A stretch of DNA of 64,000 nucleotides, taken from contig RSEE01000001.1 in assembly GCA_003971905.1 (NCBI GenBank), forward strand, positions 930,001 to 994,000. The letters are read 5' to 3'. The notes beneath the pieces are model-generated. The model ran no database searches. It was not told the DNA's origin and saw nothing but the letters and a program-made list of their open reading frames with translations. The translations under genes were made by a program, and so were the position numbers. The stretch is from Moniliella sp. 'wahieum'. Lineage: Eukaryota. Below are positions 1 to 64,000 of this stretch, one piece after another (within the stretch, counting starts at the first letter, position 1; the number at the start of each line of letters is the position of its first letter).

Positions 1-716
1 TGCTGGCCTCGGGCGCCCTGGTTGTCGTCGGGCGCTACGCCCCCCCTTGTTCAGCCGACTGGCCACTAACCCAGTCGCCGCTACCACCAGATTCACTAGT
101 TGGCCAAAGCTTCCCGCACCCCCTCGACCTCAATTCTGGCACGCTGCGAGCCGAACCTGACTCGGCTTCCCCCACTGCTTCCACCCCTTTCCGTGGCGCC
201 CATGGCTCATGACGGCCTAGGTGCTAATGCCAAGGAACCGAAAGCAACGGACAAGGAATCACCCGTTCCAGGCCCCGGTTCGGAGGACATCGACCCGACC
301 CCAACTGTCGTGGAAGTACAGGCTGAGGAGGACCCTTCTTCTGAACCGGAAGCTGATGTCACGGTCACGGTTGCCCATGAATCCGAGCCACCTGACGATC
401 TCGAGGAAATCCCTACCGTGGCTGATGAGACGGATCTCTGTTGCGGGCCGACGGAACACGAACCCGCAGAGGAGGCGGACGTGACACTTGTCTCTCCTCC
501 CTCTATGCCGGTTGTTCAATCGGAGGAACTGAGTTTGAAACGCAAGCGCACCATCGATCCTGAAGACGATCAAGACGAAGAGCAAGAGGGCCGCAGCAGG
601 CGCCGCCTCGGAAGCGCCTGATGCGGGACCGTGTGCATGACTGGTTGTTGGGCGGCGCGGTGGGCGCCGTGGCCACGTTTACCTCCCTTGCCGCTTTGGG
701 AGCTAGCTTGGAGTAG
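1..716 (+). CDS. 3' part of a hypothetical acidic, low-complexity protein with a basic NLS-like cluster and C-terminal membrane anchor (tail-anchored); 5' end probably outside the window
   Basis: ORF 100..621 is Glu/Asp/Pro-rich and ends in KRKR...RSRRR. A frame change near 610 continues as RKRLMRDRVHDWLLGGAVGAVATFTSLAALGASLE* (TAG 714-716), a hydrophobic C-terminal helix. Confidence 0.5.
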
Positions 717-1885
717 ATGTCAAGCACGTGGAGTAGGAAACGCTAAGCGGCCGCATTCGACCACATGGATCGAGGCTGTGGGCCTGGCTTGTTTCGACTG
801 TTGATAAGTATCCTATACGTGGTGATCTTTTATCACTTCTCTTCATCTTGGCCATTCTCCCCTGTTCCAAGTCTTCTCCCCCCCCCTCTCCCTCCACACA
901 CACGCATTTTTTCGGTTCTCGTTTCGTTTTCGTCCCTTGTTTCCCGGGTTTCCCCCTCATGGGAGGATTCCTTTTACTGTCTGTTTGTTCTATGAGCTCG
1001 TTGGCATATATGCTGCTGTTTATACCGATGCCCCTTTCTCGTAGAATGTTGGGTTGTGAAAAGTTGGTTGGTTGGCACTTGCATACCCTGTGCATTCCAT
1101 ATCCTTTGCCAAGATTCTAGCACTGCAGTGTAATAGGCAAAGTGACAGGGACAGGCCAACCTCGATTTGGCGCACTTTTCTATGGCGGGCGGGAGGTCGT
1201 GGGAGGGGGGAAGAGGTTATGGGGAACTATGTTGCGACGGTGACTGGCCTCACCGATCGCGGTGCACTTCCGGCCTCAATGGCCCCGATGCTCCGCACTG
1301 CAGGTTCGCGAGCTCCCAGGACTGCTCATACGCGCGTACCCGGTAAGCCAACGACTTACTAGTAGCCTTCTCCTGTAGCCCTTGTCCTGCTTCCTATACT
1401 ACCAATGCCTATCTCTCGCCCGCAATCGATCGCCTACTACTTACTGTCCTAGACGCTTCAACATCCATTGCGCTCTCCATAGTGATAGTTGTAGCGACAA
1501 TGGTGGTCTCCATAGCCGAATGCACCACGATGTCGCTACAACTATCAATACTATCGCTTGTCGCGCAGGACCCTGAATGGTTCCTGAATGGTCCTCTGCA
1601 AACCACATCATAATGACCGTCTGTGGGCAAGGCTCAAGACTATCACAGATAAAGTCTGTAATGAGAGTTGCGGGACGGAGGCTGAATGAGCCTAGTAGAG
1701 AGCGGGAAAAGAACCAAAAGCCGTTGCATCGCACTGGCGGCGATCAAGAGAGACAGAAGCAGGGAAAAATGCAGTCATAGGGATTGAGAATTGGGAAAAA
1801 AACAAAAAACATATACAACCGATAGAGGGGGGAGATCAAGACCACACCCTACACGTCGCGGGTGCCGGCGCGTGCAGCCAGCTAT

Positions 1886-3821
1886 TTAGACAGCCCCTGC
1901 CAGGGACGAGGTGGGAGGCGTAGTGTACTGCCCCGCGTCAGGGGAAGCGTAGAGGTCCGGCACGGCCGGTACGGCAGGTACCGTGTCCGGCTGCCGCCAC
2001 AACGCTTGCAAGTTGGCCACCGAGGCAGATGGGGTGTGGACCGCCGAGGTGGAAGGCGTCATGTCGCCGAAGTAGCTGCTGCCAGCGGGGCCGGGACGCG
2101 AGTTGGCTGCGATGGCCTGGGCGGCGGCAGCGGCGGTGATCTCGGGGATGGGAGCAGACTTGTCACTAGGCACGAGGAAGCGGTGCAGATCGGTTTCGCC
2201 ATCGTCGTGATGCACCTTGCGTCCCAAGCCCAGCTTCTTTTGCCCGGGCACGTCAACCGTCAGGGGGCGCGCGACCGAGACAATGCGCTTGACACTCTTG
2301 TGCCACACGCAGCGCGCCAAGACGGGGACCGACGGGGACGGCTTGGCAGCTTGCACGCGCGACAGTTCGTAGATGGTCTGGGCCATCTTGAGCTTGGAGC
2401 ACTGCGCCACCTCCTCCGCTGTGGTCGGGGACGACCGGTGCCTGGGTGGACCAAGTCTTTGACGGCAATGGGCGGGAGGGAGATGGTACGGAACTTGACA
2501 TCGACAAACGCGCCCACATACACTTGACCGTTCCCGCCACACTGTTTGCAATCAATCGAACCGCGCGCATCGCACTTGAGGCAAGCATGAATCTTGCGGC
2601 CATTGCAATTGTCACATGTCTTGCGCTTGCGAATGCCCGTGCCGTCGCACCAGAAGCATTCGTCCGGCTCAGCGTCGCGGCAGAGCGGGCACATGGTCGT
2701 GCCCTTGGCGTCGCACGCCGAGCATCCTGCCATGGCTTCAAACTCGGGCAGACGGTAGGTCTTTTTGCTCTTGGCCTTGCCCGTGGCGATGTGCGAGCTG
2801 GCATCGAGGGGCAAGAGCCAGGCCGAAGGCAAAGCCGGCGCGCGCTCCACCGTCTCCACCAGCCCAGCGCGTTCGGCGGGCGGCTCGGGGCCCAAGGGCT
2901 TCCACACCGCCTCCCGCTTCTCCAAAACGACCACGCCACGCACCACACTCTGCTCCATCACACTCTCCACCTGCACCTGCAGCGCAGCAAAGCGGGCCTG
3001 CTCCTCCTCGGGAGTGATCGGCTTGAAACGCGCCCGGACCGCCTTGTCGACCGCGGGCGGGTTCTCGTGCGGCTTGCGCGTCTTGGCGCCCGGCTCAATG
3101 CGCTGGGTGAGGAAGCGGTGCTGCTTGACAATCCGGTCCCGCAACTCTTCCGACGAGGGCGGTACGGGTTCTTGGTTCGACACGAAAAATTGCACATCCG
3201 AAGCCGACAGGTTGGAGATGAGCTTGGCGTCGCTCCCGTCGCCCATGATGGACGAACCAAGCGGCACCTGCTCCGGACGCTTGCCTGCCACTCGCTCCTC
3301 CAGCGTTTCAATCACCTCGACATTCTCCGCCCCGGGCAACGCCTGGCGTGCCTCGCGCGTCTCGAGCGAGGGCGTAGACACGTTCCGGCTCGCATCGCTG
3401 CCACTGGCCGCGTTCGTGCCCGGAACAGCAAGGTCGGCGGAATACGCCGGGTACGGGTTGTACGACGTTGCTTCGTGGCCTGCGCGCAGGAACAGAGCGG
3501 AAGGGTCAGGCGGGGGAGGCGAACAGAGGATGAAGGGGAGAAACGAAAAGGACACGTACCATCGGGAGCGATGTGGGCGAGCATGGTGCGCAGGTTCTCG
3601 ATCTGCTGCTCGTCGGGGCCATCGGCGTGGGGCGCATCGGCAGCATCGGCGGCGTACGCATCGGCCCAGGGGCGGGGGTCGGCGGGCTGGACGAGGGGCT
3701 TGCGCTGCTGGTAGAAGGGGGTGGCGTGGTCGGGGGTGGGGGGGCCGCTGGGGTCGCTTTCGCTGGGCGCGCGGAAGTGGTTGCGGGGGCGCAGGGCGTC
3801 GGGGTGCGCGGAGGCTTGCAT
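1886..3821 (-). CDS. SSUH2-like protein with a DnaJ-type CxxCxGxG zinc-finger region and no J-domain
   Basis: ATG 3821 (MQASAHPD...). Intron 3480..3559 (GTACGT...CAG). Six CxxC units (CSACDAKG, CPLC, CFWCDGTG, CDNCNG, CLKCDARG, CKQCGGNG) followed by VYVGAFVDVKFR. Frameshift near 2420-2430 into ORF 1886..2551. Confidence 0.65.
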
Positions 3822-6800
3822 GCTGGCAGGGCAGAGAGGAGGCGGCGGGGGGGAGGAGAGGGCGCAGACGAAGCAGAGGCGTGGCTATATAATCCACCCC
3901 GTGCAGCCGCCACCTGGGGCCGCCGTTTTGGGTGGCAGCCACCTGCGCCCGTCTGCGTCTGTGTGCGTCTGTCTGGGGCCGCAGGGTGCACAGGTGGGGG
4001 CACAGCACACGCACGGCAGCACACAGGCGCCGTGCCCCAGCGCTGCCCTGCGATGCCGTCGGACGCCTGCATCCCTCGGTCCCTCGGTTCCTCGGCCGTC
4101 CCAGCAGTCTCCCCGCAGCTCCCCCGTGCGCCCAGCCGCAGCCCCCTTGCAATCGCCAGCTCCCGCCCGTCCACCTCTCTGATCGGGCTCCTTCCCAGTG
4201 TCGCATGAGGCATGGTTGGATGATGCATGACTTGTGACAGTGTGTCGCATGCCACATGTCATGTGGCACTCGCCATGCGTCACGCGTCACACTCACGATA
4301 CCAGTCACTTGACTAAAACTAGTCAGAACCCAAGCGCCACCTGGCTCTTCTCTCCCTTCAAACGGGGAGGGGTGACCAGGGCGACCGCTGAGCGGATGAA
4401 GGGTGCTGGGCAAGTTGACGGATGCACTGCTCGTTCATCATGCACCATGGCCGGATGCATGATGCGGCCGCGCCAAGAGGAGAGACAGTAAGCGCGTTAG
4501 CGCTAAAAAGCATTGCATAGCGATCGAGTGATCGATGAGCGATGGTCAATTCGATCATCGATCAATATTCAATGGCAGACACCGACCATTGATCGATGAT
4601 CACTTTTCGTCGCATGATGGGCAGGATGGATGATCGATGACGCATGGTGTATGATGTGCATGACGCATGATCGCTGATATCCGAGGATCGATGACGCAGT
4701 GGCCGGCGACCGGTGTCCGGTGAGTGAATCGGTGACGCTTCAAGCTTTTCCAGACGCTATCGACTGTGGAGCTATCCGCGCGTGCGCGTTGCCCACGTCG
4801 GGTGGGGCCCAGCGATACGACCGGATCCCGATTCTGCAATCAGAGCAAGAGGTCAGGTGATCGATAGGGATCGATTAAATTGCTGCTGAGTGAATGTAAA
4901 GACAAGCGAAGAGAAAGGGGGGGGGAAGGGAGTCGGATCTGAGAAGAGAGGGAAGACGAATAGCCGTGACAGCCGTGACTTCCAGATGAAAGAGCGTCAG
5001 AGCGTCAGCGCCGTCAGCTGCCAAACTTTTGCCCTGCTATTCTGTCGGATGGGAGTGATTGGGAACGCTAGTCCCCGGCTATGTTCTTGATACACTGCAC
5101 TGGTGTTCCAACACCGGTACCATTACAAGCTTCACCAGCGGCAGCTTCACCTTTTTCAAGCTTCATGCTTCAAGCTTCACAGCTTCACAGCTTCACAGCT
5201 TTCATCATCGCGCGACCATCCCCCGCCCTCTCCTCAGATCTCAGACCTCACTAGCTCACTGCCTATGGGCGGCGCCTTACAGCACCCTTTGGTATCGAGG
5301 AGCCGGCAACACTCGCCAGTCTGGGCGCCCAAGCCCACACGCCTCACAGGCCCGATCCACACAGTTCGCACGAATCAATCAAACTACTCAAATGTCTTTT
5401 GCTCAGCGCCAACGCCGGCCCGAGCGCCTCAGCTTCAATTCTGATCTCGATCTCACTGGTCGCGAGTCACCAGTCACACATCCCTGGCAACTCTCGGGAT
5501 GGCTATGGCGTCCCCGTCTATGGATGGCGTCCAAAACACCCCGAGACCATCAGAGCCGACACTGACACTGACGCACAACGCCACCCTCTCTCCGCCCACA
5601 GCCATCATGCTCTTGAAGCTAGGTGCCGTATAGATAGCAGCGTATGGCTGGGACGTTGTTCGCAATCATCTGATGATGATGATCAATTGGGCATGGAATA
5701 GCCGTGGGACCAGTGTGGCCCGCTCGCTTTTGCACATGTTCCGGTGGCAAGCTGTGGCTTAAACACTGGGTACTCAAGGATTCACGACCCTATTCCTATT
5801 CTACTGAGTGAATCCAGCACGCCCTTTGCAATGGCAGACCATCCGCAAGTATGGTGGATGGAGCGAGTACGCCCATGTGGGATGCAACGTGCGCGGGACA
5901 GGCGCAGATACATCTGGCCGTTCGCGCACCATCTGCAGATGGTAGTCCACATGTCCACGAAAAGCCTCAAAGCCCGCGACGATAGACGTTGAATGTGAGC
6001 ATGAGCGTGTGCCATGCGTCATGCATCATGCATCATGCGAGAGCTGGTATCATGCATGGTGCATGACGCATGATACGTGCGAACCATAATGCAGTTTGAA
6101 CGTACTTTAACGTTTAACATTGTGTTTTGTCATTTGGCCGTGCGCCACAGCCGGCGCCACAATCCCGATTGGTCGCATGCCCTCCCAGATCCCATGCCCC
6201 AGCCCTGGCCCCACGGGGCGGCGGGGTAAGCTGGGGGAGTTGCGCAGTTTACCGTTTGCGCGTACGGAGTTCCGAAAGAGCACCAAGTGTGGGTGGAAAG
6301 TACTATAATCGGATTCAGTTCGCAATGGTGGAGCGCGTGCTTTTACATGTTCGTAGCATGCTGCCGAGGAGAGACCCCGAGGACACCTCTTATGCACCCT
6401 TTTCCGCACGGCGTTATGCAATGAAGCTGGCCACCTTTATAACTAGAAGCGTTGGAGTCCTGAAAGCTTGAAGCCTTTAGATCTGGGAGTTTGAGAGCTT
6501 GAACTGTGGTGCCCCCATCGACTCAATCATGCATCACGCATTCTACCTTTATCACGGGAACATCGATCATCGATCAGCGTATCAACGTTCAACATCACTG
6601 GTCAGTGACGCGTGACGCGTGACGGGTGTCAGTCACTAGTCACAATGTGAATGCGTGTTTGTAAAGCTTGAAGGTGCGTTGAAAGAGAGCATACGATCGG
6701 TGATCGGTGATCTGGGTGGCTTTGAATTAAACTTACCGCCGGGATAGGCTGTGGAGAGGCTTGCAAGTCGCCTAGGTCGCCTAGTTCGCCACACTATTGG

Positions 6801-8586
6801 AGGGATGCAGCTTACAGCTTACAGGTTCTTGAAGCTTGAAGCTTGAAAAAGGCTTAAGCTTGGGGGACTCGACGAGCTGCTTGAACTGCTTGTTGGCTCA
6901 AGCTTTGAAGCTTGAAGCTTGGCCTGAGCCCTATATGATCTGAGAGCTTGAGCCTTGAGCGCTCGAGCGCTCGAACCGCTGGCTCAGCGCCCTCATCAGC
7001 CTCAGCGCTGGGTAATAAGCGTAACTTGGGATCCTAGTAAGCGCTAAGCTGAACAGCAAAAGCTCGAGTTTTGCGCCGAAGGCTTACATCCGGTAGCCCA
7101 CAGGTAGCGCTTTTCTTGGCCCGGGGTAGCTCAGAGTGCGAACAACGAGCTACTAGCTGCTAGCCACTAGACTGGGCATTTGTGAGATGTGAGATCCGAG
7201 TTGTGACATGTAGAGATCTGAGAATCTGGACTCGAAAACAAGCCCCCCCCCTCGTTCGCACTGGGTTTGCCGGGGTTTCCGGTTACTGGTCCGGTCCACA
7301 GTACGGTTACATATAGAACTGACAGCGGGTATAGCTTGTCTCTATAGGAAGTCACTAGCTAGTCACTAATAGTCACTAGTCACTACTAGTCACTCAATCG
7401 AGGCAGGTGGGAATTCAATATTCAGGAGTAAAAGGCCCAAGGAGAGCTAGGCCTGTGGGAGCGGTGCGAGAGGTTCATGGAAGCCGGAAATCCGTGGAAG
7501 TTCCGGAACACCAGGGAACACCGGGCACCCCAGCTCCATACACTGCATATAGGTCGGGGCACGTGTCGCACATGTCACTGATGGCCGATGGCTCTGTAGG
7601 CCACTGGGGGGTACTGGACCCAGTACCCAATGCCGGACAGCGGACACGCCGGTCAGCCTGAGACCGGTGACCGTCACCTCGCCCAGGGCTGAGGCTCAAC
7701 TACGCAGCAGCAGTCTTATTCTCCCCCTGTTGGAGCCGGAAAAATCAACAGCACGTGCATCTTGCCACAGCAGCCGCAGGCCGCACTGGAGACAATAAAG
7801 CATTGTGTGTGTCCTTTGTCATGCATGCATGGCGTCGTAAAATTTTTATTAGGACGTTGCTCCACAGGGTTTTGTGGGCGTGCCGCTGATAACGAGGAGC
7901 TGCACGATAATCGATAACTAGAAACTAGTAACTACAGCGTTAGAACATAGGGTGCGACAAAATGTGTCTGCACCACGTTCGTTGGTGTATCCACTCGCGC
8001 TACATCCGGGTTGGAAAAGCGAACGACGGTGAAGCTTGAAGCTTGAAGCCAGAGGGCGCCGACTTGCTGGCGACTCCACTGGCCTTTTGCAATTGGGTTG
8101 GCACAACAAGCAGCAGATGCCGGCAGCTCGGTTCCCAAACCACTTCTCTAGGGCAATTAAATTACGTTTTAGAGTAAAGCATTACCAATGGCAAAGCCTA
8201 TGTCACAACGATGAGCCGATGCCATTCTAGGCCGCACATCTCCCTTTGATCTAACCAGCTAGGTGCAATACAGAGGATGGATCACCTGATTGATCATCAG
8301 GAACAGAATCAGGCATGCCAAGCCCGCTGTTGGTTCGGAGCGAACAAAAATGCATACGAGAGGGGGGCAAAGGAAGGAAAGGGCACAAGTAATAACGGCC
8401 CGAACAAAGGGAGAGACAAGGAGGGAAAGGGTCCTAAGCAAAACCCGAAACCCTCGGACTGTGGCAGCCCCACCGGAAGAGGGTCAGGTGACGGGAGTTA
8501 CAAGAAAGGGGCGTATCAAGATTCAGGGAAGTGGGTGGGACAAGCAGAGGGGTAAAGGGGAGCGAAGGGGAGACAATCTGAGCCAA

Positions 8587-10124
8587 TTACTCGTCATCGG
8601 CGGTAAGCCAGAAAGAACTTGCGAGCAAACAGTCGGTGGGCATCTCGACCGCAAGGTGGAAAACGGTAGCAATGACGATGGCCAGCGGTACACACGCAAA
8701 GAACTGGGCTGCGACGATCGCACCGGACCCAGTAGCGTGGCCGGCGACCGACATGTGCTGCCAGATGAGCGGGCCGAGCGATTGGAAAATGGCGCCTTCG
8801 ACAAGGAAGAGGGAGTAGGAGATCCGGCCGAGGAAGAGAAGGACTGGGTTGTTGGCAAAGATAGCACGAGCCGATGCGAACATTTCCAGCAAGATCATCG
8901 CGTTGGCAGCGACAAACCAGTCGTCAATGCGCGGGTAGCCCGTTGCCGAGGGGTCAAAGCCAGTCCAGAGCAAGCCCGTTTGCGAGTTGTCGTGAGCCAC
9001 CCATTCATTCCGGTGGTCGGGGGCCGCGTCGCCAAAGACGTACTTCAGTACCACGCCCACGCACAACCAAAACGCAGGGATGGTCCAAACGGGGACGAGG
9101 TTGAAGAGCTTCTTGGTCCCCAGGGAGCCCAGGTCGTACACCACCACCGCTTCGGCCAAGAAGAGGCCAGTGAGAGAGTAGTAGGCAAAGTTGCCCAGCC
9201 ACCAAGACCAGAGCCAAAGGATCGCACCAAAGATGAACTTGGGATAGCCACGAACGTAAGGGAGCATGATGGCAAATGCGTACACCGAGTACGATTGAAT
9301 AAAGTTGCGCGTCACGGTCCAGAGCACACCGCGGGGCGGGAAGAAGTCCATGGGCACTGTGTTGATGGCGTTCGAGTTGTCAAAGACATAGGCAGTGAGC
9401 GAGTCAAGATAGTTCAGCACGCTCGTCCACTTGGCAGCAGGGGCGACAAAGGTGTTGTTGAGCGCATACGAGAAGGGCGCCGCTGCACCAAATGCGTTTT
9501 GCGAGGCCATGATGGTCACGATCGCCAGGGCAATGGCCAGTGGAAAGAAGACACGGATGGGCGGCGGAAAGCGGCGCCGGCGATGGAGGTGTTGGTGCGG
9601 CGCTCGATAAACGTGTGCACACCGACACGAGCGGCAATGAGAAAGAAGAAGGTGGACTGCAGGCTGCCATCCCACAACAGAGGCTGGAAGACCTTGCGGA
9701 CCGTGCTCTGCCACTTGGGAGAGTGCTCCAGGAAGGGCGCAGGACGAACATTGAACTCGTCCGTGTCGGTTGCGATGGCTGCAGGGGGGGGCGTCAGTAC
9801 TTCGTCGACAAAGGAGGGGGCAAGAGACAGGGACAAGAGACACGTACCTGGTGCCAAAAGACGGAAAAAGGCCCAGAGACAGACCTCAAACGCGATCAGG
9901 CCGCGGAGCGCCTGGATGTAAGGCACACGTTCCGAGTAGGAACGCCCATAATCGTGAGCAGGGTCGTTGGTAAATGCAAAGGGGGTGACGCCCGCCAGCT
10001 CGGCGCTGGTCTCGAGTTTCTTGTACCCCATCTCAGAGATAGGGCCAGCCATGGGCTCGACAGGCTGGGCAGGCACCTGAGGCTGAGCCTCCGACTTCTC
10101 CCGCAAGTTGGAGAGAAAGGGCAT
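8587..10124 (-). CDS. Acyltransferase-3 (OafA/YrhL)-like polytopic membrane protein with degenerate motifs
   Basis: ATG 10124 (MPFLSNLREK). RVPYIQALRGL resembles LDGLRG. Also FFFLIAARV, RRPIR and LGRISYSLFL, with many hydrophobic helices. In-frame intron 9779..9847 (GTACGT/CTGAC/CAG). One frameshift near 9560. Stop at 8587. Confidence 0.75.
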
Positions 10125-12279
10125 AGCGATGGTGGTGGTGGGAGCGAAGGGACAAGGGGTGGTGGGAGGAGGTTGGGGCTGGGGTGGGCTGGCACAGTTG
10201 CGGGTCGCCGGTTGCCGCTCGTGGCGCCTGGGCAGGCTGTGTGGAGTACGTAGGCGGGCGCGGCGCCCTAGTCTGAAATCGGAGACCTGAATATTGAATT
10301 GGCAGGCGCCGTTTCGAAGCACCAACCACACTGGCGCCAGCGCAGCCGCAGGGGCGCTGGGCCGGCGCCGCCTGAAACCAATGATCGATGAGTAGGTGTG
10401 GGTACCGGTGATCTAGAACCGGTGACCTGATGGTGCAGTGACGACGGCTAGTGACCGGTGACCAAGTGACCTGTGATGCCTGTGATTGGTGATTGGTGAC
10501 CAATTCAATGGCTTGCGAGCATGATGCTCGATGCATGGTGATCGATGTGACCTGTGACAGGTGACCGGTGACCGCTGTTCACAGATCGATCATCGATCAG
10601 CAGGGAAGTGATTTGACTTGTAATTAAAGGGATTAGTTTTTTACGGCTTCGTTCGATCGGGATCGAGTGATCGATGATGGATGGTCGGGAAATTGGCAGC
10701 CTCGGCTAGTCCTCCGTACTTGTGCTTGCATAGTTGTTGCCTGTTGTTGCCTAACAAAGGTCTAAGGCCTCCTGAGGACACTCAGTGCACGATTCTTGGT
10801 TGATGTCCCCCACATTTAGAACAGGTGGTTTGCGACCCCTTCGGAAGCGGTACAACATGTTTTTGTACGTTCGTCGACGACACTCGTTCACGTGCGCACG
10901 ACGGCAACCGCATGTTTCCCCAGCCACACCCTCAATTTAGTCATCGATCGGTAATCAATACGTTGGCCATCCACTATCCGCCGCAGGGCGAAGGCCTAAG
11001 ACGTGATTAAGATTGTTCAAATCTTATCGCACCAACACAGCCATCAAACGCCCTGTTCCGCACGGACATTGAACGTTAGCGTTGAACGACGTTGAACCTT
11101 TAGTTCTCCTCCATATGGTCGCTGCTTTCTTTGGCCTGGCATGGCCTCCCTCACGGCCCCGGTGCTGACATGCTACCGTGTGCACGCACCGCGAGCGAGC
11201 ACGCTGCAGATGGTTTACAGGGGAGTGGTAAATGTGGACTCGTATTGCTTAGCGGTTAGCCCCATGGGGAACACTGTCATTCGCATTGCGAAGACAAAGA
11301 AAAGTCGTCCGAATGGTTGATGGTCGATGATTGATGCACTCTTCGATGGTGCCGCACAAAAGGGAGGCTGGTTGGCGCTCTCTGTTGTGGCACAGGTGTG
11401 TGCCATGCAGTCCCAGTCCCGTGGACAGATGGACGGACGGCGTGACGCACCACACGAGAGATGGCTTCAGGGGGCTTACGCTCTAAGATGGTATAGAACA
11501 GTGCAGTAGCAGTGCTTGGCACCTTAGGCTTGAAAGTCTAAGGCGTAACGCGTAAGGCGTACGGCTAGGATGGAATATGAAAACTGTTTGAGATTTAAGG
11601 CAAAACTCCCCGGTGAGCGCGCGGCTGAGCCAGGCTGAGCCTCAGCTGAGCGCAGACGCATGAGATATGATCGATGATATCTCGGAGTGTACCAGGGGGA
11701 GGGCGACCAGGGGGACACCCGGGAGAATGGGAAGGAAGAGAAGGGGGTGGTCGCTGATCGCTGATCGCTGATCGATGAAGCGCTTGAGGGGGGCATTGGG
11801 GTGGCTTAAAGCTTGGCGTGATATGTGACGCGTGACGCAATTAGATCGATTATCGATTACATGCAAGAAGATTTGTGGCGCCTGCCGGTGTGCGCGGCGC
11901 CAGGCAGGTATCATGCACTCATGCACTCATGCATCGCAATCGGTACTCCGTATTCAGAACGCAGATCATCGATCGCCAATGCGTGCACCCTGGATTCGGA
12001 GGCCGCACGCGTGACCAGGTGGGATTGTGACTGGTCGGCTGGGCGTTGGTGTTGCATGCATGATGTGTGGAGCATGATGCATGACAGGCCAGCACCCTGG
12101 TCGCACTGAGCTGCACGCCACCAGACTGCGCCCATGCCCACCTGCGGGTGCTCGCCCTCCGCCAGCAAACCACCTATCGCGCTTTGCTCTTCAAAACCCA
12201 GGTGCTGCTCATCTCTCCCACCACTACCCCACCACCATCTCCACCGCCTCTCTCCGGCCTTCCTGGGACTGCCGCAACG

Positions 12280-13816
12280 ATGGGAATTGGCCAGCAACTT
12301 GACCGCGCGTCCAACTGGATCATCGGGTGTATGTCCTTTCTTCCTCCTCCCCCCCCTTCGGACTGAGAAGAGCTTGAAGTGCTGACGAGTGTGGCTGCTG
12401 CTTGCAGGGACACCCATTTCGTTGATGGTCACCTATGCCGTCTTCAGTGTCTTTTTCTACATTCTCATCCCCCCAGTGCTCAACTCGGCGCTGTGGTACA
12501 CCTACATGGGCATTCAGACTTTTGTCGTCCTTACTGTCCTGAGCGAGGCCATCTCTTCCATTCGACCCAATGTCGAATCCCGCCGTGCCCGTCGCAAGGT
12601 TGCCAAGGTCGGCTTTCCCGATCTCGACGGGGAAAAGAATGAGCACAAGTGCCCCAAGATTGATTTGGTGCTCGTTGCGTACCTGCCCAACGAGCAGTAC
12701 ATCATCAAGCGCCAGATCCGCTACGCAATGACCCAGATCGAGTATCCTGCCTCGCGCCTCACCATCAATGTTGTCTACAACATCCCAAGCCCATTGAGCC
12801 CCTGGAGACGGAGCTGAAAGAAATGACGAGTCAGTACGGTCACCTTAAGGTCATTTCCGTCCCCCTCCACCTCCAAGGCCGACAACATCAACTACTTCCT
12901 CTCTCTTCCCTCGGACTCGGAGATCATTGCCATCTTGACACGGACCACTACCCTTCCCGCTATGCCCTCAAGTGGGTTGCCCGCGCATTCAACAAGGGCG
13001 ATGTGGACATTATTCAAGGCCGGTGCTGCATCTACAACTACTCGGAAACCTGGATCACCCGCTTGATCGCGGCCGAGTTTGACATGATTTACGGTGTGTT
13101 TCACCCAGGGCGTGCTCGCTCGCACCGCTTTGGCCTGTTTGGTGGGTCGAATGGGTACTGGAATGCGTCGTTGCTTCGTTCGCTGGGAATGCAAAAGCAC
13201 ATGCTTACGGAGGACATTGACTCGACGCTGCGTGCGATCGTGTCGGGCGCGCGGATCAAGTACATGCTAGAGGTGCAATCGTACGAGACCGCTCCGGAGA
13301 CGGCCATGGCGCTGCTCAAGCAACGTATGCGCTGGACCCAAGGTTGGTTCCAAGTCACGCTCCGCCACGCCATTCCCTCGTTGCAATACGGTGCGTACGG
13401 TACAATTGACCCATCGGCGATGAGCACCAAAATCATCTCCCGTGCCGGTCTTTTTCCTACTGGTCTTCCGCGAGGCCTTCTTCTACTTCATCTCCCAACT
13501 GTCGGCACTGCTCTTGGCCAGTTTTGCGGTGCACCCACCGCATCGCTGGCACGAACTCTACCAATCGTTTGAGGGGTTCAAGATCACCGTCTGGCTCTTT
13601 GTCCTGAATGCGATTTGCATCATGACCGCCACGGGCATCACCGCCCGCAACCGGAGTGAGTTCACCTCTATCTGGGCTATCATGGCGTTTGGCATTCTCT
13701 CCCCTACCTACTACACCATTGTCACCTTCATGTCGATCACATGCCACTTCCGCGAGTTGGTGCAATACTCCAACTGGAACCCTACCTCACGGTCGGCGCC
13801 TAAGAAGACGACGTGA
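12280..13816 (+). CDS. Processive GT2 glycosyltransferase (D,D,D,QxxRW type polysaccharide synthase)
   Basis: ATG 12280 (MGIGQQLDRASNWIIG). Intron 12329..12407 (GTATGT/CTGAC/CAG). Two N-terminal TM helices, then VAYLPNE, SKADNINY, DTDHYP (DxD), FGGSNGYW, LTEDID and QRMRW, then C-terminal TM helices. About four 1-bp frameshifts (~12785, ~12865, ~12935, ~13455). Confidence 0.88.
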
Positions 13817-16800
13817 GCTTTCGTTTGTACTCTTTTCTCCCTTGTCCCTGCCTCCGGTCTCTCTTGGTCACCGGTCCTCGACCTATCTGAAGAGCCAGCC
13901 ACGGCCGATTTCCCCTGTTGCCTCACACGGTACATTGCCCCTTTTCTGCTCCGTTTTGCACGCCTTTCGTTTCCCTTCACCCACCCTGTCTCAATGAACC
14001 CGCACCTGCTCTGTATATCTATATGCCTTTTTCGTTTCTGGTTTCGTTTTGCCTTAGTTTTCTGCTCCCAGCTCGGCCGGCGTAATTCTCTGCACTTTCT
14101 CTGGCCCTTCCCCTTGTCGCAATGCCAATATCGCTTGCGCTATTGCGGATGCCGATTTTGATGGGCCAGGACGAAGCGCTCCGCTTCTTAGGGATCTCAG
14201 TTCCTCGGCTCCGCCGAAGTACTCACTCTGGGCTCTCACCGATCTCATCTCAGATCTCACAGCAGCTATGATATCGATCATCGTCAACATCCGCCACTAC
14301 CGGCCCTACCTCGCTATAGCCACGAGAGTCACTAGTCACTAACCACTAGAGGCACCTAAAAGTCACTGTGACACAGTCACCGCAGTCCTCACTCTCTTTG
14401 TTCGTCCATCGCTGCAGCGATGGTGCTCCGACCCAAGGCCAAGCGTTAATCTTAGTGGTTGCCCCTCCCCGCCCCCCCTGAGTGAAAATAAGGCCCACAC
14501 AAAAGTGCATAAACTGCCGTCTTGTTATCGGATGGGCGCCGGGACGTGCGTTCGCATGTTGGCACATGTGACTAGGGACCTCCGCCCACCCCCCGGTTTA
14601 AATCGAGGGCGGGCGTAGTGGAAGGGGCCAACGAGTGTCACTTGGTAGGTGGCGCGTGACGCGTGACGCGTGACGCAGCAATCCGGTTACTGTCACCCTT
14701 GCTTGTGTCAGACAGCGCGTGACGCGTGAGGAGCTCGTTGCAGGGTATGGGGGTACTACCATCACAGTCATGCCTCCCCATATCACATGGTACACCCCCT
14801 CTTCTGCCGGCACCCATGTGCGCAGTAAGCGATAGGGCACGCCGGGGCCGGAAGGCGCCCTCCAGGTCCGGATCTCCGGGATACGGGCGATAGAGCCTTG
14901 CGGCGAGCCTGCCGCAATGCGGTGGTACGCCTGGGTCTGGTACGTCTGGCCCAAGGCTGCACGGCTGTGCAATCATATACTCTTTTTGGTAAAATATTCA
15001 AAGCACGAAACGATGATTCATCTCCTTGAGATCCGAGGGATCTGACACCGTCTGCTCATTTCGTGCACTCTATGGAAGCCATTTCGCCTCGTTAGCATAG
15101 CAAGTTCAATCTTCTACCGCCACTTCAATGCTCCGTCGTCAAGCCTCAGCCCATCGGCACGCTCTTACTCCCCCTGAGATGTCCAGTACACGTTCTCGCC
15201 CACCGTCTCTTTAATCTCAATTCTCTTTCATGGCGCCACACCGTCGGTCCGGATCACTTCTCAGTTCATTCAACGTGGGGCTAGACGATCTTAAGCTTAT
15301 TAACGTCAAAGAAGCATCTCATTGATGACATGTGCGCGTAAAATAAGCGCTACCCACCAACTACACGCACATGGTTACAAGACAGTGGGTAAATCTCATA
15401 CAACAACAACATTAGATCCTAAAAGAGGGCCCTAGTACCTCTCCTACTGTGCATGTGGGAATATATGAGTGAGAGCGCTCACATGGCGCTCACAGGAGGC
15501 TCTAGGTGTCACACAGTCGGAGCTAAGACGAGGGAGACCAGAGTCGAGACTAGGCAGTAATAGTTCGTGGGGGAGGAGCAAGAGCAGAGGACATGATCCG
15601 AATAAGCGGGAAAACGGGGAAGGAGCGAGACACTAGAAATTGGAAATCGGAGCGAGATCAGCCAAACGATGGCACTAGCGCCCCGCACGTTTGGGGAGTC
15701 ATGCCCCCCCGTTCCTTACTTGTTACAAATGAGACAGCGAAAATGTGTACGATGCTTCAGCGGTGGATCTTCCAATCAGTACTGAGTCAACGATCGACCG
15801 GCACAACACTACTTCACATATATACCATTGCTCGGCACGTTCAAGCTTCAAGCTCTCCGTCTCTCGGCATGATGCGGCAGCACCTTTATACTCATCTCTG
15901 AGATCTGAGCCCATATTGCTTCGCTCTTGGAACAATAGAGGACCGAACCGTACCCCCGCGAGACTAGATCAAAGAGAGGTTAGAATCGAGCGCCGTTGAT
16001 TATACTCTTGGCCGGAATAGGCCCTTTGACCCATATTTGAGCGCGTTGAGCTTCAAGCGTCTTCAGAGCTTTACGCCACTGTTGATACTTCGGCAGCCGT
16101 TCAACGTTCACTAGTCACTAGGATCACTTGAGCGCGTTGAGAACTGTTTGCAATGGCCGTATGTCTGTGAGAGGACCTTGGGTCGCTCTACATATCCGAA
16201 AAGGCTCACGTGGATATATACCTCAGTACAGTCAGAGATTGAGTAGCGAAACCCCCACTTTTTATGATGAACTCATCTGTACCCACCGCCACACAGTACT
16301 CCGCATATTAGTATGCAAGATCCACACAGAAAGTTCATTCAATCGAACGGTAGCAACTCGTCGAATAGGGAGGATGTGTTGGTACCCGAGCACGAGATGC
16401 ATGTCGCGGTCATATCCGCTATGCATCTTAGAACATCCCATATCAGCTCCGCGGCACCTATATCATGTGCCGAGACTCCTGCAATGATGAGGTGCATATA
16501 CATGTGATAATGGGGCCTGATGGGGGATGTGGAGCCAAGTGTGATGGTGCCAAATGGATCCCATCTCTGTTGCCCCGTAGTCTTTGGCCAACAAAACTCT
16601 CGTTGCGGAGACTGGTTGTGGAGAGTCACAATAACTCACACCAGGTTGTGATCACTCTGACGGATATATGATGCGGCCAACTGTGACATGTTACACGCGC
16701 AAGTTTGTGTATAATCATTGTGACGTTGGTACTCCTTGCAGAGATCCCAGACGTGAGTACAGAGTGCGCGCGAAGCATGAGGGTCTATACAGTGGTGCGT

Positions 16801-18441
16801 CATGTGTGCGCGCTGGGCAAGTAGGCACATGTCGTGTGAACAGGTTTTTAGTAGTGTACAGCCTGTTGACGTAGTTGTACCGTTCTGTGAGATCGGAGAT
16901 GCAGATCCTCTGTATCTGCCTGTTTGTTGTTGTAACATATGGGCGCGCACATGAGAGTTCAACGTTCACGGTTCACGCGCACGCATCATGCCACATGTGA
17001 TGCATGTGAGCGCCGAGGTTGAGAGATCTCAGATGGCAGGCCGGTGACTAGAGTGACTGAGTTGCAAGGAGAAAGGGTGTGGGGATTGGAACGATTGTTG
17101 GGCGTTCAGCTCAAGGGTAAACGTTAAAAGTTGAACGTTAATGAGACCGCCGATCGCGTCTCTGTACAGCATCCGAGCTTCGAGCTGTGAGGTTGAGCGT
17201 TGAGTGTTGAGTAGTGTTGAGTGCGATGTTTTGAGACCCCGAGAGGGTAGGTGTACAAATCGTTAAACGTCAAATGTCGAGAGCTGCCCGGTGGGCAGCA
17301 ATTGTATAGTAAGGCTTTTCGGGAGCCGAGGTAATCGGTTTGTCGCGGGGGCGTCTCCTCCTGTCTCCTCTCGGTGTTGCTTTTGATCGGCTGTGCTACG
17401 CAAAAGGGTTGGCCCGACAATGCGTCCGCCGTCTCCAACGCCAGAGGCACCCCAACCACACACAACTCGTTGGAATCCCGAGTCGGCACTTCTCAGGGTT
17501 TCGTTGCCGCCGCGCAGGGAGGACTTTGTTGTGGCTCTGTACTATGGCAGCAGCTCCGCTCCCGGGGTAATTTGATGTGCTTGCCGGTGCGCCACATGAG
17601 GAGTGGGATATGTGCATCCTAATGTGCGCTTATATATGCGCTACGCCGCTGGCGGTGCAGAATCCCTCTCTGGCACCGGCACGGCCTGCGGCAGCCAAGG
17701 CGCAGCAGAGCGCAGCCCGCGGTTGGTACCTGCGTCTGCAGCGGTGCAGAGGCGCAAGCAAGCGCCCAACACCAACACTGTGGGCCTGCGGAGGCTGCCG
17801 TGGCCCCTCCACCGGCCACCCACGCCGCACTGCAGCTGCCAGGGCGGGCGCTGGGCGTAGCGCGTTGGGCTGGGCACTGCCGCTGTGCCCGCCTGCAGCA
17901 GAGCGGCGGGTGGTGCGTGGGGGCCGACTTGCGAACACCCCGTACAGCCAGCGACAGAGAGGCGCCGTGCGCCAATTTGATGCGCTCGCTCTCTGCGGCT
18001 CAGCGCACTAGTCACTAGTCACTAGCACTGCTCAGCGCTCACCGGTCACCGGCCACCGCAAGTCCTCTTTCCAGTCACCCCTTCGATGCATAGTCAGATC
18101 TCAGACACGGGGGCAGCACCCCAGTTCCTAGGCCCTTTTGTTATACGTTCACCGCTTCTTGCCTGGAGAGCTTGGTGAACGAAGGGTGCCGGTGAGGCCG
18201 AGGCGCACAGGACACGCTCAGTGTGGCAATCCATGCCCACTATTTCATCTCATCCATCCATCGCCCCAACCCTCCCTCCACCTTCCGCCCTCCACCCTCC
18301 TCCCTCGTCTTCCCTCTTCGTCACTCTTCTTCTTTCCTTTGCTGCCCGGCGCAGCCGCTGCTCGTTGCCCTTCCCTTCCTTTTTCTCTGTTGCCCCATCC
18401 CTCCACCAGCGTTCCGCCCCTTCCCCCCCGCCTCCCCTGCC

Positions 18442-21400
18442 ATGGCCCACTCCCTTTGGGCGCTGGCCGCCTTGGCCATGCTGGTGGGTGCACCTGCCAT
18501 CCACGCTGCCTGTGAGTGTGGCTACCGTGATCCCTCAACTACCTCTCTCTGGACCGACGCTGTTATTACCTACTTTAACGAGTCTGCCGCTGCCACCGAC
18601 ATTGTCTTTGAGCCGGCGCAGTATGCAGACCGCTATGGCCGCGACCAGCCCGGCGAGGCCGGCACGGGTCAAGAAGCATGGATTGGAAGCAACCGCATCA
18701 ACGAATGGGAGGACGACTTCTCCGCCACCTGGCGCTCCGCTGTGGTCGCCAACAACACCCATCTTGGTGCGAACCACTCGGGTCTTCTCATGGATGTCAC
18801 TCCGGCCGACATCAAAAACCGCATCAGCTGGGGCAGCCAGCTCCAGACCCGCCGCCGTGACATGCAGTACGGCTCTTTCCGCACCATGCTCAACCCTCCC
18901 CCTGGGAGATACATGGCTGGGACCAACCTTGATGTAGAGGTGGCGTGGAACCAATCCGAGTTGATTCGCACGGCTTTCTTCAATACCAACCAACCAGGCC
19001 AAGGCAATGTTCAAGTCTCTTACTCGTCCAGCTCCGAGTCTGTTACCCCCTTCCTCTACAACCAGTCCACCATGGATCGGGGCGGCATCAATGGGCTCGA
19101 GTACCGCATGGACTGGCTGCCCACATCTGTTTCGTTCACCAACACGGGCGCCAACACCACCTCCAATGCCAAGATTTGGTCGGGCAAGCATGCGCACCCC
19201 CCGAGTCGTGGAGCTCCTTTCTCGTACAAGCACTGGTCCAACGGTTCCCCCACTGCCTCCCAGGGCCCCCGATCGCGAGCACCGTTACAGCTCAAATCAT
19301 CTATGCTCGTCTCTTTTTCAACTCATCCCGTCCTGAACGCTTGGAAGCGTTCAACTCGGCTTGCGCGGCTAGTTCGGCTTCTGCTGTGTGCTCCACCGAC
19401 GACCTTACCCTACGTGATAGCACACCCTTTGACCTGGCCGCGACTCTCAAGCCGATTATCCCGCATCACAAGCGTCACGTCCCCGTATACTCAATCTACG
19501 GTGCGGCCATCTCGGGCGGAATCTTTGTCGTGCTTACGATCCATGCGTCCCTTCGCCGGATCAGGAACACGCGGCGCAAGCGCGCTGCATTTTACGAGCA
19601 GTACAACAAGGAGATTCACGATCAGCCCGATCCCCTCCTGGAGGCCGGGCCACATTCCAGTACCAGTATGTCATCGACAGCATACTCCGAGGTGGACAAG
19701 CAAGTATTTGACGAGGCAATGACCAAATGGGACGATCCAACCATCTTGCTGGCTGAGGACGAGGATGACTCCGAGTCGATCGCTTCGGAAGACATGGATG
19801 ATGAGAATGAAAAAGCAGCCGAGGCTTGGGGGTACAGTGGCGTTGAGAATGGCTCGGTCTACTCGATGCAGACCAATACCTCGGGATACGTTCTGCCCCA
19901 TATCCAACTCTCGCGCCAGGATCTCAACAAGTCAGGCATGCTCACTCCTGCCTACCCTTCCTCTGGTGGATCCACCCCTGCAGGCGTGGCGACATCGTAC
20001 AGTCCCAGGAGCGCTCAAACCCCTCCCGTTTCACACTTCCGCGCCCGCTCCATCCCGTCGATCCGGGGAGGAGGGGTGTATGGGTCTACGACGGCGGCCA
20101 CGTCTCTTGCCTCGTTTGGGGGTGAGGACGGTCTGGGTCAACCGCCATCGCTGCCGCATGTGGCGCCGACGGTGATCTTGGAAGATGGTTCACAAGCACC
20201 AGTGGCTTGGGTCACACCTATTGCCGATTGGGCCCCTGCACCCAAGGGGGACCGGAGGTCGATGGCACATGGGCTTCTTGCCAACCCACCCACAGCCGTC
20301 GCGGCTGAGGATCAGCAGGCACTGGAAGCGTACGAGCCCACGTCCATGTGGGGAAGGATCAAGTCGGCTCTGTTTGTGTCCAAGGGTCAAGGCAGGGTGA
20401 CGGCGTCGGGCGCGGCGCGGGTCGAGTATCTCGACGGTCTCCGTGGGTTTGCATGTTTCCTTGTGTCCCTCCATCACTTTTGCCTCATTTACGAATACGG
20501 TTTCACGACCCAGCCTACCGGGTCGGGAGAGCACTACAAGTTTGAGTACTGGATCTATAAGATTTTGGGTCCTATCCTTTGCAACGGTGGGCTGAACGTG
20601 GGCATCTTCTTTGTCCTCTCGGCCCGCGTGGTGTGCAACCGGTACCTATATCGCGGCAACTTGCAGCATCTTGCTCAGCTCGTGCTGACCCGTGTTCCGC
20701 GTCTGAGTGTAACGATCACTGCTGCAATCCTGCTCAACTACTTCCTCATTGAAGTGGTACGTTGAGTTCCTCCGTTAATTTGCTCAAGAAGGGACTGACA
20801 CTAACCAACCTTCCGTGGTACAGCAAGCGTTCTACTGGACCTCTCGTCTGGCCTCTCGCACCTTTTCGATTTGGTCGTACTACCAAGATTTCCAACACGT
20901 TGGGCGTGTTCATTGATTACTGGCTCAGTCTGTGGTGGATGCAGCCCCCGTCAATTACACCTATTGTTACGCATTATGCAACGGGTATCCTATGGACCGT
21001 ACCTGTGATCGTCCAGTGCACATGGACTTGCGCCCTCTGTGCCCTGATCGCGCGTGAGATCAAGAGTCCAATCAAGCGGTACTTGTTCTACTCGGCTTGC
21101 ATCCTGCTTACCTGGTGGGCCAATCGGTTTGACTACTTCTTCTTGGCCGGTCTGCTCCTTGCCGATCTAGACGTGCGCTTCCAATACCGCCAGAAGTTTG
21201 GCATTGCTGGTGCGCTCCTGGCTTGGTGTTTTCTTCCTTGGCGCTGTGCTCACTTGGCTCGACTATGCGAAAGTCATCGACGTGCAGAAAGAATGGGGCA
21301 TCCATCCCAATTTTACAAGCGGTACACCCAACAAATGGGTTGGATCGACTCAGGCTTGGTACTTGCCCAAGCTCACCGATGGCATCTTTGTGATCTCCTT

Positions 21401-21717
21401 TTTCTTGCTCTGCGATCTATGCACACCCGTGCGCGTTTTTCCAACTGCGTTTCTGGAACGTGTTTGGTCGCAACGCATTCTCCCTCTACCTCTTGCACGG
21501 TGTCGTCTTCTGGTCGGTAGGCGCGGCGGCCAGTCTCAAGATGTTGGCGGCCGGCATTCCATATTGGGCTGCGATGATTCTCAACTTTCTTCTTTGCTAC
21601 GCCATGCTCCTGGTCGTCTGCGAGCTGTTTACACGCACGTTTGACCGCTGGGGCACCACTCTCGCCCGCTCCTTTTTCCGCGCCGTGTCAGGTGGACTGG
21701 GCCGGCGCCCCACCTAG
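18442..21717 (+). CDS. Fusion protein: signal peptide, GH16-like (ConA/beta-jelly-roll) ectodomain, TM helix, Ser/Pro-rich linker, acyltransferase-3 domain
   Basis: MAHSLWALAALAMLVGAPAIHA followed by ACECGY. RRRDMQYGSFRT, EYRMDWLP, HWSNG and SQGPP are typical of fungal GH16-like proteins. TM YSIYGAAISGGIFVVLTIHA. AT3 motifs RVEYLDGLRGFACFLVSLHH, FFVLS, GILWTVPV and FGRNAFSLYLLHG. Intron 20757..20823. Frameshifts near 19268, 20890, 21230 and 21440. Confidence 0.82.
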
Positions 21718-22382
21718 CCGGGTTTCTCTCTTTCTTGTTTCTTCCTCTTCTTTCCCGCACGTTTTTGCCATCCGTTCTCCCACCACGCCTCCATATGCAA
21801 TCTTCACTTCATATCCGCCCCCCTCTCATCTCTCTCTGCTTTCTCGATCCCCCGGCGCAAGCTCACTCTTACGCTTGTGCATATTGCCACCCACTCCTTT
21901 GCCCGTTGTCGCGCGACTGCTACGGTGCTTTTGCCCCTCCCCCCCTCTCCCCCCCTCTCCCCCCATGTTTTTCTCCATTTAACTCGTTGCCCATACTGCC
22001 CTATGCTATAACTCTCGATCCCCCTTTCCCCGTCATGTTCTGGCGATGCCCTTGATGGGCTTACCCAAACATGTACAGCTTCGTGGTCGTCCGTGGGAAG
22101 CATTGTCTTCGGCTGGTGCCAGTGATATGCGCATCCTCTGCTTAGCCCATCACATGTGCGGATGTGTTGTAGTGGCGGTGCTACAGCCTGCGTCGTTAAA
22201 AGCTGCGTTAACCACACACTCTTTTTGAGCCTACGGCGATGCCATCACCATATGTTACTTTCTTTGTCGTGACCAATGCCTTGACGGTAGTGAGTGCGCC
22301 GGAGCATGCATCCATTTGATTGGTCTGAAGGACTTTTGGGTGGCATCGATAGTAGGACGGAGCTATGGCACCGGCACAGGGA

Positions 22383-25286
22383 CTAGCGCCGAATGATGTG
22401 GTAAAGAGGAGGCGCTGAACAGCTGGATGGCATCAATTGTTGAACAGTGACGATTCGAACATCATCATGCTGCTTGTGCATGGACTTGATCCGCGCCGCC
22501 GGACTTCCTCTGACTTCGCTCGTTCTGGCCCACCAGTCCAAAAGCGGAGTGAAGCGATCGGTGGCCCATCGATCGCGGAACACACTCCAGGATGCGCCAG
22601 CCAACACGGCATGCGTTCGCACGGCTGCCGCAACCCAGTGCGTCGCCTCGGCCGTCTTGTCCTGGGCCAACGCCATCTCAGCCAGGGCCAAGATACATTC
22701 GGTTGCCTGGCTCTGCATGAAGCGCAGTTGTGCCCTCGACTGCTCCGCTCGGAGTGAGAGTGACGCCAACGCACGCCAGGGCTGCCAGGTACGCCGCACG
22801 CGCTTCGGCGTCAGCTTGGGCCGCAGCCCAAAGGTGGGCTTGGAGAACAAAACTTGAACCAGTTCCGGTCGCATGTGCAGCGACCGTTCGGGGCATACGT
22901 GGCAGCCAATCCTTTCCCAAACCCATCCACTGCCTCCACCGCCTCTTGCACTTCCTCTCTCGTTGGTGGTTGGCCTGGACGGCCCTTGGCCACTTGCCGC
23001 GCGTGCGCGGCAACGGGCGCCCAAGCCGCTGCCAGCATCCGTTGGCGCTGGATCAGTCCCTCGCCATCCGCACGATCCGCACAACAGAGGGTGCAGGCAC
23101 AGACAAACCCGTGCTTGGACAGTTGCGCCTGGCGCACGGCATAGGCTTGCTCTCCACGCACATAGGGGTGGGTGATTTCCTCGCCCTTACGCAAGCGACG
23201 GATGGCGCGGGTGGCGACCGTGTTGCCGACAAACACGCTGGATGCACTGGGTAGACAGGCATGGTTGAGCAGGGCGGGCAAGGGTGCGGCATCGTTCCAC
23301 GTCCCAGCTCGCCGGCCGGCGCACGGGGATCGGCCGGCCCAAACGCATTGAAGCGCAGCACGCCGTCCACATAGGCCGCATCCACCCATCCCACCTCCGT
23401 TTTGGCCTCCCACGCCCGGACGCAGCGTAGTATCCCAATGCAGCGGGTACGGCTGCGCCACATGCACATCGTTCTCCGTCTCTGGCCCAGCCGTCAAGCC
23501 CAGCACGGGAAGCGCCAGGGCATCGTACCGGTCGATCAGTTGGGTCACGACCCGCGTCGCCGCAACCAACTGCGTCGTGGTCCCCACTGCCCCCTGTGTG
23601 CAGTCCAGCCGGAGTACAGGCACACCGCGTGTTGCTTGTGCCTCGAGCGCATACGCACCTCCCACAGCCTGCGCTACCAAGAGCAATTCCCCGGGCTCAA
23701 TGTCACGCGCAGCGATCAGGCCCCGCCCTGCGTTGGGGATCGCCGCTACCTCCACCGGCCCGGTAAATTGAGCACCCAGCGCCAAGGGCGTGGCGGCCGT
23801 TGCTTGCGAGGCCGCATAACACGCTGCCAGTGCGCGAGGGCCCGCTCCCGTTTCCCCACGGGATGACATGACAGCACAGTGAGACAGCAACTCGGCCAAA
23901 TCCGCGTGGACAAAGCGCTCAAGATCCAGTGCTTGCCCTTCCGATGCAGGAGGCAACGCGTCCTCCAGGTCATCCGCTTTGGCTGTCACGTCGGCCTCAG
24001 CAGCCTTGGCAGCAGCGATGATGGTGGCTCCCGTCGCTGGATTGTCCAAGGCAGAAACGAGCTCCTGAGCCGCCGCGTCGTATGCTTGAGCTGCGTACTG
24101 AAGCCCCGCTGCCATCCGCGCCAAGAGAGGCCGAGAGACGGATGGAAAGGAGCGCGCGGCAGAAACCTCGGCAAAGGCAGCGCCATACCTTCCTTGCCCA
24201 TACAGGAACCGAACGGTTTCAAGAACCGATTGGTCCGACACGTCGGGTTGGGAGAAGCAAGATGGGTGGGCCAGATGACGGGCCAAGGGCCCCTGCTGCA
24301 TCCAAAGAGCGGGTGGCTCAGTTGGAGACTCGCCTGCAATACGTGGGATGGGCTCAATCGGGAGATCGAAGACCAAGTCTGCCGCAAGGGGGTGATCAGG
24401 GGTGAGAACAATCAGGTCGGTGGGCGTGTCAATGCGGATGCCAGGCACGGCCTTTCCTGAGGCGGGTGCGACACGAGCCGTATGGTGGGGGAGACATAGG
24501 GCTCGCGAATAGCGACCAACGTGCCGGGAGGGAGAAGAGCAGCAAGCTGGGCGGGAGACGTGTTCAACTGGTCGCTAAAGTGGGCTAGCGCCACGGGCAC
24601 AGCGTTGCCTGCAACATCATCAACCACCAATGTCGCCCCCACATAAAAGCCAGCGGAGCAGCCACGCGGCCCACAAGGACTTTCCCTACATGACGGAAAG
24701 GGGCCGCGCGGAGATCTGAGATGGCCATCTTGGTTAACTGGGATAGAGGCGAAGAAGACGTAAACGTAGGCCCTCCCCACAGGACGAGACGGGGATGGTA
24801 TCCAGCCCACGTGGTAGCTGCATCCAACCTGCGATTGTACTCAGCGAGCGCACGCATCAAAAGTGCCTTGCGTGGGACTAGGCGTAGTTTGCCATCGTTT
24901 TGCTGGCTTCCCTTCTTGCCACTTTTTTACTCCCCTTGGTGCCTGTCTTTTGCGGGGCAGCAGAAGTTTCCACAACAGCAGAAGGGGGCTCAGGTGGAGC
25001 ACTTGGCTCGTCAGCGCGAGCCAGAAGGGCCTCCAGGGAAGAAGCCTCGGTGCGAACCAATTCTTGGTCTTTGGCCAGGGAGCGGCGGAAAGTCTCAAGG
25101 ATGGCTACCACACCCGTCGATGATGTCCTTGGTGATAAACCCGGTGTCCTCCCCCTCGGACTGGAGCGCGAGTTCAGCAGCAAGGCGTTTTTGGACATTG
25201 GGGTCGGCGTCCAGCAGGTCCAGGAGTTGATCAGGCGACGGGGGTTTGAGGCCGAGGCCCCGCAGGCTGCGCAACAAGTCTTCCAT
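22383..25286 (-). CDS. TPR/SET-domain (SMYD-like) putative lysine methyltransferase
   Basis: GPVEVAAIPNAGRGLIAARDIEPGELLLV (SET-N), LLNHACLP...GEEITHPY (SET-C), post-SET FVCACTLC, N-terminal GTLVAIREPY and helical repeats. Assembled from ORFs 25095..25286, 24412..24810, 22811..24448 and 22383..23084 across several frameshifts. The 3' end is uncertain. Confidence 0.75.
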
Positions 25287-25928
25287 GGTGGATCAAGGGT
25301 CGATGCTCGACGATGTGGAGGAGGCTCGGGATGCCAACTGGGTTGGATGGAGCTCGAAGCTTGAAGCTTGAAATTGAAAGGTCTTGTCGGGACGGACAAC
25401 TTTTTTTTTGGTGAGCCTGGGTGTTGCACCGAAGGGGAAGTGGTGAATGTCAACCTTTCAACTTTCAAATGGCCCGTCTGCCAAGCACCGATCCAAGCTG
25501 CTGATTCTGCAATCCATCGTCTGGCCCGATCGGTGCGGGGCGACGGGTGACTAGTCAGTACCCAGACGGAATGGATGGAATTTGAAATTGGAGGGTAGGG
25601 GCGACGTTGACGTCGACGGCGGGGGCTCAGGCTGAGCCTCAGCGCTGTTGTGCTCAAACTCAGCCGCAGCACTCAGCTGGAGCACTCAGCTATACCGGTT
25701 GTCAAGTTGCCGGGTATTTGGTCTGGCGCACTATCAGCTTGGGCTCACCTTACTAGTTACTCTGCCCCGCCCCGCCGTCCGTCGCCGCCCACCACCACAA
25801 ACACCGCCCGCCCAATTCTCTGCCTGCAGCTTGCCAGCCGCCCTCTCAAGCTTCCAGTCTCCAGTGGGTGCCCACTACTCTCGACCTGCCCGGCGCTATC
25901 CACTCCATTTTCCCCTCTCCCGGCGGCC

Positions 25929-27424
25929 ATGTATGGCCTTGGCTTCCTGGCCCGTGCCATTCTGCTGCCACTGCGACTGGCCCCCAAGGATTGGACCGCC
26001 GTCTCACTCCAGTTTTCACCTGCCTTACCGGGCGATCCCGAGGGTGAGCAGACGCCCCCGCACGATGGTTCCACCCATTCCTCCTTTCCCGGCCCCCAGC
26101 CACAGGGCACCCATGTAGCCGATGTGGAGCAGGTCGCGCCCGCCGTGCCGCAACTCCGTTCGGTCGTACAAGAACGCTGCCCTTCGCTTGCCGACCCCGA
26201 AAGCCCAGACCATCATTACTACCCGACACCGTACCTCTCTTCGGGCCACCTCCAAACCATGTATTCGTCCCTGCGCAAAAAGGTGCAGGAGGATGAGTTC
26301 CCTTACCGCCGGCGCGTGCTGTTGACACCCGATGGCGGTACTCTCTCTCTGCTTGATATTGCTCCTCCCGCCCAGGCTGCGAGTGACGAGCAAGATACGA
26401 CCCCTACTCTGGTTGTCGTGACGGGTCTGACGGGCGGGTCGTCGGAGACGTACGTTCGGCATGTGGTTCGCCCGCTGGTGCAAACCAAAAAGTGGAGGGC
26501 ACTGGTAATCAACTACCGTGGCTGTGCCCAAACGCCTGTGACGAGTGGCCAACTGTACAGCGCCTGTAAGACCTCCGATCTGGCCACTGCACTCCTGTTT
26601 TGCCAACAAAACTGGCCCCAGAGTCCCCTCGTGGCCGTGGGCTTTAGTCTGGGTGCGAATGTGGTAGCGAGGTACATGGGGGAAAGCGGGGATGCGACGC
26701 CGCTTCGTGGTGGGCTAGTCTTGTCTGGACCATATGACATGACGGCAGGCACCCACCTCCTTGAGGATGGCAAATTCAACCAAAAGGTCTACTCGAAAGC
26801 CATGTGCAGCAATTTGACGCGTGTGGCACTGCGTCAGGCCGACATTCTCTCCCCTCTCACCCCGGCTCAAAGCAGCTGGATCGGTTGACGGAAACGAGTG
26901 ACGTGGTGCAAGCACAAGCGACCGAGCGCGGTCTGGCACCCCCCTACACTCTTCGTTGGTTTGACGACAACGTGATGCGCGTCATGGGAGGGTACCCAAA
27001 GCCGTATGGAGAGTTCCCGTTTAAGGACGCATGGGCCTACTACCGCGACGGGAGTTCCACCAATGTGCTTCAGCGTGTGTCCCGCCCTCTTTTGGCCATC
27101 CATTCGCGGGACGATCCCGTGGTACCGTACCGTTGTGCCGAAGCCATTTCCGTTGTGATGGGAGCGCGAGAGAGCCATCCCACAGACGATTGGGATGAAC
27201 ACGACCCCGGGCGGCCTGTCCCGCCCACGGTTCTGGGCAAAGGCAATCCCAATTTGGTCCTTGCCACAACCGAGTATGGCGGTCATCTGGGATGGTGGAG
27301 CGGGGGTAAGCCCAGCCGATGGTTCAAGACGCCTTCGATCGAATGGCTTTCGGCCCTGGTCGAGGCGCCGGAATGCCAAGCGCTCAAAATTCCACCTAGC
27401 CCCCATATCTCGGGGGCACAGTAG
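25929..27424 (+). CDS. Alpha/beta hydrolase of the EEB1/EHT1/ABHD1-3 (YheT) family: medium-chain acyl-CoA:ethanol acyltransferase or esterase
   Basis: SGHLQT, PDGGTLSL, GLTGGSSETYVR, NYRGCAQTPVTS, GFSLG nucleophile elbow, DDPVV (acid) and GGHLGW (His). One frameshift near 26855. Confidence 0.88.
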
Positions 27425-28465
27425 TAACACCCATTAAGGTCGACATTCTCCCGCACTCGGTCGTTCGTCCATACGTATCGGCAGCTGTGCGAAAGGCGCA
27501 GGAGTCGGGCCTATCAAGCTCGGATGGGGATGGTGGGGACAAGAAGGCCCACCAGGATGCAACCGACTTGGCCGACGCGGCCAGCGACGCGGCCGGTAGC
27601 CAGAGCAGTGCTGCAGAGATTGGCAATGACCGCCTCGCCTTTCTCACCACTCCCGTCCTGACCGAACTGGAGCTTCTTCACCCGTTCCAGCATGAGTGGT
27701 CCAAGATCCCACGGCTGGGGCGGAACGGCGCGCAGCGGCTTGTGCCAAGGAGGCCTTGCTGGATGTGCCGCTGACCATGGTACAGGACAAGACTCGGTTG
27801 GCGGTTGGGTATGCTGAGCTTCCGCCCTGGACACGCGTGGCGGGTGGCGGGGACGTTTTCCAGGCCGGTACCGAAGCGCCGGGGGTGACGCAGGCGGGCA
27901 AACACGCGTCAGAGATGCAGAATGGGGTGGTGGCGGGGCTGTAGGCGTGTTGTTCGCTGCTGATCTGACCAGTGGCTTTTCCATGGGGAGGAGTGACACT
28001 GTCGCATCACACGTGTCAAGCAATCGATATTCTCCGCGACACTCTGATGTAGGGATGATCGATGATGCATGATGTATGATGGGGCACCAGGAAGCACTGC
28101 GCACGCTGGTGGATCGGTGAGCGCTGAGTTAGTGTGACATGTGGCATGCGAATGTTGGCCTGGGGTGGCCTGTGGGCCCAGCAGTGGCCCGGCGCTGCCC
28201 AGCGTCCCATGCGCAACGCAGGCTAAGATTAAGCGCTGGGGCTATAATGGTGCTTAGCGCCTCCATAGGTCATCCTTGGGGGCCCACGCACACCGGTCTG
28301 GATTGACCCCGCGGATCGCGGCGTCCTCACTGCGAACGCTCCATCGACGCGTCCAGTCCGAACGCTCAGGACGTCTGCTGGCTGATCAGCCTCCGCCCCA
28401 GCCTTGGTGACATCCGCCTCCACCCTCTCTCTGCCCGCAACTGAGACCAGCCTGTCTACGCCACC

Positions 28466-29234
28466 ATGGGCAAGAACCAGAGCAAGCTGTCGCCCGAGCA
28501 GCTCTCCGACCTCGTCGAGCACACCTATTTCGATCGCAAAGAGCTGCAGCAGTGGTACAAGGGCTTCATGAAGGACTGCCCATCGGGCCAGCTGGATGAG
28601 GTGGAGTTTGCGCGCATCTACAAGCAATTCTTCCCCTTTGGCGACCCTTCTTCCTTTGCTGCCCACGTTTTCAAGGTCTTTGATGGCGACCACAATGGCG
28701 CCATTGACTTTAAAGAGTTCATCTGCGCTCTCTCCATCACCTCGCGGGGCCGGCTGGACGAGAAGTTGCGCTGGGCATTCCAGCTGTACGATATTGATGG
28801 CGACGGCACCATCACGTACGACGAGATGCTAAGTACGTTCATTCCCCCCTCGGCCTCGCCTCTGCCTCGGCTGATTTTGCTCTTCCTGGTAGCCATCGTG
28901 CGCAGTATCTACAAGATGACAGGATCCATGGTAAAACTTCCTCCGGACGAGGACACTCCTGAAAAAGTGCGTGCGTTCGGTGCCGTTGTTTCTTGCTTAG
29001 ACGTTGTGCTAACCCGGTACTCTCGCACAGCGGGTCGACAAGATCTTCCGGCTAATGGACCGCGACAAGAATGCAGAGAGTACGTGTACCGTTCCGCTCC
29101 GTTCCAATCCTTTTGACCCAGGTGCTGATTAGAGTGTCTCGGGGTCCTTAGTCACCTTTGATGAGTTTGTTGAGGGGTCCAAGCAAGACCCCACCATTGT
29201 GCAAGCCCTGAGTCTGTACGATGGCTTGGTATGA
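28466..29234 (+). CDS. FRQ1: Neuronal calcium sensor / frequenin (EF-hand, N-myristoylated)
   Basis: [13 protein letters not shown]...[16 protein letters not shown]...FPFGDP...DIDGDGTI...[15 protein letters not shown]. Introns 28833..28892, 28967..29030 and 29080..29151 splice in frame. Confidence 0.96.
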
Positions 29235-31143
29235 GCTTTCTTCTTTGCGGGAAAGCCGTACACCCAGGATGAAGACCAATCTTCCTTCCCACGCGACGTC
29301 CCTCGGCCACCTCCGTCTATCTCCTACACCCCCTGCAAGTCCTGGTTTTGACTTGGGAAGCCTTTTCTTCCTCTGCTTCCCCAGCTGCTTCTCGTTTCCT
29401 TCATACGGCCCGACCAAGATCAAGTTTTCAGGATATATATGTGCCCATCCCCCCTTTGCCACCCCACTTTCCTCTGGATCCTTGTTGCCACCTCTTTCTC
29501 CTCCATTCCTGCACCTCGCATCGCTAGCACTGGCAATTTTCAATCGTCATGGGTTCCCACGTTTCTCCATGCGCGGTATATGTTCCGTCTCTCGTCACTT
29601 CATTGCGCCAAGGCGAGCCGAATGACTTGGGCCCACATGTGGACCTTTGCTGAGAGACCGACAGCAGGGGAACAGGATGCCGTGCCCAGTCTCCCTGGCG
29701 TACGGGTGGAGAGGGACAGCGAGGTACGGGCCAAGTAACGTCGGTGGCTCTCGGGACGGAGGGCAGGAAGGGGGGGGGGCAGAGTTGGTGATGGCAGAGA
29801 CGACAGGGCATCGCATCTACTTGCGTATGCAGAGCACACCAACTTGATGGGATTGCCTGCCCCACTGCATCCACACATTAACGTCATTAACCCCAGCCCC
29901 TGCCGCCATTGCACTCCCAAAAGCGCGGAAACAGATGTGCAGGAATGGAATGGCCTTACGTCAGCGCCTACCACGACGTATTCCGCCCGACTGCCATGCG
30001 ATCCCAGATGAAAAATCGGGAGGCTGCAGTAGCCGCTGCCCCTGCGCCTCAGCCTAAGGTGAGTACTAACTGAGTACGGCTGCGGCAGCTGTGCCCAGGC
30101 GCACGCCTGCGCACGCCCGAGCGCTGCATGCAGCCAGCAGCAGGGTGCAGCGCGCCGACACTGGCCAGACGCCTGCCGGGGAGCGGCGTTGCCGCAGCCC
30201 GAGCTGCCGGAGCCCAGCGCCGCACTAGGCCGCAGCCGGCATCCAATACGAATCACCGAGTCTTGATGACCAGTGATTGGTGACCGGTGAGTGAAAGGGT
30301 GCCAGTAGGGGCCAGCGGCAAGGGAGCGCAAGGGATGGTGGATCCGGCCGGCAGACGCGTAACAAGCCGCAGGAAGGCACGGCAGCAGTGTGCAGCCAGG
30401 GGACAGAGGCAGGGTGCGGACCCCGAGCAGGCGCAACGGGGTGCGGAGGCGCAGGCACGAGGCGGTGTGGCTGCGCTGCGCTGGATGCGCTGGCAGCGGG
30501 CAGGCGGGCGGGAGGCACGGGGGCAGCCAGGGCCGGCGAGTGAAAAAGAGGCCCGAGGATCCAAGCAGCGGCGGGCGGATGGCTGCGGTGGGCTGCGCCA
30601 GCTGTGCTCGGGGCAGCCTGCGCGCTGCTCGCTTCTCTGCTGCACCACACACCGCGTCGCCCGGCGTCTCTGCGTCTCTGCGTGCGTCCTGCCTGCGTCG
30701 TCCGCCTGCCTCGTGCCGCCCGCCTTCTGCCCGCAGCGCCCGTCAGAGCCCAGCAGCACAGGCCTGCACAAGCCCCTCGGCCTCAGCGCTCCCTGCCGCC
30801 TGCCTCCGCCTCCCGCCTCTGCCGCGCCGCCCATCCGCTCCGCCAGCACCTCGCCTGCGCCCTCCTGCCGCCGCCGCAGCCAGCACGCGCAAGCAGCCCG
30901 ACGCCTGACCCGGCTGACCCCTGACCCGCTCGCGCCTGTACGCGTCGCCTGCCGCTTGCCCCCACCTCACCCGTCACGACGCCTGCGCTCCCGCCGTCGC
31001 GACCGCCGCCCTGACCAGCAGCAGCCCATCCGCCCTCCCCTCCCGCGTACGTCCGTGTCTTCCGTCGCTGTCTGCCGCCCTCGGCGCCGCGCATGCTGGT
31101 ACTGACGCGCCTCCTCCTGCGCGCATGCGTGTCTGCTCCCAGC

Positions 31144-32493
31144 ATGGATCCCCCCGACGCCTTTGGCTTTGGCGCGCCCCCTCGGCCGCCGGCGCGCACC
31201 CCGGCCCCTTCCCCGGCTACCCCAGCCTCGCCTATCCGCCCCACCACCCCGGCCACCACCCGCAGCACCCGCATCACCAGCAGCACCCCCACCCGCACCA
31301 CCCGCACCATCCCCACCACCCGCCCAGCGCCTACTCCGCCTCCCCCGGCCCCGCCTTTGCCCCGCCCACCAACAGCATGTACCTCCCCGGCCCCGCCGAC
31401 CCCTACCAGCAGCCCCCGCCTCAGGGGTACGCCACCATGCCCACCTACTCGGCCCAACCGTCTTACTTCTCTAATGTCATGCCCTCCCAGCTTCCGCCAC
31501 CGTCAGCCGAGCCGCTTCTTTCCACGCCAGCCACCAGCCACGGCCACGGCCACCATGGCCACCCACACGGCCATCCGCATCTCCCGCCCTCGCGGCAAGC
31601 GCGGATGCCCGATCCGCGTATGCCCAAGGACGAGTACTCGCGCGTGGCCAAGGAAGACTACGAGCCGGAAACCGAACCGGGGCCGAACCTGTACCCGACG
31701 CGGACCCCCCCGCTGCTTCCAGGGGGTCGGTCGCGCAGGAAGCGCGGCGCAGCTGCCGACCCGCCCAAGAAGCCGATGCGTGCGCATGTCAAGCCGCCCA
31801 AGCAGGCGCCTTCGGCGTGGCAGCTGTTCTTTACCCAAGAATTGGCCTTGCAGCGCAGTGCCAACCCACAAGGTCGTCTGAACGTGGCCCAGGTCTCCAA
31901 GGGGGCTGGGGAGAAGTACAATGCTGCCGGCGTCCGAGAAGGCCAAGTTTCAAGCCGAGAGTTTGCGTCTCAAGGGCGAATGGGAGGAAGCGATGCGAAA
32001 GTGGACCGCATCCTTGTCCCCCGAGGACATCAAGTTGGAGAATGCGTTCCGCACTCAACAGCGCAAGGAAGGCAAATCGCGTAAAGCCAACTTGAAGGAT
32101 CCGCATGCACCCAAAAAGCCATTGTCGGCTTACTTTTTGTTCCTTCGCGCCATTCGCGCCTCGCCCGAGCTCACACGCAGCGTGTTTGACGGTGCGGTCG
32201 GCACCACGAAACAATCCATGCTAGCTGCCACACGGTGGCGTGAATTGAGCGAGAAGGAGAAGTTGCCTTTCATCACCAAGGCGGAGCAGGACAAGGTGCG
32301 GTACGAACAGAGCCACAAAGTGTACGAGGCGGCCTTGGCAAACGGCGTGCCCCACGCTTCCGCGGCGGCTGAAGCCAGGCAGGCCGGCTTGGCCCGCAGA
32401 CCAAATGGCCAAAACGAGCCCGGTGGTGGCGCAACTGATCCAGGAGGGCTTGCCCCGAGGCATTTCGTTCGACCCAACTTCAAAGGAGTTTGA
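31144..32493 (+). CDS. Tandem HMG-box protein with His/Pro-rich N-terminus
   Basis: PPKQAPSAWQLFF (box 1) and KDPHAPKKPLSAYFLF...RWRELSEKEKLPFITKAEQDKVRYE (box 2). Likely start MDPPDAFG at 31144 after a putative 5' intron ending at 31142. Frameshifts near 31180 and 31920. Confidence 0.85.
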
Positions 32494-33339
32494 TGGTACC
32501 GCTGCGGCGGCAGCGGCGGAGCAGACGGAATAGCTGTCCTCCTCTCCTCCCCCGACTTCGTCTTCCCGCCCCCTCGATTCCACTCACGAATTGGGCCAAG
32601 TCCCCCTCTCCTGCAAAATGCCCACCTCCTTGCATTTCGGCTCATTGCAAGCCGTGCTTCCCCGCCTCGTTGCCCTTGGTCCCATTCTTTGTTGCCCTCA
32701 TGCCACCTTTTCTTTTTTCCCTCTGGTCGAAGAGAACCAAAAGGGGCCTACGCCCCGCTCTACCTCGCCTCGCCCATTATGTGTATGAACCCCCTTGCTT
32801 CCCCATGCTTGATGATGGGGATGCACAAAACCCCTTCCTGCCGCTAGTGCGAGTGACTGTTGTCCCGCCATGGAGGAAATGGGTCGGGGTCCATGCACAC
32901 ATCCCTTCTTTCCTGTGCTCTGCTCGTATTGTACTTGGCTTCAAGTTTGGCCTGCGTTCTTGCTGAAATCAACTGCTTTCCGCTTCCCCCCGTCGACGTC
33001 TAGGTCGATGTCGTCGCAGATGCGTTTTGTCTGGCGCCTAGACGCGGACGTGCGGTGTACCATTGTAGCGATTTCAGTCGCGCTTAGCTCCCAGTCCGAA
33101 TCACCTACCTATTTTTCCCCCTTTTGGCCTGTAGACCCCTTCGTAGGATGGAATGATGGACCGTATTTACCTCGGGGGGCGAGGGACGCTGAAACGTATA
33201 GGTTCTTGTCGACACCACCTCTCTTCGGCGCTCAGCCTGAGCGCTCATGCATTTATGCTTCATGGCGGCTCCTTCCTTCCATTGGTGATCGTGTTGTGGG
33301 AGTCTAAAGGGATGCGACGTGTGTGGTCGAGTGCAACAG

Positions 33340-33387
33340 GCGAACACCGAATTGAGCGCATACATGCGAACACCGAATTGAGCGCAT
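33340..33387. repeat. 22-bp direct repeat
   Basis: GCGAACACCGAATTGAGCGCAT at 33340-33361 and 33366-33387. Confidence 0.9.
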
Positions 33388-33410
33388 TCTGTGTTGCTTG
33401 ACGAGTTTGC

Positions 33411-33466
33411 AGCTTGAAGCTTGCAGCTTGAAGCTTGCAGCTTGAAGCTTGAAGCTTGAAGCTTGA
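33411..33466. repeat. Tandem heptamer array (AGCTTGM) x8
   Basis: AGCTTGA AGCTTGC AGCTTGA AGCTTGC AGCTTGA AGCTTGA AGCTTGA AGCTTGA, read directly. Confidence 0.95.
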
Positions 33467-35617
33467 CGCGGCCAAACGGTGGAGCTTGAGCAATTTGAGC
33501 TTCCCCAAAAAAGCCTCTCTGCTTCTTTCTCTTGTCACATGTCACATGTCACAAAGCCAAAAAATGCTTGGCAAAACGTACATATACACAGTAGGCGGAG
33601 GGCCATAGTAAGCCTAGTAGTACGGCATCCATCGTTCCCCGAGGGCCAACGCAGCACCTCTACCACCTTGTACCTCGGTTGTGCCTTGCACCGTGGAAAT
33701 ACATGATGTCACCACCTCGTTCGCCGAGTTTGGTAGCTACACAGCTGCAGTAGCCGCGGCTGTCAAAAATGTGAGACTGCAAAACACTGAATAGCAACTG
33801 AGTGTACTGAGATGAGAGAAGTTTATGTGTGGCGTATACAGTGCTCAGAACTTCTCAGTGTGTTGATGTTTTGGTGTTGAACACGTTGAACGTGTTGAAC
33901 GTTGAACGTTGATGCTGTGTGCTGAGAATTCGCGCTTCCAGCTCCCAGCGTCAAAAAGCACTCGGTACTGAGTAGAATATTGGGCTGGCAGCTGCATCGG
34001 CTCAGCAAGAGGTTGTAGGTTCTCCATACCGTACTATCCGTCTGGCATCAAGCTTCCAGATTTGTGTACCAGTATCGGCGGTGTTCCGGGGAGAGGGAAA
34101 TCACATGTAACTTTTTTGATAGGTTTTGCTTGAGACGAGAGAAAAAAGCTCACCAGACCACCCCCCATCTTGCATCTTCCTTAGCGAGGTGCAGTGTGAG
34201 GTACTCCTGTTTACACCAGTGAGGTTCACATATTGTCACAGCTCAGCATGGGCGCTTAGCGCTTAGCGCGCTCAGCCTGACCCGAGCCTCACTCCACCAT
34301 CCCCTCCATCATTAGCATTTTGTGGTCCGCAACCAAAAAACAACAAATCTCCCCCACGACAGCCATTTTTTCATCCCGTTACTATTTGCGTGCACAAGTG
34401 AGGCATATAGTGTGCCTGGCGTCGGTAGACCGAAGCTACCGAGAGGGTCGAGCCGTCAACGTTCAACGCGTCAACGCGTCACGACGGCCAAGGAGAAGCT
34501 TGTCAAACCATACTATCCACAGTTACATGTTACAGATCTCGGCCTAGGATGCGGTTGCCGGTTGAAGAAGATGACCCGGACGACGGCCGAGGTGACTGGA
34601 TGGCCGACGATCTCTCTGATGATCACCTCGATCACCACATGCATCACTGGCATCACCTGTGCTGCGAGTGATGCAATTGATGTTGCGGATTGAATCACAG
34701 GCCACAGGTATTTATATGTTACAGCTGTTACAAAGGAGACAGTGTGACATGTGATGTGTGGGACGTCTTGGGTGGTATGCAGTATATGCCAACCACATGC
34801 TGCCGCCCAAGCAGGACTAGTGTAGGACAACACCACCGAGCCTCACCGAGCCGCACCACTCACTTGTTCTCAGAGTATCAGTGGGTTTACTATGCAGGTT
34901 AGCATGCGCGGCACGGCCTTCGGAGGGGAGGCAGGAGAGCAGTAGTCTGTCGCCAGGTCCGCGAGGACGAAAACTGACACGGCCGCTGGTCGCCGTAAGC
35001 TCCAAACCCGGAGAGACGAGCGAGACACCCTCCAGCCGGCATGATGCATGACGAAAGTGTTGTGCGAGGAGAATGTTGAATTCCCCTCTCCTTGATCTCC
35101 CGCCTCAGGCCGTCTCAGGCTTCAAATTCTCACTTCGCAAGAGGGGACAGGCCTGGCCAGGCCGCCGGCCCGCAAGTCCATTAAAGCATCCCAGACACAT
35201 CACGGCCTCGGCGTAACGCGTCACGTGTGAAATAATCGCACCCTTTCTTCTGCGTGATGATCTGCGACAGATCCATGGGCGCTAGCTATGCACTATGGCC
35301 AACTGCGCAACAGCTTCCGAAAGGGGTCTGCTCACGCGCGCGCTCACGATAAATGGTTACGCGTTACGCCCTGCGGCCTCAACCTGAGGCCTCAGCTGAG
35401 GTGCGCGCCTGGGCCTGAGCGCTCCTGAACGCATCTGGGCGCTGAAAAACAACACTTAGTCCTTAAAGCCCGACAACCGCGTCCCCAAAGCGTGTTTCCG
35501 AGGATGTGGACATATAAAAACCTTTCTCTCATCTCTCTGGCTTGCATCTCTCCTTCTTGAAACCCTCCATACACCCACCCTACCTATCCTCCGGCCTCGA
35601 TATATTGGGTACACGCC

Positions 35618-36767
35618 ATGTTCGCGCCTGTGCGCCTCCTGGTTGCCGCCTTGATCACAACGGCCATCGCAACGACCGCCCTTCCAACCCCCCCGCCCAA
35701 AGCGCAGTTCCACACCTACCACGCCTGCCCAAACACGCCCTTCCAGATCCCTGTTCTCACGTCCGATCTATGGGTCTCTCCTTTGGGCTTCGAAACCTCC
35801 CGTGCGCGTACTGCCATTGTAGTGCAGCATGGCATGAATCGCGACTTTAACAATGCTTCATGGCCGTGGCGTCCAACGTGGACTTGAGCAGCACGGTGGT
35901 GGTCGCGCCCAACTTTTACCTACTTTCTGATAGCGGCAACGGAGGCACGTGGTACCAGCCTTGGCGCGACCTGGCCTGGAACGTGAACCACGACTGGGTG
36001 GAAGGTCAGGATGCGGTCAACGCGCCTGGTTGCTCCTCCTACGACGTGTATGATTGGTTGCGCAACCGATTTTTGGACCGGTCCAAGTACCCCCAGCTGG
36101 AGAATGTGTATTTTGTTGGCCACTCGAATGGGGCTGCTTTCATCTCGCGGTACGCACTCATCTCAGACGACTTCCCCTCGAACCAGGTGAGGCCAAGTTT
36201 GTGACGGCCAACCCTCCTCCACGCCCTACTTTACCACCTTCCGTCCTGTTGCTAGCTTGGTCAACGGTGAACGCGAATGCCGCAATTGGAATTCCTGGCC
36301 ATACGGACCTGAAGGCGCACCTTCGATTCGGTACAAAACAGCGCTGGCTCGGCCCGCAAGCCATGTATCAACGGTACATTGGCCGGCACGTCCTGAACAT
36401 GGTGGGCGACTTGGACACTCGCTCTCGGTATGACTTTGGCGACGACTCGTGCGCCGCTCGGTCCCAAGGCGGGCGCAACCGGCGCAATCGAGCGTACGAC
36501 TACTGGTTGTACAAGGTCCTCCTTGCTGGCGCTCAAAACTCAGCCAATGTTGGTGGCGTGGAACGCTTGAACCAGTTCCCTACTTACCCGCATATTGCTG
36601 CCGGCGGGATTGAGCAGATCGCATGGGGACCGTTCCATCATCAGTTCTGTGTCGTGCCAAACGTGGGGCACGTGGCACAGGATATGTGGGGTTCCAAGTG
36701 CGGCCAGGCCATTTTGCAAGAAGGTCGCATTCCCAGGGCCCTTTGGGGCTACCCTGCGATGCCATAG
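35618..36767 (+). CDS. Secreted alpha/beta-hydrolase-fold protein, apparently intronless
   Basis: Signal peptide MFAPVRLLVAALITTAIATTALP. VVQHGMNRD, APNF, GHSNG elbow, DDSCAARSQGGRNR and VPNVGH. Pieced together from ORFs 35618..35887, 35860..36204 and 36054..36767. Confidence 0.7.
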
Positions 36768-38393
36768 GTCTCATCATGTTGCGATGAGCCTATTCACTTT
36801 CGTCTTCTAACAGCGGAGGAAGGGGGGACAGTTCTTATGTCGGGAAACACCAAAAAAGAGGGGTGCTTTCCCCCCAAGTCCGATGCCCTCTCTCTCCGTC
36901 GTATCTTATGTGCATTGCCGCGTCCATGCTTGACACGCATTGATCGGGTATGCAAAAGTTACCATTCCATTTTATCTCATTTTGTACCCGACGTTTTCAT
37001 CTTTCTTCCTCAACTGCATCCGTCTTATCAACGATGGTCCTTAATGCTATTACATGCCGTTTGCGTCAATACTTTTTGCATGGGCCTGGCCTGGTAGGCC
37101 TCTGTGTTATGAACTGTATATTTGCCTAGAGTATAGATCCCAACACACATCTCTCTACTAATGTCGCCAGTGCGGTACATTTTCAGTCTCTTCAGCGGGG
37201 CCTCGCCGAGACTAGTACAGCTAACACACACATATATTGATGTAAGGGTGAAGAGGTATAATGCAATCGGATGGGAATAAGAGGGGACTAGTACCACTTC
37301 GTCTGAATAACGAGAGACCTGATGCTCACACCCAAATTAACAAAATGCCCTTCCACGATCACTTTAATGTATACGTGCGTTCCCCCACAGGCTCTGAGTA
37401 TAGCATCATCGTCGGAAGCGATGTGCTGTGGTCAAAGGATCAGAGAGTGGTTCCTCGTAAGGGGAAAGTGGTGGAGCCGTTCGGGTGTGGCGTGGGAACT
37501 GCCGGGACGAGAGAGCACACTGCCCTCCTTCTATAAAGAAAAGTAGCATCGGGGGTGGTAGATGTAAGCTACGTTTGAGGGGCACGCGTTCGTGAACAAG
37601 CTCTACCCGTACACCGGCGCAGGATGAACCACTTGAAGAGGGGGATGAGGGACAGCGTTCTGGTCATGGTGCGCAGCGAGTCAAAATCCGCAGTGAATAA
37701 CCTAAACGCGAGACGTTTCGCTGGTAGTTATTATTAGTTGCGTTGGCAAACTGAGGCAGATTAACGGAGAAGAAACAGTGCAATAGAGACATGGATAGTG
37801 TGGTGAGCTGATGAAGAGATAAGGGTGCAAGCTTTTCACTTCGGAAAACCACCCATATTTGAGAATCGACTATTAGGATCAGTACTGTAGAAGAGATTCC
37901 CTCCCTACTCGAGAAGACTTCTTGTGATGCCAAATTATTTCTCTGCATCTTTTGAGCATCTCATCCTTGGAGCGCGAGGTATGACGTTCAGCGTTTTTAG
38001 CGTCCATTAGCATATACACCTGCCTGCTTGGACATTCAAACAATAAGCGATGGACCAGGGAACGAGATGCAATGACGATAAGAAGACCGTTCACAATGCT
38101 ACGTCGTGACAAACAACACAAATGTGAGGGGTACAGCCTAATTCATTAGGTGGTGAGGTGGGGAGGGGGGGAGAGGCGCAGGACCATGGGCATAATCTCT
38201 TCCAAAAGAGACCGGGTCCAAAGCCATGCGCCGCCGTAGAGCCTGAGGTCAGGCGTAACTTTTATCCACACTGGGTCATGGAGCACCCAGCGAGATCAGC
38301 ACCGAGTACCAAGCAAACGGTGCAGCCTCCTCCAAGACGTTGCTTGTTGTTCGAACAAACGGTATCCTAGGGAGGAAGGGCATGCTACACCCC

Positions 38394-39051
38394 TTAGATG
38401 AGGTCGGCAATGTCCATGGGCATCTCCTCAATGTGAGTCGAGTAGAACATCTCGATCTCACGCATCATGGGGAGGTCGTCCTGGGTGACGAAGTTGATGG
38501 CCACACCCTTACGACCAAAGCGACCACCACGACCAATACGGTGAATGTAGTTCTCGCGGTTGGTCGGCAGGTCGTAGTTGATGACCAGCGACACCTGCTG
38601 AACGTCGATACCACGGGCAAGCAGGTCAGTGGTGATCAGGATACGGGAGGAGCCCGAACGGAACTCCTGCATGATCACATCACGCTGCGACTGCTCCATG
38701 TCACCGTGCATAGCCGAGACAGTGAAGTCCTGGCTGATGAGCTGGTCGGTGAGCCAGTCGACCTTGCGGCGGGTGTTGCAGAAGATGACGGCCTGGGTGA
38801 TGGTGAGCGTCTCGTACAGGTCGCACAGAGTCGCCAGCTTCCAGTCCTCCTTGTCGATGGAGATGAAGAACTGACGGATACCCTCAAGGGTGAGCTCGTC
38901 ACGCTTGACCAGGATGCGCACGGGGTCGCGCATGAACTTCTTGGTGACCTCGAGCACATCGGTGGGCATGGTGGCCGAGAGAAGGACGACCTGGGTGTCC
39001 TGGGGCAAGCGCTGGAAGATCTCGTACATCTGCTCCTTGAAACCCTTGGAC

Positions 39052-39084
<33 letters not shown>

Positions 39085-39612
39085 TTGAGGCCGCTGGTCA
39101 CAAAGTGGCCACGGTCAATCATGTCGAAGACACGGCCGGGGGGTACCGACAACAACGTGAGGGCCCTCCTGCAGGCGGGCAATGTCCTCCGAGATACGGG
39201 TACCACCAACGCAGGCGTGGCAGTTGACCTTCAGGTAGTCACCAAGGGCGAGCACGACCTTCTGGATCTGGAGCGCAAGCTCACGGGTAGGAGCCAGGAC
39301 AAGGGCCTGGGTCTTGTTGACCGTGGTGTCGATACGCTGCAGAATCGAGATGGAGAAAGTGGCAGTCTTGCCAGTACCCGACTGGGCCTGGGCAATCACA
39401 TCGTTACCCTTGACGATCGGGACGATGGCACGGGCCTGGATAGCCGAGGGCTTCTCGAAACCGTAGGCGTACACACCGTGGACAAGCTCAGGCTTGAGGT
39501 CCATGGTGTCGAAGTTGTCGCACACCTGGTCCCAGTTGGACTCGATGGTGGGCTCAGCCATGGGGTCGGTACTGCCGCCGGCGGCGACCGGGGGAATCTC
39601 CGTGTTAGACAT
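38394..39612 (-). CDS. TIF1: Translation initiation factor eIF4A (DEAD-box RNA helicase)
   Basis: [53 protein letters not shown] and [13 protein letters not shown]. Very high GC3. One extra base in a homopolymer near 39140. Probable 5'UTR intron 39699..39812. Confidence 0.97.
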
Positions 39613-40929
39613 GTTGGGCAAAGGTTGTAATTCGAACTGTTCTCTCCTTGTTCAGGAAAGAATCAATCCAAAGGGGTGAGGGGCGAAGCGGAAGGTGGCT
39701 GCAACGGAATAATCAGTTAGCATCGGCATTAACGTCCGCCGCGGAGAGGGAGTCGATCATGGGAAGCTTGGCCGAGGAGAAGAGGCATAGAGAGTAAGGG
39801 CAGAATACGCACCTGGGTGGCGGTGGTTAAGGAGCGGATCCTTGGAAGAAGAGAAGGAGAATGCGGGAGCGCCGCGCGGCTTAAAGGCCACCCATGCGGG
39901 TTCGACTAGCAATGTGAGGACCGGCACAAGGCCAGTGCTGACAGAAAAAAGAGAATGCAAAAATTTCAGCTGAGTAGCACTGCCCCTCTGCAGTGACAGC
40001 ACTAGAACACTATCACATATGAGCCGCAGCATGGTATCGGAACACTTCCCCCCTGCCATCAGGGTTTTCATATTCACATCGTCGGCACCTGCTCAGCCTG
40101 AACCTCAAGGCTCAACTCGTGTTTCTGAAGTTTGATGGACCGCACCTGAGCCTCATCGATCGTGATGCATGATATCGATCATTGAGCTAGTGGTAAAATA
40201 GAGCGTCCATTAAAAAACGGTCGGAATGATTAATGATGGTGGGTCAACATGAACGTTGAAGACGTTGAACGTACTGAACGACATCCTGTGAATGTGAGTG
40301 GCCAGGTCAGCTGCACAGATGTTCAAGGATGACGTCGATTTCTCGATGACGTAGAAACACATCTCGCAAGCGGTGACCGGTGAAGCTTGAAGCTCAAATG
40401 GCGGGGCCTGAATAACATCTTTGCTTCATCCTCGCGGACGAAGGGCCCCGGTTTCCTTTTGTCAAACACGTCGTAGTCTCACTGTAGACAGGTAAAAAGT
40501 TGGCCAAAATACAAACTAGAGGTATCACGCCCCCCTACATCTTCCTCAAGTCGGAGGGACCATCAAAGAGACTTGCCCTTCGAGATCTAATGGGATCGTC
40601 ATACGAACCAAGAAGCAGATCGTGAAGAAGACGGCGCTGGCCAGGTGTACGGATCAGATCGATCCGAAGGAAAGCTATGATCGTCTTTGCTGGCAAAGGC
40701 CTGCTGCCAAAAACCCGGCTTGATGATTGGATCATCTCCCTGGACAAGCTGGACACCGAGGACGCAGATAATATCCTATGGGATTATTCTCACACAAGGC
40801 AGAGGCCAGTGGCTTTGATCGCGAGATATTGAAGTACGTAGAAGTCGTGAGAAGAAAAGCCACAACAGGAGTTGATGGCTGTTACACAAAAGGAGCTTTG
40901 AGGGCAAGGGATTCCCTCGGCACGATCGA

Positions 40930-41689
40930 TTACCGCAGCTTCTTATCTTCGAAGAAGACCTGGAGGCACGTAGGTTAGGGCGGGAAGTGATCCAAAAACG
41001 ACGGAAACGTACCCGGAGATGGCGCAGCTGCCAAAGGCAAGTGCAGAGCAAGACGACCAACTGGACTGCCGACCAATACACGGCGCGTGAGTTGGTTTTT
41101 TCAGAGAGATTACGGAACTCTGCTTCACTCTCGCGCTGGTACCGCTGTTCACGGCGAATATCGCGAACGAGGGCGTTGAGGTCCTTGACGCGGTTGACCA
41201 ATTCGTTGACGTGATTCTGGTTCTTGTGCGAGTGGTCAGGCTTGGCGTCACCGATAATAATGTCAAGGTGCATGCGGATCTGGCCGTGGTTGGAGCGGCT
41301 GGAGGGAGGTAGTCGGTGGAGAGGCAGATCTCGTGTTCACCATTGTTGTGGCTCGTAAACGCGAACTTGCCCTCGCTAGGGGCGCGCGTGGAGGTGAGGA
41401 CGTGGGAGTTGTCGAGCTCACGAATCAAAATGTTCATGCCCAGGTCATCGTGGATGTTAAATTGTCCCTGGGCCTTGTCCCACTCCTCGGCCATGTAGTG
41501 GCCGACGACAACTGTGTCGGAAGGAAGATCCTCAATGAAGCACTTGCGCTCGTGCTGGTCCAGGTAAAAGTAGAGCTGCCGAGAAGAAAGTCAGCATGCG
41601 GTTGCCAGAGCGGATAGAAATCACACCCACCCATTTACAGCGTGTATCGAGACGAGGGCAAAGAGGCCGACCAATAGAAGCAGGCGCAT
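40930..41689 (-). CDS. p24/emp24/gp25L family cargo receptor (alpha subfamily, Erp1/TMED9-like)
   Basis: Signal peptide MRLLLLVGLFALVSIHAVN. LYFYLD..ERKCFIEDLP (GOLD domain), REQRYQRESEAEFRNLSEKTNSR coiled coil, TM, and tail QLRHLR|VFFEDKKLR* with a KKxx motif. Two introns and one frameshift. Confidence 0.92.
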
Positions 41690-42092
41690 CGCTGTGGGCG
41701 GCAGGACAGCCTTGGCTCGACGGGGCGGTGGGGATGCCGGCAGCGGAGACGGTGGATTGCTCCGCACCCCATCTGGCCGACGTGGCGCACGACAAATCAG
41801 CTAACGCCATCCATTGGCCGGCGCAGCGGAATTTCACATTTCAGCTGTCCACGTGTTATTAGTCAGCCGCGGCAGCCAGCCTGAGGCCCCTGAGGCTCAT
41901 CGCCTCCGCTGAGGTGGTGAGATCTGAGATCTGAGACTGAGTATGCGGAGGGTAAAACTCGGGATTCGGAACAACTCGGGCGCGACAGGTTATGTAATTC
42001 CAGGTCGCGTGCTGCCCGCGTGTTGGCGCCACCAATTAATTTGCTCGCCATCCCTTGGGGCCCAACCGCCCGACCACCGCCCCCCCCCACCC

Positions 42093-43779
42093 ATGCACCA
42101 GCGGAGTGGAGAGGACGAGGTGGGCGACCCGAGCGACTGGACGGGCGATACACGGTGGGTCGCTGCGCTTGACTCGAGTCTGCGGTGCGAGCTATGCTAC
42201 GACGTGTTTGTTGCACCGGTCAGTCTGCGCCTGTGGCCACGCGTTTTGCAGTGCCTGCATCCGCACCCACATCAACCAGCCACAAGCCAAGGGGCAGTTC
42301 TGCCCCAAGTGCCGACAACCCAAGGCGTACGACTCGGAACTCGTGCTGCAGCAGCACTTGAGGTCGCGGCCGATGTCTGGAGGTCCAATCGCCAGCGCCT
42401 ACGCACTGCCCTTACCCGCCAAACGGAAGACGCGGCCACCATCGCTGGGTTGGAGGAGCGCGTTCGCACTCTCGAAGCCACCATCAGGGCGCAAATCAGC
42501 AGCAGACCCATACGGAATTTCAGGCGAAAGATGTTTTCTTCTTACTCCCCATGGTGACGACACCCAGGTGGAATTGCTGGATCGCAGTCCGGAGCACGTC
42601 CAAGAGGAGGAACGAAATACAAGCCAAGAGCAAGACCAACAGCCAAATCAAACCCACATTCAGTTGGGTGACTCCCTACACCTCCCTCCCCCCCCCGACG
42701 AAATCCGGGAGGACTTGTTCGATCGTAGCTCCGAACCCGTCGAAGGGGTGGAATTGGGACTCCAGTTCCCCCCTCGAGTCAAGTCGAGCTGGCAGTACTG
42801 AGGGACGGCGAGACCGATCCACACAAACCCTCTCCCTTGTCTAAGAGGAAGAGATCTCGCAGCCGCAGCAACTCTTCCAGCTCCGAGGTTGAGATTGTGG
42901 ACATCTCACCCGCACTACCAAAGCGTGATGCGACCCCACAACTTACGCAGGAGGGCAAATTGCGAGGCAAGTGCTAGCCCCCTTTTTTCGATCCATCTAA
43001 GGCACTAACTCTTACTCTCTCTCTTTTCTCTAGCCCAAAGTCAAGTTGCATGTCCCATATGTGGGTTACTTTTACGCTTGAAGCTTGAATCGCCACCGGA
43101 TAGCGGCCGGTGCGAACCTGGCCGGGAACCAAGTGAAAGGGAACGCGGGCTCCTACCTTTCATCTTCCTCGCACAACTCACCTAGCCGCCAAAGCGCCAA
43201 AAGCGAGTTCGCTGTCCCTGAATCTTCGCGCCCCGCAAACGGATAGCAACATCAGGGGCTGGTACGGGCGTGCTGGCGTTCTTCGGAGGTGCCGCCACGA
43301 CGGATAGCGCGCTTGCACCTGATGCCAAACGGTTGGTTCGACCCCATTATCATGGCCAGCGGGAGAAGGACCTGCGCAAGCTACTCAAGGATGCGGGGCT
43401 TTCAGGAGTGGGGTCGCGGGAGCGAATGATCGAACGGCACACTCAATGGATTAACCTTTGGAACGCGAACGTCGATGCTTCCCCCGAGTTTCGCAAGACA
43501 ACGAGCCAACTTCGTCATCAGTTGCGCGAGTGGGAAACTAATGTGCTTGATGCCGATACTCGCCCTACTCCTCGCTCTGGTGAGGACTCTTCTTTGTCAG
43601 CATCGAGTGATGCGTGGGTTGCTACCCACCGTGCGCAATTTCGTGAATTGGTTCAGGCTGCTCGCGATTCGGCCATGCGAGACCGCCGACGTCTGGCTCA
43701 TTCTGCCGATAAAGAGCCAAATCCTGCTCTAGAAGACAACGAAACCAATTCCTCTAACCAAGGGGATGTCTTATCCTGA
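42093..43779 (+). CDS. RAD18: Post-replication repair E3 ubiquitin ligase Rad18
   Basis: LDSSLRCELCYD..CGHAFCSACIR..CPKC (RING), VACPICG (UBZ-like) after an intron near 42971-43033, and a SAP-like region LRKLLKDAGL...HTQWINLWNANVDA. Multiple frameshifts. Confidence 0.85.
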
Positions 43780-44313
43780 TCCTCTCGCTTGCCTCCTTCC
43801 CTTCCTCTTCTGTGCACTCCATCATATTCTTGCGTCATATTCCGTGTCGTTAAATGAAAACTGCATACGATTAGTGACCTTGGTAGCGCGCTTTCCCCCT
43901 GCATCCCAGTGAAATGCCGAGAGCTCACAGGAATATAGTCATGCATATTGGGGGTGAGTGTGTACAGATGCCATTTGACAAAGTTAGACCGGCAGGGGGG
44001 CTGGGTGGGGTGAAGGGGGATGTGGTAGACGGTGCACAGGGAAGAGGGGGGAAGAGGAAGGATGAGAAAGAAGAGGTCCGAATCGAGAGCATATCGGGCA
44101 CAAGAATGAAGACTAGTAGCCCCCGTCCCCATGCGTAGGGTGGGGTGCCATGGGTTGTATGAGTGACCAGGATCGATCGAGAAGGGGACAAGGTGTCGAA
44201 GAACCATAAACAAAAACAAAACGAAAACATGGCAAGGGTATCAGCGCTGATACCCGGGAGGAACTGAGCTACGCACGGCCCACCTCCCTTCAAGCCGCAT
44301 GGACAATGCTGCG

Positions 44314-45544
44314 TTAGCTCTGACGGCGGGCTGAGGGAAGCGTGCCGTTCGAAGCCGGCCCAAAGGGGAAGGAAGGGGCACCCCCCGTTCCAAGATGAAT
44401 GGGTTGTCCTAACGGGATGGTCGTTGGCATCCCCGCTACTCGTCCGCCCTCCGGTCCTCGGCGCTGTTGATTTGACCCCAGTGGCGGCGGCGGGGGACGG
44501 TGGGACGGCAACGGGGAACCAGATTCGGTAGAAGTGTGAGTCTGGTTGCCTATGGTGGGCACCTCAAACGATTGGACCGATGTTGTATGCCCTCGGGAAC
44601 GAGCCGCCCGCCCGTGATTCCGCGCCCTGGTGTCTGACCCCCCCACCACGGCAAACGTAGGGGCACGATAACTTTGGCCATCACGATCACGACGGGAGCG
44701 ATGAGGCAAAAAGCCCTGACCATTCGGGTCCAGCTCACCCGGAGTTTCTGCTACGAAACTTGCACCTGAGAATTGCTGATTTAGCCAGTACTGGTACTGG
44801 GCGAAGAGCTGGGCTGGATTAACAGCCCCCGGCATCCCAAGCGTAGTTCCTTGGGATGCGTCTGAGTAACCATATGCACCCGAGAACATAGTGTCTGTGG
44901 CCAAAGGGAATAGGATATTGTTAGTCCCCTCCTCTCCCACAGGTGGCCAAGCAAGAGACGAGGTACTGACCTTCGCGTGCCCGTGAAGGGATGCGCGGAG
45001 CAGATGGACGGCTTGGTCTGTGCCGTCGGTACGAAAGCTGGACCGAGATGCATTTTCCACTCATGCGGGTCCTGTCGGTAGCTGTGATCGCCACCTCGGC
45101 CTCGGCTGGCGTGGCCATCTCGACAAACCCAAACCCTCGAGACTCGGTTGTACCTTGGTGGTAGACAACATTGGCATTCAGTACCTGTGCATGCACGCCC
45201 CCGCAGCCCCAATCGACTGGTCATTAGCTTCCTCGGCGGTTCAACATAAGCATGCCAAACCACCCTCGATGGATGCGGATTACGCACCTGTCCATACGGC
45301 TCGAACATAGCGGCCAGCCCCTGGTGATCAATGTGGCTCGGTAAGTAGCGGATATAGAGTGCGTTGCCGGGATTGCGTTCCACCCCCGCCATCGGATCCG
45401 GTGCGAGAACTGGGCATCTGCATGCGGCCGTGTGGGATAACCACGATCAGCGCGCTCCGAGCGTGGGGCCCGAGGCACCGGGCTCCGACTCCGGCTCCGT
45501 CCCTGCCGCGATATCGACGGGCCCGAGTCCGAGTCCATGTCCAA
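44314..45544 (-). CDS. Single-RRM, RS-containing RNA-binding protein (Tra2/SR-like); boundaries uncertain, may start further upstream (~46080)
   Basis: RSRSRSP, NPGNALYIRYL (RNP2) and ESRGFGFVEM (RNP1). Intron 45185..45287 (GTGCGT...CAG). Low-complexity C-terminus in ORF 44314..45060. Confidence 0.7.
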
Positions 45545-47105
45545 CTCTGAGCTGCCTCCCAGGCGGCGGAGGTTGGCGCGACTAGTGTTGGCGGAGACAT
45601 CAGGGTTGGAACCCCTGCCACGGGAGTCGTCGTGGCCTGGGCCGCTAGATGCACCGTGTTCAGAACAGGAGGCCGCTCCGGTGGGGGAGAATGGGAAGGG
45701 GTGAGGTCGTCGAGGCCGAGTGAGTCAGAGCGGGCATGCCAAGGCGATGGGTTGTCGCAGGGTTCTCCGTCATTCACGTCGTCAAAGTTCGTGGGAAAGG
45801 GAAGAGGAGAAAGTCGATCTTCGCTCAGGTCGTCGCTGGGGGGATGAGCTGGAAGGCCTGCTGGTTTGAGAGGGGGTAAGGAGGGATACGTAAAAACAAA
45901 GAAGAGCCGATCAGAAAAGAACAGAACAGAGCAAGCGTCAGTGCATGCGATAACAGGGCAGACGCGGAATGCTTTTGCACGCAGGGCGCTGGCCCAGAGG
46001 GAACAGGAGACACACGCGCTGTAGCAGCCATGGCTGTAGACGGGACGAGAGGAGGGGAAGAGTAGGCAGGCCGAAAGCATGGCGGTGGTGGTGGAACGAG
46101 GAGAGGATGCAGGGGAGAGTGCCGCGGTCTGACGCTGCTAGGGACCGGGTTGGCTGTTGGCGGATGGGTGGGCGGATTGACTGCTTGTGTCGGGTGCGGG
46201 TGTGGGGTATTATGATTGGGGTGTGACATGTGGCATGCCGAGCAGGTGGGTTGTCGCCAGAGAAAAGACAGCAAGGGAAGGGCCTAGCAGGCGTGTTCAA
46301 GGGGTTGGGTGCGCCCAAGAAAACGGGCACCACACAAGCACTCCACCGGCCGCACCGCCCCCCATGCGTGCCGCAGGCGCCTGGAGCAGGCAGCTACATG
46401 TTACAGCTCCTGGTGGGGCGGACGTCTTGGAATCTGGGGCCGCAACAGGGGTTTACTGCTGCGATCAGATCATCACCGACCACCGATCCGACCTCCACTC
46501 TGCAGAACTCAGAACTCACCGTCACCGCCTCTCGCCGACTCGTGGCGCGACCCCCAACCCCTGCACCTCCGCCCCCACAACCCCCGTCTGCTTCAGGGTA
46601 CCGCACGCATCCTGCGACCGGTGCGACCCCTCCCTCATGTGCCTCATGCCCCACGCTCACGCCTTCCCCCCTTGTGTGGACAAAGGTAATCGTAACTGGC
46701 CGCCGATATCCCGCCCACGTGTACAGCTGCCGTGCCTCCCCTGCCACTTCATACGCGAGCTCTGGCCTGCTCCCGCAGCCTGCCCAGGCCTGCCCCAGCA
46801 GGCTCAATATTCAAGCTTCAAGCGTCCTCCATCGCCTATCAATATCGATCGTCTGTCTTACGTATTCGGCGCCACAACCTCCCCTACACTTCCGCCGCGC
46901 CTTGCCGCCCCCTGCCGCCCCCTGCCGCCCCTCCTGCGCATGTGCACAACCAGAACAATTCCGCTGTCCAGCTCATTCCGCCCTGCTCAGCGCTGCTCGG
47001 CTGAGCCTGAGCACCGCGCACAGATGCGTCGCAGCTGGCCGCCCACCAGCTCACAGCCCGCCAGCCACGAACTCCCACACCCCGTCCCCCTCTCCTCGAC
47101 GCATC

Positions 47106-47642
47106 ATGGACTCGTGGCGCAAGATCGACATTGACCAATGGGACGAGGACCGGGTGCTCGAGGCGGAGCTTGCCCCCACCGACCCACGTCCTGCCGCCCA
47201 GGTACTCTCGGCTGCTCGCCAAGCCAGCCAGCAGGCCCGCTCCCTCGTCTCGCGCGGCGATCAGTCCGGCGCGCTTGCTGCCCTCCTTGCCGAGCCACCG
47301 TACGGCCCGGATGCGGCTGGGCGAAGCCAAGCAGACCGTACTTACTGCGCTGCTTGAGGTCCTCAACTCCACTCGCTCCACCGACATTCCCAAAACCATC
47401 GCGTCCCTCAACTTGGATCAGCATGACTTGCTCATGGTATACATCTACAAGGGCCTGGCCCACCCGGAGAATGGAGCGTCTGCAGTGCTGCTGCAATGGC
47501 ACGAGAAGGTACGTGAATACTGTCTGCTGTCCTTGTGTTTGTGGGGCGAGAGCTAACCCACTCCAATCGGCCTTGTCAGCTTACCGAGGTTGCCGGCGCT
47601 GGCAGCATTGTCCGTGTCATGACGGACCGGCGGAACTTCTGA
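47106..47642 (+). CDS. ARC15: Arp2/3 complex subunit 5 (p16-Arc)
   Basis: MDSWRKIDIDQWDED...PPYG...DLLMVYIYKGL...VLLQWHEK|LTEVAGAGSIVRVMTDRRNF*. Intron 47509..47579. One frameshift near 47320. Confidence 0.94.
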
Positions 47643-50070
47643 GTGGCGGAGGCTGCTTTCTCTGCCTGTACGGACTCTCGGCGAGCGTGGGGACTCGGAA
47701 TGATTGAAATGCACTGATCTACCCAAACTCGCTAATGCTACCATCTTCTTTCTGTTACTCTGCCATGAGATCTGGTAACCGGTAACCTCAGCTTTCCCAT
47801 CCGCCGAGCCTTTTAAATTTGAGCCATGCCTTACCCACCGGCCGCCACCTGAAGGGCGATGGGGAGGGTTTGTCCGACCCGCTCTCAGACAGTCGTTTAA
47901 ACTAGGATGCGCCCCTCTTCGCCTCTCGCAACGTCAACTTCGGGGACTGCGGACCCGCCCTGAGCTTGGAAGCACCACCTTGTTGGGTGGCACCACCCCG
48001 AAGAGACTCATCTCGAATCAATCATGCCCCGACACCTAGGCATCGAAGTCTTAGGCCTTCACTATGTGAGTGGGAGCGTACAGGTACTTTTAATGCGCCG
48101 GTGAATCGAGCAGCATTGAGTGCTCAGATTCTCTGAGCCTGACCCTGGCCGGGACCTCTCGAGGATCAGAACTGTCATGTCAGGTTGAGAGCGTGAACAT
48201 GGTGTGCACCGAACCTCTCTCTCTGGTATCTTTGAGCGTGTGGCCACGGGTTTATTGGGAAGCATGCCGTGGAATTTTCCGCGGGTATTTAAAGACGCTG
48301 GAGAGGAATGGGGACAGAAAAAGTTATAGATCACTAACAGAGTCGTCTTCATCCAGGTCTCCCAATGATAAAACCGTACATGTGATCTCGCAAAAGCACC
48401 CGACTAACAGCAGAGAGTGTGGTTTACCACAAGGTCGATGAGCGGCGCACCTAGGATTTTCTTCTTTCTTTCCCCTAGCCGTGACGACACAACGAGGGCA
48501 CTATGCCACCAAGACTGATGAGAAAATGTATGGGCCACAGGTGGCTTTCAAAAGGGGTTTCTCTCGTCGGAGGTTCAACGACTCACTCACAGCTCAGCAT
48601 TCAGCGCCCTCACATGCAATATGTCCACTATGCTGATCATGATCCGTATCTATTCGCGCTACAGTCTGTATGAAAAGGAGAATGAAGGGAGCTAAATAGA
48701 GATGATCCCGACCTGTTGGTTATTCCATCGGTCGCCTGATTTTGGGTGTGGGTGCCCAGCTGAAAGCAAACACTGGTCAGCGAGAGCCTGATGCTGAGAT
48801 GTGGTAATATAATACCAACTGGCGAAGCGTTTCTGATGTCTTCTGCTATAAAAGAAGGCTTGCGCATAGGTTGCAAACGCTGCTTCCGTAAAGGTAAGGA
48901 CAAAGAAGTACGTTGTGCCTATACTAGGATCGTCCATCCGGCGCGTGCTACTACTTCCTATAGTCCCAACAACGCAATACAAACGCCAGTGGAGGCCGCG
49001 AGCAGGTCGGGAGACCCTCTTACTCCCGCCAATCGCTCTTTGTCCAAACCAGACGTAGCGCGAGTGAATACGAATGAGGGTAGTATAGTGTTGGTGGTAC
49101 TAGCTTAGTACCCACGTCTCTGTATGGCCAGGGGGAAGAAGGACTTTTGAATACGTTCCTGTGATACTTGGCTGTCTTAACACCTGGGGGAGAACCAACA
49201 CTCCTTTTTTTCCCGACGCCTTTTTTCTACACAAACACAGTAGAGAGACGCGTGGCGGCCACAATCGTCTACCACCTTCCGGTATGCAACTATGCTGGCG
49301 TCCCTCCCCCACAACGCCTCTTCTTCCTCCACAGCCAGTTCAATGAGAACATGGATGTTCCGCCTGGAGCGCACAAGTTTGGGGATCGACTCCTTCCGTG
49401 TATGAATTGAGCCGAATATGTGCAGATCTTGCAGATAGTATCGATCACCGAGTCACCCGTCCAACTAGTGGCGAGTGACGTAGTGACGTCACTTACGGCA
49501 TCTGCATCACTAGTGATATTGATAGAGATAACTGGTAACCGGTAACTAGCAAAACCCAGTAGATTTTATTGCAGCGTTTGCCTTTGTTTTGACTTCAAGT
49601 GATCTAGTGATACACCCTCGTCCTCGTGGGAGCTGTCCTGCCAACGCCTTTTTATGGCTTGGACCAAGATTCGCAAGCGTTCTGCAGAGGCGTGGGTATG
49701 GGCATTGGGGCTGCTTGGCCGGAGCGCCCGAGCATCCCCTCTCAGATCTCACATCGAACATCCCCACGAGGTGGTCCGAGCAGCTGACAATTAAAAACGG
49801 TAATTAACGTGGTAACTTTAACCGGCAGCCACTGGCCACTGGCACCGACACTGGCGCCATGCCTGCCCCGAAACAGCTCCGCCGGTTCAGTAATACATTC
49901 ATTCACCGCTGCAGCCGCCGGCAGACGGAGGGATTAGATTACTAGCCTCGCAGGCCCACCAGTCGAGAAGAAGGCAACTGGGCCATGCTATGCTATAGGC
50001 TAGAGAAGTACTAAGGTGCCATCATCTTCCCGCTCGGCTTGCTTCCTGCCACCCCCACACCCTCTTTCGT

Positions 50071-52196
50071 ATGGACATCGCCACCCCTTCCCCGACGCTC
50101 GCTTCTCCGACCAAGCCTTGGCCCAGGCCGCCGACCGGCTCCAGCACGCGCCTCTCTTCCATGCCCATCGACCACGTGAGTCCCATCGCGTACGCAGCAG
50201 GACCCGGCGCGCAGAGGCCGCTTCCCCCCTTCCGTCGCACACTTTGTTCTGACGACAAGCCATGGCTGACAACGCTTTTTCCTTGCCCACCTTTCTGCCG
50301 TCCCATGCAGTTACCCACATCCTGCCCCCCTTTGGCTGGATCAATGACCCCACGGCCTCGCCCTGCTGCCGGACCCCACACCCACACTCCCACCTGGCAC
50401 ATGTACTACCAGTACAACCCCCTCTCGCCCGACTGGGGCAACGTCACCTGGGGACACATCCAATCTACCGACCTGGTTCACTGGGCGCCGCCTCCCCCCA
50501 CACTCTTTCCCACCCGTCCCAGCCTTAGCCTTGACCCCCTCACCCGGGGGCCGGCAGCCGAGGCCGTGTTCACTGGCTGTGTGCGTCCCTGGCCTCAGGA
50601 CCCGCACGAAAAGCACAAGGGTCTTGCCGTGCTCTATACTGCGGTGTCCCAACTGCCCCTGCACTGGTCCTTGCCCTACCGCCGTGGGCAGACAAGTCGC
50701 CCTTGCTACAACAACCGACGGCAGCCATCTCACCTCTCTGCTGTTCTTCTTCTGGCCCGCCGGAGCACTTGGATGTGACGGCGTGGCGGGATCCGTTTGA
50801 GGCGGCGTGGCCAGCGCTCCGTTCCTTGTTGGACCAAGGTCGAGCCCCGTCGTCCCAGTCCGACCGATTTGCCCTCTTGGCTGGTGGCTTAAACAAGGAA
50901 GGACCGAGTCTCTTCCTATACAGCCTCCCGGCACATGCGACCGGTGTTCCGACTACAGCAAGCCCTGGGCATTTGAAGGATTAGCACTCCATCTTCCGCC
51001 TCATACATCTTTGGGGATCTACTCGGCTGACCTGGGAACCAACTGGGAGACTTCCTCCTTCCTCCGTTTCCCACCCCCTGTCCCCGGAGGCCAGGAGACG
51101 GTATATATCTTGTTGGGCGTCGAGGGAGGCCGTCCGTGGCGACGGGACGGGACGCAGCACCGCAACGTTCCACGGGCCGCGGGCAATGCACGCTGGATGC
51201 TGTGCGTTTGCTTCCAAGTGGTCTGATGGGTCGCGCTTGCACACCAGTTTGCTCACCCCTCTCGCTTCGGCTGCGCTGGACTATGGCTCGTTTTATGCTC
51301 CGCATACCCCCGGCGGGCAAGACGAAGCAGCGAGCAAGATGATCTGCGGCTGGGTGACGGAAGATAGCTTATCCGACTCTGGCCGCTCGGCACAGGGCTG
51401 GGCGGGTTGCTTGTCGGTACCGCGCGATGTGATGGAACAAACCATAACGGGGGTCCAAGGCAGTCTCTTTCCCATCCCTCTCGACCGGACTGGCTTGGTG
51501 TGGACCGACCCCGTCGATCCCGGTACTGTGCGGTTTCTCGGCACGCGGCCTTCTCAGGCAATCTGGCCCCAGCTGCTCAAGGAAGCGGCGGTCCACCTCA
51601 CATGCCCACACCCGATTTCCCTCCTCATCCCTCCGCATGAGAGAAGGAGCTTGTGCCTCTTGTACCACAAGCTCCATTCGAGTTGGGTGCGACGTGGGTG
51701 GTACGGACTCGGATTCAACTCCCGCCCTCCGAGTGCACGGGTGGGAATCGTGATCAAGCACCATGCGATGGGCAGTCGTGCTGGGTCCACCTGGCGCGCC
51801 GAGGCGGAGGCGCAGGAGGGACAGACTGTCATCTCCTTCGATCCCCTTTCCTCTCAGGTGGCCGTGGACCGAAGTGCGTCTCATGCGCATTTGCTCGACG
51901 CGGACGGGAACGCGACGCAAGTGGACAACACGGACGATTGGGGTTTCCTCCCTGTATTTTACCGGTCTGCCTTGGGTCCGGCGCCCGAAGCTGTCGAGTT
52001 GGACTTGTTTTTTGATGGCAGCGTACTGGAGATTTTTGCCAATGATCGGTTTGCCTTGACCAGCCGAATTTACCCAGCCACGACTCAACATTCGCTCTGG
52101 GGCTTTGTGGAGGGAATCCCCAATCAGGGCGCAGCAGAGGTGGTTCTGGGCCCGACCGAGGTGTTTGCCAACTTGCCCCGCACCGTGACAGCCTGA
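50071..52196 (+). CDS. GH32 beta-fructofuranosidase (invertase/inulinase-like), no obvious signal peptide
   Basis: GWINDP (nucleophile), YYQYNP, WGHIQSTDLVHW, VFTG, WRDP, NWE, GWAGCLSVPR and C-terminal FDGSVLEIFANDRFALTSRIY. Intron 50176..50310. Several frameshifts; start approximate. Confidence 0.88.
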
Positions 52197-52910
52197 TCGG
52201 TCCCATGCATACTCAATCCAATCATCCTCTCATATCATCGTGCATAATGGGCTAGTACCTCGACCGTTCAGACACTTTCAGAATGGAGAAAGTAGCCGAG
52301 AAGGTGTATGGCAATATGCATTGGTAATCGAGCATCTGTGGCAGCCACCGCAAGATTGGTTCCTCACCCGTGGCCGCATAATGACAGATGATGACGACGA
52401 TCGGGCGCGGTTACTACACTGGAGGTGTGGCGGCCATATGGCAGCCACAGAGCGTGCAATACTGTGGGGAAGGAAAATACCTGGACAAGGGAGTGATGGG
52501 AGCCAAAGGAAGGAAGAATGCCACTGAGAGAAGCACAGAAGGTGAGTCAGTTTGCAAGCATTGCGTAAGAACGGGACAGAGTCCTGAAATTGGTGCCTCC
52601 TCTCCACCACTGCCTTCACCACGGGGATGCCTTACAGCCAGAAACTCTATCTTTCTACATTGCCTGTGTACTGTGAACTGGATAGCCCCGTGGAAGTGTT
52701 ATGAGCAGCTCTGGCGCTGCATAGTCCACGATGTGGATGAGCCGCTCAGGGTTCGCTCCCGCCAACCGACCTTATCCCCAGACACTTGCTTGCGGTTCTG
52801 AGTCTGCCAAGCTGCATCAAGGCCAGCAAGCTATGCTATGACGTGCACGAAAAGGCAACACAAGCCCATGTGGCGCTAGGTGCTTTGGGTGGTGGGTATG
52901 CATTTTGCTC

Positions 52911-55458
52911 TTACTTGCCCGAGAGCACCTTGGCCAGCGCGCTTTGGGATACGGTCGCCTTGCCCACCGAGCTGAGTTGAGCACGGGCCTTGCCCGCTTT
53001 TGCTTTTCCCACAACTTCATCTTCCGTCGTCGGTCGCCACCGTACATGCCCTGGGTTACATCTTTGCGGAACGCAGTGATCGTCTCGCGGGCCATCACCC
53101 TCCCCTCGACCAAGCCCTGGATCGCAATTTCAAACATCTCCCGCTCGACATATTGCTTGAGCTTGCTCGTCCATTGGCGCGCGAGGTAGGTGGCTTTGGA
53201 ACGATGGGTGATCGCCGCCAGCGCATCCACGGGGGCCCGCGCTATATGGAACGTAACCCCGACCACATCCGCCTTGGCCCAACCATCAATCTCGTACTCA
53301 AATGTGGCAAAGCCCGAGCTGCGGGACTTGAGTTTGTCGTAAAAGTCGGTCACCACCTCGGCCAAGGGCAAGCGATAGACCAACTCGTAGCTCATCGCGT
53401 CCGTCGGATCGTCGTTGGCTTGCGCCGCCGCATCGCCACTGTCGTCAGCCAAGCCCGTCACACTAAACTCGGCATCCAACTGTTCCCCACGATGTTCAAG
53501 GCACAGCGTCATCATCTCCCCCATGTACTCGCCGGGCACGCGCAGCCGGCCCTTGACCATTGGCTCCTCGATCCGCTCAATCGAGCTCCGGGCCGAAGGG
53601 TCAGGAAAGTCGACGGGGTTGGAGATGATGGCGGTGCGCTCGGCTAGGTCGGGATCGGAAATTTCCTCTTCAAGGCGGGCAAACGGACTGGTCTCGACAA
53701 GCGCTTTGGCACCACCTTTGCTTTGGCCCCGGGACGCGCGGTGCTTGTTGCGCACCTTGATCGATTCCGGCGCACGGCCGGGACGGTAGATGATTTTGTA
53801 CGGCACCGTAGGCGCGGTGGCGATCACCTCGGCATGGAACTCGTCGGCCAGACGTTGGCGAAAGACGTCAAGATGAAGCGAACCAAGAAAGCCACATCGA
53901 AACCCGGTTCCCAGTGCCATCGACGACTCTCGTTGGACCGACACACTGCGATCGTTGACGGCGAGTTTTTGGATGGCCTCCTCCAACTTGCCAAACTCGG
54001 TCGCATCGGCCGGGAAGAGACCGGCAAAGACCATGGGAGTAAGGTGCTTGGCATGCGCCTTGGCTGCCTGCACCGCCTGTTCCCTCCCATCGTTCTTGGC
54101 CAGCGGTTCGCCCTCGAGATAAAACACATCGTGAATGGCGGCCTCAGAGACGTTGCGCATGTTGCACGCGACCCAACCCACTTGTCCCGCTCGCAATTGC
54201 GGCGTCTCGACCGGGCTGGGATGGTTGAGGCCAACGGCCAAAATATCATACGTCTTACCCGTCAGGGAAGACACAATCTTTTGCCCCTTGCGCATCGCGC
54301 CCGACTTGATCGACACGAGGGCAATCACCCCACGAAAGTTGTCAAACCAACTGTCAAACACGTGGGCACGCAGCGTGCCGCCCTGGCGCGCCGTCAGCGG
54401 TGGCAGAGGCACCTTGGCAATGGTGCCTGCTTTGGTCTTGGTAGTCAACTGTGCCGCACCCTTTTCGCGCTCGGCGGGGGTGGCCGAATCGACGAGCACG
54501 TCCAGCACGGCCGGCACCCCGGCGCCCGTCTTGGCGCTGATCAGTAACGGTTCAATTGTCCCGGTGCTAGTGGGATCGTTGGGCAAGCGCACATCGAGGC
54601 CAAGCATAGTGCGCAGCTGCGACACGGTTTTGGGCACATTGGCCGTGTGCATATCAATCTTGTTGAGCACCGGGATGATCTTGAGTGGCGGATCGGTCTG
54701 CGCCCGGGCCACATTAAAAACAGAGATGGTCTGGGCCTGCACGCCTTGCGTTGCATCCACCAACAACAGCGCCGTTTGGCAGGCGGACAGACTGCGTGCG
54801 ACTTCGTACGAAAAGTCCACGTGGCCCGGCGTGTCAATTAGGTTGAGCAGCCATTTTTGCCCGGCCTGTTGACCGTCTTGGGCGTGTAGACCATACTGAC
54901 CGATTGGGACTTGACGGTAATCCCACGCTCGCGTTCCACCTGGAGCGTATCGAGAACTTGGCGGTTGATGCCCCTAGGGTCGTCGGAATTGACCTTGGGG
55001 ATGGTCCCGGTCAGCTCCAGCAGACGGTCGGCCAACGTGCTCTTGCCATGATCAATGTGGGCCAAGATGCAGGTCGTCACGGTCGGCAGCGCGGCGTACT
55101 CCTCTGGCTGAATGTCCGCGTTGGCCTTTACGTCCAGTGCATATGACGAAGGCAGAAAGGAGGAGGAGGAGGAGCCTGCCGACGCCCATCGTCGGTGGGG
55201 TGTGGGAGCGGAGCCGAGCGCAGGGCCCAGAGCGGGGCCAAGATGGGGGCCCGAACGGGGAGGACAGCAGGGCCCCTGCGCAGAGCCAGGGCGCTCCTGC
55301 CAGCCAAGGCGGGCAGGCGGGCAAAGCGATGGGCCATAAGGACGCGCCAAGAGAGGGAGGGTGGTGGCGGCTCGACTTGCTCTAGTGGTGAGCGCTGAGC
55401 CCGAGTAGAGGAGAGTAGAGTACCCCCAAGAAGACGCGGAGCAGCCGCCTGTTCCCAT
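52911..55458 (-). CDS. GUF1: Mitochondrial translation factor GUF1 (LepA/EF4)
   Basis: [57 protein letters not shown] and LepA C-terminal [20 protein letters not shown]. The stop at 52911 is reached after a frameshift. Start approximate. Confidence 0.95.
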
Positions 55459-56035
55459 TCCGCTGGTGCCGTTCTAAAACTTGCAATCTGGTGCGCTACC
55501 CTGTAACGTGCGATGTTCAAAAAGGCTGGGCGCCGGTGAATCATTAAATCAACGTTGTTCAATGTTCAAGCTCAACGTCCAATCCAGATTGTCGGTCGGC
55601 GCCTACCCTGTGTACCCTCTCGCCTCGGCACGACGCACCATGATGCATCAGGCGAGGCCTACATCCAGAGGCAGGCAGAGTGCGAAACGGTCCAGACAAA
55701 CCCAGGGAATGGCAACGCAGCTACTAAACAGATGGAGCAAGGGGGAGGGCAACAGCCAGAGGGGGGGGGGTTCGGGGTCGGGGTCGGGTTTGAATCGGGA
55801 CGAGGGTCGGATTCGTGCGGTAGGTACAGGCGTCACCTTTGGGCGTCACCTTTGGGTGTCAGGCGTCAGGCCTCAGACTGCGTCATCAAGCCGTGCCTGC
55901 GGTGGGGGCGGGGTGAAAAATGAAGAACCATCGGTCATGGCCGATAGGATGGCAGCGAGACAGGAGCGGATGCTAGACAAAGAAAAAGAAACCCCGCACG
56001 GTCAAGCGCAAAACAGACGCCGGTCGAGGCTGGTG

Positions 56036-57820
56036 TCATACTTCGCTCGGTAGGGAAAGGGAGGTCAGCTCGTAGTCCAGCCCTTCCTTTTGTGCCGTCT
56101 CGGCGACAAGCATGCGCCCGAGAGCAATCAAATGAGCCAGCCCATCGGCACCGTCTGGGGGCGGGAAGAGAGGCCCGTTGCCTGCCCGTCGGGCCGGACG
56201 GTCCAAGCGGAAGCCAGAACTAGCACCAAGCGAGTCAAGTCCACTGGGATCGAGTGCCAGCGTGTGGGCAGCAGCGTGGCGGGGATCGACATGGGGCGTG
56301 CCCAACGCCGACCAGGTGTGAGGGAAGTCGGTTTGGACCGAGGTCGGGGTAAGGATGGCACGTGCTTTGTTCTCCAATCGTCGGGCTTCATCCATTTTCG
56401 CCAATGCCTTGGTGAGGTGGGACGCAAACAAGGCTAGATCCCCACCGGTTTTGCTCGAAGAGGGTTTGGTCAAGTACCGTGTCACCCATCCTTCCTGATA
56501 CGCCGCCGAAGCAATGTGATCCGAGCCCGCACCATCATCAACAGCGCATCCAGTGCCACAGCCCAAGGTCGAGGGCGCTTACGCAGTTGCTGCATCGCAT
56601 AATCCAGGAGGGGAAAGAGCTGTTCCCACTCGGCGGCACCGCGGCCATCGGTCGAACGTTCGAGCGGCAGGCACATGGGCACCTCCATCTCAGCGCCCGG
56701 GCCAGAGAGCGAGGAAGGTTCGGACGGACAACGCAAGCGTTGGTCCCGGGCCCAAGACGCATACGCATACAACAAAAAGCTATCGGCCAACATGAGCCCT
56801 ACCATGTCCCATGTTTTCCCGTTTAAGCCTTCGGGGGAGCTGACCAACGCATCGGCCCGCTTCTTGACGCGGTGGGCCGTGTCACGGTAGGGGTGTACTG
56901 CGCCTGGCACATCGGTCCGGTCCATCGGGACATGGCGGGGCGAGGAACGGGGTGCGGGTGGGGGTCCTTGCTACTTCGCACAACAGCGGATCCCGCTTGA
57001 AGGCTTCCCACCTGCGAGGCGGGGGACTTGATCTTTCGTTCTCCCTTTTTTGGCTCTGCCTCGTCCTGCCTCTTGCGCGGCCGAGCGGGAGCACGTTCGC
57101 GAGCGGGCGTCTCCGATGCCTCTCTCCTTTCTGAACCAGGCGAAGAGACCGGCTTGGAGCCGGAGCCAAGTCCCCGCGACCGATCCGAACTAAGCGGAGA
57201 GCGGCGCGGGAAGGAGATCGGCGTCGGGGAACCGGCCGACTTGGACTTGTTCTCCCTCTCGGGCGGGGGCGAGGCCAGGTTGGCTGCCTGGCCGGTTGCA
57301 GTGGCAGACACACTCGGCTGGGCCACCGACTTGGTGCTGGTCTTTGGCTCTTGGTCCTCCAGTAGGATCGTGTGTGCTTGTGCTGGGGGAGAGCGGTGAT
57401 CGATCGGCCGCGTGGCCGTGGGGGGCGATGATGAGAAGAAGAGACGGAGCTGGTGCTGGAGCTGGAGGTCGAGCCAGCGCTGGCTGATGGTTGCCGCAGG
57501 GGGGGAGGGACGAGGGGAAGTTTGTTGAGTGCCTGCAGAAGCAACGCCAAGTCAGTGAGTCTGGTGGGGGGGGGGGGAGGGGGAGGGGGACGCACATGCA
57601 GGCTGGCGCGCATGCGTTGGAGATGCTGCGTTGGGTCGGCATGGGCCTTGTGGGTGGAGGAGGAGATGCGGGGCCGCTTGGGGGCGAAGCGGCGGGGGGA
57701 GCACCCGAAGCGTGGCGGCGGGCCGGGGCAGTGAGGGGGGCCGAGGGGGGGCGCGGAAGCGGGGCCGGCCGAGGGCCTGGGGGGGGCGGATGCGATGGAA
57801 GTGGGCAAGGGCGCCTCCAT
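56036..57820 (-). CDS. Hypothetical protein: Pro/Ser-rich disordered N-terminus plus helical C-terminal domain, possibly Ebp1_C / AF4-CHD-like
   Basis: Collinear minus-strand ORFs 56882..57820, 56823..57326, 56482..56925 and 56036..56566. The segment YRDTAHRVKKRADAL...LADSFLLYAYASW...WEQLFPLLDY resembles, by recall only, that helical family. Confidence 0.45.
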
Positions 57821-58991
57821 GGTGGTGGTGCAGGCTGAGCGTTGAGGTTGAGGGTTGAGGCAGGCAGATGTAGGGCGGCGGTGATGATGGATGAGGGGAG
57901 GCGATGCGGAGGGAGAGGGCGAATAAGCACGTGGGAGGACTGGGCCTGCTGGGGCCGGTTGGCGTTGTGCGGCGGCCGGTGGTTGGGCGGGTAATCACCG
58001 CGGTGCCTGGGCGCAACCAGGAGGAAAAAGCATTGAGTGCAACTGTGCGGCTGCGACTGATTGCAGTGGTAAACGTTAAACGCTGAAGAGTGAAGCGTGA
58101 AGATTGAAGATTGAATATTGAAGATTGACGCTTCAACTTGGCTGTAACTGCAACGTACCTTTCTTTGATCCGCCCGCCTCAGGCTGGCCAGCCAATGATT
58201 TATGACGCGGACTCAGCCGCAGCCGGCTGCTCCAACCGGGCCCAGCGCTGAGGCACTGCGGCTCAGCGCTCGTCCGACCTTCAAGCTTCACCTTCCGTCC
58301 CGCGTCCGTTGCGCGTGTCCGCCTGAGCTCAACTCGTTCTCAGGACTAGTCAGTCCACGGGCTGATGGGGACCAGGGAGGGACTGCCGAGTGGCGCGTAG
58401 CGAAGTGACTACTGTGACTTGCGAAGCTTCCGAGTGACTCGTAGCTCTCGTGCCCAGCGTTGCTCCGAGGCGGCCGCGCCACCCACCGGCCACGGCCACG
58501 GACCACCTGCCTCGTCTCGCGCTCTCTCCCACGCACCGTGCATGCTGGCTTGCGCACCATCCACACGGCGACGAAGCATCCGTCCCCGAATGTGACGTCA
58601 ACCTTCAAGCTGCACACATGAAACGGCTGCTCCCGCACACCACGACAGGAGACACCTGCGCCCAGCCGCATGGCGCTTGGCTGGTTGGGCCGCCCACAGT
58701 TCCGCTTCGGCCGTCCTAGTTCCTAGTCCCTAGCTCGCATTCATGCATCATGCAATCATGCACCCCAGCACACATCCCATCCCACCCTGGCCTACATCCC
58801 CCCCCATCCAGTAACCACCAATGTACGTCTGCCCGCCACCCATCCGGCCTCAGAACCACTGCCATGCCATCCATCGCCGCAGATACAAGTGCTGGGCTCG
58901 TAGCTGCCAGTCTATTCGTAGCGCCCTCTCTCCCCCGCCGCTGCTGACAGAACGATCCCATTCAACGCGCAGGCGGCAGACGCACGACAGG

Positions 58992-61900
58992 CTAGTCGTC
59001 GGTATACGTCTTTTGCTGGATCACCACCCGCGTCCGCTTGAGCTTGTCGGCCACCTTCTTGTCCAGCGGCCCCGCCGACTCGGGCAAGTTGCCCATCCGA
59101 TCCAGCGGCACAAGCTGCCACATCCAAACGTCAGCAACCTCCGCATCCCATCCTCTCGCCCCCCAGGCGCACACACAACCACAACCACAACCACACGCAA
59201 ACCACAACGTACCGGATGCATCAAGAGACTCTTGTGTGGCCTGGCGCGCGCGCAAGTAGTAGCCACGGGTGCCGGCGCCGCGTCAGGAGTCATGCACGCT
59301 GGCAAGCTGCTCGAAGCGTACTTGTCTGCCGGACCTACAAACAGTTCCGGTGCCCAGCGCACCGCCTTGGCCTTGTAAGGTCTCAAGGGCGAACAGTACA
59401 CCGACGTTTCTCCTGCGCCCAGGCGATGGCGCCGCCGCCGTTCCCCAAATTCATCCTCGTACCACTCCCCCGCCTGCGTGTCGGAGGGAGTGTCCGAATC
59501 GCGCTCGGGTTCCGTCCCCGGCTCAGGGGAAGGATGGAGAGCAGCACGGCGGTGGGCGGCACGTGCGTCGCGCTCGGCCATCGCTTGCTCCTTGGTCGGC
59601 TGGCCTAGGCGCGGGATGTGCGCCGAGGGGGACGGAGGCCGTGGACGGTCGAGAAGCAGCGGACGAAAGTCGAGGTGCACGGCAACCTTTTCGTTGCGCC
59701 GCGTGTTGGCATTGGTGAGACGGGTGAGTTCGGTTTTGCTCAGTGGCAAGACCCCGTCACGATACTTTTCGCACGTACACTCGACGCTGGTACGACCGTC
59801 GACGACGGGACGCGTTTCGCTCCATCTCGGGCGTACTGCGAATTCTCACGGCGCGTACCGGACGCGAAGAGACCATGGTCTCCTTGGCTGGTGAGGTGTC
59901 GGGGACAAACGGCGCATGGAGCGCCTTGCGAATCAGCGGCAACGATCCGGGCTCCCCCACCTCCGAGCTGGTGCTCAGGCCCATATCGCTCGAGGGAAGA
60001 CTGGGGGGCGTTGCGCTTTTGCTCCATCTCCATTTCCATCTCCATCTCCTTGTCCTTTTCTTTCTCTTTCTCCTTCTTCAACCCCGATGGGCCAACAAGA
60101 GCACGTGAAAAGGAGACTTCCCTACCTGCCGTTGCCTTGGCCGCCTTGGCTGCCTGCTCAGCCCGCCACTTGAGTCCGGCCACCCGAATCACCGTCTTAC
60201 CCTGGCCACGTCCACTGTCCATCGTAGTCGGGAGCAAGGGCAAGGTGTGCACCTCGATAGGCGCCGCGCTCGATTCGGATCCCTTGGCATGCGAGTTGGC
60301 TGGTGCCAAGGTTGGCTTGCAAGGCGAGTGAAGCGGGACGCGTTGAGCGCGTCGTGAACCGACTGGTGCGGTGGCACAGACACGGCGCGCACCACGGCGG
60401 ACGGGATTCGGGGGTCGGACTGCGTTCGCCTCGCTGGAGGGGGGCGGGAGTCGATGGACCCGCTGCTGCCGGGGGGGATACAGGGCGGGTTGCCGTAGGC
60501 TCGTCCACGGGGGGCACATCGCGACCCTCGTTCTCCTGCCGCTCGGTCCCAGATTCAGTCGGAAGCAAATCAGGCTCTTCCGTGGAGGGGGGCTTAGGAC
60601 AAGCTGGAGCTGCTTCCGCGCCGGGTGTCTCAACCTGGGAGAAAGAGGGAAGAGGGAGCGGAAGGTTGCAAGCTAGATCGGGCGTACGAGGAAGGGACGT
60701 TGCATCCTCCTGGTGCGTGGACAAACCCTGTGGCTGGGGCTGTTCCACCTCCTCTCCCTGACTGTCCGACTCTGGTTCCACGTCCCCCTTGGACAACGTA
60801 TCCACCCCAGACCCAGGTACTGGCGCAGTGTCTTCGTTCGGAACGGGAGGAGGGGAAGGGCACTCGGCCGGAAGGATCTGCTTACTCTCCTCCTTGTTCG
60901 ACACCATGGTCTCCCCCACTGGCGCACCAATAGGGCCTGGGGCTGCGGGGGCTCGGATGCGATGGGGTCGGCGCATGCAGCCGAAGGACGGTCCACTGCG
61001 GCTGCGCGCACAGAGGCGGAAACCGAGCCCGCCGGCCCGCATGCGCAGTGGAGGAGCCAACTTCCTTCTTTGCTCCAACCGGAGGGCGTAGATGCGAGCG
61101 GACGGGTTTAGTAGCATGACTCGGCACCCCAGCGGACGCGCTGGGGGTGCGCCGAGCCGGTTTGCTAGGCTGGATGCGAGGCAAACGACTGTTGCCCGCT
61201 TCGGTCGGCGGAAGCGAGGTGGAGACGCCGCCCATCTTGGTTCGTGGCTTGCTCGATCCTGTTCCCGCCAAGGTCCTCGCCACCGGGCCGAGACAGCCCG
61301 GCCAACGGCGTTAGCTTGGCCGGGCGACGCAACCCCAAGCCGTAGGAGCTGCGTGGCAGGCGCCACGGTTGAGGACAGAGGCAGCGGGTCGCAGATTGGC
61401 TGACAGGGGTCTTGATGGCGTCCGATGCGGGTGTGGAGACGGATCTGCCGTGCAAAGGAAGAGACCGTGGGGGCGCAGTGCGCGTTGGTAGGGAAGGGGC
61501 GACGGGGATGATTTGATCCGGGAGCCAGAGCGCCGAAGAACGGTGGTGGACAGGGTGGGCACCCTTGACGTTGACACGGACGCCGAAACGGAAGCTGAGC
61601 GCATCGTCGGTTTGCTCGTGGACGCTGCAGCGTTGCTGCGCGTGGCTCGGAGCGAAGGAAGCGCCGAATCATGGGCCGACGCAGGGTATCGGGCGGCTGG
61701 ACGACGAGCCGGAAGGGCACTCGCCATGCGCGAGGCCCCGGAGCCAGTTTTGGACACTGCACCAGGACGAGCAGGGCCGACCGATTGCCTGTGGCCAGCT
61801 TGGACCGCGGCGCAGGCAAGGCAGAGCGCGCAGCGGTGCTGCTGGTCCTGTCGAGGTTACGAGGGGAGGCGCAGCCGAAGAAGCTGAAGGTGGTGGTGTG

Positions 61901-64000
61901 CCTCCGCGAGCTAGACGGGCCCGCTTCGCTGGTCTGGCTAGCCCATCTGCGGCGGACTGATTGGATGGGATGGAACTTGTCGCCACAGGATCAGCCAACG
62001 GACTGTGTGCCTGATCCTCCAACGGTGCACTTGTTGCCTCAACTGGAACCGAAGGCGAGGCAGGCCGCTTCAACGATCTCCTCCTTCCGCGGTCGCGCGA
62101 AGGCGTCAAACCCACGTCAAGTTCCAAAGGTGGCGGCGTAGGGTTGGTGCCAGGTCAGGCTCCCCGCCCGTCCTCCCTGGTAAGAGCAGAGCAGGCTTGG
62201 AAGGGGATGCGGACCGAGCACGCTTCCGCCCCGGTGATTTGACCCGTTTGACCGGCGAAAGAGAACGGAGCAGGTTCTCGGACCAATCACGCAAAATGGC
62301 TCGGTCCGAGTACGGAGCAGGCGTGTGTTTCATCACGGACGCCCGCAATGGCGAGTTGAGGCTGCTGGCCAAAACGTTCACCTTGGCCTCGCCTTTGTTG
62401 GTGTGCGAAGGGGTCAGAGGTGTCCTCATTGACATACTGGGCATGGCATTCTCCTTGTCGTGCATGGCTTGCCGTAGAGCACTGGCACGCGCACGGGTCA
62501 CGGGCCCTGGGCTAGACGCAGCCATGCGAGGGCCAGGTGGGCTCCCCAGCGGGGGAGGATGGGGAGATCTGTTGTCGGAATGAGAAGGAAACAGATCCAT
62601 CTCTCTTTCTAATTCCTCCATTGGCAATTCAACAGGACGAACAGCGGCAGGCTTTCCCATTCCGGGGAGGAGAACATGCTCATGTCGTCAAATCCACCCT
62701 CAGGCGTAGGCGAGAGACAGGGTTGGAGAGAACGTTTGGCCAAGATAGCGGCAAAGTCAGGTACGCGACCAGGGACGTGAGGCCCAGAGAGCGTCTGCAG
62801 AAACCCTCGTAGGGAGTCTGTGACACCCTTGATCGAGAGTGAGAGAGAGAGGTTGGACTGCTCAGGGCCCAGGATTGGTACAGATCCGTGATTGATCTAA
62901 AGTCCTCCGAAGGAGAAGTTGCTGGTTGCACGGCGACCCGAAGGGGAGTAGGAGATTGAAGTGGCGTCTTGTCCAAGCTAGGGGGCGCAGCAATAGCACT
63001 GGCTTGCAGAAGGGTCGTCGGTGAGGGTGAGCAGATGGTCAGGTCTTGATCCGTTGCCACGGTCCCATCTGCGCATAAAGATGTCAGTTACCGTAACAAG
63101 GGTAGACAAAAGGGGGCATGGACACATACCGTCGGGAGATGGATTGAACCAATGGGCGACAGATTCGAGCATGCTCAAGTTGGCAGTTGCCCCAGGACCA
63201 TCGATAGAGCGAGAATGAGACTCATCAGCCATGAGTTGAGCTTCAAACATGGCCAAGGCATTCCACATAGGGGAAGAAACCTTGTCGTCATCCGAATCTG
63301 AGTCCAGCCCTTCGTCTGTGTCCAGCTCAGTTGAGCAATCCTCCTCCTCCTGCATCGGGCCAGCGTCGGACGTAGGCTCGAGCACCAAGTTATCGTGGTC
63401 CAGATGGGAATTCAGAGACCGAGAAGAGGGGCAGGGGAAAGGGGCCGAACGTCGTGGCTGACTAGGTCGTTCCCGATGGCTCTCCTCATCATCTTCTTGA
63501 CCATCTTGTTGACGTAAAAACATGGACGGATCCAACGTTCGGCGCCGGGCACGAGCAAAGTCCAGGCTGTCTCGACGCAAGCGGCGATGTGTACGGATAT
63601 GGGCTTCGGCACGCCAATCCTCTGTTCCCTCATTCTCGTCGTCTTTGTCCACTTCCTCGGGAACAGATTGAATCTCATCCTGCGTCCGCTCAACTTCCGA
63701 CTCTGTGGGAATGGAAGATGGAGGAAGCGGTGACTGTTCATCAGACAAGTTGGGCGGATGATTCAAGTGGACCGCACCGAGAGACGAGCGACCGGGACGG
63801 CGACTAGGTGCATCGCCAAAGTAGGTCACCGGCATGGACCTCCGGGATGAACGTCTCCATTTCCTGGAGCGAGTGGAAGAGGAGGTTGGGGCTGGGCAAG
63901 AGGGGGCGAATGCTGCTCGAGGTGAAGTACGATTAGGAACCGATAGTGTATGTTGAGGAGACTTGCGAGAATACGTCGATGCGATTGCCAACGAGTGACG
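58992..64000 (-). CDS. Large low-complexity hypothetical protein with an ordered-looking C-terminal motif block; 5' end probably beyond the window
   Basis: Chain of minus-strand ORFs (62978..63991, 62106..62660, 61669..62127, 60197..61819, 59740..60633, 59021..59749). C-terminal TNANTRRN...RPPSP...HRLGAGE..Y.SP...VRW...|LVPLDRMGNLP...KTYTDD*. Intron 59115..59212 contains GGTTGT repeats. Confidence 0.55.

Follow-up and report, generated by a model that had tools for sequence, protein, structure and literature searches.

The 64,000-nucleotide stretch of a smut-related fungal genome analysed here (the window) carries, throughout its intergenic DNA, a 10-base unit in which two T-N-A triplets enclose a 4-base palindrome whose letters change from site to site. 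What kind of process keeps the core palindromic and at the same time lets it vary?

The motif and the flanks it copies

Palindromic cores occupy 108 of the 239 T-N-A-N4-T-N-A 10-mers in the window, bearing out the enrichment that had been suspected from the letters alone. Simulations of the window (20 per order) yielded means of 5.5–9.0 such 10-mers for Markov orders 1–4, with a highest single value of 14, and a mean of 16.9 for order 5, with a highest value of 28. The 108 units, hereafter scars, form 46 unstranded clusters (4221..58750) and use 15 of the 16 possible 4-bp palindromes. Across 524 kb (the window plus haplotype C4) all 16 cores are present, their usage ranging from 1.8-fold over to 9-fold under expectation, and 504 scars correspond to about one per kb. 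Density was equal in 170 kb from two other contigs, so the window is not special, and extrapolation from the 504 puts the whole assembly at roughly 67,000 scars. A 17-base array of three TGA and two AGCT cores matched 2,280 times genome-wide, compared with 0 for the reversed control. In all 16 coordinate ranges quoted by the sequence-only reading the motifs were present, but two of the arrays were less regular than described: the longest in the window, eight AGCT-core units at 33411..33466 (plus strand), has two decayed TGA triplets (TGC), and extra bases separate the units at 7351-7392.

The same base fills both N positions in 93 of the 108 palindromic 10-mers, indicating that the flanking triplets are direct copies rather than mirror images; a model of inverted duplication, in which the second N would be complementary (8 of 108), was ruled out. 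Half of the period-7 runs in the window (56/112) are self-complementary apart from one central base, and 55 of these 56 are centred on T-N-A by reading of the list. Allele comparison gave the sequences before and after directly. Where the short allele is plain ab-TNA-cd, the long allele is ab-TNA-(b'a'ab or cdd'c')-TNA-cd, and the palindrome is therefore copied from two flanking bases; in the window, 79 of 93 cores match a copy of their local flanks. Counted at sites with unrelated flanks in the 524 kb against shuffled controls, the main classes (4,0) and (0,4) each reached 161 of 733 (27 shuffled). Rarer 8–11-bp forms keep the 7-bp NN-TNA-NN duplication whole and separate its copies by two inverted bases. 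Classes (4,1) and (1,4) were found at 25 and 27 of 336 sites (1.4 and 1.3 shuffled), and (4,2) and (2,4) at 11 and 12 of 457 (0.4 each). At 29876..29891 (+9, class 4,2), the two copies of CA-TTA-AC are separated by two bases that invert the end of the left one, while at 34621..34636 (+9, class 2,4) the two bases separating the copies of GA-TCA-CC invert the start of the right one. The one (4,4) case with unrelated flanks among 267 sites, at 15477..15494 (+11), repeats GC-TCA-CA with inverted base pairs from both flanks. Scars of +8 lie at 5246..5260 (class 4,1, in which the left palindrome is accompanied by a single base from the right target copy) and 49598..49612 (class 1,4), all five examples being on the plus strand.

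The direct copy ends two bases from TNA, which makes the target duplication 7 bp. Extra bases beyond TNA matched the upstream flank in 52/61 cases for one base and 23/55 for two, then in 2/10 for three, 1/15 for four, 0/15 for five, 0/19 for six and 2/75 for seven. Two inverted bases with the tip lying two bases beyond TNA were seen in 560 of 749 instances (both strands counted), against 60 after shuffling. When the centre was scanned, this T-n-A value compared with 38/207 for CnA, 22/176 for GnA, 28/186 for TnC, 35/190 for TnG, 7/111 and 8/99 for AnA and TnT, which likewise share one letter, and 2–6% for the nine remaining centres. Two odd-centred, hAT-type models gave 27/878 (15 shuffled) and 2/728 (1.3 shuffled), compared with 560 (78 shuffled) for even-centred palindromes in that comparison. 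Footprints of hairpinned flanks carry the even-centred reverse complement of the flank-end bases, as do the 560 tips and the 19 primary polymorphic events described below, and they draw on both flanks around a duplicated target of fixed length, as seen in classes (4,2) and (2,4), the one (4,4) case and the two-base limit. Analogues of period 5 and 9, folding back 1 or 3 bases, were at or near background, and a 5-bp duplication with a one-sided 2-base fold-back was dropped because the +8 to +11 classes fit a 7-bp target.

Haplotype differences, arrays and gene positions

The assembly comprises two haplotypes, and C4 and C16 differ by 3.16% substitutions over 402,377 aligned columns. Clean indels between them peak at 7 bp: 81 have that length, compared with 46 of 6 bp and 33 of 8 bp. 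Nineteen of the 81 are primary events that obey the rule exactly, 9 duplicate TNA with an inexact core (most one base off, by inspection), 23 are gains or losses of units within rule-fitting arrays, 2 are other tandem duplications and 28 are others in which the rule is not met. At other lengths, primary events under the two-overhang rule numbered 1/46 (6 bp), 4/33 (8 bp), 4/32 (9 bp) and 1/16 (10 bp), and one polymorphic event belongs to class 4,3. Polymorphism affects 19 of 267 palindromic-TNA repeats (5–6-base match) and 5 of 1,039 comparable non-TNA repeats (p = 7e-10), indicating gains and not generic slippage losses. With 29 primary events against 12,695 substitutions, new scars arise at ~0.2–0.4% of the substitution rate, the upper value resting on 58 events, a total that takes in part of the 7-bp array changes and near fits. 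At aligned positions common to both haplotypes (479 gap-free instances, counted from both alleles), substitutions affect 158/4,670 scar bases (3.4%, a figure biased downward by the selection of perfect motifs) and 660/16,626 flank bases (4.0%).

Most chains in the 524 kb consist of one unit (316/399), and ~21% are extended. Neighbouring units have the same core in 80 of 105 cases and a different one in 25. Pure two-unit arrays on the plus strand are found at 6830..6846 and 8030..8046 (AGCT), 14657..14673 (CGCG) and 41918..41934 (GATC). Mixed cores, as would follow from repeated hits at one site, occur on the same strand at 28056..28072, where TCGA is followed by TGCA on one TGA lattice, read as two separate events rather than slippage, and at 40374..40390 (CCGG, then AGCT). 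They make up 20 of 65 two-unit chains, which agrees with the share of 25% predicted if a second hit made the second unit (p = 0.32). As chain extension exceeds the 4–5% of promoter TNA sites that have been hit, hot spots or slippage must be added.

None of the 108 palindromic 10-mers, compared with 13 of 131 non-palindromic ones, lies in conserved coding sequence, defined as the 15.1 kb of window reading frames kept in other haplotypes (Fisher p = 0.0003), which upholds the earlier impression that arrays are rare in exons. That every TNA is a stop codon on one strand is true of the letters, but selection against frameshifting insertions, rather than stop codons, would explain this absence. Scars are biased toward promoter-side DNA: on interval classes that rest on crude codon-based calls with some genes missed, density falls from 2.0 per kb in divergent intervals (74 matches, 15 intervals) to 1.44 in tandem (133 matches, 42 intervals) and 0.37 in convergent ones (18 matches, 13 intervals). 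Insertion into open promoter DNA may account for this bias. Unstranded clusters with 11 matches (4221..5243) lie upstream of a minus-strand gene at about 1901-3815, and the densest field of the window, with 19 matches (6019..8046, unstranded), includes TGCA, TCGA, CGCG, CTAG, AGCT and GCGC cores. A divergent promoter interval (10288..12084, unstranded), between a minus-strand gene at about 8590-10150 and a plus-strand glycosyltransferase-2 gene at about 12260-13815, holds 12 matches; the syntenic C4 and C16 intervals hold 23 and 27, mostly with other cores. In general, the window and its diverged syntenic copies (subgenomes) have different cores at different places, and some syntenic promoter intervals are scar-rich in all three subgenomes.

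Proposed origin and its rivals

We propose, with a probability of about three in four, that every unit records a single visit by a DNA transposon of the cut-and-paste kind, or by a transposase acting in the same way, and is the scar left behind. Judging from the scars, attack on ab-T-N-A-cd with a 7-base stagger would duplicate the site, and on excision both flanks would be sealed as perfect hairpins with their tips exactly at the duplication ends. By analogy with Artemis, a host nuclease would then open each hairpin two bases from its tip, producing two 4-base palindromic overhangs, cdd'c' and b'a'ab. End joining would mostly trim one overhang and fill in the other, giving TNA-palindrome-TNA and a net gain of 7 bp; less often, parts of both would be retained, giving +8 to +11. 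Because each scar would add two fresh T-N-A targets to DNA that is already accessible, later hits could lengthen arrays and mix cores, and some slippage probably also lengthens them. The hairpin or template-switch process raised by the sequence-only reading thus survives in its hairpin form and more narrowly, since the exact 7-bp duplication on T-N-A and the inverted bases from either or both flanks point to hairpins broken at two ends once the target had been duplicated.

Several findings run against the transposon-scar model: 28 of the 81 7-bp indels lack a fit, no resident element was found in the DNA searched (see below), known CMCT duplications are shorter, both Tnp2-like genes lack clear inverted ends, chains are extended more often than promoter TNA sites are hit, and the core b'a'd'c', specific to snap-back, occurs 9 times against a null of 1.5. 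The snap-back core favours a route without a mobile element: at T-N-A, a nuclease, either the host's own or a domesticated one, or a replication template switch would itself create the fold-back and copy the 7 bases again. The strand might, for example, be nicked beside T-N-A, snap back over two bases and resume a few bases earlier. This route, which we consider improbable, also gains from the resident element not being found (417 kb alignment, 994 kb scan, 60 guessed far ends), from a single-copy Tnp2-like gene lacking inverted ends between host genes on C34, and from the local inversions that short template switches make in human DNA, as described in the abstract of PMC5453318. One-ended snap-back predicts the main +7 classes equally well, but gives no account of a direct copy that stops exactly two bases each side of TNA, or of inverted bases from both flanks at 15477-15494 and in the polymorphic 4,3 event. 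Moreover, three-base snap-backs were at background level (1 vs 1.0) and other loop triplets are unused.

The promoter-side density gradient, the intervals rich in three subgenomes and the uneven core use would also suit a selected protein-binding or chromatin code of promoters. Such a code is nevertheless very unlikely, and as an origin the structural or protein-binding code suggested earlier is unsupported: all 16 cores occur, they are copied from local flanks (79/93), cores and places differ between diverged syntenic copies, and scars change at 3.4% (biased down) against 4.0% in flanks. Single scars may possibly have been co-opted later. Ordinary microsatellites growing by slippage, with the slipped strand favoured by a hairpin, could explain the 23 unit changes in existing arrays, the core common to 80/105 adjacent units and the long pure AGCT arrays, but we see scant chance that they explain the pattern, given 316/399 single-unit chains, 25/105 adjacent units with differing cores and +8 to +11 classes that obey the flank rule. 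In the 23 array changes the inserted bases reproduce the neighbouring unit exactly, but they do not in the 19 primary events (5–6 matching bases), whose short alleles lack the two inverted bases. The earlier argument that ordinary slippage cannot make the first unit therefore holds; slippage can at most extend arrays, and as their origin it is contradicted by the primary events. The assembly does look noisy (the haplotypes differ by 2,478 one-base indels, and 1,552 of these adjoin the same base), but a base-calling or assembly artefact has a negligible probability: scars are common to separately assembled haplotypes at aligned places, decay by ordinary substitutions, avoid exons and track promoter position.

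The candidate enzyme and known systems

If the scars are those of a transposase, which enzyme made them? No resident element with a 7-bp NN-TNA-NN duplication was found among polymorphic insertions in 417 kb of alignment, and an inverted-repeat scan of 994 kb (1.4% of the assembly) gave 18 matches, all scar arrays by reading, and no element. A guessed element-end pattern, whose letters may be wrong, matched 127 times, with a matching duplication at 0 of 60 checked far ends. The one CAC..GTG element family seen makes 2-bp duplications; one of its frames had nothing above 0.80 in the atlas, and another gave a weak Tnp2 profile match (E 0.00026). Thirty frames from polymorphic insertions contained only LTR-retrotransposon domains in Pfam. 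Profile search identified Tnp2-type genes (PF02992) on C17 (E 1e-12) and C34 (E 7e-4) whose link to the scars is that of candidates. The C34 frame (profile match 97.8%) has candidate D, D and E residues by alignment reading, and clear inverted ends (CA..TG) or a duplication were absent from the 10 kb around either gene. The hAT transposase profile PF05699 gave 0 matches in the genome, its control likewise matching nowhere; a loose first-pass search for MULE transposase (PF10551) gave no candidate, and PF18758 had no match, all three being weak negatives. A metagenome scan with a 24-base array hit at least 120 loci; among the matches listed, none had the wider grammar, with at most 3 further matches per locus.

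Our best guess is an EnSpm/Transib-related (CMCT) transposase. More speculatively, and with the odds against it, a RAG/EnSpm-related lineage with an unreported 7-bp NN-TNA-NN target, possibly domesticated without inverted ends, may long have written tens of thousands of promoter scars with almost no resident copies, each scar renewing its target, and perhaps also the 10-bp repeats of U. maydis. If true, tandem repeats and new palindromic promoter sites would arise by a process that feeds itself. Excision footprints usually turn up in small numbers. In this genome they would be a main source of new non-coding sequence and would preserve, across a fungal genome, a natural record of how hairpins are opened and ends joined. 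They would also show that tandem repeats can be born without slippage, point to an enzyme of RAG type whose target length is new, and provide a rule that can be tested on the unexplained 10-bp repeats found in smut fungi.

The target letters resemble those of PIF/Harbinger elements, which use three bases with T and A at the ends. Unlike their canonical 3-bp duplication (PMC12730594), the one deduced here spans 7 bp, two bases each side of TNA, and comes with inverted bases. Short template-switch (quasi-palindrome) mutations likewise make local inverted copies in one event, but the abstract of PMC5453318 describes no fixed length or target triplet, in contrast to the fixed two-ended geometry here. 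Like the scars, the 10-bp repeats of the smut fungus U. maydis are small, intergenic and suggested to be past transposon footprints, and the unit here also has 10 bases (PMC4081816, citing Laurie 2012 and Schirawski 2010); compared by description, the passages at hand give no mechanism, variable palindromic core or allele comparison for them. In the literature covered, which includes few subscription papers, no earlier description of this scar pattern was found.

Hairpins on flanking DNA are made by hAT, Transib, RAG and Muta1 (PMC5499845, in part). Excision by hAT (Ac/Ds) in a fungal host likewise leaves palindromic insertions from flank hairpins, with one or two dominant footprints (PMC5873905, in part), and 7-bp duplications occur in rust-fungus hAT7 (PMC12730594). 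The Ac/Ds palindrome, however, is centred on the complement of the base bordering the element and is thus odd, whereas the scars are even-centred. A close likeness is to V(D)J coding joints and RAG and Transib/CMCT excision, with flank hairpins opened mainly two bases from the tip (PMC5499845 and PMC2175297, in part; Artemis opened 17/17 tested hairpins mainly at +2 in the latter); V(D)J P nucleotides likewise form palindromes that are even-centred and add about two bases at most. Unlike here, duplications are 5 bp in Transib (PMC1131882, in part) and 2–5 bp in the CMCT clade of EnSpm, Transib and Plavaka (PMC12730594). If the enzyme belongs to this clade, a 7-bp duplication would be new to it, a claim on which the termini and duplication data for fungal families in PMC12730594 may bear. 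Also unlike RAG and Transib footprints, the scars lie genome-wide at ~one per kb and are known from the scars themselves rather than from an element in hand. We conclude that the pattern probably consists of excision footprints of a known type, whose 7-bp, T-N-A-centred target and genome-wide density would be new.

Palindromic cores in the window and across the assembly

The TNA-palindrome-TNA pattern is a real, genome-wide mutational scar that obeys a precise rule. The motifs listed by the sequence-only reading were present at their coordinates, and the excess of palindromic 4-bp cores that it proposed was recovered against a Markov background: 108 of the 239 T-N-A-N4-T-N-A 10-mers in the window were palindromic, compared with 5.5-9.0 in windows simulated at orders 1-4 and 16.9 at order 5. 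The two N of the flanking TNA triplets were identical in 93 of these 108. Their rarity in coding exons, previously judged by eye, also held up, as 15.1 kb of window frames conserved in other haplotypes contained none of the 108 palindromic but 13 of the 131 non-palindromic 10-mers. Across the assembly, one array type (successive 7-bp units) gave 2,280 matches, with none for the reversed control.

Scar density reached 2.0 per kb in divergent, 1.44 in tandem and 0.37 in convergent intervals, based on rough codon-based gene calls that miss genes. The suggestion of a protein-binding or structural code gained little support from comparison between copies: scars carried 3.4% substitutions versus 4.0% in flanking bases, and in the diverged subgenome the syntenic intervals showed different cores in different places. 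We attribute this picture to insertions landing in open promoter DNA rather than to a code; individual scars might still serve transcription factors.

The window carries fungal genes, and its GUF1 frame lies nearest to Ustilaginomycotina proteins, with Tilletiaria anomala as the best named match (53%) and a further relative at 86%. The window also contains a dispersed repeat of ~165-185 bp with TG..CA-like ends and numerous genome copies (15512-15676), probably a solo LTR, and a short pyrimidine-rich stretch (60022-60088), whose matches on several further contigs are tandem arrays with a 30-bp period. Adjoining acyltransferase-3 and glycosyltransferase-2 genes (8587-21717) have paralogous pairs on contigs C4 and C16.

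Single events between close haplotypes

The 69.5-Mb assembly holds the window region three times, on contigs C1 (the window), C4 and C16. C4 and C16 match the window at ~68-93%, in conserved stretches only, and differ from each other by 3.16% substitutions; two copies are thus ~3% apart and the window copy is far more diverged, reflecting a hybrid, polyploid or mixed assembly. The C4/C16 pair served as a natural before/after experiment (460 and 470 kb, 417 kb aligned), in which indels were counted when they had 10 gap-free flanking columns with at most one mismatch on each side and were separated from either end of the alignment by 25 columns or more; others were discarded. The pair differs by 2,478 one-base indels, which suggests long-read noise, and by a 4.5-kb inversion (C4 ~581000-585500 versus C16 ~543550-548000). 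A gene whose degenerate coding repeats of 30-42 bp span ~10 kb (C4 ~317000-327000, C16 ~254000-264000) differs in repeat number.

Indel lengths peaked at 7 bp (81, compared with 46 at 6 bp and 33 at 8 bp). Nineteen of the 81 were primary events, in which a plain target ab-TNA-cd in the short allele corresponds to ab-TNA-b'a'ab-TNA-cd or ab-TNA-cdd'c'-TNA-cd in the long one (primes denote complements). Another 9 duplicated TNA around an imperfect core, 23 were the gain or loss of one unit in a pre-existing array, and 2 were other tandem duplications. Polymorphism affected 19 of 267 scar sites versus 5 of 1,039 other 7-spaced repeats of equal match length, which argues that scars are gains. In the scar geometry the direct copy extends no further than two bases from TNA, with the tip two bases past TNA and two inverted bases. 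As the sequence-only reading had supposed, slippage does not explain the pattern: the two inverted bases are missing from the short allele and so cannot have arisen that way.

Chains of one, two, three and four units numbered 316, 65, 14 and 4, and 25 of 105 adjacent unit pairs had different cores. Second hits on a first scar account for the interchangeable cores: 20 of the 65 two-unit chains were mixed, versus the one quarter expected from a second hit (p = 0.32). Arrays were extended at a rate of about one fifth, above the 4-5% per-site hit rate in promoter-side DNA, so hot spots or slippage would contribute to their growth.

Joint classes and the excision-footprint reading

Our first reading, a 5-bp duplication with one-sided fold-back, was replaced by a 7-bp target after its joint-class predictions were tested. 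In the proposed mechanism, both flanks of a duplicated ab-TNA-cd would end in hairpins, whose opening two bases from the tip would yield the overhangs cdd'c' and b'a'ab; the joint would then keep i letters of the former and j letters of the latter between TNA copies. The predicted (i,j) classes were counted in 524 kb (window plus C4) at sites with unrelated flanks, where one site may fit several classes. Classes (4,0) and (0,4) each occurred at 161 of 733 sites versus 27 in shuffled sequence, and (2,2) occurred 30 times versus 1.8. Longer joints were rarer: 25 and 27 of 336 for (4,1) and (1,4) (shuffled, 1.4 and 1.3), 11 and 12 of 457 for (4,2) and (2,4) (0.4 each), 1 of 260 for (4,3) and 1 of 267 for (4,4) (0.03 each). 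Clean window examples start at 29876, 34621 and 15477, and the two-overhang rule also fits ten primary polymorphic events whose length is 6, 8, 9 or 10 bp. At the centre T-n-A alone works (four near matches give a weaker signal), and 205 scars revealed no additional preference for target sequence. Dimeric cut-and-join enzymes give just such a symmetric target and fixed stagger.

We consider it most likely, with a probability of roughly three in four, that the scars are footprints left on excision by a flank-hairpin transposase whose target is 7 bp long and centred on T-N-A. Counted against this reading are the failure to recover such an element, a core class predicted by snap-back only (9 versus 1.5), a slightly raised odd-centred three-base core (27 versus 15), the 28 of 81 7-bp indels unrelated to the rule, and the many one-base haplotype differences in the assembly.

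Polymorphic insertions in the 417-kb alignment comprised LTR elements, a SINE- or LINE-like family and CAC..GTG elements with 2-bp duplications; no element that would account for the scars was among them. The SINE- or LINE-like family, with a common 3' end and variable duplications, provides many of these insertions. The CAC..GTG-type inverted-end elements (C16:523454-533034, stretches L094-L095; C4:848725-852470, L017) have no Pfam match and weakly match a Tnp2 profile. Profile searches for MULE, hAT and KDZ gave no match, a weak negative. Two Tnp2-like (EnSpm-type) genes were detected. The single-copy gene on contig C34 (~513260-516870, minus strand; L101:3262-6872), between HAD hydrolase and sugar-phosphate transporter genes, apparently keeps its D, D and E motifs on reading of the alignment, spanning a frame break possibly due to an intron or to faulty assembly; it is possibly a domesticated transposase. 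Its flanks contain scars. The second, on C17 (~556930-557980; L100:4930-5982) with a syntenic copy on C62, is fixed in two haplotypes, with the first catalytic aspartate apparently substituted. Clear inverted ends were absent around both, and a search for an EnSpm-like element of 5 kb flanked by the 7-bp NN-TNA-NN duplication drew a blank at all 60 sites checked, of 127 candidates. Given 29 primary events to 12,695 C4/C16 substitutions, a few active copies would suffice, so failing to find them in 1.4% of the assembly carries little evidential weight.

Comparison with known systems

Literature searches, with most subscription papers outside their reach, returned no published description of the scar rule. 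The proposed process works like excision of the RAG/Transib type, with hairpins opened at +2 in the manner of Artemis (PMC5499845, PMC2175297, PMC1131882). The available text of PMC12730594 gives target duplications of 2-5 bp for the CMCT clade, a range that excludes the scars' 7 bp and counts against the reading given above, and 7-bp duplications for fungal hAT7 families. Footprints of Ac/Ds type are odd-centred in the portion available of PMC5873905, so the scars are not of that type. Among published observations, the 10-bp repeats of U. maydis come nearest; PMC4081816 gives the suggestion that they are footprints of transposons, and they are set beside the scars here by description only.

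Follow-up and report, generated by a model that had tools for sequence, protein, structure and literature searches.

A fungal membrane GT2 glycosyltransferase gene beside a GH16-fold/AT3 fusion gene: a candidate pathway for an O-acylated β-glycan

The window analyzed here, a 64,000-nucleotide stretch of contig RSEE01000001.1 of Moniliella sp. 'wahieum', contains a group of three genes (Table 1). A sequence-only reading had described them as consecutive, with nothing else recognizable between them. The coordinates were confirmed, and tblastn and Pfam searches identified the three genes as all of the recognizable content of positions 8587 to 21717. Gene 1, on the minus strand, is head-to-head with and divergent from gene 2, the GT2 gene, and gene 3 follows downstream. 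None of the 30 open reading frames (ORFs) of at least 80 aa in the two intergenic stretches, 23 of which lie in the GT2/gene 3 gap, had a Pfam match better than an E value of 0.027, and an Rfam search of both stretches gave no match. No tandem repeat was found between gene 1 and the GT2 gene; a single short repeat of 14 nt is present at 18274-18306 in the GT2/gene 3 gap. Pfam revealed no lipid-synthesis, P450, or transporter genes in the locus. The divergent region probably holds a promoter shared by gene 1 and the GT2 gene. It may also, judging from the sequence, hold a short 5' exon of the latter; there is an in-frame stop at 12383-12385, yet the GT2 family consensus reaches further N-terminal.

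The reading frame is broken once in gene 1 (near 9553-9572), four times in gene 2 (near 12782, 12858, 12940, and 13450), and four times in gene 3 (near 19266 in the ectodomain and near 20898, 21215, and 21450 in the AT3 domain). Neighboring genes for a DEAD helicase, emp24, LepA, and Arp2/3 p16 likewise fall apart into overlapping ORFs of differing frame, across which the Pfam profile coordinates run on continuously. Because these conserved neighbors are broken in the same way, we read the breaks in the three genes as assembly indel noise rather than pseudogenization.

Table 1. Positions of the genes, domains, motifs, and intergenic stretches of the locus within the window
Feature	Position	Strand	Basis
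Gene 1, AT3-like multi-pass membrane protein, ~512 aa	8587..10124	-	tblastn with P0121
Divergent intergenic region, gene 1/GT2 (2.26 kb)	10125..12385	.	Pfam, tandem-repeat, and Rfam searches
Gene 2, membrane-embedded GT2 synthase-type glycosyltransferase, ~470 aa	12386..13816	+	Pfam, tblastn with P0001
Gene 2 DTD	12937-12945	+	motif
Gene 2 QGRCC	13015-13029	+	motif
Gene 2 TED	13207-13215	+	motif
Gene 2 QRMRW	13321-13335	+	motif
Gene 2 conserved C-terminal WNPTSR	13775-13792	+	motif
Gap GT2/gene 3, without recognizable gene (4.6 kb)	13817..18441	.	Pfam, repeat, and Rfam searches
Gene 3 whole: signal peptide, GH16-fold ectodomain, anchor, linker, AT3	18442-21717	+	homologues
Gene 3 signal peptide MAHSLWALAALAMLVGAPAIHAA	18442..18510	+	translation; character judged by eye
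Gene 3 GH16-fold β-jelly-roll ectodomain, catalytic residues degenerate	18511..19328	+	model, Foldseek, VIA-align
LIRTAFFN strand, replaces ExDxE	18961-18984	+	alignment
Gene 3 single membrane anchor VYSIYGAAISGGIFVVLTIHA	19485..19547	+	hydropathy peak at equivalent place in homologues
Gene 3 linker, ~290 aa, poorly conserved	19548..20417	+	alignment
Gene 3 AT3 (Acyl_transf_3) domain	20418..21717	+	Pfam PF01757
R-X10-H intact, LRGFACFLVSLHH	within 20418-20480	+	translation
RXXR = TRVPRL	within 20685-20705	+	translation
Intron, 67 nt, inside AT3 domain (GTACGT ... ACTAAC ... CAG)	20757..20823	+	sequence
LYLLHG	21478-21501	+	translation
Gene 3 stop codon	21715-21717	+	translation

Gene 2 had been proposed to encode a membrane GT2 with the D,D,D,QxxRW residues, and the analysis bore this out. 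The homologue P0001 (461 aa) matched it at 82-87% identity by tblastn, and DTD, TED, and QRMRW were all found, flanked on either side by transmembrane helices. A window fragment of gene 2 matched PF13632 (5.1e-19) and PF13641 (1e-08), and P0001 matched PF13632, PF13641, and PF00535, indicating a GT-A catalytic domain of family 2. Across an alignment of 45 GT2 sequences, D168, D170, D260, Q296, and W300 are invariant, and T258, E259, and R299 are at least 90% conserved; the family members listed are mostly about 430-530 aa long. Among NCBIfam models, PgaC_IcaA scored best (66.5 bits against an equivalog cut-off of 422.3), followed by CelA (65.4 against 699.1) and NodC (29.6 against 550). All of these scores are far below the curated cut-offs, and gene 2 does not qualify by them as a PgaC/IcaA, CelA (BcsA), or NodC equivalog.

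A structure model of P0001 (pLDDT 90.3), in which the last helix ends at residue 442, shows the arrangement known from solved synthases, with transmembrane and interface helices packed against the GT-A domain. Foldseek matched the model to HAS and BcsA (E 5e-15 to 1e-14, probability 1.00), and the only solved structure matched by the family profile was BcsA (4.1e-17). VIA-align recovered CvHAS (Z 26.7, 375 residues aligned), XlHAS1 (Z 25.3), and BcsA (Z 24.3). Its top match was PcManGT, an archaeal membrane mannosyltransferase (Z 29.3), so the fold alone is no proof of a polymerase. By its domain matches, motifs, and model, gene 2 is a membrane GT2 of the BcsA/HAS/PgaC kind, and it probably polymerizes a β-linked glycan, presumably in a processive manner.

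The description of gene 3 as a signal peptide and GH16-like domain fused to an AT3 domain also held. Gene 3 aligns end to end with homologues of 1134-1177 aa by tblastn. Its N-terminus, MAHSLWALAALAMLVGAPAIHA, resembles a signal peptide by eye, and the ectodomain model has a low-confidence N-terminal helix preceding an invariant CxCGY motif. Hydropathy peaks matching the membrane anchor occur at residues 352-370 of P0127 and 356-374 of P0138. The linker that follows, for which no consensus emerged over 69 aligned homologues, is presumably cytosolic and disordered on the predicted topology.

In the C-terminal part of gene 3, two window fragments matched PF01757 with 32.4 bits (profile 2-95; cut-off 31) and 19.8 bits (profile 98-224), and fusion orthologues scored 43-60 bits over profile positions 2-322 of 326. 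D719, R722, H733, R803/R804/R807, and H1063 are invariant in 11 fusion homologues. The intron interrupts this domain: exon 1 ends with ...NYFLIEV at 20756, exon 2 opens with QAFYW at 20824, and the joined exons resemble homologues such as P0129 (FLIE..AFYW). Sequence searching found no solved AT3 chain. When 55 relatives were scanned, 45 had a GH16 match, 26 had an AT3 match, and 20 had both; Atlas clusters agree with this architecture. Judged from these relatives, the GH16/AT3 fusion is widespread.

The ectodomain of gene 3 is recognizable as GH16-like mainly by its fold. Its model (pLDDT 86, pTM 0.83) matched lichenases in Foldseek (E 6.5e-8), and VIA-align gave Z scores of 17.5 with lichenase 3i4i (rmsd 2.9 Å, 188 of 215 residues) and 15.3 with Crh5. 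All 50 VIA-align matches listed were GH16-type, including glucanases, laminarinases, agarases, carrageenases, Crh5, and Rv0315, some of them titled as such. The profile of the ectodomain family matched Crf1 in the PDB (3.8e-8). In Pfam, PF00722 gave no match on the window gene 3 protein and 17.5 bits on P0127 (cut-off 22), and 39 of the 55 relatives passed the cut-off. The GH16 likeness of gene 3, like the AT3 likeness of gene 1 described below, was thus invisible to Pfam on the window proteins and was seen by profile and structure comparison.

The family strand that aligns to VEVDIEV of lichenase has R, A, and F in the window at the positions of the catalytic E, D, and E, and a conserved FFNSS/Cys-rich stalk follows the strand region. 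Among 54 aligned family members, none has Glu in the acid/base column or in the column next to it, 11 have Glu in the nucleophile column, and 22 have Asp in the Asp column. The locus had been likened to a "synthase + glycoside hydrolase + modifier" layout; this comparison fails because the GH16-like domain is catalytically degenerate, all three catalytic residues being absent. On the model and these alignments, the most likely identity of the ectodomain is a lectin module rather than a hydrolase.

The start codon of gene 1 is at 10122-10124 and its stop codon at 8587-8589 on the minus strand. The homologue P0121 (515 aa) covers it in two tblastn pieces with 77% and 85% identity. The proposal that gene 1 is AT3-like stood with regard to homology, which extends over the full length of the AT3 domain: hhalign aligned gene 1 with the AT3 domain of gene 3 over 412 columns (99.8%, E 6e-28), BLASTP gave an E value of 5e-10, and 29 of the 30 ESM Atlas matches listed were AT3 clusters. 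These comparisons make gene 1 and the gene 3 AT3 domain genuine paralogues. Pfam and the catalytic motif lent the proposal no support. PF01757 gave no match at E values up to 1 for P0121, P0124, or the gene 1 window fragments, and gene 1 had no NCBIfam match. At 9864-9911, gene 1 reads LRGLIAFEVCLWA, with a final Ala in place of the His of R-X10-H; at this position, 11 residues past the Arg, P0121 has Gly and P0124 has Ser. Glu or Ser also replaces the second invariant histidine (H1063 in the fusion), whereas RXXR is kept. The R-X10-H histidine is described as absolutely conserved in the AT3 literature (motif definition in PMC9833829), and because it is absent, gene 1 may not be a second acylase. 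Gene 1, for which the database search returned only four relatives, would be an AT3 paralogue of restricted lineage that lacks the histidine of TMH1. It could be a second acyltransferase with a divergent mechanism, GWT1 being likewise without that histidine, or a partner with no catalytic role. By position alone, here and beside the fusion in Tilletia, it may belong to the same pathway.

Linkage of the GT2 and fusion genes in other fungi was read from locus tags, accession order, and equal contig sizes rather than from DNA. The two genes adjoin in Thecaphora frezii (ACQY0O_004961 and ACQY0O_004960), and in Tilletia controversa their accession numbers are 4, 9, and 6 apart, with a gene 1 homologue adjoining the fusion by the same measure. 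They apparently share a contig in Violaceomyces (67,690 in both records) and in Polychaeton citri (98,458 in both records), and a JGI contig of 9,437 bases and an NCBI contig of 564,076 also appear to carry both. The same-contig cases include an ascomycete, and the deepest split of the GT2 tree (support 100/100) has linked cases on either side. By these criteria, there are seven linked or same-contig cases and four unlinked pairs, the latter in Sporisorium graminicola (EX895_002310 versus EX895_003986), Tilletia horrida (OC834_006902 and OC834_005601 versus OC834_007340), T. indica (CF319_g5527 versus g1806), and T. walkeri (CF327_g3439 and g1843 versus g3576). On these indirect readings, conserved synteny of GT2 and the fusion is supported in Thecaphora, T. 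controversa, and, apparently, four more cases, and not in the four Tilletia and Sporisorium pairs. Among the matches listed, the two families have similar ranges across Ustilaginomycotina, Dothideomycetes, and lichen fungi. That GT2 and the fusion lie near each other in several distant fungi suggests a surface sugar polymer not yet described, probably an acylated one.

We lean, with modest confidence, toward reading the locus as a conserved fungal "synthase plus acylase" module for a β-glycan, of which we found no description in the literature searched. The GT2 would be a plasma membrane enzyme of the cellulose synthase/hyaluronan synthase type. Working on the cytosolic side, it would probably polymerize a β-linked glycan from a UDP-sugar and pass the chain out through its own membrane part; the analysis shows the fold and the motifs, and we infer processivity and the sugar. 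Gene 3 would encode the modifier, a protein of two parts: the AT3 domain would transfer an acyl group of cytosolic acyl-CoA to the outer face, in the way described for bacterial AT3 proteins, and the dead GH16-fold ectodomain would keep the growing β-glycan in place as acceptor, a role like that of the OafA/OafB SGNH domain by position and not by chemistry. The net product would be an O-acylated β-glycan at the cell surface or secreted.

Alternatively, the three genes could be independent, with the GT2 making a glycan or glycoconjugate, the AT3s acylating another wall polymer or a lipid, and the adjacency being inherited synteny with no coupling of function. The four unlinked pairs in Tilletia and Sporisorium would suit this explanation, as would the AT3 enzymes OafB and OatA, which reportedly work without binding a synthase. 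We nevertheless consider it unlikely, given that linked pairs turn up repeatedly, in basidiomycetes and in an ascomycete, on either side of the deepest division among the GT2s, that a contig of only 9,437 bases apparently bears both genes, and that the two families are alike in taxonomic range among the matches listed. Somewhat less probable again is a GT2 that makes a short oligosaccharide or glycolipid head group, in the manner of NodC or PcManGT, for decoration by the AT3s, the product being a signal or surfactant. The minimal membrane GT2 PcManGT does top the VIA-align matches, NodC is among the NCBIfam matches, and some ascomycete GT2 homologues are named "N-acetylglucosaminyltransferase-like" at NCBI; moreover, NodX and NolL, which O-acetylate Nod factors, are AT3 members. 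However, NodC scores below PgaC_IcaA and CelA, BcsA is the only PDB match of the GT2 sequence profile, the locus is without lipid-synthesis, P450, and transporter genes, and a lectin-like β-glucanase fold fits a polymer acceptor better. That the ectodomain is an active, Crh-like transglycosylase or hydrolase with non-canonical residues, cross-linking or trimming the GT2 product, is very improbable: the fold similarity to Crh5, the Crf1 profile match, and the precedent of the Schizosaccharomyces pombe GH16 protein Ghs2, described as working with a glucan synthase (PMC13612389), are set against the replaced catalytic residues in the window, their depletion across the family, and a solved pseudo-glucanase of the same fold, 4wzf (Rv0315; Z 15.3).

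The synthase-plus-acylase reading can be extended to a broader proposal, which we advance tentatively and hold with some doubt. An old two-gene module in Ustilaginomycotina, Dothideomycetes, and lichen-forming ascomycetes would combine a cellulose/hyaluronan-synthase-like GT2 with a new class of transmembrane acyltransferase bearing a dead GH16 acceptor module, yielding an undescribed O-acylated surface β-glycan; one basidiomycete lineage would have recruited the gene 1 family, AT3 paralogues without the histidine, as a partner. If true, this would be a fungal polysaccharide whose synthesis and modification at the plasma membrane follow the pattern of bacterial PNAG or cellulose systems.

The staphylococcal icaADBC and Escherichia coli pgaABCD systems are similar in that a small D,D,D,QxxRW membrane GT2 adjoins an AT3 protein thought to O-acylate the exported polymer, IcaC being described as a stand-alone AT3 protein beside the GT2 IcaA in PNAG synthesis (PMC12423673), and no other NCBIfam model scores the window GT2 higher than PgaC_IcaA. 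In contrast to those systems, the window GT2 is far under the equivalog cut-off, the host is eukaryotic, IcaD/PgaD and a deacetylase are absent here, and the AT3 bears a GH16-fold ectodomain and a long linker. In OafA/OafB and OatA, an AT3 domain with R-X10-H and RXXR is described as fused to an extracytoplasmic acceptor-handling domain (PMC9833829, PMC12423673), as is the AT3 domain of gene 3. The extra domain of gene 3, however, is N-terminal, behind a signal peptide and with its own anchor, and is a GH16 β-jelly-roll without catalytic residues, where the bacterial proteins have an SGNH esterase/transferase fold; it would therefore be left to the AT3 itself, or to another protein, to make the final transfer. 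The animal NRF-AT3 proteins (Drosophila Drop-dead and Caenorhabditis elegans NRF-6) have an N-terminal NRF where gene 3 has a GH16 fold, and we know of no glycan-synthase link for them. Rv0315 of Mycobacterium tuberculosis (4wzf, titled "pseudo β-1,3-glucanase") shares the GH16 fold of the ectodomain, whereas it is a soluble bacterial protein without an acyltransferase fusion.

Fungal systems offer further comparisons. S. pombe Bgs3-Ghs2 similarly pairs a membrane-anchored GH16-domain protein with a glycan synthase, and the GH16 domain of Ghs2 is proposed to lie at the polymer exit (PMC13612389). There, however, the synthase is a β-1,3-glucan synthase and not a GT2, and the abstract, which mentions no AT3 domain, proposes a catalytic (branching) activity for Ghs2. 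ZtGT2/Cps1 and AfTFT1, a mixed-linkage glucan synthase, are fungal GT2s for which wall or surface polymers other than chitin have been proposed or shown as products (PMC5653360; 10.64898/2026.09.17.752320). The pore residues of AfTFT1 are numbered up to 551 in its description, whereas the window family has the shorter lengths, and the P0001 model the earlier end of the last helix, given above. Ustilago maydis is said to have no protein similar to ZtGT2 (PMC5653360), whereas the window GT2 family has two members in this species, UMAG_04353 and UMAG_01902.

Between 8.5 and 21.8 kb, the stop-to-stop open reading frames (ORFs) are broken into pieces. Full-length homologues from protein collections, placed on the window by tblastn, resolved this region into three genes, which encode an AT3-like multi-pass membrane protein (gene 1), a membrane GT2 glycosyltransferase (gene 2), and a fusion of a signal peptide, a GH16-fold ectodomain, a membrane anchor, a linker, and an AT3 domain (gene 3). 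The best named relatives of the proteins in this fungal window are those of Tilletia, Violaceomyces, Thecaphora, and Jaminaea, all of them Ustilaginomycotina. The frame changes in the three genes are indels of one or two bases; examples are an Asn codon missing ahead of STSK and the loss of one T from a TTT. Indel errors occur throughout the window, at about 1.5 per coding kb in genes 1 to 3, and relatives at 79 to 85% identity have no breaks. Four conserved neighbours, encoding a DEAD-box helicase, emp24, LepA/GUF1, and Arp2/3 p16, are split in the same way, so the breaks are read as uncorrected assembly noise and not gene decay, and the possibility that genes 1 to 3 are pseudogenes is rejected. 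A GH32 (invertase-like) gene at 49999-52193 on the plus strand is likewise split, its ORFs matching positions 14-64 and then 241-297 of the Pfam N-domain profile with a gap between.

Coordinates of the three genes, their features, and split neighbouring genes in the window
Feature	Position	Strand	Evidence
Gene 1	10124 to 8590	minus	tblastn vs P0121, a 515-aa gene 1 homologue: two pieces, 77% and 85% identity; frame change near 9555
Gene 2 (GT2)	about 12386-13816	plus	tblastn vs P0001, a 461-aa GT2 homologue: 82-87% identity
Gene 2 frame changes	near 12782, 12858, 12940, 13450	plus	sequence reading and tblastn
Gene 3 (fusion)	18442-21717	plus	whole-length match to fusion homologues P0127 (1134 aa) and P0130 (1177 aa)
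Gene 3 hydrophobic anchor, after ectodomain	19485-19547	plus	hydropathy scan
Gene 3 intron, within AT3 domain	20757-20823	plus	67 nt; GTACGT...ACTAAC...CAG
Gene 3 frame changes	near 19266, 20898, 21215, 21450	plus	
DEAD-box helicase	38397-39651		two overlapping ORFs, different frames; Pfam profile 2-104, then 95-165
emp24	40779-41590		two overlapping ORFs, different frames; Pfam profile 2-82, then 84-181
Arp2/3 p16	46227-47553		two overlapping ORFs, different frames; Pfam profile 1-72, then 68-133
LepA/GUF1	52820-55473		two overlapping ORFs, different frames; GTP_EFTU 3-71, then 66-185

The intron of gene 3 has textbook fungal signals and is real; its removal joins ...NYFLIEV to QAFYW..., in agreement with the homologues. 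The 806-aa relative P0133 stops at about the position where exon 1 of gene 3 ends (about 770 residues), as would be expected if this intron had also halted the gene caller there.

An earlier reading of the sequence alone had described three genes with no other recognisable gene between them, and this arrangement held. The 30 ORFs of at least 80 aa in the intergenic stretches (10.1 to 12.4 and 13.8 to 18.4 kb) include none with a Pfam match better than E 0.027, an Rfam search of the same stretches found no family, and together they contain a single short tandem repeat. These gene-poor stretches beside genes 1 to 3 (13817-18441, 4.6 kb; 10125-12385, 2.3 kb) are unusually long, and either could conceal a gene that has no known domain or that indels have disrupted. 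The other genes of the window are different in kind from genes 1 to 3, among them genes for proteins with a SET domain, an α/β hydrolase, an EF hand, or an HMG box. At 2263-4434 (minus strand) and 29600-32500, very GC-rich DNA (66% and 71% GC) has long ORFs overlapping on both strands, which gave no Pfam match; an HMG-box ORF follows at 31882-32490.

The description of gene 2 as a GT2 with DxD, TED, and QRMRW motifs and transmembrane helices was borne out. Its window fragment matches PF13632 (5.1e-19) and PF13641 in Pfam, and the window carries the motifs DTD, QGRCC, TED, and QRMRW, which are invariant or nearly so across 45 homologues. In the AlphaFold model of P0001 (pLDDT 90.3, pTM 0.89), a GT-A domain is surrounded by long helices, two N-terminal and several C-terminal. 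Foldseek placed hyaluronan synthases and BcsA at the top for this model (E 5e-15 to 1e-14); plant CesA and chitin synthases ranked next. VIA-align gave Z 29.3 for PcManGT (334/346 residues aligned), 26.7 for CvHAS, 25.3 for XlHAS1, 24.3 for BcsA, 21.9 for CesA1, 18.5 for CslF6, and about 17 for chitin synthases. By sequence, BcsA was the only solved structure matched (6e-08 with the single protein, 4.1e-17 with the family profile). The nearest NCBIfam model was PgaC_IcaA (66.5 bits), ahead of CelA (65.4) and NodC (29.6), all far under the equivalog cut-offs. Given these NCBIfam scores and structure matches, gene 2 belongs among the membrane-embedded, cellulose-synthase-like GT2 enzymes and is an equivalog of none of these families; its sugar and its processivity are inferred.

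GT2 relatives are numerous (568 at E <=0.001 among 2922 candidates) and include Ustilago maydis UMAG_04353 and many Dothideomycetes; UMAG_01902 belongs to a second Ustilaginaceae GT2 paralogue group. Near the C terminus (13775-13792) is a WNPTxR motif whose W448, N449, T451, and R453 are at least 90% conserved in the 45 homologues; it may be closer to the WGTR type of gating-loop motif, found in hyaluronan and chitin synthases, than to FxVTxK, the BcsA form. Two described fungal lineages were considered for gene 2. Membership of the AfTFT1 mixed-linkage glucan synthase lineage is unlikely on the basis of size: the last helix of the 461-residue P0001 model ends near residue 442, and the numbering of AfTFT1 pore residues, in the available portion of that report, reaches 551 (10.64898/2026.09.17.752320). 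The ZtGT2/Cps1 family was rejected on the statement, in the available text of the ZtGT2 paper, that U. maydis is without a protein similar to ZtGT2 (PMC5653360), the gene 2 family having UMAG_04353.

The 5' end of gene 2 (12300-12440) contains an in-frame stop at 12383-12385, a candidate 3' splice site (..gctgac..ttgcag) immediately before the conserved GT2 residues begin, and a C8 run at about 12347-12354 that could conceal an indel. A metagenome scan with the GT2 returned three short contigs (about 2 kb) that included no flanking sequence and were therefore of no use for synteny; a poly-A tail was looked for in one of the scan's sequences, L001, and was absent.

Gene 3 had been read as a GH16-like protein fused to an AT3 domain. 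The fold and the fusion stood, but hydrolase activity is unlikely. Two window fragments match the AT3 profile (Acyl_transf_3, PF01757) in Pfam, with 32.4 bits over profile positions 2-95 and 19.8 bits over 98-224, and the domain is full length in orthologues (43 to 60 bits, profile 2-322 of 326). An NCBIfam scan of the fusion gave no match, and a sequence search of solved structures retrieved no AT3 chain. AT3 proteins are described, in the part of the motif study available, as having an absolutely conserved R-X10-H in TMH1, plus RXXR (PMC9833829). In the window, gene 3 has R-X10-H as LRGFACFLVSLHH and RXXR as TRVPRL; it also retains the histidine of a C-terminal LLHG, and all three features are invariant in 11 fusion homologues.

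The first 277 residues of gene 3 alone gave no Pfam match. An exhaustive search recovered 119 relatives of the ectodomain among cluster representatives at E <=0.001 (71 at <=1e-10, 14 at <=1e-30). Pfam was run on 55 of 75 relatives chosen from the 119; GH16 matched at E <=0.01 in 45 of the 55 (39 above the Pfam cut-off), AT3 in 26, both in 20, and neither in 4. Several GH16-only relatives are short, perhaps representing gene models truncated at an intron; P0133 appears to be one of these. ESM Atlas neighbours of P0127 fell in clusters of about 1000 to 1300 aa, in which GH16 is found in 60 to 68% of members and AT3 in 21%. Structural matches to the window ectodomain model (pLDDT 86, pTM 0.83) were GH16 enzymes throughout, with lichenases top in Foldseek (E 6.5e-8). 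VIA-align superposed it on lichenase 3i4i with Z 17.5 and rmsd 2.9 Å over 188/215 residues; Z was about 16 for laminarinases, 15.3 for Crh5, and 15.3 for the "pseudo β-1,3-glucanase" Rv0315.

The strand LIRTAFFN (18961-18984) of the window ectodomain carries R, A, and F at the catalytic positions. Because the close relative P0133 also has R, A, and F there, this loss is not sequencing noise. In an alignment of 54 ectodomains, Glu is found in the nucleophile column in 11 and Asp in the aspartate column in 22, and Glu occurs in none (0/54) in either the acid/base column or the one after it. Since the catalytic motif is gone, the ectodomain is best read, from its sequence, as a probable non-hydrolytic, lectin-like module. 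The family-profile strand "ieldlln" aligns with VEVDIEV of the Fibrobacter lichenase. NLDVE (window ectodomain residues 162-166) was considered as a degenerate catalytic motif and rejected; the profile alignment puts the motif one strand later. The hydropathy scan was crude, undercounting helices, and served for anchor placement only. Between the anchor and the AT3 domain lies a linker with little conservation, about 290 residues long. Given the signal peptide, the ectodomain would lie outside, whereas the linker would be cytosolic, as would the beginning of the AT3 domain; this topology would agree with that of bacterial AT3 domains, which start N-in.

Gene 1 was identified as AT3-like through homology, and it lacks both a match in Pfam or NCBIfam and the R-X10-H histidine. 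Four relatives were found at E <=0.001; for one of these, a Tilletia controversa protein, the UniRef name is "Acyltransferase 3 domain-containing". Gene 1 aligns with the AT3 domain of the fusion by BLASTP (23% identity, 195 residues, E 5e-10) and by hhalign (99.8%, E 6e-28, 412 columns), and its ESM Atlas neighbours are AT3 clusters in 29/30 cases. By these sequence comparisons, gene 1 is a full-length paralogue of that domain. It retains the TMH1 arginine and RXXR. The R-X10-H histidine is replaced by Ala in the window and by Gly or Ser in its homologues P0121 and P0124, respectively; Glu or Ser stands at the second invariant AT3 histidine, and Gln or Glu where DxxR has Asp. Gene 1 may nonetheless be active, since GWT1 is described, in the available sections of the TmAT paper, as an acyltransferase despite missing both the catalytic histidine and this Asp (PMC12423673).

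Whether the proposed cluster is kept across fungi was read outside the window from locus tags, accession numbers, and matching "longest contig" values, not from DNA. In the window, the fusion lies 4.6 kb from the GT2. The two are linked in Thecaphora frezii (GT2 ACQY0O_004961/KAN0062766.1; fusion ACQY0O_004960/KAN0062765.1) and linked or probably linked in T. controversa, where the GT2 paralogue P0043 (CAD6887642, CAD6898327, CAD6902283) accompanies the fusion P0137 (CAD6887646, CAD6898336, CAD6902289) and the gene 1 homologue P0124 (CAD6898337) immediately follows fusion CAD6898336. They are probably linked in four cases with the same "longest contig" value for GT2 and fusion: Violaceomyces palustris (67,690), the ascomycete Polychaeton citri (98,458), a JGI contig (9,437), and an NCBI contig (564,076). 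However, GT2 and fusion are unlinked in Sporisorium graminicola (EX895_002310 vs EX895_003986) and in three Tilletia species: T. horrida (OC834_006902 and OC834_005601 vs OC834_007340), T. indica (CF319_g5527 vs g1806), and T. walkeri (CF327_g3439 and g1843 vs g3576). A maximum-likelihood tree of 45 GT2 sequences, rooted at midpoint only, separates ascomycete and basidiomycete clades with 100/100 support. Because linked cases fall in both clades, the pairing looks old and often, although not always, kept. Several Ustilaginomycotina have two or more paralogues of both GT2 and fusion (for GT2, P0003/P0043 in Tilletia and UMAG_04353/UMAG_01902 in U. maydis). Only one such pair seems to be linked in Tilletia, a pattern suggesting that the module was duplicated and that the copies then fared differently.

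We propose that the synthase-type GT2, recurrently linked to the fusion, would synthesise and extrude a β-glycan; that the AT3 domain of gene 3, with its catalytic motifs intact, would take an acyl group from acyl-CoA and carry it to the other side of the membrane; and that the GH16-fold ectodomain, which is without catalytic residues, would bind the nascent chain as acceptor. Gene 1 might be a divergent second acylase or a partner. The nearest functional analogue of the GT2/fusion module is PNAG synthesis by IcaA/PgaC with the AT3 protein IcaC, and the nearest architectural analogues of gene 3 are bacterial AT3-SGNH fusions and animal NRF-AT3 proteins. To our knowledge, few fungal polymer pathways beyond chitin and glucan synthase are known. 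Drug and crop-protection targets include fungal walls and matrices. Schizosaccharomyces pombe Bgs3-Ghs2 provides a precedent, in the available text, for a GH16-domain protein acting at a synthase (PMC13612389). The extra domains named in the available sections of the TmAT paper are SGNH, NRF, and HGSNAT types, not GH16 (PMC12423673). Our literature search found no paper for UMAG_04353 (um04353), UMAG_01902, UMAG_04352, or UMAG_04354, and, among the papers listed, none on a GH16/AT3 fusion or on AT3 proteins in fungal walls; databases give these families no names beyond "related to glycosyl transferase, group 2", "glycoside hydrolase family 16 protein", and "Acyltransferase 3 domain-containing".

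If the proposal is correct, plant-associated and lichen fungi would have a bacterial-style, synthase-dependent acylated-glycan pathway, the dead GH16 domain joined to AT3 would be a new domain architecture in the transmembrane acyltransferase superfamily, and a glycoside-hydrolase fold would prove reusable as an acceptor-binding module. U. maydis has the GT2 orthologues UMAG_04353 and UMAG_01902 and its close relative S. graminicola has the fusion, so the module is directly testable in tractable fungi.
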